A DNA stretch of 64,000 nt, from positions 32,001-96,000 of the forward strand of contig CAXXKT010000003.1 in assembly GCA_963662405.2 (NCBI GenBank), read 5' to 3'. Each line of letters begins with the position of its first letter. Within the stretch, counting starts at the first letter, position 1. Positions 1 through 64,000 of the stretch are shown one piece after another. Made by a program: the position numbers and the translations under genes. The stretch is from Syntrophales bacterium. GTDB lineage: Bacteria; Desulfobacterota; Syntrophia; Syntrophales; UBA2210. Below the pieces are notes generated by a model, which did no database searches, was not told the DNA's origin, and saw nothing but the letters and a program-made list of their open reading frames with translations.

Positions 1-575
1 TAATAGGAAAAGACACGATTAATGTAGTATCGTGTGGATGCAAAGGGCGGCACCCCCTTGTACTCCCGTACTTTTCTGCTTCCTGCGTTGTATGCAGCGA
101 GGGCCATCTTCACGTCCCCCCCGAATCGATCGAGGAGTTGTCGAAAGTACCTGACGCCACCATTAATGTTGTGCTCGGGGTTGAAACTGTCCTTTACACC
201 GAGCGCCTTCGCCGTTGACGGCATCAACTGCATCAGTCCGCGCGCACCTTTCCTGGAGACGGCCTTGGGGTTGTAGCTCGACTCTGCCATGATGATGGCG
301 TGGATGAGTTCCGGCTCTATCTCATAGCGATCCGATGCTTCCTGTATGATGGAACGAAACAGCGGGTCGTTCTCCACCGCCGTTTTGGAGAAATCCTGTT
401 TTTGATCTGTAAGTTGAGTGGTACCGACCTCGGAGACGGCAGCGGCATGGAGAGCCTGAAGACGATTATGGTTGTAAATTACTCCGGGAATAGTCAAGAG
501 CACGACCGTTCCGATGATGAAGCCCATCCAACTCATCAGAGCGGCGTGCCGGTGTAATGGCAAATCCTCACCCAT
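1..575 (-). CDS. Lytic transglycosylase (SLT domain) with N-terminal membrane anchor; 3' end runs off the window
   Basis: Absent from the ORF track and translated by hand. GGAGG RBS, then ATG at 575: MGEDLPL...FIIGTVVLLTIPGVIY...IIMAESSYNPKAVSRKGARGLMQLMP...ALAAYNAG (SLT motifs ES, GLMQ, AYNAG). Confidence 0.92.
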   Translation of the reverse strand, partial: MGEDLPLHRHAALMSWMGFIIGTVVLLTIPGVIYNHNRLQALHAAAVSEVGTTQLTDQKQDFSKTAVENDPLFRSIIQEASDRYEIEPELIHAIIMAESSYNPKAVSRKGARGLMQLMPSTAKALGVKDSFNPEHNINGGVRYFRQLLDRFGGDVKMALAAYNAGSRKVREYKGVPPFASTRYYINRVFSY

Positions 576-898
576 GATAACCTCCCTACGATCGATCCAT
601 AGGTATTTTGGACGCTACAAGTAGCGAAAGAGGGATCAGATGTCAAGCAAAAAATGGTCGCCGTCTGGTATAGGTTAATATTATCAAGGATATGCGTGGT
701 TTGGGCGGGGGATGCTATCTTTCCTGGCACACCGGGGATTGGAGATCGTGCGGCATTGGGACGAGAAAAAGATCGAGAGATGTTTTGCGGAGATGGCGGG
801 TAAGGCCCGGACGCGACCGAACGGCTTGTTTCGCATTGCTAGGGTATCGCCGCGGTTTCACTGGTAGGGGCTACGCTTTCAGTGCCGCAGTGTGTCGG

Positions 899-1678
899 TC
901 AGATATGTGTGCGAACGGGGATACCTCTTCCCGCCAGGTATTCCTTGATCCCGGCCACCGTGTAACGCTGGTAGTGGACCATGGAGGCGATGAGGGCCGC
1001 CGAGGCGTCCGTCTCGGTGAAGATATCGTAGAGGTGCTCCGGCTCGCCGGCCCCGCCGGATGCGATGACCGGGATGGAAACGGACCGGGAGATAAGGGCG
1101 GTCAGGGTCAACTCATACCCCTCATTCGTCCCGTCCGCATCGATCGAATTGAGGCAGATCTCGCCGGCCCCCCGGTCTTCGGCCTCTTGTGCCCACCGGA
1201 GGGCGTCGATCCCTACCGGGGTCCTCCCGCCGTCGATGTAGATCTCGTAACCGGAGGGGATGGCGGGTGTCTTCTCCACCTGCTTGGCGTCCATCCCCAG
1301 GACGATGCACTGGTTCCCGAAGGCCCGGGCCCCCGCGGAGATGATATCGGGGTCTTGGACGGCGGCGCTGTTGACGCTGATCTTCTCCGCCCCGGCGTCG
1401 AGGACGCGGTGCATATCATCCAGCGAACGGATACCCCCCCCCACCGAGAAGGGGATGAATATCTCCCGCGCCACCCCCTCGACCACGTCGATGATGATAT
1501 CACGCTTATCGGATGAGGCGGTGATATCATAGAAGACGAGTTCGTCCACCCCCTGGTCGTAGTATTCGGCCGCCATGGCGATGGGATCACCGATGTCGAT
1601 ATTCCCCTTGAATCTGATTCCCTTGGTCGTCTTTCCCTCTCTGACGTCCAGGCAGATGATGATTCTCTTGCTCAGCAT
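899..1678 (-). CDS. hisF: Imidazole glycerol phosphate synthase cyclase subunit
   Basis: [45 protein letters not shown] motifs; 259 aa. Confidence 0.97.
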
Positions 1679-1681
1679 GTA

Positions 1682-2296
1682 CTATTCCCTTCCGTCCCAG
1701 ACGCAGAAATTTTCCAGTATCCGCAGGCCGCTTCGTCCGCTCTTTTCCGGGTGGAACTGGGTGGCAATGATATTCCCGTGACCGATGACGGAGGCGAAGG
1801 AAATCCCGTAGCCGGTCGTCGCGATAGCGTCCTCCCCCTTTGCGGGGACGGGGTAATAGGAGTGCACGAAATAGAACTGCGCGTCCGGATTGATCCCGGC
1901 TAGGACGGGGTGGGGGCGTTTCAGGGTTATGGTATTCCACCCCATATGAGGAATCTTGATCTCCGATCCCTGAAATCGCTTCGCCGTGCCGGGAATAACC
2001 CCCAGGCAAGGGGTCCCGCCGTCCTCTTCGCTTTTCCCCAGGATGACCTGGGCTCCCAGGCAGATCCCGAGGAAGGGGGTCCCCGCGGCAGCGACCTCGT
2101 GGATCACCGTGTCGAGTCCCTCGCGTCGGATGATCTCCATGGCCTCGCCGGCGGCGCCGACGCCGGGAAAGATGACCCGTTCGGCCGATCGTATTGCATC
2201 GTGATCCTTGGTAATTTCACATTCCGCACCGATGTGCCTGAGGGCCCGAGCGACCGATGTCAGGTTTCCCGCTTCGTAGTCGATAATGGCAATCAA
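1682..2296 (-). CDS. hisH: Imidazole glycerol phosphate synthase glutaminase subunit
   Basis: IIDYEAGNL, FPGVG, GICLG, PHMGWN, YFVHSY, QFHPEKSG; adjacent to hisF. Confidence 0.96.
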   Translation of the reverse strand: MIAIIDYEAGNLTSVARALRHIGAECEITKDHDAIRSAERVIFPGVGAAGEAMEIIRREGLDTVIHEVAAAGTPFLGICLGAQVILGKSEEDGGTPCLGVIPGTAKRFQGSEIKIPHMGWNTITLKRPHPVLAGINPDAQFYFVHSYYPVPAKGEDAIATTGYGISFASVIGHGNIIATQFHPEKSGRSGLRILENFCVWDGRE

Positions 2297-5200
2297 TTCT
2301 TATCGTCCTTCATATCCTTTTTCACGGATCCCATCATTGTCTCGGCAATGACGTTGACCCCTTCACCAAGGAGGAACGCAACCGGAAGCGGATCAAGATA
2401 GGCATCGCTCCACGAGATATTGTATTCGTCCACGATATCCCTGATCTGATTGAACTTGTTTCCCAGGGCCGCCTTTTTCCCCGACGCACTGAGAGCTTCT
2501 TTGAAGATTACGTGGAGGAGGATGATCTTCTGTATAAACGTCCCCTCTTCGATCAACGGAATAATGATGAGGGGTGCGCGGTCGGAACGGCCGAGACCGG
2601 CATAGACGTCTCGGGTACTCACGATCGTTTTCTTCGCCCCGCTCAGGGGGATCGGAATCTCCGCCCGCGACCTCATGTGCAGTGAGATCCCCCCTCGCAT
2701 CTCGATCGCTATGGTGGTTTCCTCCGTCGGTTTCCCTTCTTCGTCAAGGTCGCGTATGGCGTACAGCGTATAGCCCCTTATCTCCACCGTGACCTTCTGC
2801 AGTCGTGTAATGGTGAGTCCGCCTGCGGTCGTCAGGTTGTCGGGGGAGAACCCGAGGTCTTTCAGGAAATCGAAGATCACGCCCCGGGCGATTTCCTCCT
2901 TTCTGCTGGTTCCCACCGTGACCGTCTTTGCCTGGTGGCGGATGGCATCGATCGGGCGGGACAGTTCGTCGATTGCCATGCCGAGAGAGATGTCCAGTAG
3001 GTCGAGGGGAGAAGGTGAGACCTGTTTGTTCTTGAAATCGATCCGGAACTCTTCTAAAGGGAGTTTTCCGGCGGCATATTTCAGGAGCAGGGTGATATCG
3101 GATGCCACATCGATCCCGAGTGATGAGAAAAAACCCTTATTTCTGCGATCCCTGAAGGATGTGGAAAATTCGTCTATCAGGATATGGAGGCCGGGATCCG
3201 TCAGCTTTTCGACGAGGAGCCCCTCCCTCTCGTCCAATTCGTTTGCCTTGAAGAGGAGTCGCTTTCTGAAGTCGCGTATGAACTCGCTGTCCTCGTTGAT
3301 GCCACATGCCGCGTAGTAGCCCCACAGGTGTCCCGCCAGGGTGTTCAGGATGACGGATGTTGGAAAGGATGCCTTGGGGACGGAGATCACCGAGTCGGCG
3401 ATGCCGTCGAACCCCTTCTCTCCTTCGTCCGCGATGACAACCACCGATGCCGCGTGGCGCCTTGAAGATGGCGACATCCTTGATAATATCATCAAGTACG
3501 TACGGAGCCGTCCCGGCAACGCAGGCGATGATCAGCGGTTCCGAGGAGAGATCAATATGTTTCTTATCCTCGACGATGTCCGATGAGATCGTCTTGTAGC
3601 ACAGCTCGCTCAGTTTGATCCGTATTTCGTCGGCGGCGACCTTGTTGGGGCCGCTCCCGACCACCGCCCAGTATCGCTTCTTTCCGGCGATGGGGTGGGC
3701 CGTCTCATGAATCCGTTCTCTTTCGGCGATGACGCGGTTCATCGTGTCCGGAGCCCGTTCAAGGTTCTCCAGTACCCCGGCCGTCACGTTGTCCGGAAGG
3801 GTACCGAGGGTCTGGGCCAGAAAGAGGGCCAGGATATATCCCGCAACGATTTGGGAGTAGAAGGCCTTGGTCGAGGCGACGGACATCTCGATGTCCCGCC
3901 CGTCGCTGGTATAGAAGACGCCGTCCGCCACGTGGGTGATGTCTGATTGCCGCCGGTTGACGACGGCGATCAGGTGTGCCCCCCGTTCCTTTGCCATGGC
4001 AACGGCCCGGTTGGTATCGGTGGTGGTTCCCGACTGGGTGACCGCGACAACGAGGGTGTCATCCAGGTGTTCCTTGAGGGAAAAGCCGCTTAATTCTGAT
4101 GCCGTCTTTGCCTGGATCGCGATCCCCGGAGTCTTGATATAGGTCGCGAATGCCTCGGCGATTGCCGCACCGGCAACCGCCGCCGTCCCCTGTCCTATGA
4201 CAAAGATAGTGCGGATATCTCCCCGCGAGAGGGCCTCACGGAGCCTTCGGGAAATAATATCGTCCCCCAGATTGAAGGTCACCGCGGCGCTGCCGTTGGT
4301 GCCATAGGTGATGCGGTATTTCCCCCGCAGGGTCTTTTTGACGGACAGCGGGGCATCGGCGATCTCTTTCAGGAGAAAGTGAGGATATCCCTTACGGTCG
4401 ATGTCCCGCGTGGTGATCTGTGCCTTCTGGACCATATGGTCGGTGATGTCGAGGGGATGACCGTCGTAACTGCAGGCGCGGATCGCGCCCCCGTCCTCGA
4501 GGACAAAGACCTGCCCCTTCGTCTCCGCCTTTCCGGGGATCCGTTCGGTCTCTCCGTCCATCTTGATGAAACGGGGGGTGACCTCCACCAACCCGTACAC
4601 CTCGGATGAAAAGATATACTGGCCTTCGCACAGGCCGATATAGAGCGACTGGCCGCTCCCCCTCAGGGCGAGAAAGATCTTCCCCGGCTCCAGGTTGCTC
4701 CGCATGGCGATGGCATGAGACCCATCGAAGTCGTTCAGGGCGAGACGGAACGATTCCTCAAGATCGGACCCTTGGAAGAGGTGTTTTTCTACCTGCAAGG
4801 CGATAATCTTGGTGTCCGTTGTGACCCGGTGATCGATGATTTCGACGCCATTCGCTTCGATTGCTGAACGGAGGGATCGGTAGTTGTCTATGTCTCCGTT
4901 GAGGGCGACATCGATCGTCCAGTTCCCGGTTCCGTAACGGGGGTATCCCTTGACCGGGAGCGGGATCTCGGCCGAAGCATCCATCTCGGTGGGGAGCGTG
5001 AAATTATTGACCGGATGACAGTTTTCCACGTTGATGGCCCCCACTGAGGCCCACCGTGTGTGGGCGAGGAGCGTGTCATTCACCATCCCCCCGCTCAGGC
5101 ACCGTTTCAGTATCTCGTCCGATCGAATCCTCTCTCGCAGGTAGCGGGTGTTTTCACCCAGTTTCCCGGTTACGGAGGCGCGTTTGTAGGTGAAGGTCAG

Positions 5201-6039
5201 GAGCGGGTTTGTTCCTCGTGAAAGACCGGACAGGGCGATGGCGCCGTCCAGCAGATCGCCGGGAGCGGTCCTTATCAAAATTCATCGTACAGTCCATCGC
5301 TCTTCAGTGTCGCGATCACGGCATCCATGGACGCGGCATTATCGGAACGGAGCGATATCTCCATACCCGCGGAATCCCTTCCTCTGACCTCGATCCGATC
5401 CAGCGAATTGAGGAGGAGGTTGATTTTCCAGTATATCGTGACTGCCTCTGGGCAGAGGAACTCAGGTGTGACTCCCGCCAGGTCGATAGTCTTTTCGCAA
5501 TTGGCCAGGATGTCTTTTTCGAGGGCCCACACCGCGTCCTTTAGGATCTCGATCGATTCGTTTATCCGCTCCATTGCACCCGTGGAGAGCCTTCTTGCTA
5601 CCTCCTCAATCAGGCCTTCCTCCCCCCGCCAGGAAGGCATTCATCTCCTTTGACAGGATAGTCAGGGCATTGTTTTTTTCGGGGGTGAAGAGGCACAGAG
5701 GATCCTTTTTCAGGTCAAGGATCAGCGCATCAAGAGAATGCAGCAGATCGATCCCCCCAGGTAGCCCTCCGGGGGCGTTGATTCGGCGAGAAGGGACCTC
5801 AGATCCTTCCCTCGTATCCGATCAAAGAGTGATGAGGGAGTGATGGCATCTCCGGGGGGCTGTTCGCTGGTTTTCGGTTTGATCGTGATGATCCCGGACA
5901 GGCCGCAGGGGAGAGTCGCACGGGTTACTGGAAAGAGTATGACAGTTCCCGGACGGACGTGACGAGGATCGCGGCCGATGCGGACACGCCACCCGTGCAG
6001 GCACCGCGACAGAAAGGGTCCGTTCTCACGTTTAAACAT
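2293..6039 (-). CDS. glmS: Extended glutamine--fructose-6-phosphate aminotransferase (GlmS-like, ~1248 aa reconstructed), broken by four single-base frameshifts
   Basis: ORF pieces 5722-6039, 5275-5640, 3137-5278 and 2293-3519 join in order and carry CGLSGII, RGRDSAG, HTRWAS, NCHP, LNGDIDN, TDTK, TQSGTT, VASTKAF, KLSELCY, KKH, AKTVTV. Shifts at ~5753-5758 (C6), ~5622-5627 (C6), ~5277-5280 (A4) and ~3456-3457 (G2). Start at ATG 6039 after GGGAG. Confidence 0.85.
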
Positions 6040-6077
6040 GATCCGTTTTCTCCCGTTGCTTTTTCCCTGAAAATTTC

Positions 6078-7775
<1,698 letters not shown>

Positions 7776-9928
7776 TCAGGCGGGGCGGTCGACATAATCG
7801 GTCTGAATAGCGCCGCGGGGGCAGACGGCGAAGCAGGTATAGCAGAGCAGGCACTTCGACTCGTCGATGGTAAAGACCGTCCCGTTGCGCTTGATCGCCT
7901 CTTGCGGGCAGTTCTCGATGCATTTGTCACAGAGGATACAGGTGCCGCAGCTGATACACCGGTCGATGTCCCCTGCTTCCCCCCGAAGTACACGGTATTG
8001 ATCCGGTGCTTGCCGACCGGGTTCTTTTCCGGATAGATGAATTCTTGATTGGTGAGGGTGGCATGGATCTGCATTGCCGCCAGGCGTCCCGCCCCGATTG
8101 CATCGCTCACGAGTCCGGGGGCGACGATGTCGCCCGCCCCGTACACCTTCGGGTCATTGCTCCTGAAGGATCTCTCCCCGGCCACGAGGTGGCCGCGCTC
8201 ATCCACCAGGATCGAATCCGGGAGAAACGAGGTGTCGGGCGCCTCGCCGATGCTGAAGAAGATCACATCGGCCCTGACCTTTGTCTCGTCGGTGAAATGG
8301 ATCTCCGTGGCGGTTACCTTCTTCACCTGCTTGGGCCACAGGATGTGTGTTCCCAGCCCGGTGGCCGTCTCCAGCTCCTTGCCGAAGGCCAGAGGCTTCT
8401 GGATATCGATCGCGGTCACCCCTGTGGCCCCGAGTCGCCAGGATTCGCAGGCCATGTCCATTCCCACGTTCCCCGCCCCGATGATAACCACTGCTTGACC
8501 GCTCAGGTCCATCGGCCTCCCGTCGTTGATGTCGATCAGAAACTGCAACCCCGAAAGGATCCGCTCCCCGCCCGGGTAGGGGATTCGCTTGGTGATGTGC
8601 GCCCCCGTCGCGACCAGGACGGTGTCGCTCTCGTCGTACAACTGCCGAAAAAGATCGAGGTCAATCGTCTGGTTCGTTTTCAGCTCTATCGGCAGGGAGA
8701 AGAGCCGGTCCATATCCCTGTTCAGGGCCTCATCGGAGAGCCGTTCTTTCGGTATGGCCCTCCGGACCTTTCCGCCGGGATCGCCCCCCGCGTCGTATAC
8801 CCTGACACGGTAGCCGCGCCGTGCAAGCTGCCACGCCGCCGACAGGCCGGCGGGACCGGCGCCGATGATTGATACCAGCTCTTTCTTTTTCTTTTTCGGG
8901 GTCTTCGGTGCAAAGGCCGGGTAGTACTCCCGGGCGATCCGCTGGATCTCGACAGGGCCGTCGACCATATTCCTACTGCACCCGTCCATGCAGGGGGCGG
9001 GGCAGACCGTCCCGCAGACGGACATTCGGAAAGGGGTGTATTCGTCCATCAGCTGCTGGGCCTCTTCGATCTTTCCCTCCTTGATCAGGTTCAGGAAGAC
9101 CGGCGTGGGGATCCCGGTGGGGCAATTGAAGGCGCACGGGGGGGTAAGATCGATGTGCCGGGGCGTGCGGGTCTTCATGTTCATACCCGGGGTGTACAGA
9201 TTCCCGAAGGGACGGGCCCCCTTCTTGGTGATCTTGGTAAATGCGTCGGGTGTGATGTCCCTCAGATCGATTTCCATGTCTCGGGCGAACTCCGCCAGCG
9301 CCTCTGTGAGGATGGCCTGGTCCTCATCGTCAACCGTCGCAAAGATCGCGCCGATTCCCAGTTGATGGGCCTCTACGTGCCCCCGCACGTAGATGGCACC
9401 GCCGTGGATGCCGGTTCCCACATCCTGCCCCACGGGGGAGCCGGAGGCGTTGTCGAGGTTGAGGATCACCAGCTTGCCCCCCGCCATGTATTCGCCGCAG
9501 TAGTCTTTGGTCGTTCCCCCGATGATCAACCAGGGGATCTGGTCCCGGTATTCCTTCATGTGGATCCCGGCGCGGTACTCGACATCCCCCCGGATAAAGA
9601 CCTTTCCTCCCCGCATGGAGTGGCCGGGGATCTCGCCGGCCTTCCCGTGGATGATGATCTTGCCGGCGTTCATGGTGTTCCCCACACCGTCCTGGGCGTT
9701 CCCGAAGACCGTGATGGACGAACCGTTCATGAAGGCCCCGAGGTCCTGACCGGGAGTCCCGTGTATCTCCAGGACGGCGTCGCCGCTGAGCCCGCCCCCG
9801 ATGTACCGTTGTCCCAGGATATTCTTCAGGATGATGGTCTGTTCTCCCCGGGCGATATATCCCCGGATATGTCTGTTCAGGGATTTATAGTACAGCCCTT
9901 TGGTATCGATAGTCAGCATATTACGCAC
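7776..9928 (-). CDS. Glutamate synthase GXGXG domain fused to a GltD-like FAD/NAD(P)H oxidoreductase and a C-terminal ferredoxin; frameshift near 7980
   Basis: N-terminal GQRYIGGG/GNTMNAG/GEYMAGG repeats; CAFNCP, CGTVCPAPCMDGC, GAGPAG, GAGNVG, GAGD. The alternative frame after the C6 run at 7979-7984 reads CISCGTCILCDKCIENCP...CLLCYTCFAVCP and stops at TGA 7776-7778. Confidence 0.85.
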
Positions 9929-11444
9929 CGGCGTGTTTGATTTCCAGGATTCTCAGTTCCTCTTCGTTCAGCCCGACCCCCCTGAGGCGGTCGCGGTTGC
10001 TCCTCAAGGCCTCGATTGCGCTGATCCCCATGGAGCCCATCAGTTCCTTGATCTCTTCCCCCCACGCGTGGAGGATGTTGACAAGGGCCTCGGTTGCCCG
10101 ATCGACGTCGATCCGTTCCGCGAGCCCCGGCCTGTTTGTGGTGATCCCGTAGGGGCACTTCCCGCTGAAGCAGCGCTGGCACAGGCCGCAGCCGAGCGCC
10201 ACCAGGACCGGCGTTCCCACATAGACCGCATCGGCCCCGAGACAGATCGCCTTCAAGACATCGGACGAACACATGATTCCCCCCGAGGCGACGAGGCTGA
10301 CGGTGTCCCGGATTCCCTCCTCCCGCAGACGACCGTCCGCGGCGGAGATGGCCAGTTCGATGGGGATTCCCGTGTTCTGTCGTATCTGGAGGGGGGTTGC
10401 CCCCGTTCCCCCTCTGAATCCGTCGATGGCTATGATATCCGCCCCGGCCCGCGCGACGCCGCTCACGATGGGGGCGACGTTGTGGACGGCGGCGATCTTG
10501 ACGGAGACGGGGACTCGGTAGTCCATCGCCTCCTTGATGGCGTAGATGAGCTGCCTGAGATCCTCGATGGAGTAGATGTCATGATGGGGGGCGGGCGAAA
10601 GGGCGTCGCTCCCCTCGGGGATCATTCGCGTCTCCGAGATGGCCTTGAGCACCTTCTCGCCGGGGAGGTGCCCCCCGATCCCCGGTTTTGCCCCCTGTCC
10701 GATCTTGATTTCCACCGCGGCGGCCGATTTCAGGTAATCCTCGCTGACGCCGAAGCGCCCCGAGGCCACCTGGACGATCGTGTTCTCTCCGTAGGTTCGC
10801 AGATCCTTATAGAAACCGCCTTCCCCCGTGTTCCAGTACGTTCCGGAGGCCTTCGTCGCGCGGGCCTCCGCCTCCTGGACCCGTTTGTTCACCGCGCCGA
10901 AGCTCATCGCCCCGAACATGATCGGCACATCCAGTTTGAGCTGCGGCCCAATCTCGTCACCGTACCGGGCCGGTTTCCTCCCCAGGTAGCGGCGTATCTC
11001 CATGGGCTCCCGGAGGGGGTCGATGGAGGGGTTGGTCACCTGACAGGCGTCGAACATGACGTGGTCGAAATAACGCTTCTGGGGTCCGGTCGCCCCATTC
11101 CCGACGAGGAGGACACCCCCCGGGGAACCCGCCTGCCGCCAGATATTGCCGACCTGCTCGGATGTCCAGTAGCCGTGCGAGGTATGCATCGGCCGGTGCT
11201 CGATGTGGATCGCGCCCATGGGGCACATCTTCACGCATCGCTGGCAGGAGTTGCAGGCGGTGAGATTGGCGTGGGGACGGTAGTATACCGTTTCATCGCG
11301 CCCTTTCACCGGGCGCAGGGATATCTCACCGAATGAGCACTCCTTCGCGCAGAGAGTGCAGCCGTTTTGGTAATCGCACCGGTCGAGGTCAAAGACGGGA
11401 TGAAAGGAGGGGATCGTCTTCCAGTTATGCTCCATGCCGTTCAT
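9921..11444 (-). CDS. Glutamate synthase FMN-binding subunit (archaeal-type, GltB2-like) with N-terminal ferredoxin
   Basis: CTLCAKEC, CNSCQRCVKMCP, AMSFGA, NTGEGG, QVASGRFGV, EIKIGQGAKPGIGGHLPGEKV, SPAPHHDIYSIEDL, CGLCQRCFSGKCPYGI. Confidence 0.95.
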   Translation of the reverse strand: MNGMEHNWKTIPSFHPVFDLDRCDYQNGCTLCAKECSFGEISLRPVKGRDETVYYRPHANLTACNSCQRCVKMCPMGAIHIEHRPMHTSHGYWTSEQVGNIWRQAGSPGGVLLVGNGATGPQKRYFDHVMFDACQVTNPSIDPLREPMEIRRYLGRKPARYGDEIGPQLKLDVPIMFGAMSFGAVNKRVQEAEARATKASGTYWNTGEGGFYKDLRTYGENTIVQVASGRFGVSEDYLKSAAAVEIKIGQGAKPGIGGHLPGEKVLKAISETRMIPEGSDALSPAPHHDIYSIEDLRQLIYAIKEAMDYRVPVSVKIAAVHNVAPIVSGVARAGADIIAIDGFRGGTGATPLQIRQNTGIPIELAISAADGRLREEGIRDTVSLVASGGIMCSSDVLKAICLGADAVYVGTPVLVALGCGLCQRCFSGKCPYGITTNRPGLAERIDVDRATEALVNILHAWGEEIKELMGSMGISAIEALRSNRDRLRGVGLNEEELRILEIKHAGA

Positions 11445-12505
11445 CAGGCCGTCCTCCCGTATCCCTCGAGCATATCGATCATGATCGGTTCTCCCCCCTT
11501 CGGCGACCAGACCCGATCAACGTCGGGGGCCAGGAGTCGTATGCTGCACTCTTCCGATGATGCGTAATAGGTGTTCCCCTTCTGCGCACAGACGACGGGA
11601 CGGAGCTTGTTGCGATCGTTGAGGATGATCGCGCCCTCTCGGTGTGTCAGGACGATCCCGAAGGGACCGTTGACGATGGCGGTACTGTAGATCTGCCTGA
11701 GGTACCGGTCCTTTTCGTCTCCCCTCCGGTCGATATCCTCCCAGAGGGCGGGGGCCATGACAAAGCAGGCATCTTTCTTTGAAAGCCGGTCCCGCCGGGT
11801 CAGCTTATCGTATATGTACGAAATGACCTCCGTGTCCGTCTGGAGGAGGCACTGGTACCCGTTCATCTCGAGCCACCGCACGTTGGTGCCGTAACTGGTG
11901 ATCTCGCCGTTGTGGACGACCGCCTTGTCGAGGATCGTGAAGGGATGGGCACCGCCCCACCATCCCGGCGTGTTGGTGGGGAACCGGTTGTGGGCTACCC
12001 ACATGTATCCTTGATAATCCTCGATGCAGAAATAGTCGGCGATGTCCTCAGGGTATCCCATCCCCTTGAAAACGCCGATATCCTTCCCCGATGAGACGAC
12101 GAATGCATCCGGTATCATATTAATGTGCATGACGGTCTCGACGATGTAATCCTCTTCCGTCTGCTGCGGGGAGAGAAACTCATCAATAGGCTTAAGGAAA
12201 TACCGCTTGAAATAGGGGCCCCGGGGGATACGGTCGTTCGGGTAGACCGGGATCTGCTCCGACTGGTAGACGTGGGTCCTGCTCTGGAGGTAGTCCTCGA
12301 CCACCGGAATAGCCGGGTTGTAATTATCTCCTTCATACATGATGTGAAAGGCGTATTTGTCCCGGTTCTCGGGGTAGGCGCCGTAGACGGCGAAGCCACC
12401 ACCCAGACCGTTACCCCGGTCCCGTTGGATCCGGATGGCCTCTCGTATATGGCTGCCGTCGATACGCTGACCGTCGGCATTGATAATTCCTACGATCCCA
12501 CACAT
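11444..12505 (-). CDS. Glutamate synthase class II (Ntn) amidotransferase subunit (GltB1-like)
   Basis: Start moved to ATG 12505, giving N-terminal MCGIVG; RGNGLGGG, HNRFPTNT, AHPF, VHNGEI, TDTEV, NGPF, DRNKLRP. Confidence 0.93.
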   Translation of the reverse strand: MCGIVGIINADGQRIDGSHIREAIRIQRDRGNGLGGGFAVYGAYPENRDKYAFHIMYEGDNYNPAIPVVEDYLQSRTHVYQSEQIPVYPNDRIPRGPYFKRYFLKPIDEFLSPQQTEEDYIVETVMHINMIPDAFVVSSGKDIGVFKGMGYPEDIADYFCIEDYQGYMWVAHNRFPTNTPGWWGGAHPFTILDKAVVHNGEITSYGTNVRWLEMNGYQCLLQTDTEVISYIYDKLTRRDRLSKKDACFVMAPALWEDIDRRGDEKDRYLRQIYSTAIVNGPFGIVLTHREGAIILNDRNKLRPVVCAQKGNTYYASSEECSIRLLAPDVDRVWSPKGGEPIMIDMLEGYGRTA

Positions 12506-12506
12506 G

Positions 12507-13259
12507 TTAAACCCCTGCCTCTCTTTTGGCATAACGGGCCCGCGGCCGATGAAAATCACCAGCCGCCGCCAGCGTCCGCTGGTGAAGGTCGACGAGCCAC
12601 AGAAAGTTCGCGTAGATCCTGTTCGCCTGCCTGCGGAGGGTGGTGCCTATCCGCTCAAAGGTCTGCAGGCACTCATCACACACCGTCATTCCGGCCAGCC
12701 AGTCCTGCAGCATCCCACGGGTCACCTCGACGTGAAACTGGAGGGCGTAGGCGTTGCGGTATCGGAATGCCTGGTTTGGGCACGTTCCTGACGTCATGAG
12801 GAGTTTTCCCCCGTAGGGCACATCGAAGGTGTCCCCATGCCATTGAAAGACCTGGAGTGCCCCGGGAATGCCTTCGAACAGGATATCCTTTGCCCCCGCG
12901 TTCGTCAGCGAGACGCTCCGCCACCCCACCTCCTCTTGCGGGGCTTTGGTGATGGGGGCGTAGCACGCCTTGGCAATCAATTGACCCCCCAGGCAGATCC
13001 CGAGGGTGGGGATATTGGCATCGATCACCCTCCGGAGAAACTCGGTCTCTTCCCGTAAAAAGGGGTATCGTCCTTCTTCGTACACATTCATCGGTCCTCC
13101 CATCGATACGAGGGCATCGAAATCCTTAATATCATCCGGGAACGGATCCCCCGTGAAAAGCCGGATGGTCTGAACCTCGGTCCGTGTATTGCGGAGGAAG
13201 TCCTCCAGCGTTCCCGGTCCCTCCTCCTCAACATGTTGTACAATGAGTACCCGCGTCAT
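12507..13259 (-). CDS. Class I glutamine amidotransferase (stand-alone, GMP-synthase-like glutaminase domain)
   Basis: QHVEEEGPG, MGGPMNVY, LGICLGGQL, FQWHGDTF, LQFHVE (Cys-His-Glu triad). Confidence 0.9.
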   Translation of the reverse strand: MTRVLIVQHVEEEGPGTLEDFLRNTRTEVQTIRLFTGDPFPDDIKDFDALVSMGGPMNVYEEGRYPFLREETEFLRRVIDANIPTLGICLGGQLIAKACYAPITKAPQEEVGWRSVSLTNAGAKDILFEGIPGALQVFQWHGDTFDVPYGGKLLMTSGTCPNQAFRYRNAYALQFHVEVTRGMLQDWLAGMTVCDECLQTFERIGTTLRRQANRIYANFLWLVDLHQRTLAAAGDFHRPRARYAKREAGV

Positions 13260-13274
13260 AACCCCCTCATGCCG

Positions 13275-14606
13275 TTACAGTACCGGGAGGTACGTCTCTA
13301 TTTCATAGTTGCTGACGTGTGTCCGATACCGATCCCACTCGATTTTTTTGTTGGCGGTGAACTTTTCGAAGATGTGATCACCCAGCGCCTCTCGCACGAC
13401 ATCGCTCTTTTCCGTGATGGCGATGGCCTCTCCCAGACTCCCGGGGAGGGAACCGATCCCGTTTGCCTCGCGTTCGGCCGCACTCATCTCGAAGATATCC
13501 TCTTCAACCGGATCGGGGAGTGTGTATCCTTCCTCGATTCCTTTCAATCCCGCTGCCAACATCACCGCGAAGGCGAGGTAGGGATTGCAGGCCGGATCGG
13601 GACAGCGGAACTCCATCCGTGTGGCGTTTGCCTTGCCCGGTTTATACATGGGGACCCGGATGAGGGCGGAGCGGTTTCTTCGTGCCCATGAGATATAGAC
13701 GGGGGCCTCGTATCCCGGAACCAGCCGCTTATAGGAGTTGACCCACTGGGCCACGATGGCTGAAAGCTCTTTCGCGTGTCTGAGCAGGCCCGCGATATAG
13801 CTCTTTCCCGCCTTCGACAGATAGTATTTGTCTCCCGGATCGAAGAAGGCGTTTCCCCCTTCGCCAAAGAGAGACTGGTGGACATGCATCCCGCTCCCGT
13901 TCTCGCCGAAGATGGGTTTCGGCATGAAGGTGGCGTAAACGCCGTGCTTCATAGCCATCTCCTTGACCGTGAGGCGGTACGTCATCGCCGCGTCGGCCAT
14001 GGCAAGGGCGTCGGTGTAACGGAGGTCGATTTCATGCTGGCTCGGTGCCACCTCGTGATGGCTGTACTCGACAATGATCCCCATGGACTCGAGGGCCTTG
14101 ATCGTATCGCGTCTGAGATCACTGGCGACATCGAGGGGGGTCAGGTCGAAATATCCTCCCCGATCGAGGATCTCGGTCCCCTCGGCGTTCTTGAAATAAA
14201 AGAATTCGAGTTCCGGCCCCACCTGCATGGTGTACCCCATTTCGGCGGCCCGTTTCAGGTTTCTCCTGAGCGCCCACCGGGGATCTCCCTCGTAGGGAGT
14301 ACCATCCGGCTTCAGGATGTCGCAAAACATGCGAGCGACATTTTCATCCCCGCTGGCCCGCCAGGGGAGAATGGTGAAGGTGTTCGAATCGGGCATTGCC
14401 ACCATGTCACTCTCCTCGATCCTCGCGAATCCCTCGATAGACGAGCCGTCGAACCCCATTCCCTCTTCAAATGCAAGCTCCAGTTCACGGGGGGAGATGG
14501 AAAAACTCTTGAGAAAGCCGAGGACATCGGTAAACCACAGACGGACGAACCGTACGTTTTGTTCCTTGATCTGCTTCAAGACGTATTCTTTGTCTTTGCC
14601 GGCCAT
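13275..14606 (-). CDS. glnA: Glutamine synthetase type I (alpha-type length, 443 aa)
   Basis: FDGSSIEGF, GPELEFF, HHEVAPSQHEI, FMPKPIFGENGSGMHVH, KRLVPGYEAP, RNRSALIRVP, EFRCPDP. Start placed at ATG 14606 after AGGAG. Confidence 0.97.
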   Translation of the reverse strand: MAGKDKEYVLKQIKEQNVRFVRLWFTDVLGFLKSFSISPRELELAFEEGMGFDGSSIEGFARIEESDMVAMPDSNTFTILPWRASGDENVARMFCDILKPDGTPYEGDPRWALRRNLKRAAEMGYTMQVGPELEFFYFKNAEGTEILDRGGYFDLTPLDVASDLRRDTIKALESMGIIVEYSHHEVAPSQHEIDLRYTDALAMADAAMTYRLTVKEMAMKHGVYATFMPKPIFGENGSGMHVHQSLFGEGGNAFFDPGDKYYLSKAGKSYIAGLLRHAKELSAIVAQWVNSYKRLVPGYEAPVYISWARRNRSALIRVPMYKPGKANATRMEFRCPDPACNPYLAFAVMLAAGLKGIEEGYTLPDPVEEDIFEMSAAEREANGIGSLPGSLGEAIAITEKSDVVREALGDHIFEKFTANKKIEWDRYRTHVSNYEIETYLPVL

Positions 14607-14653
14607 TTCTTGCTTCTCTCCTGTTGGACACGTTGTCGTCACGGGTAGGATAC

Positions 14654-14669
14654 AGCAACATCGATGCCA
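14654..14669 (-). promoter_or_regulatory. Sigma54 (-24/-12) promoter of glnA
   Basis: Minus strand TGGCAT-CGATG-TTGCT matches TGGCAC-N5-TTGCW, ~50 nt upstream of the glnA start and next to a sigma54 activator gene. Confidence 0.85.
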
Positions 14670-14767
14670 GCACTGGTTGGCGGGGGGAATTTATGCTATC
14701 TATTTGATATATATAAATATTCTTCAGAAGGATTCCGTAACGGATCTTCCCGGTATTGGGCAACAGC

Positions 14768-14781
14768 CTACATATTTGTAG
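14768..14781. promoter_or_regulatory. Putative upstream activator site CTACA-N4-TGTAG
   Basis: Palindrome CTACATATTTGTAG ~100 bp upstream of the -24 element, with an AT-rich IHF-like tract (~14695-14720) in between; a near-identical site lies at 16412-16425. Confidence 0.55.
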
Positions 14782-14803
14782 CATGAAACTTTTAAGACTA
14801 CCC

Positions 14804-16387
14804 CTATGTCCGAAATCGCCTGGGGTTGATCTCGTATTTGTTGATGCGCAATCCCATGATCCTTTCGGTGATACCGAGACTCTTGGCGGCCTTGGCTATA
14901 TTGCCGCGGGAGGTCTTGAGGGCGTCCATGATCAGGTCGTATTCCAGGTGATCCAGCTCTTCCTGCAGGGTGCCGCTAAAGGAGGTACCCGAATATCCGG
15001 ATGTCTGCAGTGACGGAGGGAGGTGATATCCGTAGATGACACCATCGCTGCTCAGGAGGGAGGCCCGTTCGATGCAGTTCTCGAGTTCCCGGACGTTTCC
15101 CGGCCAGTGGTAGCTCATGAACATGTCCAGGGCATGGGTACAGATGCGGGAGATTTGTTTGTTGTTGATCTGCGAGTATCGCTCAACGAAAAAATCAGCC
15201 AGATGGGGAATGTCGGTTTTTCGCTCGCGCAGGGGAGGGATGTAGATGGGGAATACGTTCAGACGATAAAAGAGGTCTTCCCTGAATTGTCCTTCCGCCA
15301 TCAGTTGCTCCAGGTTACGGTTTGTCGCGGCGATGATCCGGACATCCGTCTTGATGGGAGCAGTTCCTCCCACCCGCTCGAACTCCCTCTCCTGCAAGAC
15401 GCGCAGGAGTCTGACCTGCACGGCGGGTGAAAAGTCGCCGACCTCGTCGAGAAAAATGGTTCCCCCGGAGGCCAGTTCAAAACGGCCCTTTCTCTGGGAG
15501 ATGGCGCCGGTGAAGGACCCTTTTTCATGTCCGAAAAGTTCGCTTTCGAGGACGGTCTCGGGGAGGGCAGCACAATTGACCTTGATAAAGGGTTTCTGAG
15601 CCCTGAGGCTGTTGTAGTGGATGGCGTTGGCCACCAGTTCCTTTCCCGTTCCGCTCTCTCCCCGGATCACGACTGTCGCTTGGCTTTTGGACACCTGTGC
15701 TATGAGCTGGTATACCTCCTGCATTCCCTTTGACTTGCCGATGATGTTGGCGGGATGAAATCGCTCCTTGAGTTCGTTCTGGAGGCGCAGATTTTCCTGG
15801 ATCAGCATTTCGCGCTCTTCCTGAGCCTCTTGGCGGAGACGAACGGCCTGTGCGATCATGGATGCAATCAGGGTCAGGAGACGCATATCCTTTTTGAGCA
15901 AGATGCTTTCATCGAAAACGCGATCGGCACTCAGGGTACCAATCACCTCTCGTCCCAGCTTGATGGGGACACAGATGAAGGAGATATCGTGCTTGTCGAT
16001 ATCTTTACGGGATCCGGTACGGTCGAGGAAAAGTGGTTCATCCGATATGTGTGGTATGATAACGGCCTTACCGGTCTCCACGACCTTTCCGGTGACACCT
16101 TCCCCTACCTGGTATTTTCCGCGTCTCTTTTCTATTTCGGAGAGGCCGTGCGCGGCCTCTATGTAAATTTCCCCGCTCTTCCGGTTCAAGAGCGTCAGCG
16201 TGCCGTGCGACATACCGACACGCTCCGCCAGGGTATTGAGGACAGGACCGACCACCTCGCGGATATCCATGCTCCGGCCCAAGGCCTGGCTTATCTCCCA
16301 CAGGAGCGAAAGCTCTTCGATCTCTCGTGCCCTGGATTGTTCCTTTATGCTCTGAGCCTGTTTCATAACACCATGCCTGTTCCCCAT
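14804..16387 (-). CDS. NifA-like sigma54 enhancer-binding protein (GAF-AAA+-HTH)
   Basis: GAF region ([15 protein letters not shown]), [52 protein letters not shown]-terminal Fis-type HTH. Confidence 0.93.
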
Positions 16388-16411
16388 TCGATGGCCTTCT
16401 TGATCGCAATA

Positions 16412-16425
16412 TTACAATATTGTAG
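16412..16425. promoter_or_regulatory. Putative autoregulatory site upstream of the activator gene
   Basis: TTACAATATTGTAG contains the perfect palindrome TACAATATTGTA, with the same TACA-N4-TGTA core as 14768-14781. Confidence 0.5.
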
Positions 16426-16622
16426 GATTTGGCTGCCCCAAAGTCAAGGCGAACTTGAACATGACCCTGCTGTCAACAGGTTGGATCCGACAACCGGCGT
16501 GCGCTTTGCGGGAGAAAACAGTTAAAATATGTTGATTTATCATGCATCTACGCTTTTTTGGGGGAGTAACGTGCAGGCGAATTCAACGGCCAAAAAGCTG
16601 ACAGGACCGATGCTGCAGGCGC

Positions 16623-16897
16623 ATGCCAAGGGATCGTATCTGGGATACGTCTAGCTTGTCCGTGGATGAGACCGGTCACTTAGAAGCTCATGGGAAAAAT
16701 ATATCTCTGGACGAATCGGTTCCGATGGATGAAAAGATCGTTGCCGTCACGGGGGTCGATATTCAAAAAACCCTTGACGAAGAGAAATTAAGATCCCTCG
16801 AAAAACAGCGGAGAGATGTGAAAGAACTGCAAAAATTAACACCGGAGGGATACATGCAAAAACTTCTCGGAGAGCAGAGAGGAGGAAAAAACAGTGA
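16623..16897 (+). CDS. Small hypothetical protein or gene remnant
   Basis: Charged helical sequence (QKTLDEEKLRSLEKQRRDVKELQKL). One extra A in the A6 run at 16886-16891 would stop it at a GTGA overlap with the next gene. Confidence 0.35.
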
Positions 16898-17316
16898 AAA
16901 GAAGTTATCTGATCATTATCAACATCGTTATGCTGCTCACATTTGTTGTGGTGTTCGTCGCATGTTCCCGCGGGGGGAGCGAAGAATCTCTGGAGAAGAG
17001 GGTCACACAGGCATGGGACGCAAGGATGAACGCCGATGGCGATGCCCTGTATGCCCTCACCACGGATTCGTATAAAGAAACGGTACCCAAGGACTCTTTC
17101 GTGTAGGAGACCAATGTCAACCTGAAGGGATTTTCCATAGAGAAGATCGAGATTGATGAGAAAGGAACCAGGGCTGTCACCCACGTGAATATCGATATCG
17201 AGCAGAAGGGATTCGATTTTACCTTTCCCATTAAAGAAAAGTGGCTATGGGAGGGAGATGGCTGGTACCTTGCCCTCAACCCTGACTCGAATAATGCAAT
17301 CCGTCCGCAGAAGTAG
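16894..17316 (+). pseudogene. Putative lipoprotein (NTF2-like appearance) interrupted by an in-frame TAG at 17104-17106
   Basis: GGAGG RBS, signal peptide ending FVAC; after the TAG the same frame continues ETNVNLKGFSIEKIEID...EKWLWEGDGWYL...QK to TAG 17314-17316. Confidence 0.7.
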
Positions 17317-17381
17317 TTCCTGAAAGGGAATCCCTCGTTCACCCCCATGCGATCAGTATGCAGGTGCTCGTCGGAAGTGCC

Positions 17382-17420
17382 AAAAAAGAGCGAGCCCGGC
17401 CTGTTTGAAAGGCCGGGCTT
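17382..17420 (-). terminator. Rho-independent terminator between convergent genes
   Basis: 10-bp stem AGCCCGGCCT/AGGCCGGGCT (17393-17419), followed on the minus strand by CGCTCTTTTTT. Confidence 0.65.
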
Positions 17421-17576
17421 CATTGTTCTATGAGAGGCATGCCCCTCTCGTTGTGTGTGTTATATCCCGTACGACTCCCGATGCATGTTCTCTTTGCTTC
17501 TCCCTGAAGGGGCTTGCCCGGCGCCCTGCAGTGAACCACACCGCGCACGCACCGTTGCCGGGCCATTCCGATCAGG

Positions 17577-17954
17577 CTATACAAGCCGTTTTGCCCCGGT
17601 GTAGACCTCCGCTATCTTGAGGACTGCGGCGGCATGCCCCGGGTGTTCTTTCGGGTTCCACTGTTTCATGTCCTCAAAAAAGACCCCTTCCGTATGATAT
17701 TCGATGGACCCCTTGAGTTGATATGCCTTGCCGTCCGGGGTGATAAAGAGGATAGAGCCCCTGGTTCCCCCATGGATATTCTTTCGGGTCTTGTCAAAAT
17801 AGTTGTCCGCGATCACGATGGTTTGTTCATCGAACCGCCTTACACAGGTGGCATAGATGGTATTGGGAATTCCTTTTTCGTCTACCGTGGCCAATATAAC
17901 CGGCCCCGTCCGTTCATCCCATGCTGTGCTTACTTCCTCCGACAGTACTGACAT
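17577..17954 (-). CDS. Pyridoxamine 5'-phosphate oxidase-family FMN-binding protein
   Basis: ILATVDEKGIPN, IADNYFDKTRKNI, YQLKG; start at ATG 17954 after GGAGG. Confidence 0.85.
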   Translation of the reverse strand: MSVLSEEVSTAWDERTGPVILATVDEKGIPNTIYATCVRRFDEQTIVIADNYFDKTRKNIHGGTRGSILFITPDGKAYQLKGSIEYHTEGVFFEDMKQWNPKEHPGHAAAVLKIAEVYTGAKRLV

Positions 17955-18010
17955 ATGTTCCTCCTTCGGTGTTGTATGTATTTGAAAACGCACCTTGCCT
18001 GTGCGTGTTT

Positions 18011-18490
18011 CTATTTGAAGCGGTCATCCGATCGCCGGTGCGAGACGGTTCGCCGGGCCTCCTCGAGCCAGCCGGTCCGTATCTCCCCGCGCGCCTCGAA
18101 CTCGGGGATGTAGGGCTTGATATCGAGGAGCGGGGTGCCGTCGAGGATATCCAGATCCTGAATGGAGAGCACTCCTCCTTCGATCCCGTCGAGACGAACG
18201 ATGGAAAGACCGATCGAATTTGGTCGCCGGGGTGCCCGGGTGGCGAAGAGACCCCGCGGTCTTGAATCCATGAACGGCACGACGTGGTTCTTAAATCCGC
18301 TGCTGCGATGCAGATGATAGAGGAGAATGATGTGTGAGAAGCCGTCGAGGTCCGCAAGACCTGCCCGGAAATCCTCGAACACCTCAATCGTCCCTTTCAC
18401 CCCGGCACCCCCCGCCGGCTGGATCGGCATTCCTTCTCGTTGTGTAAAGGGGGTGTGGATAATACCAATTGGCTCATATTCGATCTTCAT
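18011..18490 (-). CDS. tsaA: tRNA m6t6A37 methyltransferase TsaA/TrmO family
   Basis: PIGIIHTPF, GLADLDGFSHI, RGLFATRAPRRPNSIGLS, LDILDGTPLLDIKPY. Confidence 0.92.
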   Translation of the reverse strand: MKIEYEPIGIIHTPFTQREGMPIQPAGGAGVKGTIEVFEDFRAGLADLDGFSHIILLYHLHRSSGFKNHVVPFMDSRPRGLFATRAPRRPNSIGLSIVRLDGIEGGVLSIQDLDILDGTPLLDIKPYIPEFEARGEIRTGWLEEARRTVSHRRSDDRFK

Positions 18491-18619
18491 TGCCTCACCG
18501 TTCTGTCCTATTCAGGAGGCCATGTCGCCGTTTCGTTCTCTCTCGGAGACCCAAACGAAGCGATTGTCTGTCATCAAGGAGTATCACACGGACACGAGAA
18601 CGCCTGTCCTGGACATCCC

Positions 18620-19411
18620 CTATGATTTCAGATCCCGGGGCAACGGACCCAGTATGAGTCGTTGCGGATCTACCTGCGTTCTCAGGATGTCAAGTTCTTC
18701 CTCGCTCGGTTCCGCCGCAGGTCGTGCACGGGAGATGTCGAGGTCAAAACCGGTGGATGCGGCAACCGTTCGGGGCGTCGTAAAGGGATAGTATTCCGCC
18801 AGGTACATCATCCTGGTCACCTCGTCGAATTTCATGACGCCGAGATTGGTTACTACCGCCAGGGGACCTCCCCGCGTGAAACCGGCTTTCGCCCGGGAAT
18901 CCCCTCCGCGTAACCAGCCCGGACTGGTGAAGTAGTCGAGTTTTTCGACAAAGCGTTTGGCCTCGTTTCTCATGAATACGATCACGCCGGATGCCATGCT
19001 GGCCGCATCGCACCCCCCCCCGGAGCCGGGAAATCGCTCGACGGGATCTTCATAGGTTCCCAATAAGGTGGAATTCAGATTGCCGTAACAGTCGATCTGG
19101 GCTGCTCCCAAGAAGGCGATAACCTGTAATCGCGGATGACCGAGGAAACTTAACGCCTCGACCAGCCCCGAATTGAGGGAAGATCCCGTCATGACCCGCG
19201 AGTCTGCGACGGCAAGTGGCAACTCGTCCAGGGATGGATCGATCCCCCCTGTTTCAAAAAACACCACGGATTCAGGGGCATGGATTCGTTTCGCGACCGT
19301 TGCCGCGAGCATGCTGAGTCCGGTCCCGGCGAACAGGATGTCGCCGTTTTTGACCAACCGGCCCGCGCACAGTGCCATGACCTCATTTTCGGTATATCCG
19401 TATCCATCCAT
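18620..19411 (-). CDS. CoA-transferase beta subunit (glutaconate/3-oxoadipate CoA-transferase family)
   Basis: FAGTGL, FFETG (catalytic Glu), FLGAAQIDCYGNLNST, PGSGGGCD, FVEKLDYFTSPG. Confidence 0.92.
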   Translation of the reverse strand: MDGYGYTENEVMALCAGRLVKNGDILFAGTGLSMLAATVAKRIHAPESVVFFETGGIDPSLDELPLAVADSRVMTGSSLNSGLVEALSFLGHPRLQVIAFLGAAQIDCYGNLNSTLLGTYEDPVERFPGSGGGCDAASMASGVIVFMRNEAKRFVEKLDYFTSPGWLRGGDSRAKAGFTRGGPLAVVTNLGVMKFDEVTRMMYLAEYYPFTTPRTVAASTGFDLDISRARPAAEPSEEELDILRTQVDPQRLILGPLPRDLKS

Positions 19412-19419
19412 TGCCGTGC

Positions 19420-20373
19420 CTATCGCCTATCCAGCATGGGTGCGTATCCCCGCTCCGGGTCCGCCTTTATCTTCGCAAGGGTGTCCCACCCGACCTTTTC
19501 CAGGTAGTCTTCCTGTGTCTCAAAGGGATAGATCCATTCATCGAGATACCTGCGGAAGAGATCGTCATCCTGCGCCACCGCCTTGAACATATTGAGATGC
19601 AGGGAATCGTAGTCATAAAAACGGTAACACGCTGTCGGGTGAGCACCCAGCGGCGTCGGAATAACGGCATCAACCAGAAACGGCGGGAGACAATTTTTCG
19701 AAGGGTCCCGTCGAATATCCTCGGTTGAAAGGATCTGTTCGCATGAGATCAGGACATGCCGGGCGGCCTTCGCCTGTTCAATGTCCGCAAAGGAAAGACC
19801 CTCTATGCGAATCGTCCCGTCTTCTCCCGCATACTGCGTGTGCAGTATCGTCACATCCGGATTCAGCGGCTGGAGGGCGACAACGTCACTGCTTCCGAAC
19901 GGATTCCTGATGAGTTTGAGTTTATGGGCAGGGACCTTCCCGGTCCCCCTGCTTTCTTTCGAAAAGCCCGAAAGCCGGGTTATGTCCGTTTCGAGTCCGG
20001 ACGTGGTGGCGATAAAGGGCAACCCCATGGCTCCTGCCAGAAAGCGCAACGTCATCTGGTAGTTCGTATAGTCCTCCACCTCGATCGTTTTTTCTTTGAA
20101 GGCCCTTTTGAATCGATACCCGGTCGGGGCGAATCGGGCGACACCGCCGTACGCCAGCTCGATCCTCTTGACACATCCCGCTCCGATCAACAATTCCAAG
20201 GCCTGTCCCTGGGAGTGGACCACCAGATAAAGATCCTTTTTATCCTGCCTGATGATCTCGCGGATGACGCTCATCGGATTGCGGTTCACGGTAAAACCGC
20301 CCAAGGCAATCTGGTCTCCGTCGTGGATATATCGGCGCACCGCCTCCGCAGTGGACGTGCGTTTTTCAACCAT
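19420..20373 (-). CDS. CoA-transferase alpha subunit (GctA-like)
   Basis: IHDGDQIALGGF, LLIGAGCV, EDYTNY, RFLAGAMGLPF, PDVTILH, GAHPTAC. Confidence 0.92.
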   Translation of the reverse strand: MVEKRTSTAEAVRRYIHDGDQIALGGFTVNRNPMSVIREIIRQDKKDLYLVVHSQGQALELLIGAGCVKRIELAYGGVARFAPTGYRFKRAFKEKTIEVEDYTNYQMTLRFLAGAMGLPFIATTSGLETDITRLSGFSKESRGTGKVPAHKLKLIRNPFGSSDVVALQPLNPDVTILHTQYAGEDGTIRIEGLSFADIEQAKAARHVLISCEQILSTEDIRRDPSKNCLPPFLVDAVIPTPLGAHPTACYRFYDYDSLHLNMFKAVAQDDDLFRRYLDEWIYPFETQEDYLEKVGWDTLAKIKADPERGYAPMLDRR

Positions 20374-20399
20374 AGAGGCATTCCCTTCCAAAAAAAGTG

Positions 20400-20428
20400 A
20401 CGATATCATGTGATACAGCCTATGTAAA
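20400..20428 (-). promoter_or_regulatory. Putative sigma70 promoter of the CoA-transferase operon
   Basis: TTTACA-17 nt-TATCGT with extended -10 TG, ~27 nt upstream of ATG 20373. Confidence 0.45.
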
Positions 20429-20588
20429 GACGAAGAGGGGTTTCCCCTTTTGACTATTGTCCTCCTCTGTCATGAGTTCTCCATATCCCCTGCCGGTCCT
20501 GGGAAGGAAATGAACCACGATGATCGTTCCCGAACAGATGCCGAAGAAAGCGCGAGCATGCAATCCAGAGATAAAGGAGTCGACCCTC

Positions 20589-20984
20589 CATGTTAAACTC
20601 CTGCCTCTCTTTTGGCATAACGGGCCCACGGCCCATGAAAATCCCCAGTCGCCGCCGGTGGAGAATCATTTTTCTTGTCCGAAAAGTTCGCTTTCGAGGA
20701 CGGTCTCGGGGAGGGCCGCACAATTGGCCTTGATAAAGAGCTTTTGGGCCCTGAGGCTGTTGGAGTGGATGGCGTTGGCCACCAGTTCCTTTCCCGTTCC
20801 GCTCTCTCCCCGGATCACGACGGTCGCCTGGCTTTTGGACACCCTGCGCTATGGGCTGGTATACCCCCTGCATCCCCTTGGATTCTCCAATGATGTCAGC
20901 TGGATGAAATCGCTCCTTGGGTTCGTTCTGGAGGCGCAGATTTTCCTGGATCAGCATTTCGCGCTCTTCCTGAGCCTCCTGGCG
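20589..20984 (-). repeat. Degenerate chimeric copy of 12503-12570 joined to 15505-15835 (activator / GATase-gltB1 junction relic)
   Basis: Manual alignment: 5 differences in 68 nt for the first segment, and ~25 differences (including 1 indel) in ~316 nt for 20669-20984 vs 15521-15835; joined at a shared CGCC. Confidence 0.93.
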
Positions 20985-21147
20985 TTCACCTTCCGGAACG
21001 GATGTGCCGCCTTCGGTATTGCCGCGTCCATGGCCATCCGTGTCGGTCACCCGAAAGCGGAGGACCGTGCTGATCACCCCGTTGCGGATTGTCCGTACAT
21101 TGACGGTTTTTTAAACCCTGAAGGACGCCGATGGAAATGCCGGTTGA

Positions 21148-22047
21148 TTAGGGTGAGTGGATTGTTGCCAGGAGGAAAAGCGTACCGAAAGAAAAGATAG
21201 TGATTCCTGATAGGAATCCAAGGATACGCTCTGTAACCGCTGCTTGATTTTTAGTCGTTACGCGCAAGATTCCCTCCTTTCCCGCAGTGACGGCGATAAT
21301 AAAAAGGGAGATGGTCGCCGCCATTCCAAGACAAATACAGAGGGTCAAAAGCAGGCCCAGTGCCAGGGCGTCCATGGAGAGACAGAACAGCATCACCATT
21401 ACAACACCGGGACAGGGTATCAATCCCACGGCAAGAGCCCACGGCAACAGCCCCCGTGACTCTTCCTTCGGATCCGATGGGGTGGCCTGTGAACGTGTCT
21501 TCGAAAACAACGACCATCCCTGTCTGATCACGATACCCATCCCGAGCAGGGTGATCAGTCCGAAGCTGATAACCTGGGTTACATGGGTAACTGTCTGCAA
21601 CGGCCCTGAGACACTCATCTGGAGTATATAGTGCAATATGAGCATACAGATCGCACCGGACAACCCGTGAAAAAAAGCGATACCGCCCCCGAGCCGCAGT
21701 CCGGTGACGATTGAGGGGGTACGCGACATCATGTAGGACATGGCGATCGCTTTGCCGTGTCCCGGTCCGGCCGCATGGATGGCGCCGTATCCCAGAGCAA
21801 TGAGCAGGACGGCGATGAAGGGGATGATGTCCTTTCCTGTCCTGACCTGGCGAATCAATCCCGCCATCTTTTGCTTGAGGGCCTGCTGGTACAGCGCAAT
21901 CTTCGTGAGAAGCGAGGCGTGCGGTGGGGCCTTCCGTACCGTATGGTCGGGAACCGGTGTGGCATGAAACGGATTTCCCTCTCCGGCAGCCGTGACCGGG
22001 CAGGTCAGTTGAAAAAGAATAACCAGCAAGATTGCTGTCCTAATCAT
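21148..22047 (-). CDS. RcnA/HoxN-family Ni/Co transporter
   Basis: YGAIHAAGPGHGKA, FFHGLS, GLIPCPG; multiple TM helices. Confidence 0.88.
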   Translation of the reverse strand: MIRTAILLVILFQLTCPVTAAGEGNPFHATPVPDHTVRKAPPHASLLTKIALYQQALKQKMAGLIRQVRTGKDIIPFIAVLLIALGYGAIHAAGPGHGKAIAMSYMMSRTPSIVTGLRLGGGIAFFHGLSGAICMLILHYILQMSVSGPLQTVTHVTQVISFGLITLLGMGIVIRQGWSLFSKTRSQATPSDPKEESRGLLPWALAVGLIPCPGVVMVMLFCLSMDALALGLLLTLCICLGMAATISLFIIAVTAGKEGILRVTTKNQAAVTERILGFLSGITIFSFGTLFLLATIHSP

Positions 22048-22651
22048 TTTTTTGTTTAAACCTCACCTTGATTTCTTCCGGGTATATCTGTCCGTAGTAG
22101 TACGCTTTGTCCGAATTTGTCTCGATGCTCTGTTCGATTTGATAGGGGGCGCCGTTTTCATACGTCACCGGATCTTCGCTGAGGAAGACGCTACAGTAAA
22201 AGGTGCGATCATAGACGGAGAGGCATACCTCCTTGAATGTCCCTGTCGCGCGGATATGGCACGGCACAAAGAATCGGTAAATCATGGTGTCTTCCATAAT
22301 ATCCGCTGAAAAATCGGTTACGTATTTCACCTTGAACAGGGCGTCGCCTATCGTGATATGGACGAAGTAGTCGAAGTGACGAAGATTTGAGAAGGCACCC
22401 TTCCTCAGGCTTTCTCCTTCGGATGCTTCGAACCGGCCATTGCCGTTCGTGTCAAAATCGTGGATCATCATGCTGCTGAACATCTCGTCAAATACCCATG
22501 TGATCTTGAAACCCGTGATACCCTTTTCGTCGAAGACCACGGTGACGGTGCTGTCGAAAAAGACATGAGGGTGAGACCATGATACACCCCTGAATCCTAA
22601 CAGGAGCATAAGAGCCAATAACCCGACAGGGAGGATGTCTCGGCACCTCAT
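22040..22651 (-). CDS. DUF1007-family periplasmic protein
   Basis: Signal peptide, then HPHVF, WVFDEMFS, VYDRTFY; overlaps the RcnA-like gene, as is typical. Confidence 0.85.
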   Translation of the reverse strand: MRCRDILPVGLLALMLLLGFRGVSWSHPHVFFDSTVTVVFDEKGITGFKITWVFDEMFSSMMIHDFDTNGNGRFEASEGESLRKGAFSNLRHFDYFVHITIGDALFKVKYVTDFSADIMEDTMIYRFFVPCHIRATGTFKEVCLSVYDRTFYCSVFLSEDPVTYENGAPYQIEQSIETNSDKAYYYGQIYPEEIKVRFKQKND

Positions 22652-23286
22652 GAAGAATCGCCTTATATCCGCTTAGTTATCGTTGCTGTGCACATCGCGT
22701 GTATATTCGATTATGGGGGGTGAAAAGTCAAGGGTGAAAGGCTCGGTTCACGGGATCGCGGCGGACGGCGGTGCTCAGGGTGTTGTATATTCGGGGGTGC
22801 TTCCCCTCGTTTTGGGGTTTTCCGTATGAGTCGAGCGGGTTTCCCGCCGTTCGGTCAGGGAGCGATGACCGCTGTGCGCTTCCCGTGTTTCGGTGTGTCC
22901 ACTCTAACCTTCCCATGTATGCGAATCCGGTTCCTCGCAGGTTATATTTTATTAAAGTTTCCCTCAAGTCGGCCGATATATCGAGTGAAAGGGTTGGAAG
23001 TTCCGAAGAAGAGCTGGCGTTTGCATGATATCTATATAGGTCTTATCAGATGTTTGTGTTGTGTGGTGGAGATGTAACCGCTTGTTGATTTGCTTTCTGT
23101 TGACCGAATGATAACCACCAGTAGGTCTTTGAATGTTCTTCTAAGAATTTGCTCATTTTTTACCAAAAAGGAAACTGATTGACGGTAACGCCAATCTTCG
23201 AGCGCGTGTGATGGGATCGGGTTCCCCCTTCTCCTGCGGGGAGCCCGAAAGTGTCGAGAAATAACAACATATTGGAGGGTGAGTCT

Positions 23287-25041
23287 ATGTTTAAGAGATT
23301 GAAAAAGCTGGGCATTCGTCAAAAATTGATCCTGCCGAACCTGCTCTATCTGGTCATGCTTGGTGTGGTCGTATACTTTTTTTTCAGTTCCCATTACATG
23401 ATGAACGATCTTTCAAAAGAGCAGTCTGTCTCCCGGGAACTGGAAAACAGGATACGCCAGGTTGCGCTCAGCACGAAGGACTACCTTCACCAGGACACGA
23501 CGTATAAATCGCTTGAGGGGGAATTTAAAGCGCTGCTGGCACAGACGGAAGGCCGGAATATGTCGACGAACTTTTCCGGGCTCTGGGAAAAGATCCAGCA
23601 GGTTGAGATGCTGCGGGGAGCCAATCTCCGGATAGATGATCAGGTTATGGAGCTTACGGACCAGTCGATTGCCCAGTCCAACGGATTTATCGAGAAAATA
23701 GGCAAAAGACTGGCGGACGAATTGACCCGGTCCCAGGTCACTACCCTGGAGCGCATGGTTATAGTCGGTGCCAATACCAATACCAGCGCGAATTATGAGC
23801 TCAAGGTGCTCTTCTGGAACCTGAAGGAAACCCTTGCGGCCAGGTCGAAGATGCTTGCCTTCATCGATACACTCGTGAAGAATACGGACAAGGATCTTGA
23901 AATGCTCAAAGGGACCCCCTTTGAAAAGATGGCGAGAGTAGCAAAAAAGTGCAACGCCGAGATAAAGGAGTTGACCCTGACCTATATCGCCAATGTCGAA
24001 GAGATGAATACCCTGCAAAAGGTCGTGTTTGAAGAGATAGAACAGGGTCTGGTCGACATAAAGGAATATGCGGCGGCGGAAAATCAGGCCTTCTTCTCTC
24101 ATATAGAGGCCTTTTTCCGCGATATCCTGCTCATTATGGTTGTCGTGACCATTATCGGTATCATTATCAGCACCCTTCTTGCCCGTTCGGTCTCGCGCGT
24201 TTTGACAAGGACAGGCGCGCTGGTGTCCGATGTCTCGGTACAACTGGTCGCGTCGTCCGAACAGGTCTCCTCTTCAAGTCAGTCACTGGCGGAGGCATCA
24301 TCGGAGCAGGCGGCATCGATTGAAGAGACCTCTTCGTCCATAGAAGAAATGGCTTCCATGACCAAGCAAAACGCAGATAACGCCGGCGCTGCGGACAGTC
24401 TCATGAAAACAACCAACCAGGTCTTCGCGAAGGCGGGTCAGTCGATGGATAAACTGACCAGCTCCATTAACGAGGTGACGGAGTCCAGTAAAGAGACATC
24501 GAAGATCATAAAGACCATCGACGAAATTGCGTTTCAGACGAATCTTCTGGCCCTGAACGCCGCCGTGGAAGCCGCGCGGGCGGGTGAGGCCGGTGCCGGG
24601 TTTGCCGTCGTCGCGGACGAGGTGAGAAGCCTGGCCATACGGGCTGCCGAAGCGGCTCGGAATACGGCCGTTCTTATCGAAGACACGATCCAGAAGGTCG
24701 AATTGGGCGCGGAACTGGTCATCTCCACCAACACCGATTTCGGCGAGGTGTCGGGAGATGTCGCCAAGATCGGTGACCTGATCGCGGAGATTACCGTGGC
24801 ATCGAACGAACAGGCCGAGGGGATCTCTCAGATCAACAAGGCCATGGCGGCGATGGATCAGGTGGTGCAGAATATCGCCGGCAATGCCGAGGAGGCCGCC
24901 TCGGCTTCCCAGGAGATGAATGGTCAGGCCAAACAGATGGAAGCGGTCGTCGAGGACCTGTCAAACCTGATCGGCGGGTCGAACGGGTCCCGGCAACAGG
25001 ATCACGCGCCGGATACGGTGGCCGGGTATCTGACCATGTAA
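23287..25041 (+). CDS. Methyl-accepting chemotaxis protein
   Basis: Two TM helices; [46 protein letters not shown] 23287 after GGAGG. Confidence 0.96.
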
Positions 25042-25142
25042 ACGGAGAGGAGGGAAGGGGAGGCACAGGGTGCGCTGGGCAGGGAAGGTCACGGCGGGAA
25101 CCTGGCGGAGCCGTCCCCTCGAGCAAGGGAAAAGGCCAGGGA

Positions 25143-25745
25143 TCAAAGGAGGCGAAATGTGATGAAATAGTTGTAGCCGAGGTCGACGATGCCAGTTTTC
25201 TTGAATCCAAATCGACCAATCAGCTCCTCCGTATCTTTCGGCGACAGGCGCATATGCTGCGGTGGGCCAAAAGAGAGATCCTTTTTATGGCATTCGATAA
25301 TTGCCAATCGCCCATCCGGGTTCAGAACGCGGCGTATTTCTTCACACAGGACGTCTGCTCTCCCGGCAACGTCCGGTATGTGAAGGACGGTTGCTACAAG
25401 GCATACGTCGATACATCCTCTGCTGATCGGTAACTGCTTTGTGGCGTCGGCAATCATTGCGACGATATTTGTTATGCCTTCTGCATCGGATCGTTGCTTC
25501 AAGTGATCGATATTCGATTCGGATTTATCGAGGGCATAAACCAGACCTGGCGATCCGATTTCCTTCGATGCCCTCATTGCATAGTCCCCCGGCCCACAGC
25601 CTATGTCGAGGAAACGGTTCCCCTCCGAAAGCGCAAGCGCATTGAAAACAATGTCCGGGCTATGCATCAAAAAACTGCTTGACCCTCCTCTATGCCCCGG
25701 TTTCCCGAGATCGTCTCGATGGTTGCATTTGTATCTTTGTTTCAT
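25143..25745 (-). CDS. Class I SAM-dependent methyltransferase
   Basis: FLDIGCGPG, VYALD, RRVLNPDGRL. Confidence 0.9.
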   Translation of the reverse strand: MKQRYKCNHRDDLGKPGHRGGSSSFLMHSPDIVFNALALSEGNRFLDIGCGPGDYAMRASKEIGSPGLVYALDKSESNIDHLKQRSDAEGITNIVAMIADATKQLPISRGCIDVCLVATVLHIPDVAGRADVLCEEIRRVLNPDGRLAIIECHKKDLSFGPPQHMRLSPKDTEELIGRFGFKKTGIVDLGYNYFITFRLL

Positions 25746-25773
25746 CGATTTTACTCCCTGTTTCGGATTGTTA

Positions 25774-28700
25774 TTACAAGTAATGCAAAAAGGATTCGAT
25801 TTTCATCCGATCGTTTTCGTTCCTGTTTCCGTCAAAGGTTAAATTGAGAACAGGCTTGGAGCGGTCGTTTTCAAATCCTTTATGTAATATGCTCAATGAA
25901 ATTTGCGTATTCTCATACGTAGAGGAAACGGTGATAATGCCGTCGATTCCATTCAGGTCGCTCAACAGTTTAGCCTCCCTGTACCTGCCGAACGCTCCGG
26001 CATAGTACCCGATCGTTCTGTCCGCTATCGTAATAAGTGCTTCCACGTCGGCTTCAAAAGGACTCCTGTCTGTCAAAGAGTGAGATACGGCACCTATGTA
26101 AAGCTTATATTCGTCCAACCTCTTCTGCAGGATGTGTGTTTTATTATTATTTTGGTCCGCAAAGTCTCGCCACATGACCCACAGGTATTCGCTCAACGGC
26201 GCATAGATTATCCGGTGACCGATATCTTCGATGTTTCTTAAAGAAAAATCATTTAGAAAGTCGTTGAACAGGATGAAGGGTTCGCCGATGGCAAGGATCC
26301 TCTTGCCGTCTTTCATGGCTTCCGGTTCACGACGGATGTTTTCCGCTGTCTTTACAAGATCGTCAATCGCGAGGTCTCTGCTCCCGATCAGGTCGAGAAG
26401 TTTTTGTAAATACTTTTCCCGGTGACGTGCATGTGCGGATCTGATGAGATCTCCCGCCAGCAGGCCCAGACATATCGCCCTTGCGTGCTCCCGGGACGTG
26501 CACAGCGCATCTTCTGTGAATGGGGCGAAGATATCGGCACTCTTATGCCCCTCCGCATCCAGTTTCGCTCGCACGAAACGATTCACCTGCCCGTCGATTT
26601 CTGCACCTTCCGTTTGCGGGACGAAAAAGGTCACGTTGTCACCACGACGCTCTCTGTCGTTCAGTACCGTGAGGACATCCCCCAGAAGGGCTGTGACGGA
26701 GAAGTATTCATTCGTCATGGTATGCTTTCTGCCTGTATCGACGGAGGAGCGGTTTGACTCCGGCATAGCTCCGGTATTGATTCCTCTGCCCGCCAACATT
26801 TTCCCGAAGATGTGCGAATAAGGATACAGGTATGGTAAATAGAGTGTCGTTCCGGCATTCAATTTCGACAGATCGGTTTTGATGTTCACTTTTTTATGGG
26901 TAATGTCTTGTGTATATGCCGTCATATCATCGGCCTTTTCCGCGATTTCTTTGCTTAAGCTATTGACGAACGCCTCAATCCTGGTGATAACGCCCACATC
27001 GGAATAATGTTCATCCACCTCGATATTCAGATAGGGTTTCCCCTCCATCATTTCCCTGAAATAATGTGTTATCATTGAATCTGGACCGCAGCCGTGATGG
27101 GTCAGAAGAATCGCGTACAGATTGGGATGCCGACTGATAAGCTGTGCCGGCTCCAGTATGTGCTGGGCGAAGGGCCAATACATATTCGGGTGTTCCTGTG
27201 AGATATCTGATTCAGGAAGGTCGTAAAAGCCTAGAACTTTATATCCCATATCCATCAACTTGTCGGGTATTCCCATGTTCAGGACCGGATCGGCGATACC
27301 GTATATCTTTGAAATGATAATGAAGACTTTTTCATCGGGCTTTATTTGACTGATTGCATTCTTCCCGTGTTCTTTTACTCTTTTTTCAAACAAGTGAAAT
27401 GCCTCCATACCTTTTTGAAGGGCCGCGACCGTCTCTTTAGGACCCTTCCCGAGTTGTTTCCCCAGATGTGCAAAGCTCTTCATCATGAATTCGTTACCAA
27501 GATTGGATGCAATGGTCGGAGCCAGCAACTCTATTCCCTGAGACCGCAAGTCCATGGCCTGATTGAGCACCTTGAAAGCCAGTTGCATGTAGGGGCACCC
27601 GTAGTTCTTCCGTGACGACGATCCGGGATGGTCGACGGTGTACAGGTCCGGAAAAAATATATAGTCGACGTTCTTCCGGACCAACTCCGCTACATGACCG
27701 TTGATCAGTTTGACGGGGTAACAGGTCTCATCCAGAGAATATTCCTGAGCCCGTTTAATTGTTTCTTCATTCGTGGGATCGGACAGCAACACATTGAACC
27801 CCAGTTCTTTGAAGATCGTGTAAAACATGGGGAACATTCCGTACGTGAACAACGCTCGTGGTATGCCAACGGTCTTTTTCCCGTCGTCCAGCGAGCCGTC
27901 GTATCCTGTGAATATGAGTTCTTCTATCTCTTTATGAAATACATTCGTATGATTGATTTTCGATTCCAACCCTTTTTGTTTTTCAATAACAATTTCCTTG
28001 TGTTCGATATCGAACCCCTTGAATCCGGTTTTCCCCGACGCCATCTCTTCTTTTGCCAATAGCGCAACCCCGTATGCACCGGTGACACTGAAAAACGGCG
28101 GTACAGAGACATCTTTCCCGAGCAGTGCCTTGAAGGCGTTTACAACTCCTTGATTGTATGCAACGCCTCCCTGAAAAAAAATTCTGTTACCGATTTTCTT
28201 TTCTCCCACAACTCTGTTGAGATAATTCTTGACGACGGCATAGCAGAGACCCGAAGCGATATCCGGCAGTGTTGCTCTCCTCGCCAGATGCGCCGCTATG
28301 TCGGTTTCCATGAAAACCGTACACCGTTCCCCCAGATGAATAGGATTGTTACTGGTAAGAGCGATCGTGCTGAAATCATGTATCGGCATATCGAATTTCT
28401 GGGCCTGTTCTTCAATGAACGATCCGGTTCCCGCCGCGCAAACCTTATTCATCTGAAAATCCGTCACCATACCGTTTTTAAGGGCGATATATTTGGAATC
28501 TTGCCCGCCGATTTCAAGAATCGTATCTACGCTACTATCTATGGTAATTGCCGCTTTTGCCTGACTTGTAATTTCATCTATCACAACATCGGCCCCGACG
28601 AACTCGCCGATCAAATATCTGCCGGAACCCGTCGTGCCGACTCCGGCAATATTGGTTCCGGCGCCGCATTCCATTTTGATTTCATATAATCCCTGTTGCA

Positions 28701-29772
28701 CTGCTTTGACAGGATCTCCCTCGGTTCTCAAATACTTGAAGCAGATGATGGTATTATTCCTGTTTACAAGCACCAGATTCGTGCTTGTCGATCCGATATC
28801 GATACCCAGATAGTATGTCTGATCGTCGTTATCATGATCATCCGGGATCAAATCATGTTTATTCACACTGTCGTTTACCCCGAAAGACAGTAACCCGGGC
28901 AGTTGAATCCCGTCATTCTTTTCTTCGTAAAAATGTTTCGGATCTTCCGTGATACTTAGTAAGCTTTCGATATTTATTCTAATCTTCTCTTTGCGGGCTA
29001 TGGCAGCCGCTCCCAAAGCAGCGATAGTTCGGTAATGCTCGGCTACGACCAGTTCTCCTTCTTCCAGGTTCAATACTTCTTTCAGGGCATTGACGATCGC
29101 CCGGTTGTGCGCCACACCGCCTACAAACAATATCGGTTTATTTCTGGGGAGTTTTCCCATAACCGCTCCCCGATAGTTTTTGACCATCGCGTGGGCAAGC
29201 CCCAGCAGAATATCCTCGACCGGAACCCCTTTTTGCTGATGGTGGGTAATATCAGTCTTGGCAAATACGCTGCATCTGCCGGCGATTCTTGGTATGCATG
29301 CGCCCCTGCTCGCATAAGAAGCGTAGTCTTCCAATGTGAGATTCAACCGGGACACCTGTTTTTCCAAGAAAGAACCTGTGCCGGCGGAACAGGCTGAATT
29401 CATGGAAATCTTTATGCGCGACCTGTCCTGTCCGTTGAAATCGGTTATATATTTAGCACTTTGCCCGCCGATCTCGATGATCGATCCGATATCTTTGTTT
29501 GTTTTCGCACTGCCTTCGATGATCGCCGCAACTTCATTCGTATATGAGATCTTCCCGTCTTTGGCGAGAAACGTTCCTCCACTGCCCGTTACGGCCCCAA
29601 ACACTATTTCTTCTTTGTTATATTTCAATAAAATATCCTGGATTGATTTCCGTAAATTTTCTCTGATCTGTCCTTTATGCAGGATATAGGTGTGGTATCG
29701 AACAACATCGCCGACATCGATCAGTACCAGCTTGATCGATGAATATCCTATGTCAATTCCTAAGCTGTACAT
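25774..29772 (-). CDS. Fused acyl-CoA dehydratase activase (two BadF/BcrA-type ATPase domains + DUF2229-like domains)
   Basis: GIDIG twice, EIGGQ twice, CSAGTGSF/CAAGTGSF, RCSVFA/RCTVFM, VGIPRAL, CYPVK, GCPY, GCGPDS, IEVDEH; 1332 aa. Confidence 0.9.
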   Translation of the reverse strand: MYSLGIDIGYSSIKLVLIDVGDVVRYHTYILHKGQIRENLRKSIQDILLKYNKEEIVFGAVTGSGGTFLAKDGKISYTNEVAAIIEGSAKTNKDIGSIIEIGGQSAKYITDFNGQDRSRIKISMNSACSAGTGSFLEKQVSRLNLTLEDYASYASRGACIPRIAGRCSVFAKTDITHHQQKGVPVEDILLGLAHAMVKNYRGAVMGKLPRNKPILFVGGVAHNRAIVNALKEVLNLEEGELVVAEHYRTIAALGAAAIARKEKIRINIESLLSITEDPKHFYEEKNDGIQLPGLLSFGVNDSVNKHDLIPDDHDNDDQTYYLGIDIGSTSTNLVLVNRNNTIICFKYLRTEGDPVKAVQQGLYEIKMECGAGTNIAGVGTTGSGRYLIGEFVGADVVIDEITSQAKAAITIDSSVDTILEIGGQDSKYIALKNGMVTDFQMNKVCAAGTGSFIEEQAQKFDMPIHDFSTIALTSNNPIHLGERCTVFMETDIAAHLARRATLPDIASGLCYAVVKNYLNRVVGEKKIGNRIFFQGGVAYNQGVVNAFKALLGKDVSVPPFFSVTGAYGVALLAKEEMASGKTGFKGFDIEHKEIVIEKQKGLESKINHTNVFHKEIEELIFTGYDGSLDDGKKTVGIPRALFTYGMFPMFYTIFKELGFNVLLSDPTNEETIKRAQEYSLDETCYPVKLINGHVAELVRKNVDYIFFPDLYTVDHPGSSSRKNYGCPYMQLAFKVLNQAMDLRSQGIELLAPTIASNLGNEFMMKSFAHLGKQLGKGPKETVAALQKGMEAFHLFEKRVKEHGKNAISQIKPDEKVFIIISKIYGIADPVLNMGIPDKLMDMGYKVLGFYDLPESDISQEHPNMYWPFAQHILEPAQLISRHPNLYAILLTHHGCGPDSMITHYFREMMEGKPYLNIEVDEHYSDVGVITRIEAFVNSLSKEIAEKADDMTAYTQDITHKKVNIKTDLSKLNAGTTLYLPYLYPYSHIFGKMLAGRGINTGAMPESNRSSVDTGRKHTMTNEYFSVTALLGDVLTVLNDRERRGDNVTFFVPQTEGAEIDGQVNRFVRAKLDAEGHKSADIFAPFTEDALCTSREHARAICLGLLAGDLIRSAHARHREKYLQKLLDLIGSRDLAIDDLVKTAENIRREPEAMKDGKRILAIGEPFILFNDFLNDFSLRNIEDIGHRIIYAPLSEYLWVMWRDFADQNNNKTHILQKRLDEYKLYIGAVSHSLTDRSPFEADVEALITIADRTIGYYAGAFGRYREAKLLSDLNGIDGIITVSSTYENTQISLSILHKGFENDRSKPVLNLTFDGNRNENDRMKIESFLHYL

Positions 29773-29833
29773 CTTTTCTCCTCTTTCTTTTCCCGACTTT
29801 CTTTTTCATTTAGGTTAAAATGATTCGCATGCG

Positions 29834-31126
29834 TTAAAAACTATACCGTACGGCCGCATAGATATTCGTGTCGTTCTCGAATTGACCCAAAAACGTATGA
29901 GGTTCTTCTCCTGAAAAAATATTTGCCCCCGTTTCCAGTACCATGTTATCGGTATATTTATACCGTATGTTCGGACGAAGATAGGCATCCTGGTCACTGG
30001 GTGAATAATATGATGAAAAGGATAATTCCAAAGTCTGGTTCATCAGCAATTTCGTCAGTTGCAGCGTGATGACGTGTCTGTCGCGGTCCCGGGCCGGACC
30101 GCCGGACAGGTGTGCCGTGTAATTATCGTAATCAATCATATACTCGATGTAATATTGGAGGCTTGCGTTGAAGTCCTGTGCCAGATCCTGTGTATAGCCG
30201 ACGAGGTACCGCATTTCCGAGTTATTGATCAGTGGATTCGAGCCGCTTTCGTCGTCGACGGACTGATACCAGGCGTATTCGAGATTTCCGATTCCCGGAC
30301 CGACCCGTCCTCTGGCGCTGAGACCGTAGACGTTCAGATCGGGGAATATGGATATGCCCGATGGTGTCTGGCCGCTCGGCCGTTTCCAGAACCCATGGTA
30401 TCCGTAAACGGCCAATTCATAGTTGCTGATATTTTTATAGATGCGAAGGGCGATCTCTTCATCCCGGAACCAGTGATCCGGTCTATTGGCGGCGGCAATC
30501 GCATCCCTGCCAGCACATCTTCCCAGCCAGCCATTCCAGTATGAGACATATTCACCGATAATATACCGATCCGCGTCGAACTGCGGCGTGTACACCACGT
30601 CGATGTTGACCGGGCCCGTAAAAAAACTCACTTTCGCGGCGTCGGACGGAGCCTTGAGGTATTCCTTGTCCCGTCCGATGAAATATGATTGCCAGTCCTT
30701 GGGGAACATATCGTTGAGAAAAACAAGATCCCCCGTTCCCCAGGTCAGGACCTGGCGGCCGATTTTGATATCCATGAAATCGAACGGCCGTGAGAACATC
30801 CAGGCCTCACGGGTGTCATATTCACCTTCCTCCGTTATGCCGTCACCCCACACGTCACCCTTGTACTTGAACTCCGCCCAATCGGTGTAGGTGAAAAGTT
30901 CGGCCTGCAGCCGGGCCTCCATGACGGAAGCATCCTTTTCATACGGGTCATTCTGCGTGCGGCAGCCCGCCCGCAGCTCGAGGAATCCGTGTATCTCAAG
31001 AGGAGGGAGCAGATCCCCACAAGAATTTTCACCGGCTTCCGCAACGTGAACCGAAGGGGTGAAGAACACCAAGACAAGAAAGACTATAACGAGAAATAAC
31101 GTGCCGGGATTTTGAGGATTTTTCAT
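29834..31126 (-). CDS. Outer-membrane beta-barrel protein (DUF1302-like), triad 1
   Basis: Signal peptide, IGRQVLTWGTGD, GQFENDTN, C-terminal VRYSF. Confidence 0.75.
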   Translation of the reverse strand: MKNPQNPGTLFLVIVFLVLVFFTPSVHVAEAGENSCGDLLPPLEIHGFLELRAGCRTQNDPYEKDASVMEARLQAELFTYTDWAEFKYKGDVWGDGITEEGEYDTREAWMFSRPFDFMDIKIGRQVLTWGTGDLVFLNDMFPKDWQSYFIGRDKEYLKAPSDAAKVSFFTGPVNIDVVYTPQFDADRYIIGEYVSYWNGWLGRCAGRDAIAAANRPDHWFRDEEIALRIYKNISNYELAVYGYHGFWKRPSGQTPSGISIFPDLNVYGLSARGRVGPGIGNLEYAWYQSVDDESGSNPLINNSEMRYLVGYTQDLAQDFNASLQYYIEYMIDYDNYTAHLSGGPARDRDRHVITLQLTKLLMNQTLELSFSSYYSPSDQDAYLRPNIRYKYTDNMVLETGANIFSGEEPHTFLGQFENDTNIYAAVRYSF

Positions 31127-31956
31127 CGCATTGCATTCCGTGGGGGTCTTCTCAGATAGCGTTCCGTAAAAATCTCATCTCCGAGTCCGATATTATATCG
31201 GATATTGGAGAAGGTCATTTCCGTTGTACTGCCGCTTTCCAGATCCTTGGCAATCGATACGGTTACCGTGGGGTATATCACCCTCTTTCCGTTTTCCTCG
31301 GATTGAATTTCTTCGAGCTTTACCACTTCGATAACACGATAGAGCCTGTCGTCCTTTTTAAAAAATTCCATTTTCATCGGTATAAACGTCATCCTGTCGA
31401 TGCAGGCCGTATAGTATTCAAACTCCACGGTATCGGGATTTTTCGGAACGTTTTTAAGTACGTAAAAGGTATCCGTTTCCTTGATCAGTTCGTGAGAGTC
31501 TTCGGCGGGACTGCGGCCGGAGATATCTTCATACAGAAAATCCGATCCGACAAAACTGGTCCGCTTATCACTTGCGGCAATCCGTTTGACTAGGTCCAGA
31601 CCGGGCATATAGAGCCAACGGTCATCGTCTTTCTCGGCGGCGGCGTGCTTGTGTACCATAAACACCATCTTGCGCACGTCGGCGGGCGACCGAAAAAACG
31701 AGTAGTATTTCTGATCCTCGTCTCTATCGTCGCAGTTTTTCCGAAGCATGTTGAACTCTCTCATCCGTATCCGACCCTGCTTGTCCCGTATCACCAGGGT
31801 AACCGTGCCTTTGCCGTCCGCTCCCTGGTATAAAGACATGTGATTGGCCTTTCGTACGATTTCGTCCACCGTCGGTTCTCCCGCCTGTCCTTCTCCCCAC
31901 GCAACTCCCGCGAACAATATAAAGAACGTTACAATGATCATTCCCTTTGTTTTCAT
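31123..31956 (-). CDS. LolA-like 'outer membrane lipoprotein-sorting' protein, triad 1
   Basis: SPADVR, DDRWLYMPGLDLVKRI, FVGSDFLYEDI, IFTERYL; start at ATG 31956. Confidence 0.88.
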   Translation of the reverse strand: MKTKGMIIVTFFILFAGVAWGEGQAGEPTVDEIVRKANHMSLYQGADGKGTVTLVIRDKQGRIRMREFNMLRKNCDDRDEDQKYYSFFRSPADVRKMVFMVHKHAAAEKDDDRWLYMPGLDLVKRIAASDKRTSFVGSDFLYEDISGRSPAEDSHELIKETDTFYVLKNVPKNPDTVEFEYYTACIDRMTFIPMKMEFFKKDDRLYRVIEVVKLEEIQSEENGKRVIYPTVTVSIAKDLESGSTTEMTFSNIRYNIGLGDEIFTERYLRRPPRNAMR

Positions 31957-31978
31957 TTCATCACTCCTTTTCTTCAAC

Positions 31979-34666
31979 TCAACAGTCCTGTGCCGTGATC
32001 CGGCCTTGCGTTTCAGCCGGATGTGGTGCGGTGGCATGTGGCGTAACCTTCCCGAAAAACCACTGTTCCGCTACAGTCAATATTGCCGGCAGGGCCAGCA
32101 GCGTGATGATGCCGGAGAGCATCATAATCGCGAACAGCATCACGCCCATTGTCTTATAGGGTACCAGCGGCGCCACCGTCAGCGGCAGGAAGCCTATTGC
32201 TATTACCATTACGTTCCGGCTTATCGCCCGGGCCGGTTCATCGAACATCTTGTCGATTGCTGCTTTCCACGAACCGGTTTCAGTATATTTGCCGAGACCC
32301 CGTTGCAGGAAATGAATTGCAAAATCCACCGCCATGCCCAGTGCCAGAACCCCCAGAACCGCAATCGGCAGATCGTAATTTTTACCAACGATGCCGATGA
32401 TGCCGTAGATCATTGCAATGGTGATCGTCAACGGCACCATGCACAGCGCCCCCCAACGGAAAGAACGGAACAGAAAAGACATCATAAAGAAAACCACCAC
32501 AAAGCTACCGATCAACGATCTGAGCATCGTCGGGATCAATTTATCTTCCAGTACAAGATTGATGTAATGGAGACCGGCCCAGCGGTGGTTCAGTTCGACC
32601 GGAGGCGGAACTTTCCTCAAATAATCATCGACCGCCTTGACGGTGGCTTTTATGGCCTTGCTGTCGCCGGTATTCAACTGCATCCAGACATTGGCATTCA
32701 TGTAATCCGGGTCAACCATGTGCCACAGATCATGAGGACGGTGACCCTGTTGAAATTGCAGACAGCACTGGGCAACGCCCAGCAGCGTGTCCGGAATGCG
32801 GAAGTTTTCGGGCCTTCCATCAATCATTTCCTGATGGACCTTGCAGACCGCATCCGCAACGGATGTGGTCTTTCCAACCCATCCGCTTTCCTCCATATGG
32901 CGCTGCAATGTGGTCACGTACCTCAAAACCTCGGGACGTTTGAATACTTTCAGCTCCTCTTTCTTCACGCCGATGCAGTTTCTCAACTCGTCATACGCAT
33001 AGAAATCGTCATCGGAGGCATTCCCGGACCTTTGATCGATATGATCTTCTATCGAATTCAGAAGGTCTTCATACGTCCGGCTCTTCTCGGCCAGTCCCGG
33101 GATAACCCCCGCAATCTCCTTTGCCAGTTCCGGGGCATTCCTGAATTCCGCTTTTATCTTGTCGGCAGTAATTGCCAGACCCCGGGAAATTTCCTGCACA
33201 TCTTTGTCGTCGAATGTATCAGGTTTTTGACCTTCCAAGATCAAATAGGCCGTATAGGTTCCGTCGAGGTGCTTGTTCAAGGCAATATCGGCTTCACGGA
33301 TGGGGTGCCCTTTCGCAAAGCGTTTGGCATAGTTATCGTTGACCTGGATCTTGGTGGTTCCCCAGATTGCAACGGCAACCACGATTGCCAGAATCCAGAG
33401 AACCGGTTTTGCGTGTTTATAAGTGAGATCCCCAACTGCATGTAACATCTTGGCCATATGGCTCCGGGTATCTTTCCCCCGTTCATACATGCCGAAATTC
33501 TGCAATCTTTTTTCGGGGATCATCATGATATATGCGGGGACGAAAATCACGGTGTAAAGCCAGGCGATCACAACACCGATACTGAGGAAAGCGCCGAAGA
33601 TCTGAGCCGGCGGGATAGGTGTAAATATCAGCGAAGCAAAACCTGCGGCGGTGGTCAACGATGTATAAAAGATGGGAACAAAGAGGGTATCCATAACATC
33701 TCGTATGGTTTCTGTACGCCCTCTTTCTATCGTATAGACATCAAAAAAATCGGACAGGATGTGTATTGAGCTGACGGCGCCGATGCACATCAGAAAAATG
33801 GGGATCATTGAACTCAGGATGTGAATCTGGAATCCGAGGGCGATCATTAAACCCATGGTGGACATGACCGAAACCATCGCAATGATCATCGGCATGATTA
33901 CCAGACGCCATTTACGGAAAAACACCCACAACAGGAAAAAGATAACCGCCATGGCCAGTGGCGATCCGACAGCCATCTGGGAAAACATTTCCACCCCGAT
34001 AGCAACTTCGGCAACCGGCGCACCGGCGATATGATATTCTTCATCGCCGTCCATCTGTTCTATCTTTTTGTTCAATTCATTGCAGATGCGGTAACTCAGG
34101 TGCTTGTCCGTCAACGGCAGGTATATGCACATCACCGTACCATCTTTTGAAAACATCCTGCCCACGAGCATCTGGTTTGAAAATGCTTTTTCCCGAATGG
34201 CTCGGGCCTCCTCTCTGGTATCCGGCGGTTTGGACATGAGCCATTCGAACGTGATCTCTCCGGGCCTTCCCTGGCTCATATGATCTGCCAGCGACGGAGC
34301 AAGCATATCCGCCTCGATGACGCCGGAGAAACGATCGGGATGCTCTTCATCGGGCCAGCGAAGTGTCTTTGCAAATTCGGTCAGTTCATACACGCGCTGT
34401 AACGTCACCGGATTGAAAACGCCGTCCGGATCGTGTTTGTTCACGATTCCCAGCACGACGGTTTCACTGAGGGCGAACTGTCTTTTGCTCTCATTATGAA
34501 ATACGCGGTGGGGATCGTTTTTCGGAATCATGTTTTCAGGATCCGTATCGACCTCTGCCAGCGGGAAGAATGTACACATGGCAATGGTGAACAGCACCAT
34601 TACCAATGTGGCGATTTTGTAATGGTTGATTGAGAAATTGATTAACGCAGTTTTAAAACGTTTCAT
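31979..34666 (-). CDS. MMPL/RND-family transporter, triad 1
   Basis: VDTDPENM, two TM blocks with periplasmic loops, YTSLTTAAGF, LGMAVDFAIHF. Confidence 0.92.
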   Translation of the reverse strand: MKRFKTALINFSINHYKIATLVMVLFTIAMCTFFPLAEVDTDPENMIPKNDPHRVFHNESKRQFALSETVVLGIVNKHDPDGVFNPVTLQRVYELTEFAKTLRWPDEEHPDRFSGVIEADMLAPSLADHMSQGRPGEITFEWLMSKPPDTREEARAIREKAFSNQMLVGRMFSKDGTVMCIYLPLTDKHLSYRICNELNKKIEQMDGDEEYHIAGAPVAEVAIGVEMFSQMAVGSPLAMAVIFFLLWVFFRKWRLVIMPMIIAMVSVMSTMGLMIALGFQIHILSSMIPIFLMCIGAVSSIHILSDFFDVYTIERGRTETIRDVMDTLFVPIFYTSLTTAAGFASLIFTPIPPAQIFGAFLSIGVVIAWLYTVIFVPAYIMMIPEKRLQNFGMYERGKDTRSHMAKMLHAVGDLTYKHAKPVLWILAIVVAVAIWGTTKIQVNDNYAKRFAKGHPIREADIALNKHLDGTYTAYLILEGQKPDTFDDKDVQEISRGLAITADKIKAEFRNAPELAKEIAGVIPGLAEKSRTYEDLLNSIEDHIDQRSGNASDDDFYAYDELRNCIGVKKEELKVFKRPEVLRYVTTLQRHMEESGWVGKTTSVADAVCKVHQEMIDGRPENFRIPDTLLGVAQCCLQFQQGHRPHDLWHMVDPDYMNANVWMQLNTGDSKAIKATVKAVDDYLRKVPPPVELNHRWAGLHYINLVLEDKLIPTMLRSLIGSFVVVFFMMSFLFRSFRWGALCMVPLTITIAMIYGIIGIVGKNYDLPIAVLGVLALGMAVDFAIHFLQRGLGKYTETGSWKAAIDKMFDEPARAISRNVMVIAIGFLPLTVAPLVPYKTMGVMLFAIMMLSGIITLLALPAILTVAEQWFFGKVTPHATAPHPAETQGRITAQDC

Positions 34667-34691
34667 ATGTTTTACTCCGGCGCCCATAATA

Positions 34692-34706
34692 GTTAAGCAG
34701 CTTAAC
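34692..34706. promoter_or_regulatory. Putative MarR operator GTTAAGC-A-GCTTAAC
   Basis: Perfect 7-1-7 palindrome between marR and the MMPL start; a related site lies in the marR promoter. Confidence 0.75.
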
Positions 34707-34722
34707 CTTTAAGGCAAAAAAA

Positions 34723-35199
34723 TTATTCCCTTGCCCGATTCGAAAGGCGTTGTTCCATTATACCGCCCAGTGCCTCCAGAAGAACCGACACGGTGGCAAT
34801 CTGTGAAAGGGAAAACGCACCCAGCCGTTCAATCAGATCGGTCATATCCTTTCCATGAAAACGCTCGTGCGCCCTAAATGCCTCCCATCCCAGAGGCGTG
34901 AGAGACAACTCAAATTCTTTGTTGCTTTGGGGGGATTGTTTCTTTAACAAAAATCCTCTCTTCGTCAACTTGGAAACCATCTGAGAGGCGGCGCTTTTTG
35001 TGATGCCGAAATAAGATGCCACCTTTGTCACACTGCTCGGCTCGTTTTCACCTATTGCTTGGATGGTATGAGCTTCCCGAGTCGTTACTTCCTGCCCCTC
35101 GCGGATCGGTATGGGCATTTCCTCGGTACGCGCATACATGTCCGAAACTTTCAAAAATTCCCGAATTGTAGCCTTGATGAGGTCTTCCTTGGTTTCCAT
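34723..35199 (-). CDS. MarR-family regulator
   Basis: EAHTIQAIG, ITKSAASQMVSKLTKRG, LSLTPLG; ATG 35199. Confidence 0.93.
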   Translation of the reverse strand: METKEDLIKATIREFLKVSDMYARTEEMPIPIREGQEVTTREAHTIQAIGENEPSSVTKVASYFGITKSAASQMVSKLTKRGFLLKKQSPQSNKEFELSLTPLGWEAFRAHERFHGKDMTDLIERLGAFSLSQIATVSVLLEALGGIMEQRLSNRARE

Positions 35200-35200
35200 G

Positions 35201-35235
35201 GACAATATAGTACAGGAGCTTAACTATATTGTCAA
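35201..35235 (-). promoter_or_regulatory. Sigma70 promoter of marR inside an inverted repeat/operator
   Basis: TTGACA-17 nt-TACTAT, 7 nt before the ATG; inverted repeat GACAATATAGT...ACTATATTGTC (35201-35233) whose core carries the GTTAAGC half-site. Confidence 0.75.
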
Positions 35236-35327
35236 GAAAAAACAACTGAGTTGTAAGATATTTCTTTCATAAATAATCCCCCTGTTTTCTACCAATAGTA
35301 CTATTCATGTGACCGCTGTCCGTGTGT

Positions 35328-37697
35328 TCATTTATTTTCCCCTCCGAACGGTTTAGTTAACAAGATTAGCGTCGGTGTCATCAGGTAATCGATGATTAGC
35401 GCAGTCATTAAGCCTATCGATGCCAGCAAGCCGATCCGGGCCAAATTTGCTACAAGCGAAAACATGTACATGGCAAATGTTGCAGACAGGATGATGGTCG
35501 TCATGGCCAGGGTTTTCCCAACTGTCTTAAACGAGGCAAGAATCGCCTGTTCATAATTGCCGCGTAGCTCGAATTCATATTTGATATGGTTGATGAAGTG
35601 GATCGTATCGTCCACCGCGATACCTAATAGCATGGGCATCATTGTCATGGTCATCATGTCAAGTGGAGATTTAAGATAGCCCATGTAGCCGCCGAGTACG
35701 ATGAGCGGCGAGATGTTGGGAATCATCCCGATCAAGCCGGTTTTCAGGCTGCCGAAGACAACGATTAGCAAAACACCGATTGTCAACAGCGCCACTGACA
35801 GCGATTTAAGCTCGCCGGTAACGATTTTTTTGTTCAACTCGGCAAACTGTATCGCACTACCGACGATGCTGACCTTCGCGCCGGGAAAACGTTCCCTGGC
35901 GATTCGCCGAATCGTATTTATCTCGTTGACCATTTCATTGGCATCAAAATTCATAATCCGCACCTGGGCGCGCAGCATAGAATAATCTTCATCGATCCAG
36001 CGAAATGTTTTAGTCCCACCGGAAAGTTCATACAAAAACAGGAGTTGAGCAATGAGCGCGCGACTGTCCGGAACCCGGTAATAAGAAGCACTGTCGCTGT
36101 GAAACGTTTGGTTTATATCCTTGAGAATATCCAAAATCGAGAACACCGCCGAGGCGCTTTCATTTTTTTTGGTCAATTCAAAAGTCCCGACGGTATCAAG
36201 CAAGGCATCAAAATTTTTCATAACCACCGGATCTTTAATTGCATCTGCTTCTTCATAATCGATAGTGATATTATATGTGAAATACGATCCAAGCTGAGAA
36301 TGGGCGATTTCGTACAAACGATTCACATAAGGAATTTTAGTGCCCATAAAACGAAAGACATCCATGTTTACACTTATTTTAAAAACACCGGGAATGAGCA
36401 CGAGCAGACAGATGGATGTTATAAACAGGGAAATACCTTTTCGTTTCAAAATCAGGACACCCAATTCCGACATCCAGCGGTCGAAGAAGGATTCTTTTAT
36501 TATTGTATCTACTGCTGCGACCTCGCAATCCTTGCCAAAACTCATCATAACGGGAATCAGAGTGATAACAAACAGGTAATCGGCGAACACCACGGCAGCG
36601 CAGGTAAATCCCAGCCATTGGATTGTCATAATGCCGGCAGAGGCAAATGACATGACAGATCCGATGGTGGTTATCGCAGTGAAAAAAATCGGCCAGCCGG
36701 TTTCTTCCACAGCGGAGATTATCGAAGCTTTGCGTTTCCCTGTTTGTTTGAAAAATCTCTTAAATGCATTAACAATATGGATTGAGTAGCCCACGGAAAG
36801 CGCCATGCCCAGCAGGATCGGCAGAGTCATCATATTGGAATCAACACCAATTCCCAGCAAGCCCATAATGCCAAATACAACAATGATTCCCATAATGGTG
36901 GTAAAGATCGGAACAAAAACCCCGGCAAAGGATCGCAGAAAAATGATTAACAGAATTATCATCACTACAAAGCCTGATAGAACCCGGGTCATTGTTTCTT
37001 TGCCGAAAAAATCCCGCTCTTCGGTTTCAGAGTAAGGCATTCCGGCGGCTTTGAGCGTGTAACGATCACTTTTCCATTTCGGATCAGTCACGATGGAAAT
37101 GGCTGCTTCACCGACCTGGAACATAGGATCTGTATCGGTTACTTTTTTCCATTCTTCTGGTTCAGGGTATTCCAGCAATTCTAGCGATATCCAGGTTTCC
37201 GTGCAATCCTCCGATACCAGCTTGTTAACAACAGATGTCCGTGACAAAATGAGCTTTCGTATCTCTTCGATTTCGGCAGGATCATCGGGGATACCCTCTT
37301 CAAAAGGATTCATGATGCAGATGGCATCTTCAGTCCCAACAGAAATTTCCAGTTCTGTCAGGGAGGTCACTTCATCGGCATACGGGACTTTTTCCAGTAA
37401 TTCATCACCAAGTGCTTTGATGGCTTTCAGTACTTCGGGGTGAAATACATCATTCCCCTGGACAAGGATACCGATAGTATCATTATTGCCAAATTGTTCT
37501 TCGAATTTTTCAGTCGCAATTTCTATAGCTTCTGTATCGTCAAACCAGCTATCACGATCGTTTTTCATTGTTATTTTATTAAGGCCTGTTATTCCAGACG
37601 CTGTCAGGAGAAGCGCGAGAAAAATAAACATCCAGCGATGATTAATTTGAAAAACACCCATTTTTCTAAAAAAACTATTAACTTGTTGAATTTTCAT
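35328..37697 (-). CDS. MMPL/RND-family transporter, triad 2
   Basis: FEEQFGNND, MALSVGYSIH, ETGWPIFFTAITT, GMIPNISP, GIAVDDTIHF. Confidence 0.92.
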   Translation of the reverse strand: MKIQQVNSFFRKMGVFQINHRWMFIFLALLLTASGITGLNKITMKNDRDSWFDDTEAIEIATEKFEEQFGNNDTIGILVQGNDVFHPEVLKAIKALGDELLEKVPYADEVTSLTELEISVGTEDAICIMNPFEEGIPDDPAEIEEIRKLILSRTSVVNKLVSEDCTETWISLELLEYPEPEEWKKVTDTDPMFQVGEAAISIVTDPKWKSDRYTLKAAGMPYSETEERDFFGKETMTRVLSGFVVMIILLIIFLRSFAGVFVPIFTTIMGIIVVFGIMGLLGIGVDSNMMTLPILLGMALSVGYSIHIVNAFKRFFKQTGKRKASIISAVEETGWPIFFTAITTIGSVMSFASAGIMTIQWLGFTCAAVVFADYLFVITLIPVMMSFGKDCEVAAVDTIIKESFFDRWMSELGVLILKRKGISLFITSICLLVLIPGVFKISVNMDVFRFMGTKIPYVNRLYEIAHSQLGSYFTYNITIDYEEADAIKDPVVMKNFDALLDTVGTFELTKKNESASAVFSILDILKDINQTFHSDSASYYRVPDSRALIAQLLFLYELSGGTKTFRWIDEDYSMLRAQVRIMNFDANEMVNEINTIRRIARERFPGAKVSIVGSAIQFAELNKKIVTGELKSLSVALLTIGVLLIVVFGSLKTGLIGMIPNISPLIVLGGYMGYLKSPLDMMTMTMMPMLLGIAVDDTIHFINHIKYEFELRGNYEQAILASFKTVGKTLAMTTIILSATFAMYMFSLVANLARIGLLASIGLMTALIIDYLMTPTLILLTKPFGGENK

Positions 37698-37880
37698 GCA
37701 CTACTCCTTCACTGTGTTCTGTCTTGCCTTGGAAGTATGGGCTCTCTTTTCCTCGTTTCCACTTTTAAAGAGGAGCGTCAGGACCGGAAAGGGTACGCTA
37801 CGGTTGCTTTTTCGGGCAATGGATGCACGTAGTCGCGGCGCCTCATGCACGAAGGTATGTTCCCGGTCGCTGTTCTCCTT

Positions 37881-39143
37881 TTAAAAACTGTACCGCACCT
37901 TGACCCATGTTTGGGTATTGTCCCGGTATTGTCCGAACGTTCCATTCTCCGGGCCGTAAAAAACATCGGCCCCGGCCAGCAGATGAAAATTGTCCGTCAG
38001 GGCGTATTCTGCTTTCAGGCGGTCGAAAACTGAATCGTCATCCACGCGGTAATAGAACATATTGGAGAGGGTCAGCGTCTGGCGAAGCAGTTTTTTAGAA
38101 ATATTCAGCGTCACCATCGGAGAGTGCTCGGAATCGGACAGAGTCGGTTCGTAATCAAAAATGGTGGCCCCGGTCAATTGGGCAATCACGGTCCAGTCGT
38201 GGCCTGGGTTCCAGTCAACCCCCAAAAGCCATTTAATCGCATCCTTCTTAAGTGGATTGTCGGTGATCCCCTTTGTTTCATAGTGGCACCCCTTGTAATA
38301 GGCCGCTTCTCCCCGAAACACGAACTCGGACCAGGGCCTCGAAAATTCGAGCCCGAAAACGGTGAGACGGTGATGTTCGGGGGCTAGACAGACAAGGGTT
38401 ATCTCCCCGTCGCTTTCGACATGGCGATACCGGGTCGGATAGTCGTTCCAGGTGTAAAAGACCGAGGCCGCGGCATCTATACCGGAAAAGAAAGCAGATA
38501 CCTTCAGGGCGATTTCACTGTTTCCCAGGGATGTAGCGGGTGTGAGCGCCTCTGCCGAAGTGATTTGAACATCTTTGGGCAGATCCGATTGGAGCGCCCA
38601 GGGATTGTCCCCGCTCGGCTGGACAGCCGCTTTAAAAACCGGTATCCAGATCAGCTCCGTGTCGATGTGCTTTCCCAGAAGCCTGAACTTTACGGCATCC
38701 ACCGGCATGCGGATTTCATCCAGATCACGGGTTACGTATTCAATATAATCAGGCGGCGATATGATATCGGTGATCTGGACCCCGTCGGCCTTGCCCCATA
38801 TGATGGTCTGGCGTCCGAGCCTCATATCCCAGCCCTCGGCGGCATATTCCAGCCACGCCTCGTGCCGGTCAAATCCTGTTTCTTCAGAAATTTCCCAGTT
38901 TCTTTCCGCATCCACGGAAACAAAACCGAAAAAATCGCCCAAATCGGCCGAAAGCTTCAGACGTCCCCACTGGCGCGAGGTGAGCGGTTCATGAGGCGAC
39001 GCCACCCGCATCGATTGGATCGTCTCGACCCACCCTGAAAGCGCAAAACGATCGGTCCAACCGGTTCCTTCAGCACCGGCTGCCGGCACGCAGCCGAGCA
39101 TGACTGCTGCCAGCCACATCCAAAAATGCCGTGCTTTCATCAT
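37881..39143 (-). CDS. Outer-membrane beta-barrel protein (DUF1302-like), triad 2
   Basis: Signal peptide, LGRQTIIWGKADG, GTFGQYRDN, C-terminal VRYSF. Confidence 0.78.
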   Translation of the reverse strand: MMKARHFWMWLAAVMLGCVPAAGAEGTGWTDRFALSGWVETIQSMRVASPHEPLTSRQWGRLKLSADLGDFFGFVSVDAERNWEISEETGFDRHEAWLEYAAEGWDMRLGRQTIIWGKADGVQITDIISPPDYIEYVTRDLDEIRMPVDAVKFRLLGKHIDTELIWIPVFKAAVQPSGDNPWALQSDLPKDVQITSAEALTPATSLGNSEIALKVSAFFSGIDAAASVFYTWNDYPTRYRHVESDGEITLVCLAPEHHRLTVFGLEFSRPWSEFVFRGEAAYYKGCHYETKGITDNPLKKDAIKWLLGVDWNPGHDWTVIAQLTGATIFDYEPTLSDSEHSPMVTLNISKKLLRQTLTLSNMFYYRVDDDSVFDRLKAEYALTDNFHLLAGADVFYGPENGTFGQYRDNTQTWVKVRYSF

Positions 39144-39940
39144 CAGCGGATACGGCCGCGCTGGATCGCCGAGACCCTGAAGAGGCTGTCTTTGAGGGCG
39201 GTATTATACTGAACGGAGTTGATCTTCAGCACGGTTTTATGGGACCGGGAAATGTTATCCATCTCCGAGTGAAATACCGTCCAAAACCCGCCTGCTTTTT
39301 TAAATGTCAGGGCACGGTAGATTTTCAGCAGGCCGTTCTTGTCGTAATATTCGGACTTTAGCACCAGATGAGCTGTTTTATTGACCCAGATGATCTTGCG
39401 GGTATACATGTCCTTCGGATCAACAGGTATTGATTCAACTTTCCAGCAGGCGTGACCACCCACATTTTCCTCGCCTAGCAGGGTATGCGTATCCTCCTCC
39501 ACGTTGCGGTCACCCATATCGTCATAGGTAAAATCGCTGCCCATGAAATACTCGTTTCTGGAAGAGCCGCTGATGCGGCGGACCTTTTTCAGGGCCGGCA
39601 TATAGAGCCATTTGTCGTCTTCCCGGGCAGGATCATCATATTCCCAGGATAAAAATGCTGTACCTTTCACATCCGCAGGTTTCTCGAATACCATGACCGA
39701 CTTTTTGTCCTTGCCAAAGTCCTTGGAAAAACTCTTAACTTCACGAATCCGCTGCTGGCCGCGCTTGTTGATCAGGGTCATAGTGAGTACGGACCGGCGG
39801 TCATCTCCGTCAGGCCGTTCATCTACTATGGTCATGATCTCCTTGCCGGACATCTCCTGTCCTTGAGCCTGAAGGACCACCGCCAGGAACACAGCCAGTG
39901 TCAAGAATGCTAACTTTAAAGTGCGTATCCGTACCATCAT
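39143..39940 (-). CDS. LolA-like 'outer membrane lipoprotein-sorting' protein, triad 2
   Basis: PADVKGTAFL, DDKWLYMPALKKVRRI, FMGSDFTYDDM. Confidence 0.9.
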   Translation of the reverse strand: MMVRIRTLKLAFLTLAVFLAVVLQAQGQEMSGKEIMTIVDERPDGDDRRSVLTMTLINKRGQQRIREVKSFSKDFGKDKKSVMVFEKPADVKGTAFLSWEYDDPAREDDKWLYMPALKKVRRISGSSRNEYFMGSDFTYDDMGDRNVEEDTHTLLGEENVGGHACWKVESIPVDPKDMYTRKIIWVNKTAHLVLKSEYYDKNGLLKIYRALTFKKAGGFWTVFHSEMDNISRSHKTVLKINSVQYNTALKDSLFRVSAIQRGRIR

Positions 39941-40082
39941 TTTATTCCTTCCCTGTCTAATGGTCTTCCTGTATCTTCCATATTGTTGTCTATCATCGTT
40001 ATTACCTTTCTGCCGGGCACCTACACGGCGTTCTCAAAGATGCAGCAAAATTAACTTCCCGATCTATGACATCGCTTCAGCA

Positions 40083-40327
40083 GGATCGGACATCTTGATA
40101 GTCGGCCAATGTCTTTTGAACCGCTAATGTATCCCCTGTCATTACAATGAGTTCTGGATTGGTTGTAATCAAACAGAGACCTCAAGATTAACTTAACTCC
40201 TTTCTCCAAACCATGTAATGTGCTTTGTCGGGTTTGCCACTGGCCGGTTTGAAGGTATCACTACATTAATGTATCCCCGGTTTGTCAGTAAAAATTGGCC
40301 CGAGTATCCGCCGGGAGATTCCCGCTG
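40083..40327 (-). pseudogene. Decayed fragment paralogous to the binding protein at 47629-48651
   Basis: Manual translation across frameshifts and stops: ESPGGYSGQFLLTNRGYINV/DTFKPASGKPDKAHYMV...NPELIVMTGDTLAVQKTLADY vs EAPGGYADRFLLSKLGCINAGDAFKPDDGKPTKGHYMV...DPDAIVMTGDTFAVQKAMADY. Confidence 0.88.
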
Positions 40328-40407
40328 GGAAATTAAAAAGATCGGATTGAGACAAAAAAACATAAACAATCATCGCGAAAGCCCCTATTTCTCCAGGCAC
40401 GAAAGTG

Positions 40408-40875
40408 TCACCTTTTTTTAGATATTTTCGGAATAAGAAACACCAGTATTGCCGCAATAATGACAATAATAATGAGTACCGGTATCGATACGGGAATTCC
40501 GCTCGCATCCGATTTTTCCGCCGGTTGCAGCGAAGCCGCTTCAATATTCTTCGTAAATCCGCTAGGCGGAGCTGGCCCGTCTTTTACTACTCTATGCCCC
40601 GGGCCACCATCGAAAACAAGGTAATAGGGTTCCGTCGGAATCTCTATCTCAATGGTGCTGGACTCGGGAAATTTCTGATGCGACAGGATCGTCCCTTCAA
40701 GTTTGTTTTTGACATAGAGATCAACACCCACAGCCCCTGTGCCGGTAGAAAAATCGCCTTTTACAGTCAATGTTCCATCTTCATTATCCTGCAGCATCAT
40801 CAGCGGTGTATGCGCGAAAGCCGGCACTGCTACGATAAAGAGTATTAATAAAAAAGGAAAAACGGAATTTTTCAT
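40408..40875 (-). CDS. Exported protein with mature N-terminal His and C-terminal membrane anchor
   Basis: Signal peptide AFA|HTPLM, DNEDGT, FDGGPGH, C-terminal TM followed by a basic tail. Confidence 0.75.
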   Translation of the reverse strand: MKNSVFPFLLILFIVAVPAFAHTPLMMLQDNEDGTLTVKGDFSTGTGAVGVDLYVKNKLEGTILSHQKFPESSTIEIEIPTEPYYLVFDGGPGHRVVKDGPAPPSGFTKNIEAASLQPAEKSDASGIPVSIPVLIIIVIIAAILVFLIPKISKKR

Positions 40876-40889
40876 ACGATCACCAACCC

Positions 40890-41315
40890 TCAATCAAAGG
40901 TCTTTAGCAACTTGAATGACCATATAACAGCCAGAATGCCGGGAACCATCTGCAGAATGAATGTCGTACCGCCGTTCAGGATATCACCCTTTGCAATATG
41001 GACAATGGAATGGAGTCCGTTCAGGAGCATGACCACAAGTGCAAGGATTGTCAGGATTCTCCATCCCGTTTTCCCTTTGATCACAAAAGCCATGAACGCT
41101 GGGGCAATAGTGATTACAGCAAAAACGAACATCATGATCTGGGTCGAAGGTTGCTTCATCATCTCGGCAATTTCAGTAAGCATCTTTGGATCCATTCCAT
41201 GGGCAAGCAAATTGTGTAGAACCGAATGCATAATGTAACCCAAAAAGCTGAGTGTATATAAGCCGCCAATCTCAAGTCTCCTCACATCATTGTAAAATAA
41301 TTTTGAATTGTCCAT
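40890..41315 (-). CDS. Hypothetical 4-TM membrane protein
   Basis: GGAGG RBS; hydrophobic helices with paired His (MHSVLH, LHSIVH). Confidence 0.75.
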   Translation of the reverse strand: MDNSKLFYNDVRRLEIGGLYTLSFLGYIMHSVLHNLLAHGMDPKMLTEIAEMMKQPSTQIMMFVFAVITIAPAFMAFVIKGKTGWRILTILALVVMLLNGLHSIVHIAKGDILNGGTTFILQMVPGILAVIWSFKLLKTFD

Positions 41316-41691
41316 TTCTTCCTCCAAACCACCTAGTGTTTGATGATGCTAACTTTATTTAGCCCTTCTAATCAAAATACATCGCTGATGTCAATAAAAT
41401 AATGTGGCTGTGTTCCTACTTGATAACGGGCGGCATTGATGTTAGATTTATCTAAGAATGATATAAAAAACTAAAAATTGTACGGCGTGTTGCACCAGAA
41501 AATAAAACGATTGTTACACGTCGTGTGAAAATCTGAAATATTTAATGGGAAAGACTGAAAATGAGTCCGAAATTTGAAATATGGAAGACAAGGGTAAACA
41601 ATCTGCCTCAGCCCGAGTCCGATTTTGAGAAATGGTTGTTTGTAAGCATAGCAAGTGTATTGCTTGGAGGCAAATCCGGTTAATTGTTAAT

Positions 41692-42141
41692 TTATCGCCG
41701 CTTGTCCGCCATTTTTTCGATATTGATCAGAAAATCCTCGATGACTGTGATTTTTTCGTCCGTCATACGCTTGAGATATTCATTCAATTCATCGTCGATT
41801 TCTTCATGATATTGCTCGTGGGCATAATAGGCTACCTTGCCTTTATTCGTCAGTTCCGGCACCATCTTCAGGCTGTGCCCCGGGTCCCCCATCTTCTTGA
41901 TCAGGCCCTTTTTTTCCAGTTTGGCGGCGACCTGGGAAACCGCTCCCCTTGTGATACCGGCGGATCGTGCCAGCTCGGAGATATGCACCCCCGGGTTGTT
42001 GCCGATCAGCATGATCATATGGATTTCAGACGGGTGCAGTAGCTCGTCCATACCGTAATGACGGGCTTTTTTTTCGTTCCGGGCGAATTTGTTGAATACC
42101 CGCAGCAGGGTTTCGCCCAATTGTATCACTCGCTTATCCAT
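41692..42141 (-). CDS. MarR-family regulator
   Basis: SEIHMIMLIG, ELARSAGITRGAVSQ, KLEKKGLI, LTNKG. Confidence 0.92.
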   Translation of the reverse strand: MDKRVIQLGETLLRVFNKFARNEKKARHYGMDELLHPSEIHMIMLIGNNPGVHISELARSAGITRGAVSQVAAKLEKKGLIKKMGDPGHSLKMVPELTNKGKVAYYAHEQYHEEIDDELNEYLKRMTDEKITVIEDFLINIEKMADKRR

Positions 42142-42171
42142 GTCCTCTGTCTATGATAACTGAAATATATG

Positions 42172-43353
42172 TCAAGTTTTTTCTCCGAGGCCTTGAGTTT
42201 CTACATGATCGGTGCTCACAGGGGTTGCGGCCTTCCAATGTGCGATCAGAAGAATAATCGACGACAGGGCCAACAGGGCCGACAGCAGAAGGAACACCGA
42301 ACTCATGGACCCGTGTATCATCCGTTTGTAGCAATCGAGCAGCAATGGGGAGACGAACTGACCCAGAAAAACACTGCTCATGACAACCGTCATGGCCGAC
42401 ACGTTTCTGCCGGCGGGAAGGTTGCTTACCGCACGGTTTATAATCAAGGGAAAGGCCCATCCTGTTCCGATTCCCGCGGCGGTTATTGACAGAACAAGGG
42501 ATGCTGCTCCCGTGGCGACGGCCAATCCGCCGTACCCGACGGCCATGAACGCCAGCATCACGGCGGGCAGCCATTTGTGCATGATTTTGTCTGCCGATGC
42601 CAGTGAGACTCCGCTGACAAACATGCAAAGGGTGTTAAAGGCGAAGAGCAGTCCCGTCAGACGTGAATCGCCGATACCCCGGCTCTCCACCAGCAGGGAA
42701 AGGTTGGTAACAATGGCAAAGAAAGCGACCATGATAAGAAATCCCACCGTTGCATAACCGTACACCGATGCCGGCAATCCGGGACTCTTGATCTGTTTCT
42801 CCGTTTCCGGGGGAAGATCTTTCAGAAAGATGATTGCCAGTATAAGTACCGGCAGTGCAATGAGATAAACACTGAACATATACCGCCAGCATATCATTAC
42901 CAGGAAGCCGGCTCCGATATTCCCCAGGATTGCACCGAGATTATTGGCGGCGGAGGCCAATCCCATCATGCGTGTCCGTTCCTGCCCCGAGTAGCAGTCC
43001 CCGATAAGGCCCGTCGCCAGGGGGATAATGATTCCCGCCCCGATGCCCAGCAAGATCCTGAATGCGAGCAGGGTTGTCACCGTACCGGTGAATCCCGCTC
43101 CCGCCCCGCCGATAATGTATATAATAAGACCGATGATCAGCATTTTCCTTTTGGATACCTGCAGCCGGGCGATCATCATTCCCGTAATGACGATGACCGG
43201 CACGGCAACCAACGGCGGAAGGGTGACCATCATTTTAATCTGCGTCTCGCCTGCGGCGGGGAAAACCTTGAAAATCTCAGCCAGGCCCGGCGCTACGGCG
43301 GCTCCGGCCATGACGGTCAACAATGAAACCGAAAGCAGTGACAACCGGAACAT
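42172..43353 (-). CDS. MFS transporter
   Basis: ~12 TM helices, FRILLGIGAG, LIGDCYSGQER, FLGQFVSP. Confidence 0.9.
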   Translation of the reverse strand: MFRLSLLSVSLLTVMAGAAVAPGLAEIFKVFPAAGETQIKMMVTLPPLVAVPVIVITGMMIARLQVSKRKMLIIGLIIYIIGGAGAGFTGTVTTLLAFRILLGIGAGIIIPLATGLIGDCYSGQERTRMMGLASAANNLGAILGNIGAGFLVMICWRYMFSVYLIALPVLILAIIFLKDLPPETEKQIKSPGLPASVYGYATVGFLIMVAFFAIVTNLSLLVESRGIGDSRLTGLLFAFNTLCMFVSGVSLASADKIMHKWLPAVMLAFMAVGYGGLAVATGAASLVLSITAAGIGTGWAFPLIINRAVSNLPAGRNVSAMTVVMSSVFLGQFVSPLLLDCYKRMIHGSMSSVFLLLSALLALSSIILLIAHWKAATPVSTDHVETQGLGEKT

Positions 43354-43381
43354 TTCATTTCTCCTTACGAGAGGGATTTTG

Positions 43382-43435
43382 TGTATAGCAACTATACATA
43401 AATTGCTGAATACCCTCTCTCGAAGGCTTTGTCAA
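43382..43435 (-). promoter_or_regulatory. Promoter and putative MarR operator of the MFS-marR unit
   Basis: TTGACA (43430-43435)-17 nt-TATTCA (43407-43412), followed by the palindrome TGTATAG-N3-CTATACA (43382-43398). Confidence 0.65.
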
Positions 43436-43633
43436 GAACAATTATTTTCGGTCCTGCTTCCGGGGTGCCGCTCCGCCGGACGTCTTTCGTACGACATAGG
43501 CCCTGGAGCGTCCCGGCAGATTTCCGATGGACGATGACCGAAATTGCAGGCAGTAAATTCGTTTGAAATGAGAGAAATCGAGCAACTTTGCATGATCCGA
43601 TTCGAATACTCTCTTTACGGTTTCCATATCGGG

Positions 43634-44263
43634 TTACCTGTCGTTTGTAAGGCCACAGTCATTTCTTTCCCCGGCCGGCTGCGTACACATGATGTCCAGG
43701 AGACGACCGATGCTGGTATTGTTCTTCCGGGCCAGATCCGCCAGGGATTGATCCGGGGATTGGATGACGATATGGTACCGGGTCAAATGTTCAAGCGATG
43801 TTTCCGGGTTCCATCCCATATACCTGGCGATCTGGGTCGCAGGATAGTCCGCGGCGGTCCCATAGGGAGGGGCCCCGTATTTTTTCATGGATGCCATGCG
43901 GCAGGCCCGGGCCACGTCCAGAAACTGTCCCATAGGCGGAATCTCATAGTATCCCCCGACGCAGACATAGAGTGTCAGGAGTAAAGAGACGGTCAGGGGC
44001 ACGGCGGAATATTTTGAACGCCGCATTGTCACATAGGCCACCAGAGGCCGCCAGTTCAGACAGGTATGGGCCACCATGGCCAGGCAGAAAAGAAGACCGG
44101 AATTGAGGTGCAGGACGCCCCAGTGGTGGCGGGAAAGGCCGAGGAAGGTCCATGGACAGAAATGACCCACCTGGCCGGCGGGTCCGAAGTAAAGAACCAC
44201 ACTGGTAAGCAGCATGACAAGGCCGGAAAAGGCCAGCGTCAGGGATGAAGTTTTTCTAAACAT
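43634..44263 (-). CDS. DUF4405-like membrane protein
   Basis: LTSVVLYFGP, WTFLGLS, WGVLH, HTCLNW. Confidence 0.75.
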   Translation of the reverse strand: MFRKTSSLTLAFSGLVMLLTSVVLYFGPAGQVGHFCPWTFLGLSRHHWGVLHLNSGLLFCLAMVAHTCLNWRPLVAYVTMRRSKYSAVPLTVSLLLTLYVCVGGYYEIPPMGQFLDVARACRMASMKKYGAPPYGTAADYPATQIARYMGWNPETSLEHLTRYHIVIQSPDQSLADLARKNNTSIGRLLDIMCTQPAGERNDCGLTNDR

Positions 44264-44303
44264 TTTAACACCTTATGATATCGCACGCCGTGGGTGGGGA
44301 GAT

Positions 44304-45320
44304 TCACTTCCGCGCAATATCCATGTCCATGGCACCCATGGGGGTGTCTATGGTGCGGGATCGTACCGATCTGAATCCGCACCGGATCATGGAATCGGCA
44401 ACAAACCCCTGATCCAGTGAAAGATCGATGTCCGTCGTGAGTTGATCCGCAAGATGACCCAGCATGGTGTCGGGTTTGGTGCGTTCGTGGGTCATGCCGT
44501 CCTGAAAGCTGATGAAATAACCGCCCGGCTTGACGGCCCTGTAGATTTTATCTATCAGAAAATCCATATTCCCTTTGGCGAAATTGAGTGTTGCACTGGC
44601 CCATATGAGATCGTAATCGGTTCCGATGTCGTCGGCCATATAATCGCCCGGCGCAACGTCAAGCCGATCTTCCATACCGTATTCACGGATAAATTCTCTG
44701 GCGATTTCCACCACGGCCGGTCTGTCAAAAACGATGCCTTTCATGAAAGGATGAGCGTTCACGGTGTAGAGCGCAAACATCCCGTGTCCGCCACCCAGGT
44801 CAAGCATGCGTTGAAACTCTGAAAACCCGGGGAGTTTCGAAATGATACCTGCCACTTTCAGGCCCATACCGCTCGTAACCCAGGCGGCGCTGGCCCGGGT
44901 GACTTTGGCCCAAAGTTCTTGAGAGGCAAGCTCCGTTTGCGCATCCTCTCCGACCGGGCCCTCTTTTACAAGCCTAGTCATGTTTTTAAGTGAATCTACA
45001 TATCTTTCGTTCATCTGGAGCATTTCACCTATGTAGGTAGGCGAACCCTCTCCAAGAAAAGTTTGCGCAATCGGAAGATTGCGGTACAGCCCGTTTTTCT
45101 TCTCGACAAGATCGATCGTCGCCAGTGCATCCAGAAAACGGCGTGTGTTCTCAGGATGGGTATCCATGTCCCGAGCCGCATCTTCGGCAGAACAAAAGTT
45201 CTCCAGCAGGTTGAATATTTTGAGTTCAATGCCTGTCATCATCAATCTTGCTTTTAGGGAACCGGTAAAAAATTGATACAGTTTTCCATAATTCATCGTC
45301 ATCATAGGTAATTCTTTCAT
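44304..45320 (-). CDS. O-methyltransferase (N-terminal dimerisation domain + SAM domain)
   Basis: GIELKIF, RFLDAL, MLDLGGGHG, VFDRP, GDYM, KPGG. Confidence 0.9.
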   Translation of the reverse strand: MKELPMMTMNYGKLYQFFTGSLKARLMMTGIELKIFNLLENFCSAEDAARDMDTHPENTRRFLDALATIDLVEKKNGLYRNLPIAQTFLGEGSPTYIGEMLQMNERYVDSLKNMTRLVKEGPVGEDAQTELASQELWAKVTRASAAWVTSGMGLKVAGIISKLPGFSEFQRMLDLGGGHGMFALYTVNAHPFMKGIVFDRPAVVEIAREFIREYGMEDRLDVAPGDYMADDIGTDYDLIWASATLNFAKGNMDFLIDKIYRAVKPGGYFISFQDGMTHERTKPDTMLGHLADQLTTDIDLSLDQGFVADSMIRCGFRSVRSRTIDTPMGAMDMDIARK

Positions 45321-45970
45321 TTTCGTTTTCTCCCTTTCAGGCAGATCATGTTTGTTTCCTTCTCGATAAGCCGCGATTCCTCGACGATGAATCCACCGTG
45401 CTCCAACATACGGGTAATGTCATCCGGGGTCATGATCCGGTTTTCCCTCGGCGGCAGGCCGAACATTTTCAGGTACCGGATACCCATGGCAATCCGCGAG
45501 CGAAGCGGCATGCCGGAAGAGGTTGCGTCAACCACGACAAGGGATCCGTTGTCTCTGAGGAGCCGGAGGCACTCCTTCAGTGTGTCCGTCGGGGACCGCA
45601 GGATATGGAGGAGATTACCCAGGAATATGCCGTCAAAACTGCCGTCCGGAAACGAGGTGTGGTAGCAATCTTCAAGCAGGACTCTGACATTGTCCGATGC
45701 ACGAAGCCTCGTTCGTGCCAATTCAACCATTGCGGGAGACCCGTCCGTCGCCGTCAGGGATCCGACTTTCTTCCGTGCAATCAGTGATGAAAAAACGCCG
45801 GTTCCGCACCCCATCTCCAGGATATGATCGGTTTCACTGAACTGACCGGACACCCATTCCCCGGTTTCCCGCTGGGTCTCTTCCTCGATGATGTAACCTA
45901 TGGCAGCATCGTATTGCCGGGCCACCTTGCCCCAGTATTCATACTCTTTCTTGTCGTTTGTTATTTTCAT
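45317..45970 (-). CDS. Class I SAM-dependent methyltransferase
   Basis: YWGKVARQYD, LEMGCGTG, FPDGSFD, NLLH. Confidence 0.9.
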   Translation of the reverse strand: MKITNDKKEYEYWGKVARQYDAAIGYIIEEETQRETGEWVSGQFSETDHILEMGCGTGVFSSLIARKKVGSLTATDGSPAMVELARTRLRASDNVRVLLEDCYHTSFPDGSFDGIFLGNLLHILRSPTDTLKECLRLLRDNGSLVVVDATSSGMPLRSRIAMGIRYLKMFGLPPRENRIMTPDDITRMLEHGGFIVEESRLIEKETNMICLKGRKRK

Positions 45971-46073
45971 CACCTTTCTGCTAAGCACCTACACAGCAAT
46001 CTCAAAGAGACAGCAGAATCACCCTTTCAGTTTTCGGGACTGTTTCAACAATTATTATATAAATTCAAACACA

Positions 46074-46718
46074 TTAGGACCTAAGCGCTTTTTCTCCATA
46101 ACAGACCTGCAGCAGACCCCTGGCTGACTTGACGTGTATGCCTGAAAATCCGGCTGATCTGAACATGGATGTCATCTCTGTATTGGAATAGGTCTTCAGT
46201 TGAAAGAGCCAGCCAAAGATGATTTTTCCGAGAAGGCTGTTGTCCAAAGTTACCATGGAAAACCTCCCGCCCGGTTTTAACACCCTCCATACCTCGGCAA
46301 GCATGGTCTCGGGGGTCTCAACAAAAAAGAACATGTTCGCGCTGGCACACGCCGTGAATTTTTCGTTCTCCCACGGGAGTTGCTCCGCCTTTCCCTGAAC
46401 GATCTCTAATGTGCCCTCTTCGACATAACGCCGATTGTTCTTTACGGAGAGTTCAACCATGGCGTTGCTGTGGTCAACAGCCGCTCCCGTTTTCACCTTC
46501 GGCATGACCATGCCTAAAAGCCTTCCGCCACCGCACCCTATTTCGCAATAGGCATCCTCTCCATTTAAACAAAGAGTCTCCATGATTTTTTTAAAAGAGA
46601 GGTAGTGCCCTGTGGGATTGGCGTATTTTTTTACCGCCCACCTCCCCTCGGGCCTGCGCGCCGTTTTATCGATAAATCGCTTCCATATTCCAGTAGTTGT
46701 CATGTTACTATCCTTCAC
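46074..46718 (-). CDS. Class I SAM-dependent methyltransferase
   Basis: EIGCGGG, VDHSNAMV, AEQLPW, RVLKPGG. Confidence 0.9.
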   Translation of the reverse strand: MKDSNMTTTGIWKRFIDKTARRPEGRWAVKKYANPTGHYLSFKKIMETLCLNGEDAYCEIGCGGGRLLGMVMPKVKTGAAVDHSNAMVELSVKNNRRYVEEGTLEIVQGKAEQLPWENEKFTACASANMFFFVETPETMLAEVWRVLKPGGRFSMVTLDNSLLGKIIFGWLFQLKTYSNTEMTSMFRSAGFSGIHVKSARGLLQVCYGEKALRS

Positions 46719-47427
46719 TATCGTATTGTGCGGCGCATGTGGACCTCATGCGAGCCACCCGTTCGTTTACCTTCTTGATCATGAGCCGGTAGAACAAAAG
46801 TTTCAGGGGGCCTGGCCTGTTTTTATATCTGTCGGTCCGGTAATAGTCCGCAGGCTCGTCCCAGACGCCATGATCTGCCACAACCGCACCCATCTGCACG
46901 AATTTTTTCTCTTCAATACTGAAGTCGACGCTCGGTTCCCCGTCGGCGCGGGAGATGGAATATCCTGAGTCCCATCTCTTTTCCTCCAGGGCTTTTCTGC
47001 CGGTCCGGTAGAAGGCGATATCATTGATGAACGAATCGATCCTTCTCCACCGTCCGTCGATTTCGATCTCGACCCAGCTGTGCGATATGAGTGGGGGCAT
47101 CAAGGCGTACCCGATCCCGGTAAAAAGCCCCCGCTGTATCTCTTTCTTGATGAGGGAAAAGTGCATGCGGGCGGGAAGGCCCGCGGCCCTGCACAAGGCG
47201 ACCAGCAGTGCACCCTTGGTGTTGCACTGGCCCATTCCGAGCCGGATGGTATCGGATGCCTTCACCAGATCGCCGTCCTCAGGGAAGCCGAAAAGGATCG
47301 TGTCACGAACGTAGAAGAAGAGACTTTCCAGTTTTTTACAGGCCGATGTCTCGTATCCGGTCAGTCGCCCGGCCGTTTCACGGACTAGGGGATGATCGGC
47401 ATCGGCCAAAGATACAATTACTTTCAT
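46708..47427 (-). CDS. Transglutaminase-like domain protein
   Basis: FFYVRD, GQCNTK (Cys), RAAGLPAR, HSWVE (His), WRRID (Asp). Confidence 0.87.
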   Translation of the reverse strand: MKVIVSLADADHPLVRETAGRLTGYETSACKKLESLFFYVRDTILFGFPEDGDLVKASDTIRLGMGQCNTKGALLVALCRAAGLPARMHFSLIKKEIQRGLFTGIGYALMPPLISHSWVEIEIDGRWRRIDSFINDIAFYRTGRKALEEKRWDSGYSISRADGEPSVDFSIEEKKFVQMGAVVADHGVWDEPADYYRTDRYKNRPGPLKLLFYRLMIKKVNERVARMRSTCAAQYDSEG

Positions 47428-47628
47428 CGATTATCTCTCCCTTATACACAACTCTCTATACATTCCATATACGGTTCCACAAGATTTTTCGTCCCTTCCT
47501 GGTCACCGGTATAATCAACAGGAGTCGGTCCCCCGCACAGTGCCGGGAGGATCGTCTCCTGTTGAGAAAATATCCTCTCTCTCTTTCTGTGACAAACCCT
47601 TAACACGAGAATTGTCGCATCATAGGGT

Positions 47629-48651
47629 TTACGGTGCCAGCGCCGCCGCCCACTTCTTCAGGAAAACCGGATATTCCAGTACGCTGGAGTCGACATAGCG
47701 GGGTAATGCATAGACGGCCAGGTTCCGAATGGCCTTGACTTTTGCCATTTCCGGATGGGCAGCCCGGTAGTCGGCCATTGCCTTCTGGACCGCGAATGTA
47801 TCGCCGGTCATGACGATCGCGTCGGGATCGGCCGCAATCAGCGGTTTCAGGGATAAAATCCCCTTTTTCTTGGGCACCATGTAATGGCCTTTGGTGGGTT
47901 TGCCGTCGTCCGGTTTGAAGGCGTCGCCCGCATTGATGCACCCCAGTTTTGAAAGCAGGAACCGGTCCGCATACCCGCCGGGGGCCTCGACCCGCAGCAT
48001 CGATTTCCCGGTGGTTGCCTGGTAGATCCCGTTGAAAATGATCACCCGTTTCCCCGTCTTTTCCTTCGGCAATTTCGATTGAGCCGAAGCAAGCTGCTTG
48101 CGGTATCTTTCGATTACTGCTGCGGCCTTATCAGTACGGTCCAGCATCTCGGCGGTTTGGCGTACCGCCTCCTCGAGCCCTTTTGAAAAATCGACGTACT
48201 CAATCGTGACATCCGTGTCACTCATGAGGGGAACGACATTTTCGGGTTTGACCTTCGGCTTATAAATACAGTAGGGATCGCTTTTCTCTATAATCAGCCT
48301 CTTGACACCGAATTTCCTGCATGCCGTGGGAACGGTTTCTTTCTTCACCACAATACAGCGGGGACATCCCAGCATCTGACTTGTCACTTTCAGCTTCTTG
48401 GCCATGGGCCACATACAGCCGCGTACCGACATGGCTTCGGGCAGGACGCCCAGGTTGTAGGCGATATCAACCACCCGATCTCCGATGATGATGACCTTCA
48501 CTTTTTCGGGGGGGGGCGCCTTCATCGACGCCTCGACCCCTCCGGCTTGAAAGAGTGAGACAACTATGAAAAAAACAGCCAGGGCCGTTACAACCGCCCG
48601 CTGAACGTTGGTTGCATGTAATTTCTCTTTGTACTTCATGGTTTCCTCCAT
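47629..48651 (-). CDS. Periplasmic binding protein (Fe-chelate/B12-binding-like), Cys-rich
   Basis: Signal/anchor helix, VDIAYNLGV, LGCPRC, DPDAIV, VKAIRNLAVY. Confidence 0.7.
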   Translation of the reverse strand: MEETMKYKEKLHATNVQRAVVTALAVFFIVVSLFQAGGVEASMKAPPPEKVKVIIIGDRVVDIAYNLGVLPEAMSVRGCMWPMAKKLKVTSQMLGCPRCIVVKKETVPTACRKFGVKRLIIEKSDPYCIYKPKVKPENVVPLMSDTDVTIEYVDFSKGLEEAVRQTAEMLDRTDKAAAVIERYRKQLASAQSKLPKEKTGKRVIIFNGIYQATTGKSMLRVEAPGGYADRFLLSKLGCINAGDAFKPDDGKPTKGHYMVPKKKGILSLKPLIAADPDAIVMTGDTFAVQKAMADYRAAHPEMAKVKAIRNLAVYALPRYVDSSVLEYPVFLKKWAAALAP

Positions 48652-48665
48652 TGTCTGTCGGTTTG

Positions 48666-49652
48666 TCAGAATTTCATCGCCAGCTTGGCCACGATACGAT
48701 AATCTTCGGACAGCTGGGTCCCGTTTAGGTCGCGGTAGACCGGTATGGGGGTACAGAGACCGACGTGGATCCCCTTCTTCAGTTTAAAATGCACCCCCGG
48801 CGTCAGATAAACGACGTGCCCTCCCGTGTCGTCCTGCGTTTCCCCGGCTAATGTTCCCTTTTCCTTGATCTCCCCGTTACATTCGAGCTGCAGGTCGAGC
48901 AGTTTGGAAACGGCATAGGCGTAACCGACGTTGTATTTGAACACGTCGGGTTTTTCACAGTCCATTTCCCCCACTTCACCTTCGGTCGTCATCTGATACA
49001 TGAGGTGACTCGAAAACCAGTGACGCCCCATAACCTTATGGGCCCCCAGTTCCACAACGGGGTCCCAGGAGCCGGAACCGGTCTGCAGAAAACCGGGGGT
49101 ATTGCCGGACGTGTCCTCCTCATCCGTGCAGCCGGTGGGGAATTTCACGCCTGCGCCGATGGCCAGGTTACACGGGTCCTTTGCCTTCTGAGACCAGATC
49201 CGGTATCGACTGATGAGCCTGATATCACCGATGCCCGAGTGGTCGTCCGAGAAATTTTTATTCCAGGATTGCCGGTGCATCCCCTTGTCGAGAAAGGGAA
49301 CGATCAGCTTGGCATCGATGCGGTCGGTGATTCCGGCGCGCAGCGTCATCTGGAGCTGGCGCAGGGATTTCTCGTCGCACTGCTTCCCCGGTTTTTGGCC
49401 TTTGACGGGCCGTGTAAAATCGACTTTGTCATTGCCGTCGTACAACTGGTCCTGATCGTAAAAAATGGATTTGAATATGATGCCGTATTGCCCTTTCTGA
49501 TACACGCCGCCGTTACTGGAGTTGACCACGCCAACGGGTCGGGGTCCTTTGGCGGTCTTTGTCTTCTCACCCGCTCCCGCCGGAACGGCGAGCAGGACGA
49601 CCAGACCTGCCAGCAATAAACACTTCAGTTTCTTTCGTCTCCGTACGTTCAT
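48666..49652 (-). CDS. Outer-membrane 'transporter' beta-barrel (phenol MetA-like family)
   Basis: Signal peptide, SGIGDI, GVKFPTG, QTGSGSWD, PVYRDLNGTQL, C-terminal Phe. Confidence 0.75.
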   Translation of the reverse strand: MNVRRRKKLKCLLLAGLVVLLAVPAGAGEKTKTAKGPRPVGVVNSSNGGVYQKGQYGIIFKSIFYDQDQLYDGNDKVDFTRPVKGQKPGKQCDEKSLRQLQMTLRAGITDRIDAKLIVPFLDKGMHRQSWNKNFSDDHSGIGDIRLISRYRIWSQKAKDPCNLAIGAGVKFPTGCTDEEDTSGNTPGFLQTGSGSWDPVVELGAHKVMGRHWFSSHLMYQMTTEGEVGEMDCEKPDVFKYNVGYAYAVSKLLDLQLECNGEIKEKGTLAGETQDDTGGHVVYLTPGVHFKLKKGIHVGLCTPIPVYRDLNGTQLSEDYRIVAKLAMKF

Positions 49653-49910
49653 GGATCATCTGCTCTGCATTTCACTCCTTCTCCTTCAATATTATAATTA
49701 ATCAATGCAGCGGGCCTTGCGTGATGACAAAACCCGTTGCGCCTTCACTTGTCTCCGTGTGTTTCGGAACCTGTACGCTGTGGTCGCCTCTTTGAATTCT
49801 CATGAGGGGTTCTGTGTTGTACGGCGGGCGCTCCCGGCACACATGTGCCGCCACAATGTCTGGATCCCAATAGGACGTCTCAACGTCCGTCACGAGATCT
49901 TCAGTGATCG

Positions 49911-50312
49911 CTAATCAACCTGTGACGTAATGTGACGGAGATTTCCTTTTATGTAGAGCGCGACCGCTTCATCAATATTCTTGATATCGGTCGCGATGGC
50001 CCTGATGCCGGAGAGGGTAAAGTGATCGTATGCCCCGGTCCCGATCCTGTTCACGATGAGGGTCTTACAGTCTTTGAATACATCGAGTATCGTCATATGT
50101 CTCTTTACGGCTTCGGCGCCGTATCCATGTCTGCCCCTCTCATCCGTCTGGGGGTGCGACTCATCACCCGCAAATTGACCGTGCCCGGGTTTTTCCCTGA
50201 CCTCCCGGTCGGTGATCTGCCCGTTCATCACGGTCGCCACGAGGATGTACGCGTTTCCACCGAAGTGCTCCGCGATTTGCGTCTTGTCGTCGGTTGCAAC
50301 TGCAATTTTCAT
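49911..50312 (-). CDS. NifB/NifX-family cluster-binding protein
   Basis: MKIAVATDD, EHFG, His-rich insert, DCKTLIVNRIGTGA. Confidence 0.85.
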   Translation of the reverse strand: MKIAVATDDKTQIAEHFGGNAYILVATVMNGQITDREVREKPGHGQFAGDESHPQTDERGRHGYGAEAVKRHMTILDVFKDCKTLIVNRIGTGAYDHFTLSGIRAIATDIKNIDEAVALYIKGNLRHITSQVD

Positions 50313-50672
50313 CTTTGATTGTCTCCCTTTCTTTGAGTAGTTTTATCGTGTTCCGTGGGGGGACTGGTTTCTCCCTCCATGCGCTCATCACCATTCTTTG
50401 GATGCGGGGCTTCCCCGTACACGGGGGTAGCCGCTGCTCTGAAAAAACAATTGTTCTTCCTCTCTTTTTTTGTTTTGGCTGTGGCATGTTCAGAGGGGGG
50501 GTACATGCCTCTGAACATGCCGGACCGGAATCATACACATGATCCCAACCATACAGCCGGATTAAGAAGAGGACGGGCTCTCGAGGATATCCGCGAGAGG
50601 ACCTCTTTCTGGGACCGATCAGCATGTCGCAGGCCAGCCATCATTATTCGCATAGCTCGGTCGCACCCTCCG

Positions 50673-52211
50673 TCATCGTCTTTTGAAGAGCCCTTTCCGG
50701 TACAAATAGTCGTAGGTTCCGGACAGGGTTGCCAGTAAGAGCACGAGTCCTCCTATCTGGACGATCCACCAGTAATGGTGAACGAATCCTCGAAACAGCT
50801 TGCCGTTGTGCACCCTCAGCAGAAAGCCCCAGAGACTGACACGGCCGTTTCGGGCAACCTTTGCCGGCATGGAAACGACACCGGTGTTTATCCCTTCGAA
50901 AGGAACAATTCCCTGCCGGTAGCCGACCCAGAAAACAGGCGTTTCATTCCGTACGGCCGCGGCGGTAATACGATTGTTCCTGTGATTTCCGATCGGATCC
51001 GTTATGACATTGCTGCTGCGGTCCCACGTGTAGAGACCTTCCGCGAAGGACCCGATAAGCAATTGTTTCTTTTTCAACCGTTTCAGGACAGTGACGTACT
51101 GGATCGGCACTGCTGCGGGGACTTGTTCGAACATCCCCGGGCCTTCGGCCGGTCCTTCGAAGAACCCGTTTAGGGTCGTCAGCAGGAGCCTGTTGTCTTC
51201 CGGCAGATAGACCGCCTTGAAGAGTGATTCATGCCATGGATCGGCCCAGGGGAAGGCGGTTAAAAGAGATGCCGGAATCGAATATCCCCTGAGAGCGGAG
51301 GAGACGGGTTTCCAGATGAGCATGCCGGTAAGGGTTATGACGATAATAAAGCAGGCACTGTATATGCCGACCTTCACGTGGTGTGTGTAAAGGCATTTGA
51401 GATACCTGCTTTTCCCCTGGGGTGAGGATTTTACGCGTCTCCTCGGCGCATACCACAGATAAAGGCCCGAAAGGGACAGGAAGATGACGGCACCGCCGAT
51501 GAGGTCGACGAAGAGTCGCCCCGGCAGGCCAAGGAGCGAACCGCTGTGGAGTTGCAAAAGAAAACGGAAGAGAGACATTCGATACTTCTGCGGTGACGGA
51601 AGCGCGAGATCGTGCGGTCGGAAGACCGGGTGCGGTAAAGCTGCCGCTGCCGTATAACAGCCCGATGGGGTAAAGGCGAAGATCCGGTTCCCTACACGGA
51701 CCAGATCGACGACATGTTCATTCCGCAATTCCCTCCCTTGTGCCCGATGCCACACGGGGTCATCCAGGTCGCAGAAATACAGACCCGACCGCGTCCCGGC
51801 AAAGAGGCGCCGCCCGGTATTGCCCTCGGAGAGAAGGAGACAGTGGGTATCGAAGTAATATGCCTGATCGGGGAACCCGTCCGTCAAGGCAGTAAAATGT
51901 CTTCCCCCGTCGGAACTCATCCACACCCCTTCCTTACCGCCCACATAGACCGTTGCCGGTTCCACCGCGGAGAAGACCACATCACGCAGGGCCATCCGAT
52001 TCCAGTTCTCATAGGTATATCGCTGCGGGAACAGGTGTACCGGAAGCGAGACACGGCCGATCAGTGCCGGGTGGTTCAACAGAACGCCGCTTACCCCCAT
52101 GATCAGACCGTAGAGCAGGATCACAAGCCCTGCGTACCGGTGAACACGGCGCGAACAGCGGAATATGTATTTTCCCCATGACATAAAACCCGTACCTCTG
52201 TACCGCATCAT
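50673..52211 (-). CDS. PepSY-associated TM-helix protein
   Basis: RVHRYAG, SGVLLNH, SSDGG, LQLHSG, SGLYLW, LRVHNG. Confidence 0.82.
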   Translation of the reverse strand: MMRYRGTGFMSWGKYIFRCSRRVHRYAGLVILLYGLIMGVSGVLLNHPALIGRVSLPVHLFPQRYTYENWNRMALRDVVFSAVEPATVYVGGKEGVWMSSDGGRHFTALTDGFPDQAYYFDTHCLLLSEGNTGRRLFAGTRSGLYFCDLDDPVWHRAQGRELRNEHVVDLVRVGNRIFAFTPSGCYTAAAALPHPVFRPHDLALPSPQKYRMSLFRFLLQLHSGSLLGLPGRLFVDLIGGAVIFLSLSGLYLWYAPRRRVKSSPQGKSRYLKCLYTHHVKVGIYSACFIIVITLTGMLIWKPVSSALRGYSIPASLLTAFPWADPWHESLFKAVYLPEDNRLLLTTLNGFFEGPAEGPGMFEQVPAAVPIQYVTVLKRLKKKQLLIGSFAEGLYTWDRSSNVITDPIGNHRNNRITAAAVRNETPVFWVGYRQGIVPFEGINTGVVSMPAKVARNGRVSLWGFLLRVHNGKLFRGFVHHYWWIVQIGGLVLLLATLSGTYDYLYRKGLFKRR

Positions 52212-52291
52212 TTCTTTCCGCTATTCCTGCCGGAAATCTCCACGATGCTTTCGCCTCCGGCGATCAGCGGGCGAACCGTTGGTGTATGTCG

Positions 52292-55200
52292 TTACCGGCC
52301 TCGTTTCATTCCCTTCCACAACCCCCGTCCGATAACGGCGACAATTCCGATAACGATCAGTACCGCAATGAGCGATGCCCCCGACGAGGATATCTCGGTC
52401 GCCTTTTCCTCGGTCTTTTCCTTCATCTCGTATCCCTTGACCTCTTCCACCTTCTTCGCTCCGGTCTCTTTCGCCGCTTCATCGGGTGCCACCCGTTTCT
52501 GTGCGGTGTCCTGTGCGGTTTCCTTGACCCACTCCGGCGTGGTGACATCGAGACCGGTAGTTAGTTTGACCTGCTGTTGGAATTTGAGCATGGTGGCGGG
52601 AGAGACCAGCCCCGGGACGGAGAGGATATTGGCCGCGAACTGGTTCAGGGCGATGTTGTTGCAGGTGTGCTCGCAGCAGGCCATCCCCTTGTCCGCTACC
52701 GATTCCACATACTCGATGGCGAGATTCTGCATCATCTGGGTGTCGAATTTCTGATACCCTTTCCGATCCACCTCCATGATCCTTGCGGTAATGGACTGGA
52801 AGGCATGCGGGCTGTTCTTTTCAAAAAATTTCTTGAGATCCATGTTGTATTTGTCGTTGACATAGACTTCGCTAACCTGCTGCCAGACCTCCTGACTGAC
52901 CTCCTTGGGGGTGGTCACCTGCCAGCCCCAGAGGTTTTCGACAAAATCGGCCATCTTGTGGGCCCCGGAATAGCCGTGCTCTTTCATGCCGGTAATCCAT
53001 TTGGGGTTCAGGTAACGTCCGCGGGTCTCGAGGCCCATGAATCTTCCCAGATCGACCGCCCTGCCCGGCGCGGATGGATCCCTGTTGTCGGAGACAACGA
53101 GCTCGGGATCCTGGCCGGAGAGATTTCGGACCGCCATGGCCATGCCGCCCATGTATTGGAAGTAATCGTCGTTATCCAAGACGCCGATGAGATTGGAGGA
53201 ACGGCTGTGGACCACCATGTCGGCGCCCTTGAGCGATTCGACAAAGACCTCGCGCGACGCCTTGCCCCATACCCTGCGGCCGTAGGCATAGCTCACCCGA
53301 TCGAGATAGAGATCCACGAGTTTTTTCTCGTCCTCCCAGGTGCCCGAAGCCGATATGGCATCGTCCAAGCCCGTGCCGTAGCCCTGGTTGGGGGCGCCGA
53401 ATATGCGATAGCGGGCCATCTCCCCGGCCTCGCCAGGGGCGACGCCCTTTTCCACAAACAACTTTTGCATCTCAAGGGTGTGCAGCCGGGCGAAGTTTTC
53501 GTATTTCCCCTTTTCTTCGGCGATTGCCAGTTGAACGGCATCGTCGATCAGACCGATCTGCAGGGGGAACACATCGCGATACAGACCAGATGCATTGACC
53601 AGGATATCGATCCTGGGCCGTTTGAGTTCGGTCTCGGGGATCAGTTCGACACCCTTGACAATCCCCCGGCCATCCCATATCGGTCTCGCCCCCAGGAGGG
53701 CCAGGGCCTTCGATTCCATAACGCCGTGGTGCCGCAAGGTTTCCGTGGCCCAGAGGATCAGGGCCACCTTGTCCGGATACCGGCCGTGCTTTTTCTGATA
53801 GTCGGCAACCAGATCGTCTGCCATTTGTTTCCCGACCTTCCAGGCCACCTTGGTGGGGACCCGCTGCGGATCGAAGCCGTAGAAGTTTTTCCCCGTCGGC
53901 AGGGCGTCCGGGGCACGGATCGGATCGTTCCCCGGCCCCGGCTCGATGAACTCGCCGTTCAGGGCACGGATAATATTTGTGATTTCACGGTCGACCCGGA
54001 TCAGATTGGCGGCGTACTCCGCAGCCAGCGCCCCGGCCTTCCGGAGTTCAGTCTTTACGGTCTGCGGGCATGTCTGGTATTTTTGACCAAACATACGTCT
54101 GGCGGCATCGCCGGGGGCAATCTGTTCCAAGACGATCTTATTGACAAAATCCATGGACAGCGTTTCTATCTTATCAAGCACATCACAGTACTTGTGGGCA
54201 TTGGCCTTCGCCTTCAAGTAGTCTTCACCGATAACCCGGCCGATGATCACGCCCAGGGCCGGGATGTCACTCTCTACCCCCAGCATGGCATTAACCGTGC
54301 TGGCCAATCCCTCTCCCTCCAAGGGGTTACCCAGGATGTGCAGGCCGTAGGGGATATTCAGGTACTCAAGTTCGTGGATATAATCATGCAGCTTTCTCTG
54401 GAATTCCTCGAAGGGCATGTCATCGATTTTGACGCCCAGGTCCTTTCCAATGCCCAGTTCCCGACTCAGCTTGATCACCTCCTGCCTGTAGCCTTCGGCC
54501 ACTTTCGGGGTGACATCCTTGGTTTCCATGTAGAGGTGGATATTGTTGTGCAACACGGAATATTCTTTATAAAGACCGCTTTTCTTCAAGGCCGGAATCA
54601 TATGGCTGATAATCACCGCGGAACCACGGCGTTTAGCCTGGGTGCCTTCACCCACGTTGTCCATGATATAGGGGTTGATGTTGGGGATATCCTGGATGAG
54701 CACATCGGGTGAGCAGGTCTTGGACAGCCCCACCTGTTTTCCGGGTGTCCATTCCAGGGTGCCGTGGGTGCCGAAATGAACAACCGCGTTGACCTGGAAT
54801 GCTTCCTTGAGCCATAGGTAAAAGGCCAGGTATTGATGATGCGGCGGCAGGGTCAGGTCATGATAGAGCCGGCCAGCTTCCTGGAGCCAGCCCCTGGCCG
54901 GCTGGGGGCCGATGAAGATATTGCCCAGTAGGACCCCCGGAAGAACCAGGAACTGCTCACCTTGCGGATTTTTCCAGCTCATGATGGTAGTCTCTTCCAC
55001 CGGACCCCACTTTGAAACCACCTGATTTTGAAATTCCCGGGGAAGTTCGGTAAACCATCGGTTGTAGTCGGCCACCGGCACCAGCGTGATCACGCCCGAC
55101 CTGACCAGTTTTTCCATCTCCCCCGGCGCCCAGGTGCCGATATTGCGCCCCTGGCGCAGGACCAGATCTTGCAGGATATCCTTTGAAAAGCCTTCGGTTT

Positions 55201-56467
55201 TCTCGAACCGGTATTCCGCCTTTTCGAGTCCTTCCAGCAGGACCTGCAGGCTGGCGAAGATGTCAAGGTATGCAGCGGAGATGTTGTGCTTGCCGGGGGG
55301 ATTGTTGTAGTAGATAACCGCTATTTTTTTGTCCGCGTTGGGCGTGCTTCGAAGTCCGAGCCATCCCTTGATCCGGGAGGAGAGTTTGGCGATTCGCTCT
55401 TCATCGGGGATCCGTTCGGTGACCTCGATGCCCGTCTTTTTATCCCTGTAGGTGCGGCTGCCGCCAATCACCAGCGGTTCGATCAGCCCGCAGAGTTCGG
55501 GCATGAAAATCTGAGAGGCCAACTGGAACGGCTCAATTCCCTGGGGGCTTTCCGCCCACTTTTGAAGGTCGCTGTAGAGGGTGACGGCCCGGATGACCGG
55601 CACATCCATTCCTTTCAGCAGCTCCTGGGATTTTTCCTTGGGGTGGGAAAACATGAGCGAGACGATAAGTTCCACTTCGGGCTTTTCTGTCATCAAGTAC
55701 TTTTCCATCAGCATGTCGGCCGGATACCCGATGGCGCAAATCACGTTGAACCCGTCTTGCTCGAGCCTGCGGATCAACGCCTCCTGGATCTTGCTGTCCC
55801 CAGTCTTGATGAGATTGTAGGAGAGGATTCCCACCCAGGGGCCCTGTTTCTGATGCCCGGATGACGCATACCAGGCCTTGTAACCGGTAAGGCTTGCAAG
55901 CACCTTTGAATCAGGCGCATCGGGATGAAAAATGCCTTCGGGGGGTTGCGCGACAGGCTCTATAATTTTTGCCTGCGAAAGGCCACCGAAGCGGTTCAGC
56001 AGATAGCCGATCAGCCGTTTCATGTTCTCTACGCCGTTGTACTCCCAATAGGCCTGTATATCCGGGTGGGCGTCGAAGCTTACATTGTAAAATCCCTGAC
56101 TGGCAAAAATAGCCGCCCCCCCGATACCGATCACCCTGGCGCCGTTTTGCTTGGCGGTTGTTATCCGGGGTTCGATGTCCTGCATGGTTTGGTAATCCTT
56201 ATGGTACAAAAAGATGACATCCTGGTTGACAAGATCCTGTTCATTGCGCTTATCCAGAAGCGCCTCTTCGCTGTAAACCGTTATCTTGACCATGGGGACC
56301 AGATTCGGGTGTTCCTGCTTGAATCCGGAAATCCCTTCCGCCAACACCTTGGTGTGGGTGTCGGGTACCGAGAAAGTGAGGCGAAATGGTTGTCCTGCAA
56401 AGGCGTCGACCGCACCGAAAAGCAAAATCAAGACAACTGAGAGTACACCGCATATGCCGTGTCGCAT
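52292..56467 (-). CDS. cobN: CobN/Mg-chelatase-H family protein, exported and C-terminally anchored (HmuS-like)
   Basis: Signal peptide; YYNNPPGK, PHHQYLAFY, HFGTHGTLEW, AKRRG, HILG, LPTGKNFY, RPRIDI, SGLYRD, NPKWI, NLWGW, CCEHTCNN, KGYEM; C-terminal TM; 1391 aa. Confidence 0.92.
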   Translation of the reverse strand: MRHGICGVLSVVLILLFGAVDAFAGQPFRLTFSVPDTHTKVLAEGISGFKQEHPNLVPMVKITVYSEEALLDKRNEQDLVNQDVIFLYHKDYQTMQDIEPRITTAKQNGARVIGIGGAAIFASQGFYNVSFDAHPDIQAYWEYNGVENMKRLIGYLLNRFGGLSQAKIIEPVAQPPEGIFHPDAPDSKVLASLTGYKAWYASSGHQKQGPWVGILSYNLIKTGDSKIQEALIRRLEQDGFNVICAIGYPADMLMEKYLMTEKPEVELIVSLMFSHPKEKSQELLKGMDVPVIRAVTLYSDLQKWAESPQGIEPFQLASQIFMPELCGLIEPLVIGGSRTYRDKKTGIEVTERIPDEERIAKLSSRIKGWLGLRSTPNADKKIAVIYYNNPPGKHNISAAYLDIFASLQVLLEGLEKAEYRFEKTEGFSKDILQDLVLRQGRNIGTWAPGEMEKLVRSGVITLVPVADYNRWFTELPREFQNQVVSKWGPVEETTIMSWKNPQGEQFLVLPGVLLGNIFIGPQPARGWLQEAGRLYHDLTLPPHHQYLAFYLWLKEAFQVNAVVHFGTHGTLEWTPGKQVGLSKTCSPDVLIQDIPNINPYIMDNVGEGTQAKRRGSAVIISHMIPALKKSGLYKEYSVLHNNIHLYMETKDVTPKVAEGYRQEVIKLSRELGIGKDLGVKIDDMPFEEFQRKLHDYIHELEYLNIPYGLHILGNPLEGEGLASTVNAMLGVESDIPALGVIIGRVIGEDYLKAKANAHKYCDVLDKIETLSMDFVNKIVLEQIAPGDAARRMFGQKYQTCPQTVKTELRKAGALAAEYAANLIRVDREITNIIRALNGEFIEPGPGNDPIRAPDALPTGKNFYGFDPQRVPTKVAWKVGKQMADDLVADYQKKHGRYPDKVALILWATETLRHHGVMESKALALLGARPIWDGRGIVKGVELIPETELKRPRIDILVNASGLYRDVFPLQIGLIDDAVQLAIAEEKGKYENFARLHTLEMQKLFVEKGVAPGEAGEMARYRIFGAPNQGYGTGLDDAISASGTWEDEKKLVDLYLDRVSYAYGRRVWGKASREVFVESLKGADMVVHSRSSNLIGVLDNDDYFQYMGGMAMAVRNLSGQDPELVVSDNRDPSAPGRAVDLGRFMGLETRGRYLNPKWITGMKEHGYSGAHKMADFVENLWGWQVTTPKEVSQEVWQQVSEVYVNDKYNMDLKKFFEKNSPHAFQSITARIMEVDRKGYQKFDTQMMQNLAIEYVESVADKGMACCEHTCNNIALNQFAANILSVPGLVSPATMLKFQQQVKLTTGLDVTTPEWVKETAQDTAQKRVAPDEAAKETGAKKVEEVKGYEMKEKTEEKATEISSSGASLIAVLIVIGIVAVIGRGLWKGMKRGR

Positions 56468-56468
56468 C

Positions 56469-56831
56469 CTACCGTTCCTCCTCTCCTTCGGGTATATAGA
56501 CCACCTTGCCGTCCTGGAGCCGGTAGGCCGTTCCCAGTCTCGTTCCCTGCCCCTGGGCCATCTCCTTTGTCAGTTTCTGGACCTTGATCTCTTTTCCTTT
56601 TTTGCTGATAATCTCCATCTTTCCCGGTTGATTGGGATTCTTGATCATGGTCAGTTCATCGGCGGAGAATATCTCGTGAATGTGGTAGGCGCTGACCATG
56701 GCCACCAGCAGGCCGACGGCAAAGACCATGGCGACATCGAACAGATTTGCCACACCGCTCATGGGATCGTCCTGATGTATGGGACTTTTCCTGCGGCGGT
56801 TCTTTCGTTTATCTCTTCGCGTAAGTTTCAT
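56469..56831 (-). CDS. DUF2149 protein (HmuV-like)
   Basis: DPMSGVANLFDVAMVFAVGL, KNP, GTRLGTAYRLQDGKVVYIP. Confidence 0.9.
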   Translation of the reverse strand: MKLTRRDKRKNRRRKSPIHQDDPMSGVANLFDVAMVFAVGLLVAMVSAYHIHEIFSADELTMIKNPNQPGKMEIISKKGKEIKVQKLTKEMAQGQGTRLGTAYRLQDGKVVYIPEGEEER

Positions 56832-56839
56832 GTGTATCC

Positions 56840-57562
56840 TCAGTTCATTGAGAGCTCGATAATATTTTGTCCTTCCTCTTGTCCTGAAGGGGACACATCA
56901 TTTTCGATATGTCCCATGATCAGATCGACGATGTACTCCATGTTTTGCATATCTTCGCCGTACCAGCGCTCTCTGACGACCGAGATGATGTAGGCGAGTA
57001 CCCCCACCGCCAGTCCCGCTACCGTCGTTCCGAAGGCGAGGATCAGACAGTTCGCCATCTGTTCCAGGTCCCCCTGCGACAGCGAGAGGAGCGCCGGCCC
57101 CATGGGGATGAGGGTCCCCATCAGTCCCAGCATCGGTCCGACCCTGATCATGATCCGTGTTTTTTCCAGTGTTGCGTGGGTGTCATTTTCATATGACTGC
57201 AGGATCTTTTCCGTCCGTACGTCGAGATTGCTGATCCCCCTGGCGATCTGGCGGGACAGGTCTCTGAAGAAGTTCTCCACTGTCAGGGGGAGGGACGAAA
57301 GGCCTTCCGTGTACTGTGCAATGCGCTCTGCGGCCCCGTCGGCGCGCGACTGTAACAGGTCGCGGGCGACCTCCTCGGCGAGTCTTTCGCTTTTTTCATC
57401 CGCCGCATGAACCTGCTTTCGGCGAAACACGGCTTCCGAGGCGAAACCTCCCAGGACGAAGAGGGCCGCAACGACCAGTAACAGCAACACCACTATTACC
57501 GGGTAGAGGAGGGCGTTCATGATCAGATAGAGCCCTGCCTGCATGACATCCAAGACGTTCAT
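56840..57562 (-). CDS. MotA/TolQ/ExbB proton-channel family protein (HmuU-like)
   Basis: LLYPV, RVGPMLGLMGTLIPMGPAL, AFGTTVAGL, RWYGED. Confidence 0.9.
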   Translation of the reverse strand: MNVLDVMQAGLYLIMNALLYPVIVVLLLLVVAALFVLGGFASEAVFRRKQVHAADEKSERLAEEVARDLLQSRADGAAERIAQYTEGLSSLPLTVENFFRDLSRQIARGISNLDVRTEKILQSYENDTHATLEKTRIMIRVGPMLGLMGTLIPMGPALLSLSQGDLEQMANCLILAFGTTVAGLAVGVLAYIISVVRERWYGEDMQNMEYIVDLIMGHIENDVSPSGQEEGQNIIELSMN

Positions 57563-57567
57563 TTTTC

Positions 57568-58320
57568 TCACACCTCGTTTCTGATTTGTTTGCTGCGTGC
57601 AGTTTCCCTGCGGTTCTTTATAAAGCCCAGGCAAAAGATGAGGCCCCCGGTACAGAGCAGGATGACCGAATCTCTCAGAGACACCGCTGCGGCGGCGGAG
57701 ATCCCTCTCACCGCGAGGAGTGCCTTGGCCTTCGAATAAACGGGGACGACGACGATGGCCACGGCAAAATAGAGACCAACCATGGTCATGAAAAAGCCGA
57801 GGAGGACCGGTCCCCGTGTTCTCTCCGTGTCACGTCTCATCCGGTGCCGGGCAACCAGGGCGGCACCGGCAATCCCCGCCGTGAAAAGAACCGCCATTCC
57901 CCCCCCGACCTGCAGGGGATCCATACCGGTGAGGGCCACGCAGATGGAACAGCTCAGGAGCATGGCGGAAAGGCACACAGGACAGGGGAGCATCAGGAGA
58001 TATCCGGCCCTCGATCTCCCCTGGGGGTACTCGTAAAAGGCGGATTTCATGGTATATAATCCCCATGCCATCAGGCCGAGAGAGAGAAAGAAATGAACCA
58101 TGACTCCGTGAAACATGAATTTCTGAAAGAACTGAAAATAATCGAGGGGGTTGGCAATCCTGATGCCAACCCCCAACAGGAAGGCGATGACACCGTACAG
58201 CAGGGCAAGCGCGACAATGCCGGATGTCCTGATATTCATGGAACCGGCCACCATGCCGGCCTTGCCGGCGAATATCAGTACGGTGAAAACAATCCCGAGG
58301 GCCCAAAAGTACGTAATCAT
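57568..58320 (-). CDS. DUF2162 membrane protein (HmuT-like)
   Basis: IFAGKAG, GVMVH, LPCPVC, LGFFM, GLYF. Confidence 0.82.
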   Translation of the reverse strand: MITYFWALGIVFTVLIFAGKAGMVAGSMNIRTSGIVALALLYGVIAFLLGVGIRIANPLDYFQFFQKFMFHGVMVHFFLSLGLMAWGLYTMKSAFYEYPQGRSRAGYLLMLPCPVCLSAMLLSCSICVALTGMDPLQVGGGMAVLFTAGIAGAALVARHRMRRDTERTRGPVLLGFFMTMVGLYFAVAIVVVPVYSKAKALLAVRGISAAAAVSLRDSVILLCTGGLIFCLGFIKNRRETARSKQIRNEV

Positions 58321-58329
58321 CGCTGCTCC

Positions 58330-60393
58330 TTAAAAGGTGTATTTCACACCGGCCATGAAGGATGCCGGCGGATTGTTGGTCGTGTAGTATTCCTTGTAAT
58401 CCTCGTCGGTGAGATTGTTCACTTCACCGAACACCTCAAGCCCTTCACGGATCTCACGGGAGATCTTCAGACCGACCACCTGATAGGCATCGAGTTTTTT
58501 CGAGTCCGTATTTTCCAGATCTCCATAGCGTTCGCCCACGTTGGTGAGAAAGACACCCAGGGTAAAGAGATCCGGGTTATCGTACGTAACGCCGATCTTG
58601 GTCATGTGACGGGGGGTATAGGAAAGATAATTCCCCTCGACGGTTCGATCTTCCTCGTACTCCTCAATCGTTGATACGTTGTAGGTATGATTGATGAATG
58701 TCGACCACTGATTACTGATTTTGTATTCGAGATTGGCCTCGACACCGTAGATCTCAACCCTCCCCAGGTTGATCGTCTGGATGACCGCCATCCCGTCATC
58801 CGGTGAAAACCATGAAGGAACTTCCGATGCCGCGAGTGTCTTCTCTCCCAGAAAATCCTTGATACTGCTCTGGTAGAAGGTCATGCTCACGCACAGCTTT
58901 TTGTGGGGGGTGGCATCGAATCCGACGTCGTACGACCATTCCATCCGCTCCGGCTCCAGATCCGGGTTCGCCAGATCGAACCGGGTGGAACCGTGAGGTC
59001 CGGATTTATAGAGGTCATAGAGGGAGGGTGCCTTGAACCCCGTACCGAAAGATGCCCGGAACTTGATCGCCGGATTGAGCTTGTAGCTCACGCCTATCTT
59101 GGGTGAAAGGGCCTGGTCGGTGTTGTCGGGATAGATAATGGTTCGTGCCGTCGATGTCGTCGAATCGTAGAAGTCGCCATCATGGTTCTTCCAGTAATCG
59201 TAGCGCAGACCGGCATTGACGATGAGCCGATTCCCCAGAAAACCGATCTCGTCGTTGACGAACAGTGCATAGAGATCCTGCTCTCCGCTGAAATTGCGGT
59301 CACCCGTGCTGTATGCATATTCGCATGTGCATTTCGCCCATTTCAGATCACTCCCCGCCGTGAGTTTGTGGCCGGCGAGCTCGGTGCTGACCTGGAACAT
59401 GACGCCGTATTCATCCTTGGGGATAGTCGAATCGTAATAGTAGGTGTCGAATTTGCCCGACGTGGAGTTATACGTGTCGGCGTTTGATTCGTATCCCTCG
59501 TCGTAGTAGTAGGCCTTGACATTAAAGTCGGTCTTTTTCCCCAGGGGGACCCCCCAGCTGAGCATGTATTCGTCGGTCTTCTGCTCGCCGTCATACTGGG
59601 TTGTCGTGGCGCTCAGAGAGTCTTCCAGGAGGTGTGCGTAGTCCAGACGCAGGATCGATTCCCCCAGCCATATGTCCCCTCCGATGGAGATGTTGGTCAG
59701 TTCATTCTCGGGTTTCTTGTAATAGTTCTTCCACGATGAACCCTCGTAGTACTCGTACCCCTGTGTCCGTTTATGTTCAACCGAGGCACGAACGCTGTAG
59801 TCGTCGGTCCCGGCATTCACGCTGGCACTCCCCATATAGGTATCAAAGGAGCCGCCCTGCATGGTGACGGTCCCGGAGACCCCCTCCTTGGGATGTTTGG
59901 TGATGATATTGATCACACCGCCCATGGCGCTGGAACCGTAGAGGGCGGACGAGGCCCCCCGCACGATCTCGATCCGTTCGATATTCTCCAGTGATAACGT
60001 GTTCCAGAGCGTGACCGAACTGCCGTATGTCCTGTTGATGGGGATGCCGTCCTTGAGCACCAGAACCCTGCCGCTGTCTCCCGTCCCGCGCATGTACACG
60101 GTGGTATGACTGGTCGTGTTGCACAGTCCCTTGTTGCGACGGACCTGCAGACCCACGGCCTCATTCAGGACCTCGTCCACCGTCGAGACAGGCATCTTCT
60201 CAATCTCTTCAGCCGTTATAACGGTAACACTGACCGGGAGATCCTCCACGGCGGTTTCGGTCCGCGTAGCGGTGACCACGGTTTTCTGCATCTCCACCGA
60301 TGGAGGGCTGCTCTCGGCCGCGGATGCTTGAACCGCGGGAACAAACCAAAAAACTGTGAGGAACAGGGCCAATTTGAAACGAAGCTTTTTCAC
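58330..60393 (-). CDS. TonB-dependent receptor
   Basis: VVTATRT, IERIEIVRGASSALYGSSAMGGVINIIT, GLRYD, FKAP, NPDLEPE, NNLTDEDY, C-terminal YTF. Confidence 0.96.
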   Translation of the reverse strand: MKKLRFKLALFLTVFWFVPAVQASAAESSPPSVEMQKTVVTATRTETAVEDLPVSVTVITAEEIEKMPVSTVDEVLNEAVGLQVRRNKGLCNTTSHTTVYMRGTGDSGRVLVLKDGIPINRTYGSSVTLWNTLSLENIERIEIVRGASSALYGSSAMGGVINIITKHPKEGVSGTVTMQGGSFDTYMGSASVNAGTDDYSVRASVEHKRTQGYEYYEGSSWKNYYKKPENELTNISIGGDIWLGESILRLDYAHLLEDSLSATTTQYDGEQKTDEYMLSWGVPLGKKTDFNVKAYYYDEGYESNADTYNSTSGKFDTYYYDSTIPKDEYGVMFQVSTELAGHKLTAGSDLKWAKCTCEYAYSTGDRNFSGEQDLYALFVNDEIGFLGNRLIVNAGLRYDYWKNHDGDFYDSTTSTARTIIYPDNTDQALSPKIGVSYKLNPAIKFRASFGTGFKAPSLYDLYKSGPHGSTRFDLANPDLEPERMEWSYDVGFDATPHKKLCVSMTFYQSSIKDFLGEKTLAASEVPSWFSPDDGMAVIQTINLGRVEIYGVEANLEYKISNQWSTFINHTYNVSTIEEYEEDRTVEGNYLSYTPRHMTKIGVTYDNPDLFTLGVFLTNVGERYGDLENTDSKKLDAYQVVGLKISREIREGLEVFGEVNNLTDEDYKEYYTTNNPPASFMAGVKYTF

Positions 60394-60595
60394 CAGTATT
60401 TCTCCTTTCTGGGAATATTCTCATTGACGCGCCCCTCTCGATTCCGGTAAAAAATACAAGAGGGAGTCCTCTCGAACGAAAGAGGGGGCGTGCCTTTTCC
60501 GGGACAGGCGGGCGTGATCTTGCCGGACCACCCGCCGTCCCACCTTTCATGTACTCACCATCCGCTCAGACCGTACGCAGGTCCTTCACATCCCG

Positions 60596-61414
60596 TCACG
60601 GCTTGACCTCAAAGGTCAGCGTTGCCTGGTAGCTGTACTGGTCCGCCATCTGGAGATCGGGATAGGGGAGCTTGTGGTTGACGAATATCATCCATATTCC
60701 CGGCTGGAGGAGCCTGATCTTGGCAACCCCGTTGTGGTATGCGGAGGCCCAGGCGGTGTAGGCGAATACGTCCGTCTCATTGCTAAACCCCATGTACGTG
60801 GCATATACCATCACCGATTCATCGAGGGGTTTCCCGTTGTGGAGTACCTGCAGCGGGAGTATGTCGTTGGTCCGCAGTGCACCGGGATCCTTCAGGGGCA
60901 CGATCTCAAGGCCGTGGCCGAGCACTGTGGAAAACCCCTTTCCTCTCGCCGTTCCGTCAACATTGACGACGGCCTTACAGAAATTTTGCGAATATCTGAT
61001 GCTTCCCTTGATCGTTTCGCCCTTCAACTCTTTCTTCGATTTGAATTGATACCCCTTGTCGGTAAAACCCCCGAAGTTCCCTTTACTCTCCATGACGACA
61101 AGGTAAGTCCCTCCCGCGAGGTCTTCTTTCGATTCAAACTGAACCTGGGAATATTCCCCCTTGCCCAAGACACGAGGGCCTGTTTTCCCCTCTCCTCCAT
61201 CGGGCCCCAGGGTATACAGTCTTGCCATCTTATCGTTGGCAAAAAAACTGTGTCCCATGGGGTAGTTGTGCCCGTAGGCGATGTGGAACCTGATCGATTC
61301 ACTTGCCTTGGGGGTGTACTTGTTCGCATTGATCCACGGATGGCACGCATGGGCGGCGGTGGACAATAAAAAGACCACGCCGACGGCAGCCATCCCCCAT
61401 GTCAGTTTCTTCAT
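60596..61414 (-). CDS. DUF4198-family periplasmic protein
   Basis: Signal peptide then CHPWI, YGHNYP, GLEIVPL, VLHNGKPL, PGIW, ATLTFEV. Confidence 0.82.
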   Translation of the reverse strand: MKKLTWGMAAVGVVFLLSTAAHACHPWINANKYTPKASESIRFHIAYGHNYPMGHSFFANDKMARLYTLGPDGGEGKTGPRVLGKGEYSQVQFESKEDLAGGTYLVVMESKGNFGGFTDKGYQFKSKKELKGETIKGSIRYSQNFCKAVVNVDGTARGKGFSTVLGHGLEIVPLKDPGALRTNDILPLQVLHNGKPLDESVMVYATYMGFSNETDVFAYTAWASAYHNGVAKIRLLQPGIWMIFVNHKLPYPDLQMADQYSYQATLTFEVKP

Positions 61415-61436
61415 ACTCGTTCTCCTCTCTATTGTT

Positions 61437-62696
61437 TTAATGGAACACCCTTGTGATTTTTTGTGCCGTTCTTTGCTTCTCCCCGGTCCGCTCCTCGATC
61501 TGAGCCAGCGCCCTCCGGGCCGCATCCCGCTGCCCAGTGAAACGGGATGCTTGGGTCAATGCCTCCTTCGCTTCGCGCCACCGGTGCAGTTTCAGCGCAC
61601 AGTACCCCAGGTACAGTGCCGCACTTCCGTTTTCCGGCATTAGGTGGAGACAGTGCTGAAAGGCGTCGTAAGCATTCCGGTATTCTTCGCGGTTATACTC
61701 AACGCTCCCCAGCAGGTGCCACAGGTGGGCGGAGGATTGCTTCTCGATCGCCCGGATCAATACTTCCGCGGCTTTGTCCGATCGATGTGCGGCGAGGTAG
61801 GTCGATACAACCCGCTCATAATCGTCAAAGGAGGAATCCCACTGCAGTATCCGTTCGTACTGAACCGCCGCTTTCAAGGGGACACCGCCAAGCCGGTACA
61901 GGTTGCCCAGTCTGAGCACGTCCTCACGCCCCGCCTCCGTCAGATTAAGATACAACTCGTATGCGGCGGCCGCCTTGTCATAGACCCGATCCTCGATGTA
62001 GAGCTGTGTCATCCGTTTCAACCAGCGCGGGTGGTCTCCGCCCCGCGCAAGAAGCTGTCTGAGTACCGTCATTGCATCTTCGTGTTTTCCCAGTTTTCCA
62101 TACACGTCGAGAAGGGCTTCGCACCAATCGGTTCGTATCTCTTTCACATCGGTAGAGCAGATCCGTTCGAGACAGGAGAGTGCCTCTTCGGGCCTGCCGT
62201 CTCTGATACGGCAGACGGCGGTCTGATAGAGCAGATCCGGTTTTTCCTCCGCCGTCAGGATATATGCCTTGTGAAACGAGTCTCCGGCCTTTCCGAATTG
62301 TTTCAGGTCGTAGGCAACCTTTCCCCTGTTGAGCCAGAGGTCGGCATCGGCGTCGTACCGGGCAATCGCCTCCTCGTAATAGGACAGGGCTTCATTCCTC
62401 CGACCGGCCAGGGCCGAGGCGTTACCCAGGGTAAAGAAGATCAGATAATGGGTCTTATCCCGCTTCCCGGATAGAAAATGCAGCAGCATCTCCTGGACCT
62501 CGGTGTATTTTTGGGCCGTCATGGCCTGACGTGCCTGGGTCAGGATCCATTGTTCCGAAGGGGTCGGGGACGAACCCGCGAACGATATGACCGGTGAAGG
62601 CATCAGTATCGCTGACAGGCAGATCACCAGAGCCGCCGCGAAGGGTTTTGCCATGCCACACCATGCATATCGGGAGAAGGGGCGCTGACGGTTCAT
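61437..62696 (-). CDS. Tetratricopeptide-repeat protein (TonB-system associated)
   Basis: Signal peptide and repeated TPR-like helical motifs (LWLNRG, LWHLLG, LYLG). Confidence 0.85.
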   Translation of the reverse strand: MNRQRPFSRYAWCGMAKPFAAALVICLSAILMPSPVISFAGSSPTPSEQWILTQARQAMTAQKYTEVQEMLLHFLSGKRDKTHYLIFFTLGNASALAGRRNEALSYYEEAIARYDADADLWLNRGKVAYDLKQFGKAGDSFHKAYILTAEEKPDLLYQTAVCRIRDGRPEEALSCLERICSTDVKEIRTDWCEALLDVYGKLGKHEDAMTVLRQLLARGGDHPRWLKRMTQLYIEDRVYDKAAAAYELYLNLTEAGREDVLRLGNLYRLGGVPLKAAVQYERILQWDSSFDDYERVVSTYLAAHRSDKAAEVLIRAIEKQSSAHLWHLLGSVEYNREEYRNAYDAFQHCLHLMPENGSAALYLGYCALKLHRWREAKEALTQASRFTGQRDAARRALAQIEERTGEKQRTAQKITRVFH

Positions 62697-63406
62697 CCGG
62701 CATCCTCCAGACGAAAAACGATACTGGTCGTTACCCGTGTGGTGACGGGCCGTCCGCGCAGAAGGCCCGGCTCGAAACGCCAGGTGGTGAGTGCCTCAAG
62801 GACATTCCTGTCGAACACGCCAGGTGGATCTGCTCCCATAATCTTTATGTTCCGAACCGCCCCGTTGGTATCCACCAGAAATGTGACATTGACCTCTCCG
62901 GAGATGTTGAGCCGCCTGGCGCGGTATGGGTATGCCGGCGGTGTTTTGGCGATAGTCACAGGGACATGATCCACCTCGGTTTCGTTGTAGACTGCCCTCT
63001 CGCGGACCGTGACATTGTTCGGTCGGTCGCTGTCTGGGAACGGGAGACTCGGACTGGCGATGGGACGAGGGGTGATGTCGATATGAACCGTTTCGACGGG
63101 GAGATGCGGGAGCGTCGCCCCCTTGCTACGCAACGGTATCACCAGATCTTCAGGGACGGTCATTTCTTGTCTTTCCGGGGGCCGAACCACATCGCGGGGC
63201 TTTTCAGGTGTCGGGAGAGGGGATTCCTCGGGGAAAGAGATCGTATCAATGAATCGGAAACCTTCTGCCACGTCATTCCCGAGAGGTGTCGGTGTCTTCT
63301 GCGCCATCATAAAATAGGGCAGCACAATAAAAAGCAGTGCATTAATCAGTAAGGCGATACCCGAAATCGAAAGGTTCTGTCGGTATGATCGTTCCATCGT
63401 GATCAT
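62693..63406 (-). CDS. tonB: Energy transducer TonB
   Basis: N-terminal TM, Pro-rich linker, PAYPYRARR, FLVDTNG, VFD, WRFEP. Confidence 0.92.
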   Translation of the reverse strand: MITMERSYRQNLSISGIALLINALLFIVLPYFMMAQKTPTPLGNDVAEGFRFIDTISFPEESPLPTPEKPRDVVRPPERQEMTVPEDLVIPLRSKGATLPHLPVETVHIDITPRPIASPSLPFPDSDRPNNVTVRERAVYNETEVDHVPVTIAKTPPAYPYRARRLNISGEVNVTFLVDTNGAVRNIKIMGADPPGVFDRNVLEALTTWRFEPGLLRGRPVTTRVTTSIVFRLEDAG

Positions 63407-63822
63407 CGGCCCTCCGGCCGCTTAGCGGCGATACTGACATCGGAGGAGCCGGCCAAGCGACACTGATCCATAACATCAATAACCACACCGGTGTGACTGT
63501 CACGATCAGCAATAATGACGGTTTCTCCCTCTGGGTTTTCGGCCAGTTCCTTTTCGACATAGGCGCGTACCATGCGGATATCGATCTGTTTCTTGTTCAT
63601 GAAGATCTGTCTGTTGTCGTCGATGGCAATGAAAATCGCTCCTTTCTCCCTGATCTCCGCCGTTTCTGCCATCGGTCGTTGCACATCAACGCCGGCCTCC
63701 CGGACAAAACTGGTCGTGACCATGAAAAAGATCAGGAGGAGAAAAACCAGGTCGATCAACGGCGCCATGTTGATCTCGTCACTGTACTGGGCGCTTTTGA
63801 GGGATTTGCGTGTACGAATCAT
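63403..63822 (-). CDS. exbD: Biopolymer transport protein ExbD
   Basis: INMAPLIDLVFLLLIFFMVTTSF, IIADR, VMDQCRLAG; ATG overlaps the exbB stop (TGATG). Confidence 0.95.
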   Translation of the reverse strand: MIRTRKSLKSAQYSDEINMAPLIDLVFLLLIFFMVTTSFVREAGVDVQRPMAETAEIREKGAIFIAIDDNRQIFMNKKQIDIRMVRAYVEKELAENPEGETVIIADRDSHTGVVIDVMDQCRLAGSSDVSIAAKRPEGR

Positions 63823-64000
63823 CAGAGGCACCTCTGCACGGCCAGAATGGTTTCATCCAGGCGGTTGTCCAGTTTACTGGCATGTTGCTGTATCAGGCGG
63901 GCCATAAAAAGACCCGGGATGCCGACCAAAAGCCCGCTCTGTGTGGTTATCAGTGCTTCGGAGATACCCGCCGCCAGTGCTTTTGCATTGGCTGTCCCGA
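63822..64000 (-). CDS. exbB: ExbB/MotA-family protein, C-terminal part (5' end outside the window)
   Basis: Manual translation GTANAKALAAGISEALITTQSGLLVGIPGLF...AVQRCL*. Confidence 0.88.
   Translation of the reverse strand, partial: GTANAKALAAGISEALITTQSGLLVGIPGLFMARLIQQHASKLDNRLDETILAVQRCL

Follow-up and report, generated by a model that had tools for sequence, protein, structure and literature searches.

An exported CobN-like protein in an hmuRSTUV/BtuS-type module within an iron-linked gene run of a Syntrophales bacterium

Gene content of the core module

The window, i.e. the whole analysed stretch of 64,000 nucleotides from a Syntrophales bacterium, carries an hmuRSTUV/BtuS-type module at 52292–60393. 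Its five minus-strand genes encode a TonB-dependent receptor (58330..60393), a six-TM DUF2162 protein (HmuT-like, 57568..58320), a MotA/ExbB-family protein (HmuU-like, 56840..57634), a DUF2149 protein with one TM helix and a near-invariant Asp32 (HmuV-like, 56469..56831) and a CobN-like protein (HmuS/BtuS-like, 52292..56467). Counterparts of hmuR, S, T, U and V are clustered here, as required for an hmu operon. No match to the HmuY hemophore was found among the ORFs scanned, and an ABC permease is absent from the core. A preliminary description of the region left DUF2162, MotA and DUF2149 unnamed, although these make the core hmuT/U/V-like. The genes it did list are all present: ExbD, TonB, TPR, DUF4198, TonB receptor, CobN-like, PepSY_TM, NifX-like and Peripla_BP_2 proteins, four SAM methyltransferases, a transglutaminase-like protein, an MFS transporter, two MarRs, two MMPL/LolA-like/barrel triads and a fused activase.

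The CobN-like protein (1391 aa) matches PF02514 with 1152 bits. It has a signal peptide and a C-terminal anchor; hydropathy places hydrophobic segments at the N-terminus (1–27) and in a C-terminal helix (1357–1387), the pattern of an exported and anchored protein. A PepSY_TM protein, a possible membrane reductase in view of its family, is encoded from 80 bp after the CobN-like gene (50673..52211, minus strand).

Two assignments were rejected. The CobN-like protein was not accepted as the aerobic cobaltochelatase CobNST, given its signal and anchor, the lack of an adjacent AAA+ partner (none is encoded in the same-strand run) and a score below the NCBIfam CobN cut-offs. DUF2149 was not accepted as a member of the ExbD family (hhalign probability 1%, no PDB match under E 0.1), with which it shares the TM Asp alone. 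A complex predicted from a DUF2149 dimer and the CobN-like protein's conserved VKGYEM tail scored 0.17 (mark 0.32); behind this pairing is the idea that the tail, like a TonB D-box, might couple the protein to an ion motor (after PMC10907165).

Upstream genes and operators

Upstream of the receptor, the minus strand encodes a periplasmic DUF4198 protein (60596..61525), followed by TPR, TonB, ExbD and the end of ExbB (61437..64000), which make up the distal end of a motor operon of the Vibrio TonB2 type. The same-strand run passes position 64000 by 11 kb, to about 75,340 in window numbering (G000:C3 96001–107361). This part contains the rest of ExbB, a TtpC-like long ExbB, DUF3450, a weak operator (C3 99051) and a FeoC-like gene. 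Further along are DUF2325, a porin, DUF4198, a NikL-like gene, a split feoB, two feoA genes and a gene for a DtxR-family regulator, with operators at C3 106343/106362, 106720/106739 and 107342. The split in feoB is a frameshift that recurs in one contig of depth 4.8, probably from the same sample. The motor genes keep the six-gene order of Vibrio ttpB-ttpC-exbB-exbD-tonB-ttpD, with DUF3450 first and TPR last (PMC6957404). Unlike in Vibrio, a weak DtxR-type box takes the place of the Fur box, and the receptor and core follow.

The DtxR-family regulator gave one tblastn match in the genome, in which no Fur was found. We take a Met10/Cys102-type site as the criterion for Fe-sensing DtxR/IdeR proteins; MEDYL and DACKMEH are both present in the regulator. 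Its best PDB matches are SloR and MntR, to which its sequence is nearer than to DtxR, so that Mn sensing is possible. The genome encodes AhbD; CbiK and dsrA were not found in it, and the lack of dsrA makes a syntrophic life possible.

Within the window, two tandem feoA-type operator pairs (19-bp spaced), including a box at 41439, lie at 41336..41477, upstream of the membrane protein TM145. The TonB operon is preceded by a weak predicted box (genome-wide rank 87–202), the receptor by none. The operator motif was refined by dropping one loose training site. The other single high-scoring sites lie mostly inside coding DNA, so the motif failed validation on other iron genes. Upstream DNA was included for four close-clade loci (the window, L004, L097 and L102); no upstream box scoring at least 9 was found at L097 or L102, the latter having just a two-mismatch pattern match. 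The copy in genome G436 likewise has no feoA-type box. Promoter and terminator scans stayed near shuffle levels, and of their predictions only the site before MarR160 (see below) was taken into account. GC3 has the pattern of a mosaic, with 0.76 in the left flank, 0.71–0.75 in the core and feo genes and 0.47–0.58 in the triads and TM145/NikL-like genes.

Receptor and CobN-like protein

The receptor shows the heme-receptor pattern, with His96 in the plug and His467 between FKAP and NPDL. Heme receptors have been described as carrying two histidines along with FRAP/NPNL (PMC3832793). Both the plug and the loop histidine occur in 5/5 orthologous receptors and in 0/35 others; the receptor adjoining the core at L095 is of another type. 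With TIGR01785 the receptor scored 237 bits, below the cut-off of 316.85; this was still the best receptor model (B12 model: 206.8). In the tree, a group of five receptors from riboswitch-type loci is the sister of its clade (0.994), which makes a cobalt ligand possible.

For the CobN-like protein, the best PDB sequence match is HmuS (9d26), and the model of its head/neck region (pLDDT 90) is closest to heme-bound HmuS (TM 0.72, compared to 0.59 for CobN and 0.42 for ChlH). The sequence HFGTHG at 564–569 corresponds to the HmuS motif HFG(T/A)HG, with His568 equivalent to His538. The HmuS motif LSLDHxxEFMGG (His1209, Glu1212) is not kept and reads LDNDDYFQYMGG; Asp replaces His1209 in a CobN-like site, DNDDYFQY, and DH was found at this motif in 0/26 clade members. 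The stretch of the HmuS methionine-rich insertion falls between the two domains that align. The heme ligands Met79 and His254 of HmuS are also not kept, the aligned residues being Lys90 and Phe273. One and two positions from these sit His89 and His275, a head/neck pair conserved in 26/26 clade members (some of them near-duplicates) and jointly present in none of the 21 anchored proteins from 20 phylum loci.

Tree support for this clade is 1.0, in a tree built without true HmuS and with unresolved deep branches. The copy is a member of this distinct clade, which lacks the riboswitch. A literature search yielded no description of it, though supplements of the HmuS papers (such as Dataset EV4 and Table S5) may list it. 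One partial member, P0022, is labelled Methanophagaceae, and P0010 and P0020 bear Desulfosarcina labels. Among 251 genomes of the order of G364, a DNA search had G364 as its only match, and a protein search of 151 genomes of the family of G436 found the close clade in G436 only, with 2–4 candidates scored per genome in each. A first metagenome scan found nothing, while a genome-contig scan found one locus.

The missing His1209 raises the question of whether the protein is a catalyst at all. It could instead be a large tetrapyrrole-binding subunit that passes intact heme to an ion-driven inner-membrane importer of DUF2162, MotA and DUF2149. MotA and DUF2149 are its tightest partners, the core has no ABC permease, HmuT has been speculated to move heme (PMC10100974), and a B. 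fragilis btuS1 btuS2 mutant still dechelated heme (PMC6460266). However, the retained His538 equivalent is essential for HmuS turnover (PMC12583661), the FeoAB linkage suits free periplasmic Fe(II), and the host encodes AhbD. We consider a non-catalytic role improbable.

Conservation of the neighbourhood and riboswitches

All 21 related anchored-CobN neighbourhoods contain MotA and DUF2149, and 19/21 contain a receptor; DUF2162 is present in 16/21 by BLAST and 19/21 by clustering. Distant relatives of the core are B12-riboswitch/CbiZ modules, with a cobalamin riboswitch at 13/15 loci, CbiZ at 13/20 and CbiK at 7/20. No cobalamin riboswitch was found in the window, at L001, L003 or L004, or at 12 close-clade loci. 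The five riboswitches of the genome are all elsewhere, and neither BtuF-CbiZ nor cbi genes adjoin the core. Corrinoid salvage is kept at a separate locus of the genome, where a riboswitch is combined with a receptor and BtuF/CbiZ. Close-clade modules are adjoined by feoA in L103, L099 and L097, of which the latter two are near-identical and hence not independent. The closest copy (84%), in G436, lies in a riboswitch-rich region (9 B12 riboswitches) with a CbiZ gene adjacent on the opposite strand.

These data bear on a possible role of the core in the salvage of cobalt, corrinoids or Co-porphyrin, as in the relatives under riboswitch control, the riboswitch having merely been lost. The frequency of riboswitches, CbiZ and CbiK among the relatives, the CobN-type DDYFQY site, the sister position of the receptor, the surroundings of the G436 copy and the failure to find CbiK in this genome are in line with such a role. 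Against it stand the lack of a riboswitch and CbiZ at a locus whose genome has a separate B12 locus, the clade-specific His pairs in receptor and enzyme, and the feo and DtxR-family context. A corrinoid substrate, as previously considered, suits the relatives but not this copy, and we regard the cobalt/corrinoid role as rather unlikely here.

Downstream cassettes

Downstream of PepSY_TM, the minus strand carries several blocks, here called cargo. The first encodes a Peripla_BP_2 binding protein, a MetA-pathway barrel and a NifX-like protein (47629..50312). The binding protein, earlier called Cys-rich, is only mildly so (6 Cys in 340 aa); no PDB relative was found for it. In G364 its homologue neighbours feoAB, in G328 a receptor and DUF4198. 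DUF4405, an O-methyltransferase, two class I methyltransferases and a transglutaminase-like protein follow (43634..47427), then an MFS-MarR149 unit (41692..43398) with its own palindrome at 43382. TM145, for which the Atlas gave no clusters other than hypothetical ones, a NikL-like protein and a decayed binding-protein remnant (40095–40433) occupy 40095..41327. Triad 2 (35328..39940) comprises a LolA-like protein, a DUF1302-like barrel and MMPL789; it is preceded by the feoA-type operator that scored best outside the training set. The self-contained MarR160 cassette (25143..35235) comprises MarR, MMPL902, a LolA-like protein, a barrel, a fused activase/dehydratase and a methyltransferase, with operators at 34692 and 35210; its operator is conserved in other genomes without an adjacent anchored CobN.

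The preliminary description treated about 39 kb as an uninterrupted run forming one island. All long ORFs at 25143–64000 are indeed on the minus strand, but gaps of 250–470 bp with separate operator-like palindromes and the binding-protein copy with stops at 40095–40433 break the run, and its genes are not conserved as one island. MMPL triads, activase, MarRs, PepSY and transglutaminase occur in 0/21 anchored-CobN neighbourhoods, where the only cargo types are one MFS and three methyltransferase matches (one bzaC-like, two weak). MMPL, LolA, MarR and PepSY were found in 0/80 CobN-like metagenome loci, and the anchored core in 0/15 MMPL902 and 0/6 activase neighbourhoods. The MarR-MMPL-activase and MFS-MarR blocks are, as judged from sequence, likely separately regulated cassettes.

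It follows from these counts that the proposed modification and export of the free ligand fails the co-occurrence test. A single pipeline across all 39 kb (import, demetallation, methylation or reduction, export) would fit the shared strand, the position of triad 2 after the top non-training box and between a receptor and feoAB in G146, the MarR160 triad directly after a TonB2 motor in G328, and the receptor-rich regions of G436, where a large share of the cargo has 43–70% homologues. Set against the missing co-occurrence, the separate operators and the GC3 mosaic, it has a slim chance. The opposite case, a hotspot of unrelated insertions, agrees with the lack of co-occurrence, but cargo homologues recur near other TonB/Feo metal-uptake genes (G328, G146, G436, G364), so their placement is not fully random.

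Neighbours once regarded as Ni/Co-associated do not hold up as such markers, because feo operons contain DUF4198 and NikL-like genes both here and in G364, and a NikL-like gene in G146. NicO/DUF1007 genes are located at 21148–22651, and a plus-strand chemoreceptor gene separates NicO from the run. The idea that nickel coenzyme F430 from methanogen partners is the substrate could draw on these genes, on the possible syntrophic life (no dsrA found) and on the Methanophagaceae label of P0022. Since F430-specific features were not found, NicO stands outside the run and the DUF4198/NikL-like genes belong to feo operons, this proposal is left without support and is scarcely credible.

Proposed function and relation to known systems

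Taken together, we read the region as a mosaic. Its conserved core is encoded in one run and on the same strand as feoAAB, a TonB2-type motor and a DtxR-family regulator; the core probably, though by no means certainly, serves heme import and periplasmic iron release for Feo uptake. Import with periplasmic demetallation, as first proposed, remains the best reading of this hmu-like core, with ligand and catalysis predicted from sequence. Heme iron is the likeliest target because of the heme-type histidines of the receptor and the clade-specific His pair of the enzyme. The host likely makes its own heme, judging by AhbD, so iron rather than porphyrin would be the gain. At low Fe(II), the DtxR-family repressor would dissociate from DNA, freeing its own operator, those of TM145 and the two feoA genes and, weakly, that of the TonB operon. 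The TonB2 motor would then drive heme through the two-histidine receptor, and heme would bind in the predicted head/neck cleft (His89/His275). Demetallation may take place in the central cleft (His568), perhaps helped by DUF2162/MotA/DUF2149, with reduction by the adjacent PepSY_TM protein, and the freed Fe(II) would enter via FeoB. B. fragilis requires FeoAB for heme iron (PMC6460266).

Compared to Bacteroidota hmuYRSTUV (HmuS of B. thetaiotaomicron, PDB 9d26; PMC12583661), the locus has the same set of receptor, CobN-like, DUF2162, MotA/ExbB and DUF2149 proteins. Shared with HmuS are export and anchoring, the His538 motif, the head/neck fold and the Feo link. It differs in lacking HmuY, in its gene order R-T-U-V-S, in having His89/His275 in place of Met79, His254 and His1209, in a DtxR-family rather than Fur context, and in an AhbD-encoding host outside Bacteroidota, to which the intact hmu operon is confined according to PMC10100974. 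With the BtuS family (Rodionov 2003 as cited in PMC6460266) and B12-riboswitch hmu-like operons (PMC10100974) it shares the core, the CobN-type DD.FQY site and related receptors, but it has no riboswitch or BtuF-CbiZ and has His pairs and a feo neighbourhood. The triads resemble Pseudomonas DUF1302/DUF1329/RND systems and HAE3/MMPL transporters in their barrel, LolA-like and MMPL proteins (weak DUF1302/DUF1329 matches). Unlike the Pseudomonas systems, whose transport direction and substrate are unsettled (bioRxiv 10.1101/2020.07.04.188060), they lack a BNR protein and have MarR, activase and methyltransferase attached.

The locus is a variant of known hmu/BtuS-type systems, and a grand 39-kb pathway is not supported. 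More tentatively, heme demetallation might have evolved separately a second time here. In that case, a B12-riboswitch salvage module would have been re-wired to an iron regulon in anaerobic bacteria of the deltaproteobacterial type, gaining His heme ligands in receptor and enzyme and stripping iron without Met79, His254 and His1209, the set regarded as defining HmuS. In PMC12583661 and PMC10100974, HmuS is the only directly demonstrated de-chelatase, and its authors state that most HmuS relatives cannot be annotated. The locus provides a matched natural comparison of two clades that share the core, one linked to iron and bearing the histidines, the other of the riboswitch/CbiZ type. With it, one can test which residues of exported CobN-like proteins determine their specificity for metal and tetrapyrrole, and whether they require His1209. 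The finding suggests that non-gut anaerobes recycle iron from the heme of dead cells.

Gene content of the run

The source genome (3.8 Mb, 100% complete) carries all genes listed in the preliminary description, each on the minus strand of the window (G000:C3:32001-96000), and the same-strand run reaches 11 kb past the window end. The closest homologs bear the labels Desulfosarcina, Desulfobacterium and Deltaproteobacteria, in keeping with an origin in Desulfobacterota. This extension passes through a TonB2-type motor, then genes for DUF2325, porin and DUF4198, a NikL-like gene, a feoB split by a frameshift, two feoA genes and a DtxR-family regulator. The motor gene set (DUF3450, long ExbB, ExbB, ExbD, TonB and TPR) is of the Vibrio TonB2 type, compared here with the system in PMC6957404. 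The CobN-like gene was found in none of seven same-genus genomes and is therefore an accessory gene. Of the run's genes, genome G003 has only regulator, feoB and porin. dsrA was not found in the source genome.

The feoB frameshift (L001:11336-11349, flank beyond the window) separates a 243-aa GTPase part from a membrane part; its letters are identical in one contig of run X2 (depth 4.8). The genome has another, shorter feoB at G000:C1:2783816-2785522. A hydrophobic 27-codon ORF with a good ribosome-binding site is located on the minus strand at about L001:4910-4993, between a weak operator and DUF3450. A binding-protein copy at 40095-40433 has decayed. Between the run and a DUF1007-NicO pair at 21148-22651 stands a chemoreceptor gene on the plus strand.

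Conservation of the core

The core (52292-60393, minus strand) consists of a TonB receptor, DUF2162, MotA, DUF2149 and the exported, membrane-anchored CobN-like protein, which we take, by gene type and position, to correspond to hmuR, T, U, V and S. The hmu gene set used for comparison is described in PMC12583661. CobN-like matches were found in 106 of 401 phylum genomes. From about 37 with a match reaching the anchored C-terminus, 20 were picked, long contigs being preferred, and combined with locus L004 (n = 21); 21-40 kb was fetched per phylum neighbourhood, with a downstream reach down to 2 kb (G406). MotA and DUF2149 were present in all 21, the receptor in 19 and DUF2162 in 16 (BLAST) or 19 (clustering).

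The co-occurrence of exported CobN-like genes with MMPL-LolA-barrel triads and activase, expected of a single island, was not borne out: MMPL, LolA, barrels, activase, MarRs, transglutaminase, binding protein, NifX-like and PepSY genes were found in 0/21 neighbourhoods by BLAST and phmmer. Cargo-type matches there were one MFS and three methyltransferases (one bzaC-like, two weak). Among 80 loci from metagenomes (2-24 kb; a mixture of anchored and soluble CobN types), DUF2149 occurred in 50, MotA in 48, MMPL/LolA/MarR/PepSY in none and short activase-family matches in three.

Close-clade CobN-like genes also occur as tandem paralogs of two subtypes (L004:9965-18389; L094; P0002/P0021). At L110:9707-15976 and L119:9986-16320, feoA-feoB comes immediately after an archaeal-looking anchored CobN-like gene, and neither DUF2149 nor MotA is close by. 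A G[YF]E[ML]-type motif directly before the anchor (52292-52450) recurs in anchored CobN-like proteins, with Gly1345 in 53/53.

Regulation

Relatives of the CobN-like protein fall into two regulatory types. A cobalamin riboswitch lies immediately upstream of the module in 13 of 15 distant loci scanned; CbiZ is present in 13/20 loci, mostly fused with a BtuF-like domain, and CbiK in 7/20. PMC10100974 mentions hmu-like operons with a riboswitch. The window protein falls in a distinct clade (57-86% identity, support 1.0). Scans of the window, its flanks, L004 and another 12 close-clade loci turned up no riboswitch, only four of these loci including upstream DNA. feoA adjoins close-clade modules in L103, L099 and L097, the latter two near-identical. 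Contig C2 of the source genome holds a separate riboswitch-receptor-BtuF/CbiZ locus. AhbD scored above the cut-off in this genome; Fur and CbiK were not found in it. At G000:C2:230644-237500, two riboswitches accompany a receptor and a BtuF-CbiZ fusion whose N-terminus is signal-like; the CobN-like core is absent there, and no permease is evident.

An operator matrix was built on five sites before regulator and feoA genes. The site at 41439, before TM145, ranks third genome-wide (fifth with an AT-rich background) and is the top non-training site. The AT-rich background leaves only five tandem 19-bp pairs, of which three hold training sites and two precede TM145. The TonB operon is preceded by a weak site (C3 99051), no feoA-type operator was found before the receptor, and other single matches are mostly in coding DNA. 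A different palindrome precedes MarR160 itself and MMPL902, and is recognisable at equivalent places in G328, G231, G235 and G436, and on the MMPL side in G433; a third palindrome belongs to the MFS-MarR149 unit. From these distinct sites we infer that the run would be under at least three control systems. The feoA leaders at L093:4450-4580 and L103:2945-3110 share a conserved stretch 3' of a DtxR-like box, without an Rfam match at the gathering score.

Clues to the substrate

The CobN-like enzyme retains the His538 motif. It has Asp at the His1209 position and lacks Met79/His254, and therefore falls outside the HmuS family as defined. His89 and His275 are invariant in 26/26 clade sequences and occur together in 0/21 phylum-locus proteins; they lie one and two positions off the Met79/His254 equivalents, at the ends of equivalent strands. 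A template-free head/neck model was nearest to heme-bound HmuS (TM 0.72, vs 0.59 for CobN and 0.42 for ChlH) in a comparison of the backbone fold. In the window receptor and its four orthologues, one His lies in the plug and another in the FRAP/NPNL-type loop, a criterion taken from PMC3832793; both occur in 0/35 other receptors.

Several observations count against heme: riboswitch-type receptors form the sister group of the receptor clade, the receptor scores under the TIGR01785 cut-off, and the L095 core uses another receptor. The setting of the copy closest to the window's, in G436, also weighs against a heme reading, its upstream genes being lost and nine riboswitches lying around it. These nine cobalamin riboswitches were found within six stretches scanned (L075-L082, G436:C1:6.00-6.16 Mb), which also hold many receptors, O-methyltransferases, activases, soluble CobN-like genes and a NifH/nitrogenase-like fusion (L075:1701-3944).

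Accessory cassettes

The MMPL902 type was found in 46/400 other phylum genomes. Fifteen of its neighbourhoods contained LolA (15), barrel (14), MarR160 (4), methyltransferase (3) and receptor (2); none contained the anchored core. The activase type occurs in 6/320 genomes: all six genes of 25143-35205 recur, rearranged, in G341, while G328 and G145 have activase and methyltransferase with a MarR, two other activase loci adjoin receptors, and the core is beside none of them. The 25143-35205 set is a real, mobile MarR cassette and likely handles some hydrophobic compound. Across the window (25143-35235), L202 (G341), L203 (G328) and L204 (G145), this cassette features MMPL, LolA-like, barrel, a fused ATP-dependent activase/dehydratase, methyltransferase and a conserved operator. 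Related barrel/LolA/RND sets of Pseudomonas are presented as functionally unsettled in bioRxiv 10.1101/2020.07.04.188060.

The MMPL789 type occurs in 6/400 genomes, the closest in the sample (G146) lying between a receptor and feoAB. The MarR160 triad is joined to a TonB2 motor in G328, the binding protein precedes feoAB in G364, and many cargo homologs are scattered over receptor-rich regions of G436. The cargo thus gravitates towards metal-uptake neighbourhoods without being tied to the CobN-like step. The single ~39-kb import-to-export pipeline proposed earlier is not supported.

Proposed function

We conclude that the locus is most likely an iron-limitation system. Heme import would be driven by the TonB2 motor, heme would be demetallated in the periplasm, and Fe(II) would enter via Feo. 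The PepSY_TM gene lies 80 bp downstream of the CobN-like gene, and its product is weakly similar to PDB 7abw. This protein, presumably a reductase, could act as electron source, but its gene is not a conserved neighbour of the core. Triad 2 (MMPL789) may share iron control and might serve as a porphyrin exporter, while the cassettes other than triad 2 probably take no part in the iron route. This route is likened to the Feo entry of heme iron in B. fragilis (PMC6460266). According to PMC10846266, BtuS-like proteins of Methanosarcina barkeri respond to iron source, and the role of HmuT/U/V is treated as open in PMC13227078. The core would work in like manner to hmu, although its enzyme falls outside the HmuS family, and the locus is a variant within the BtuS/hmu kind.
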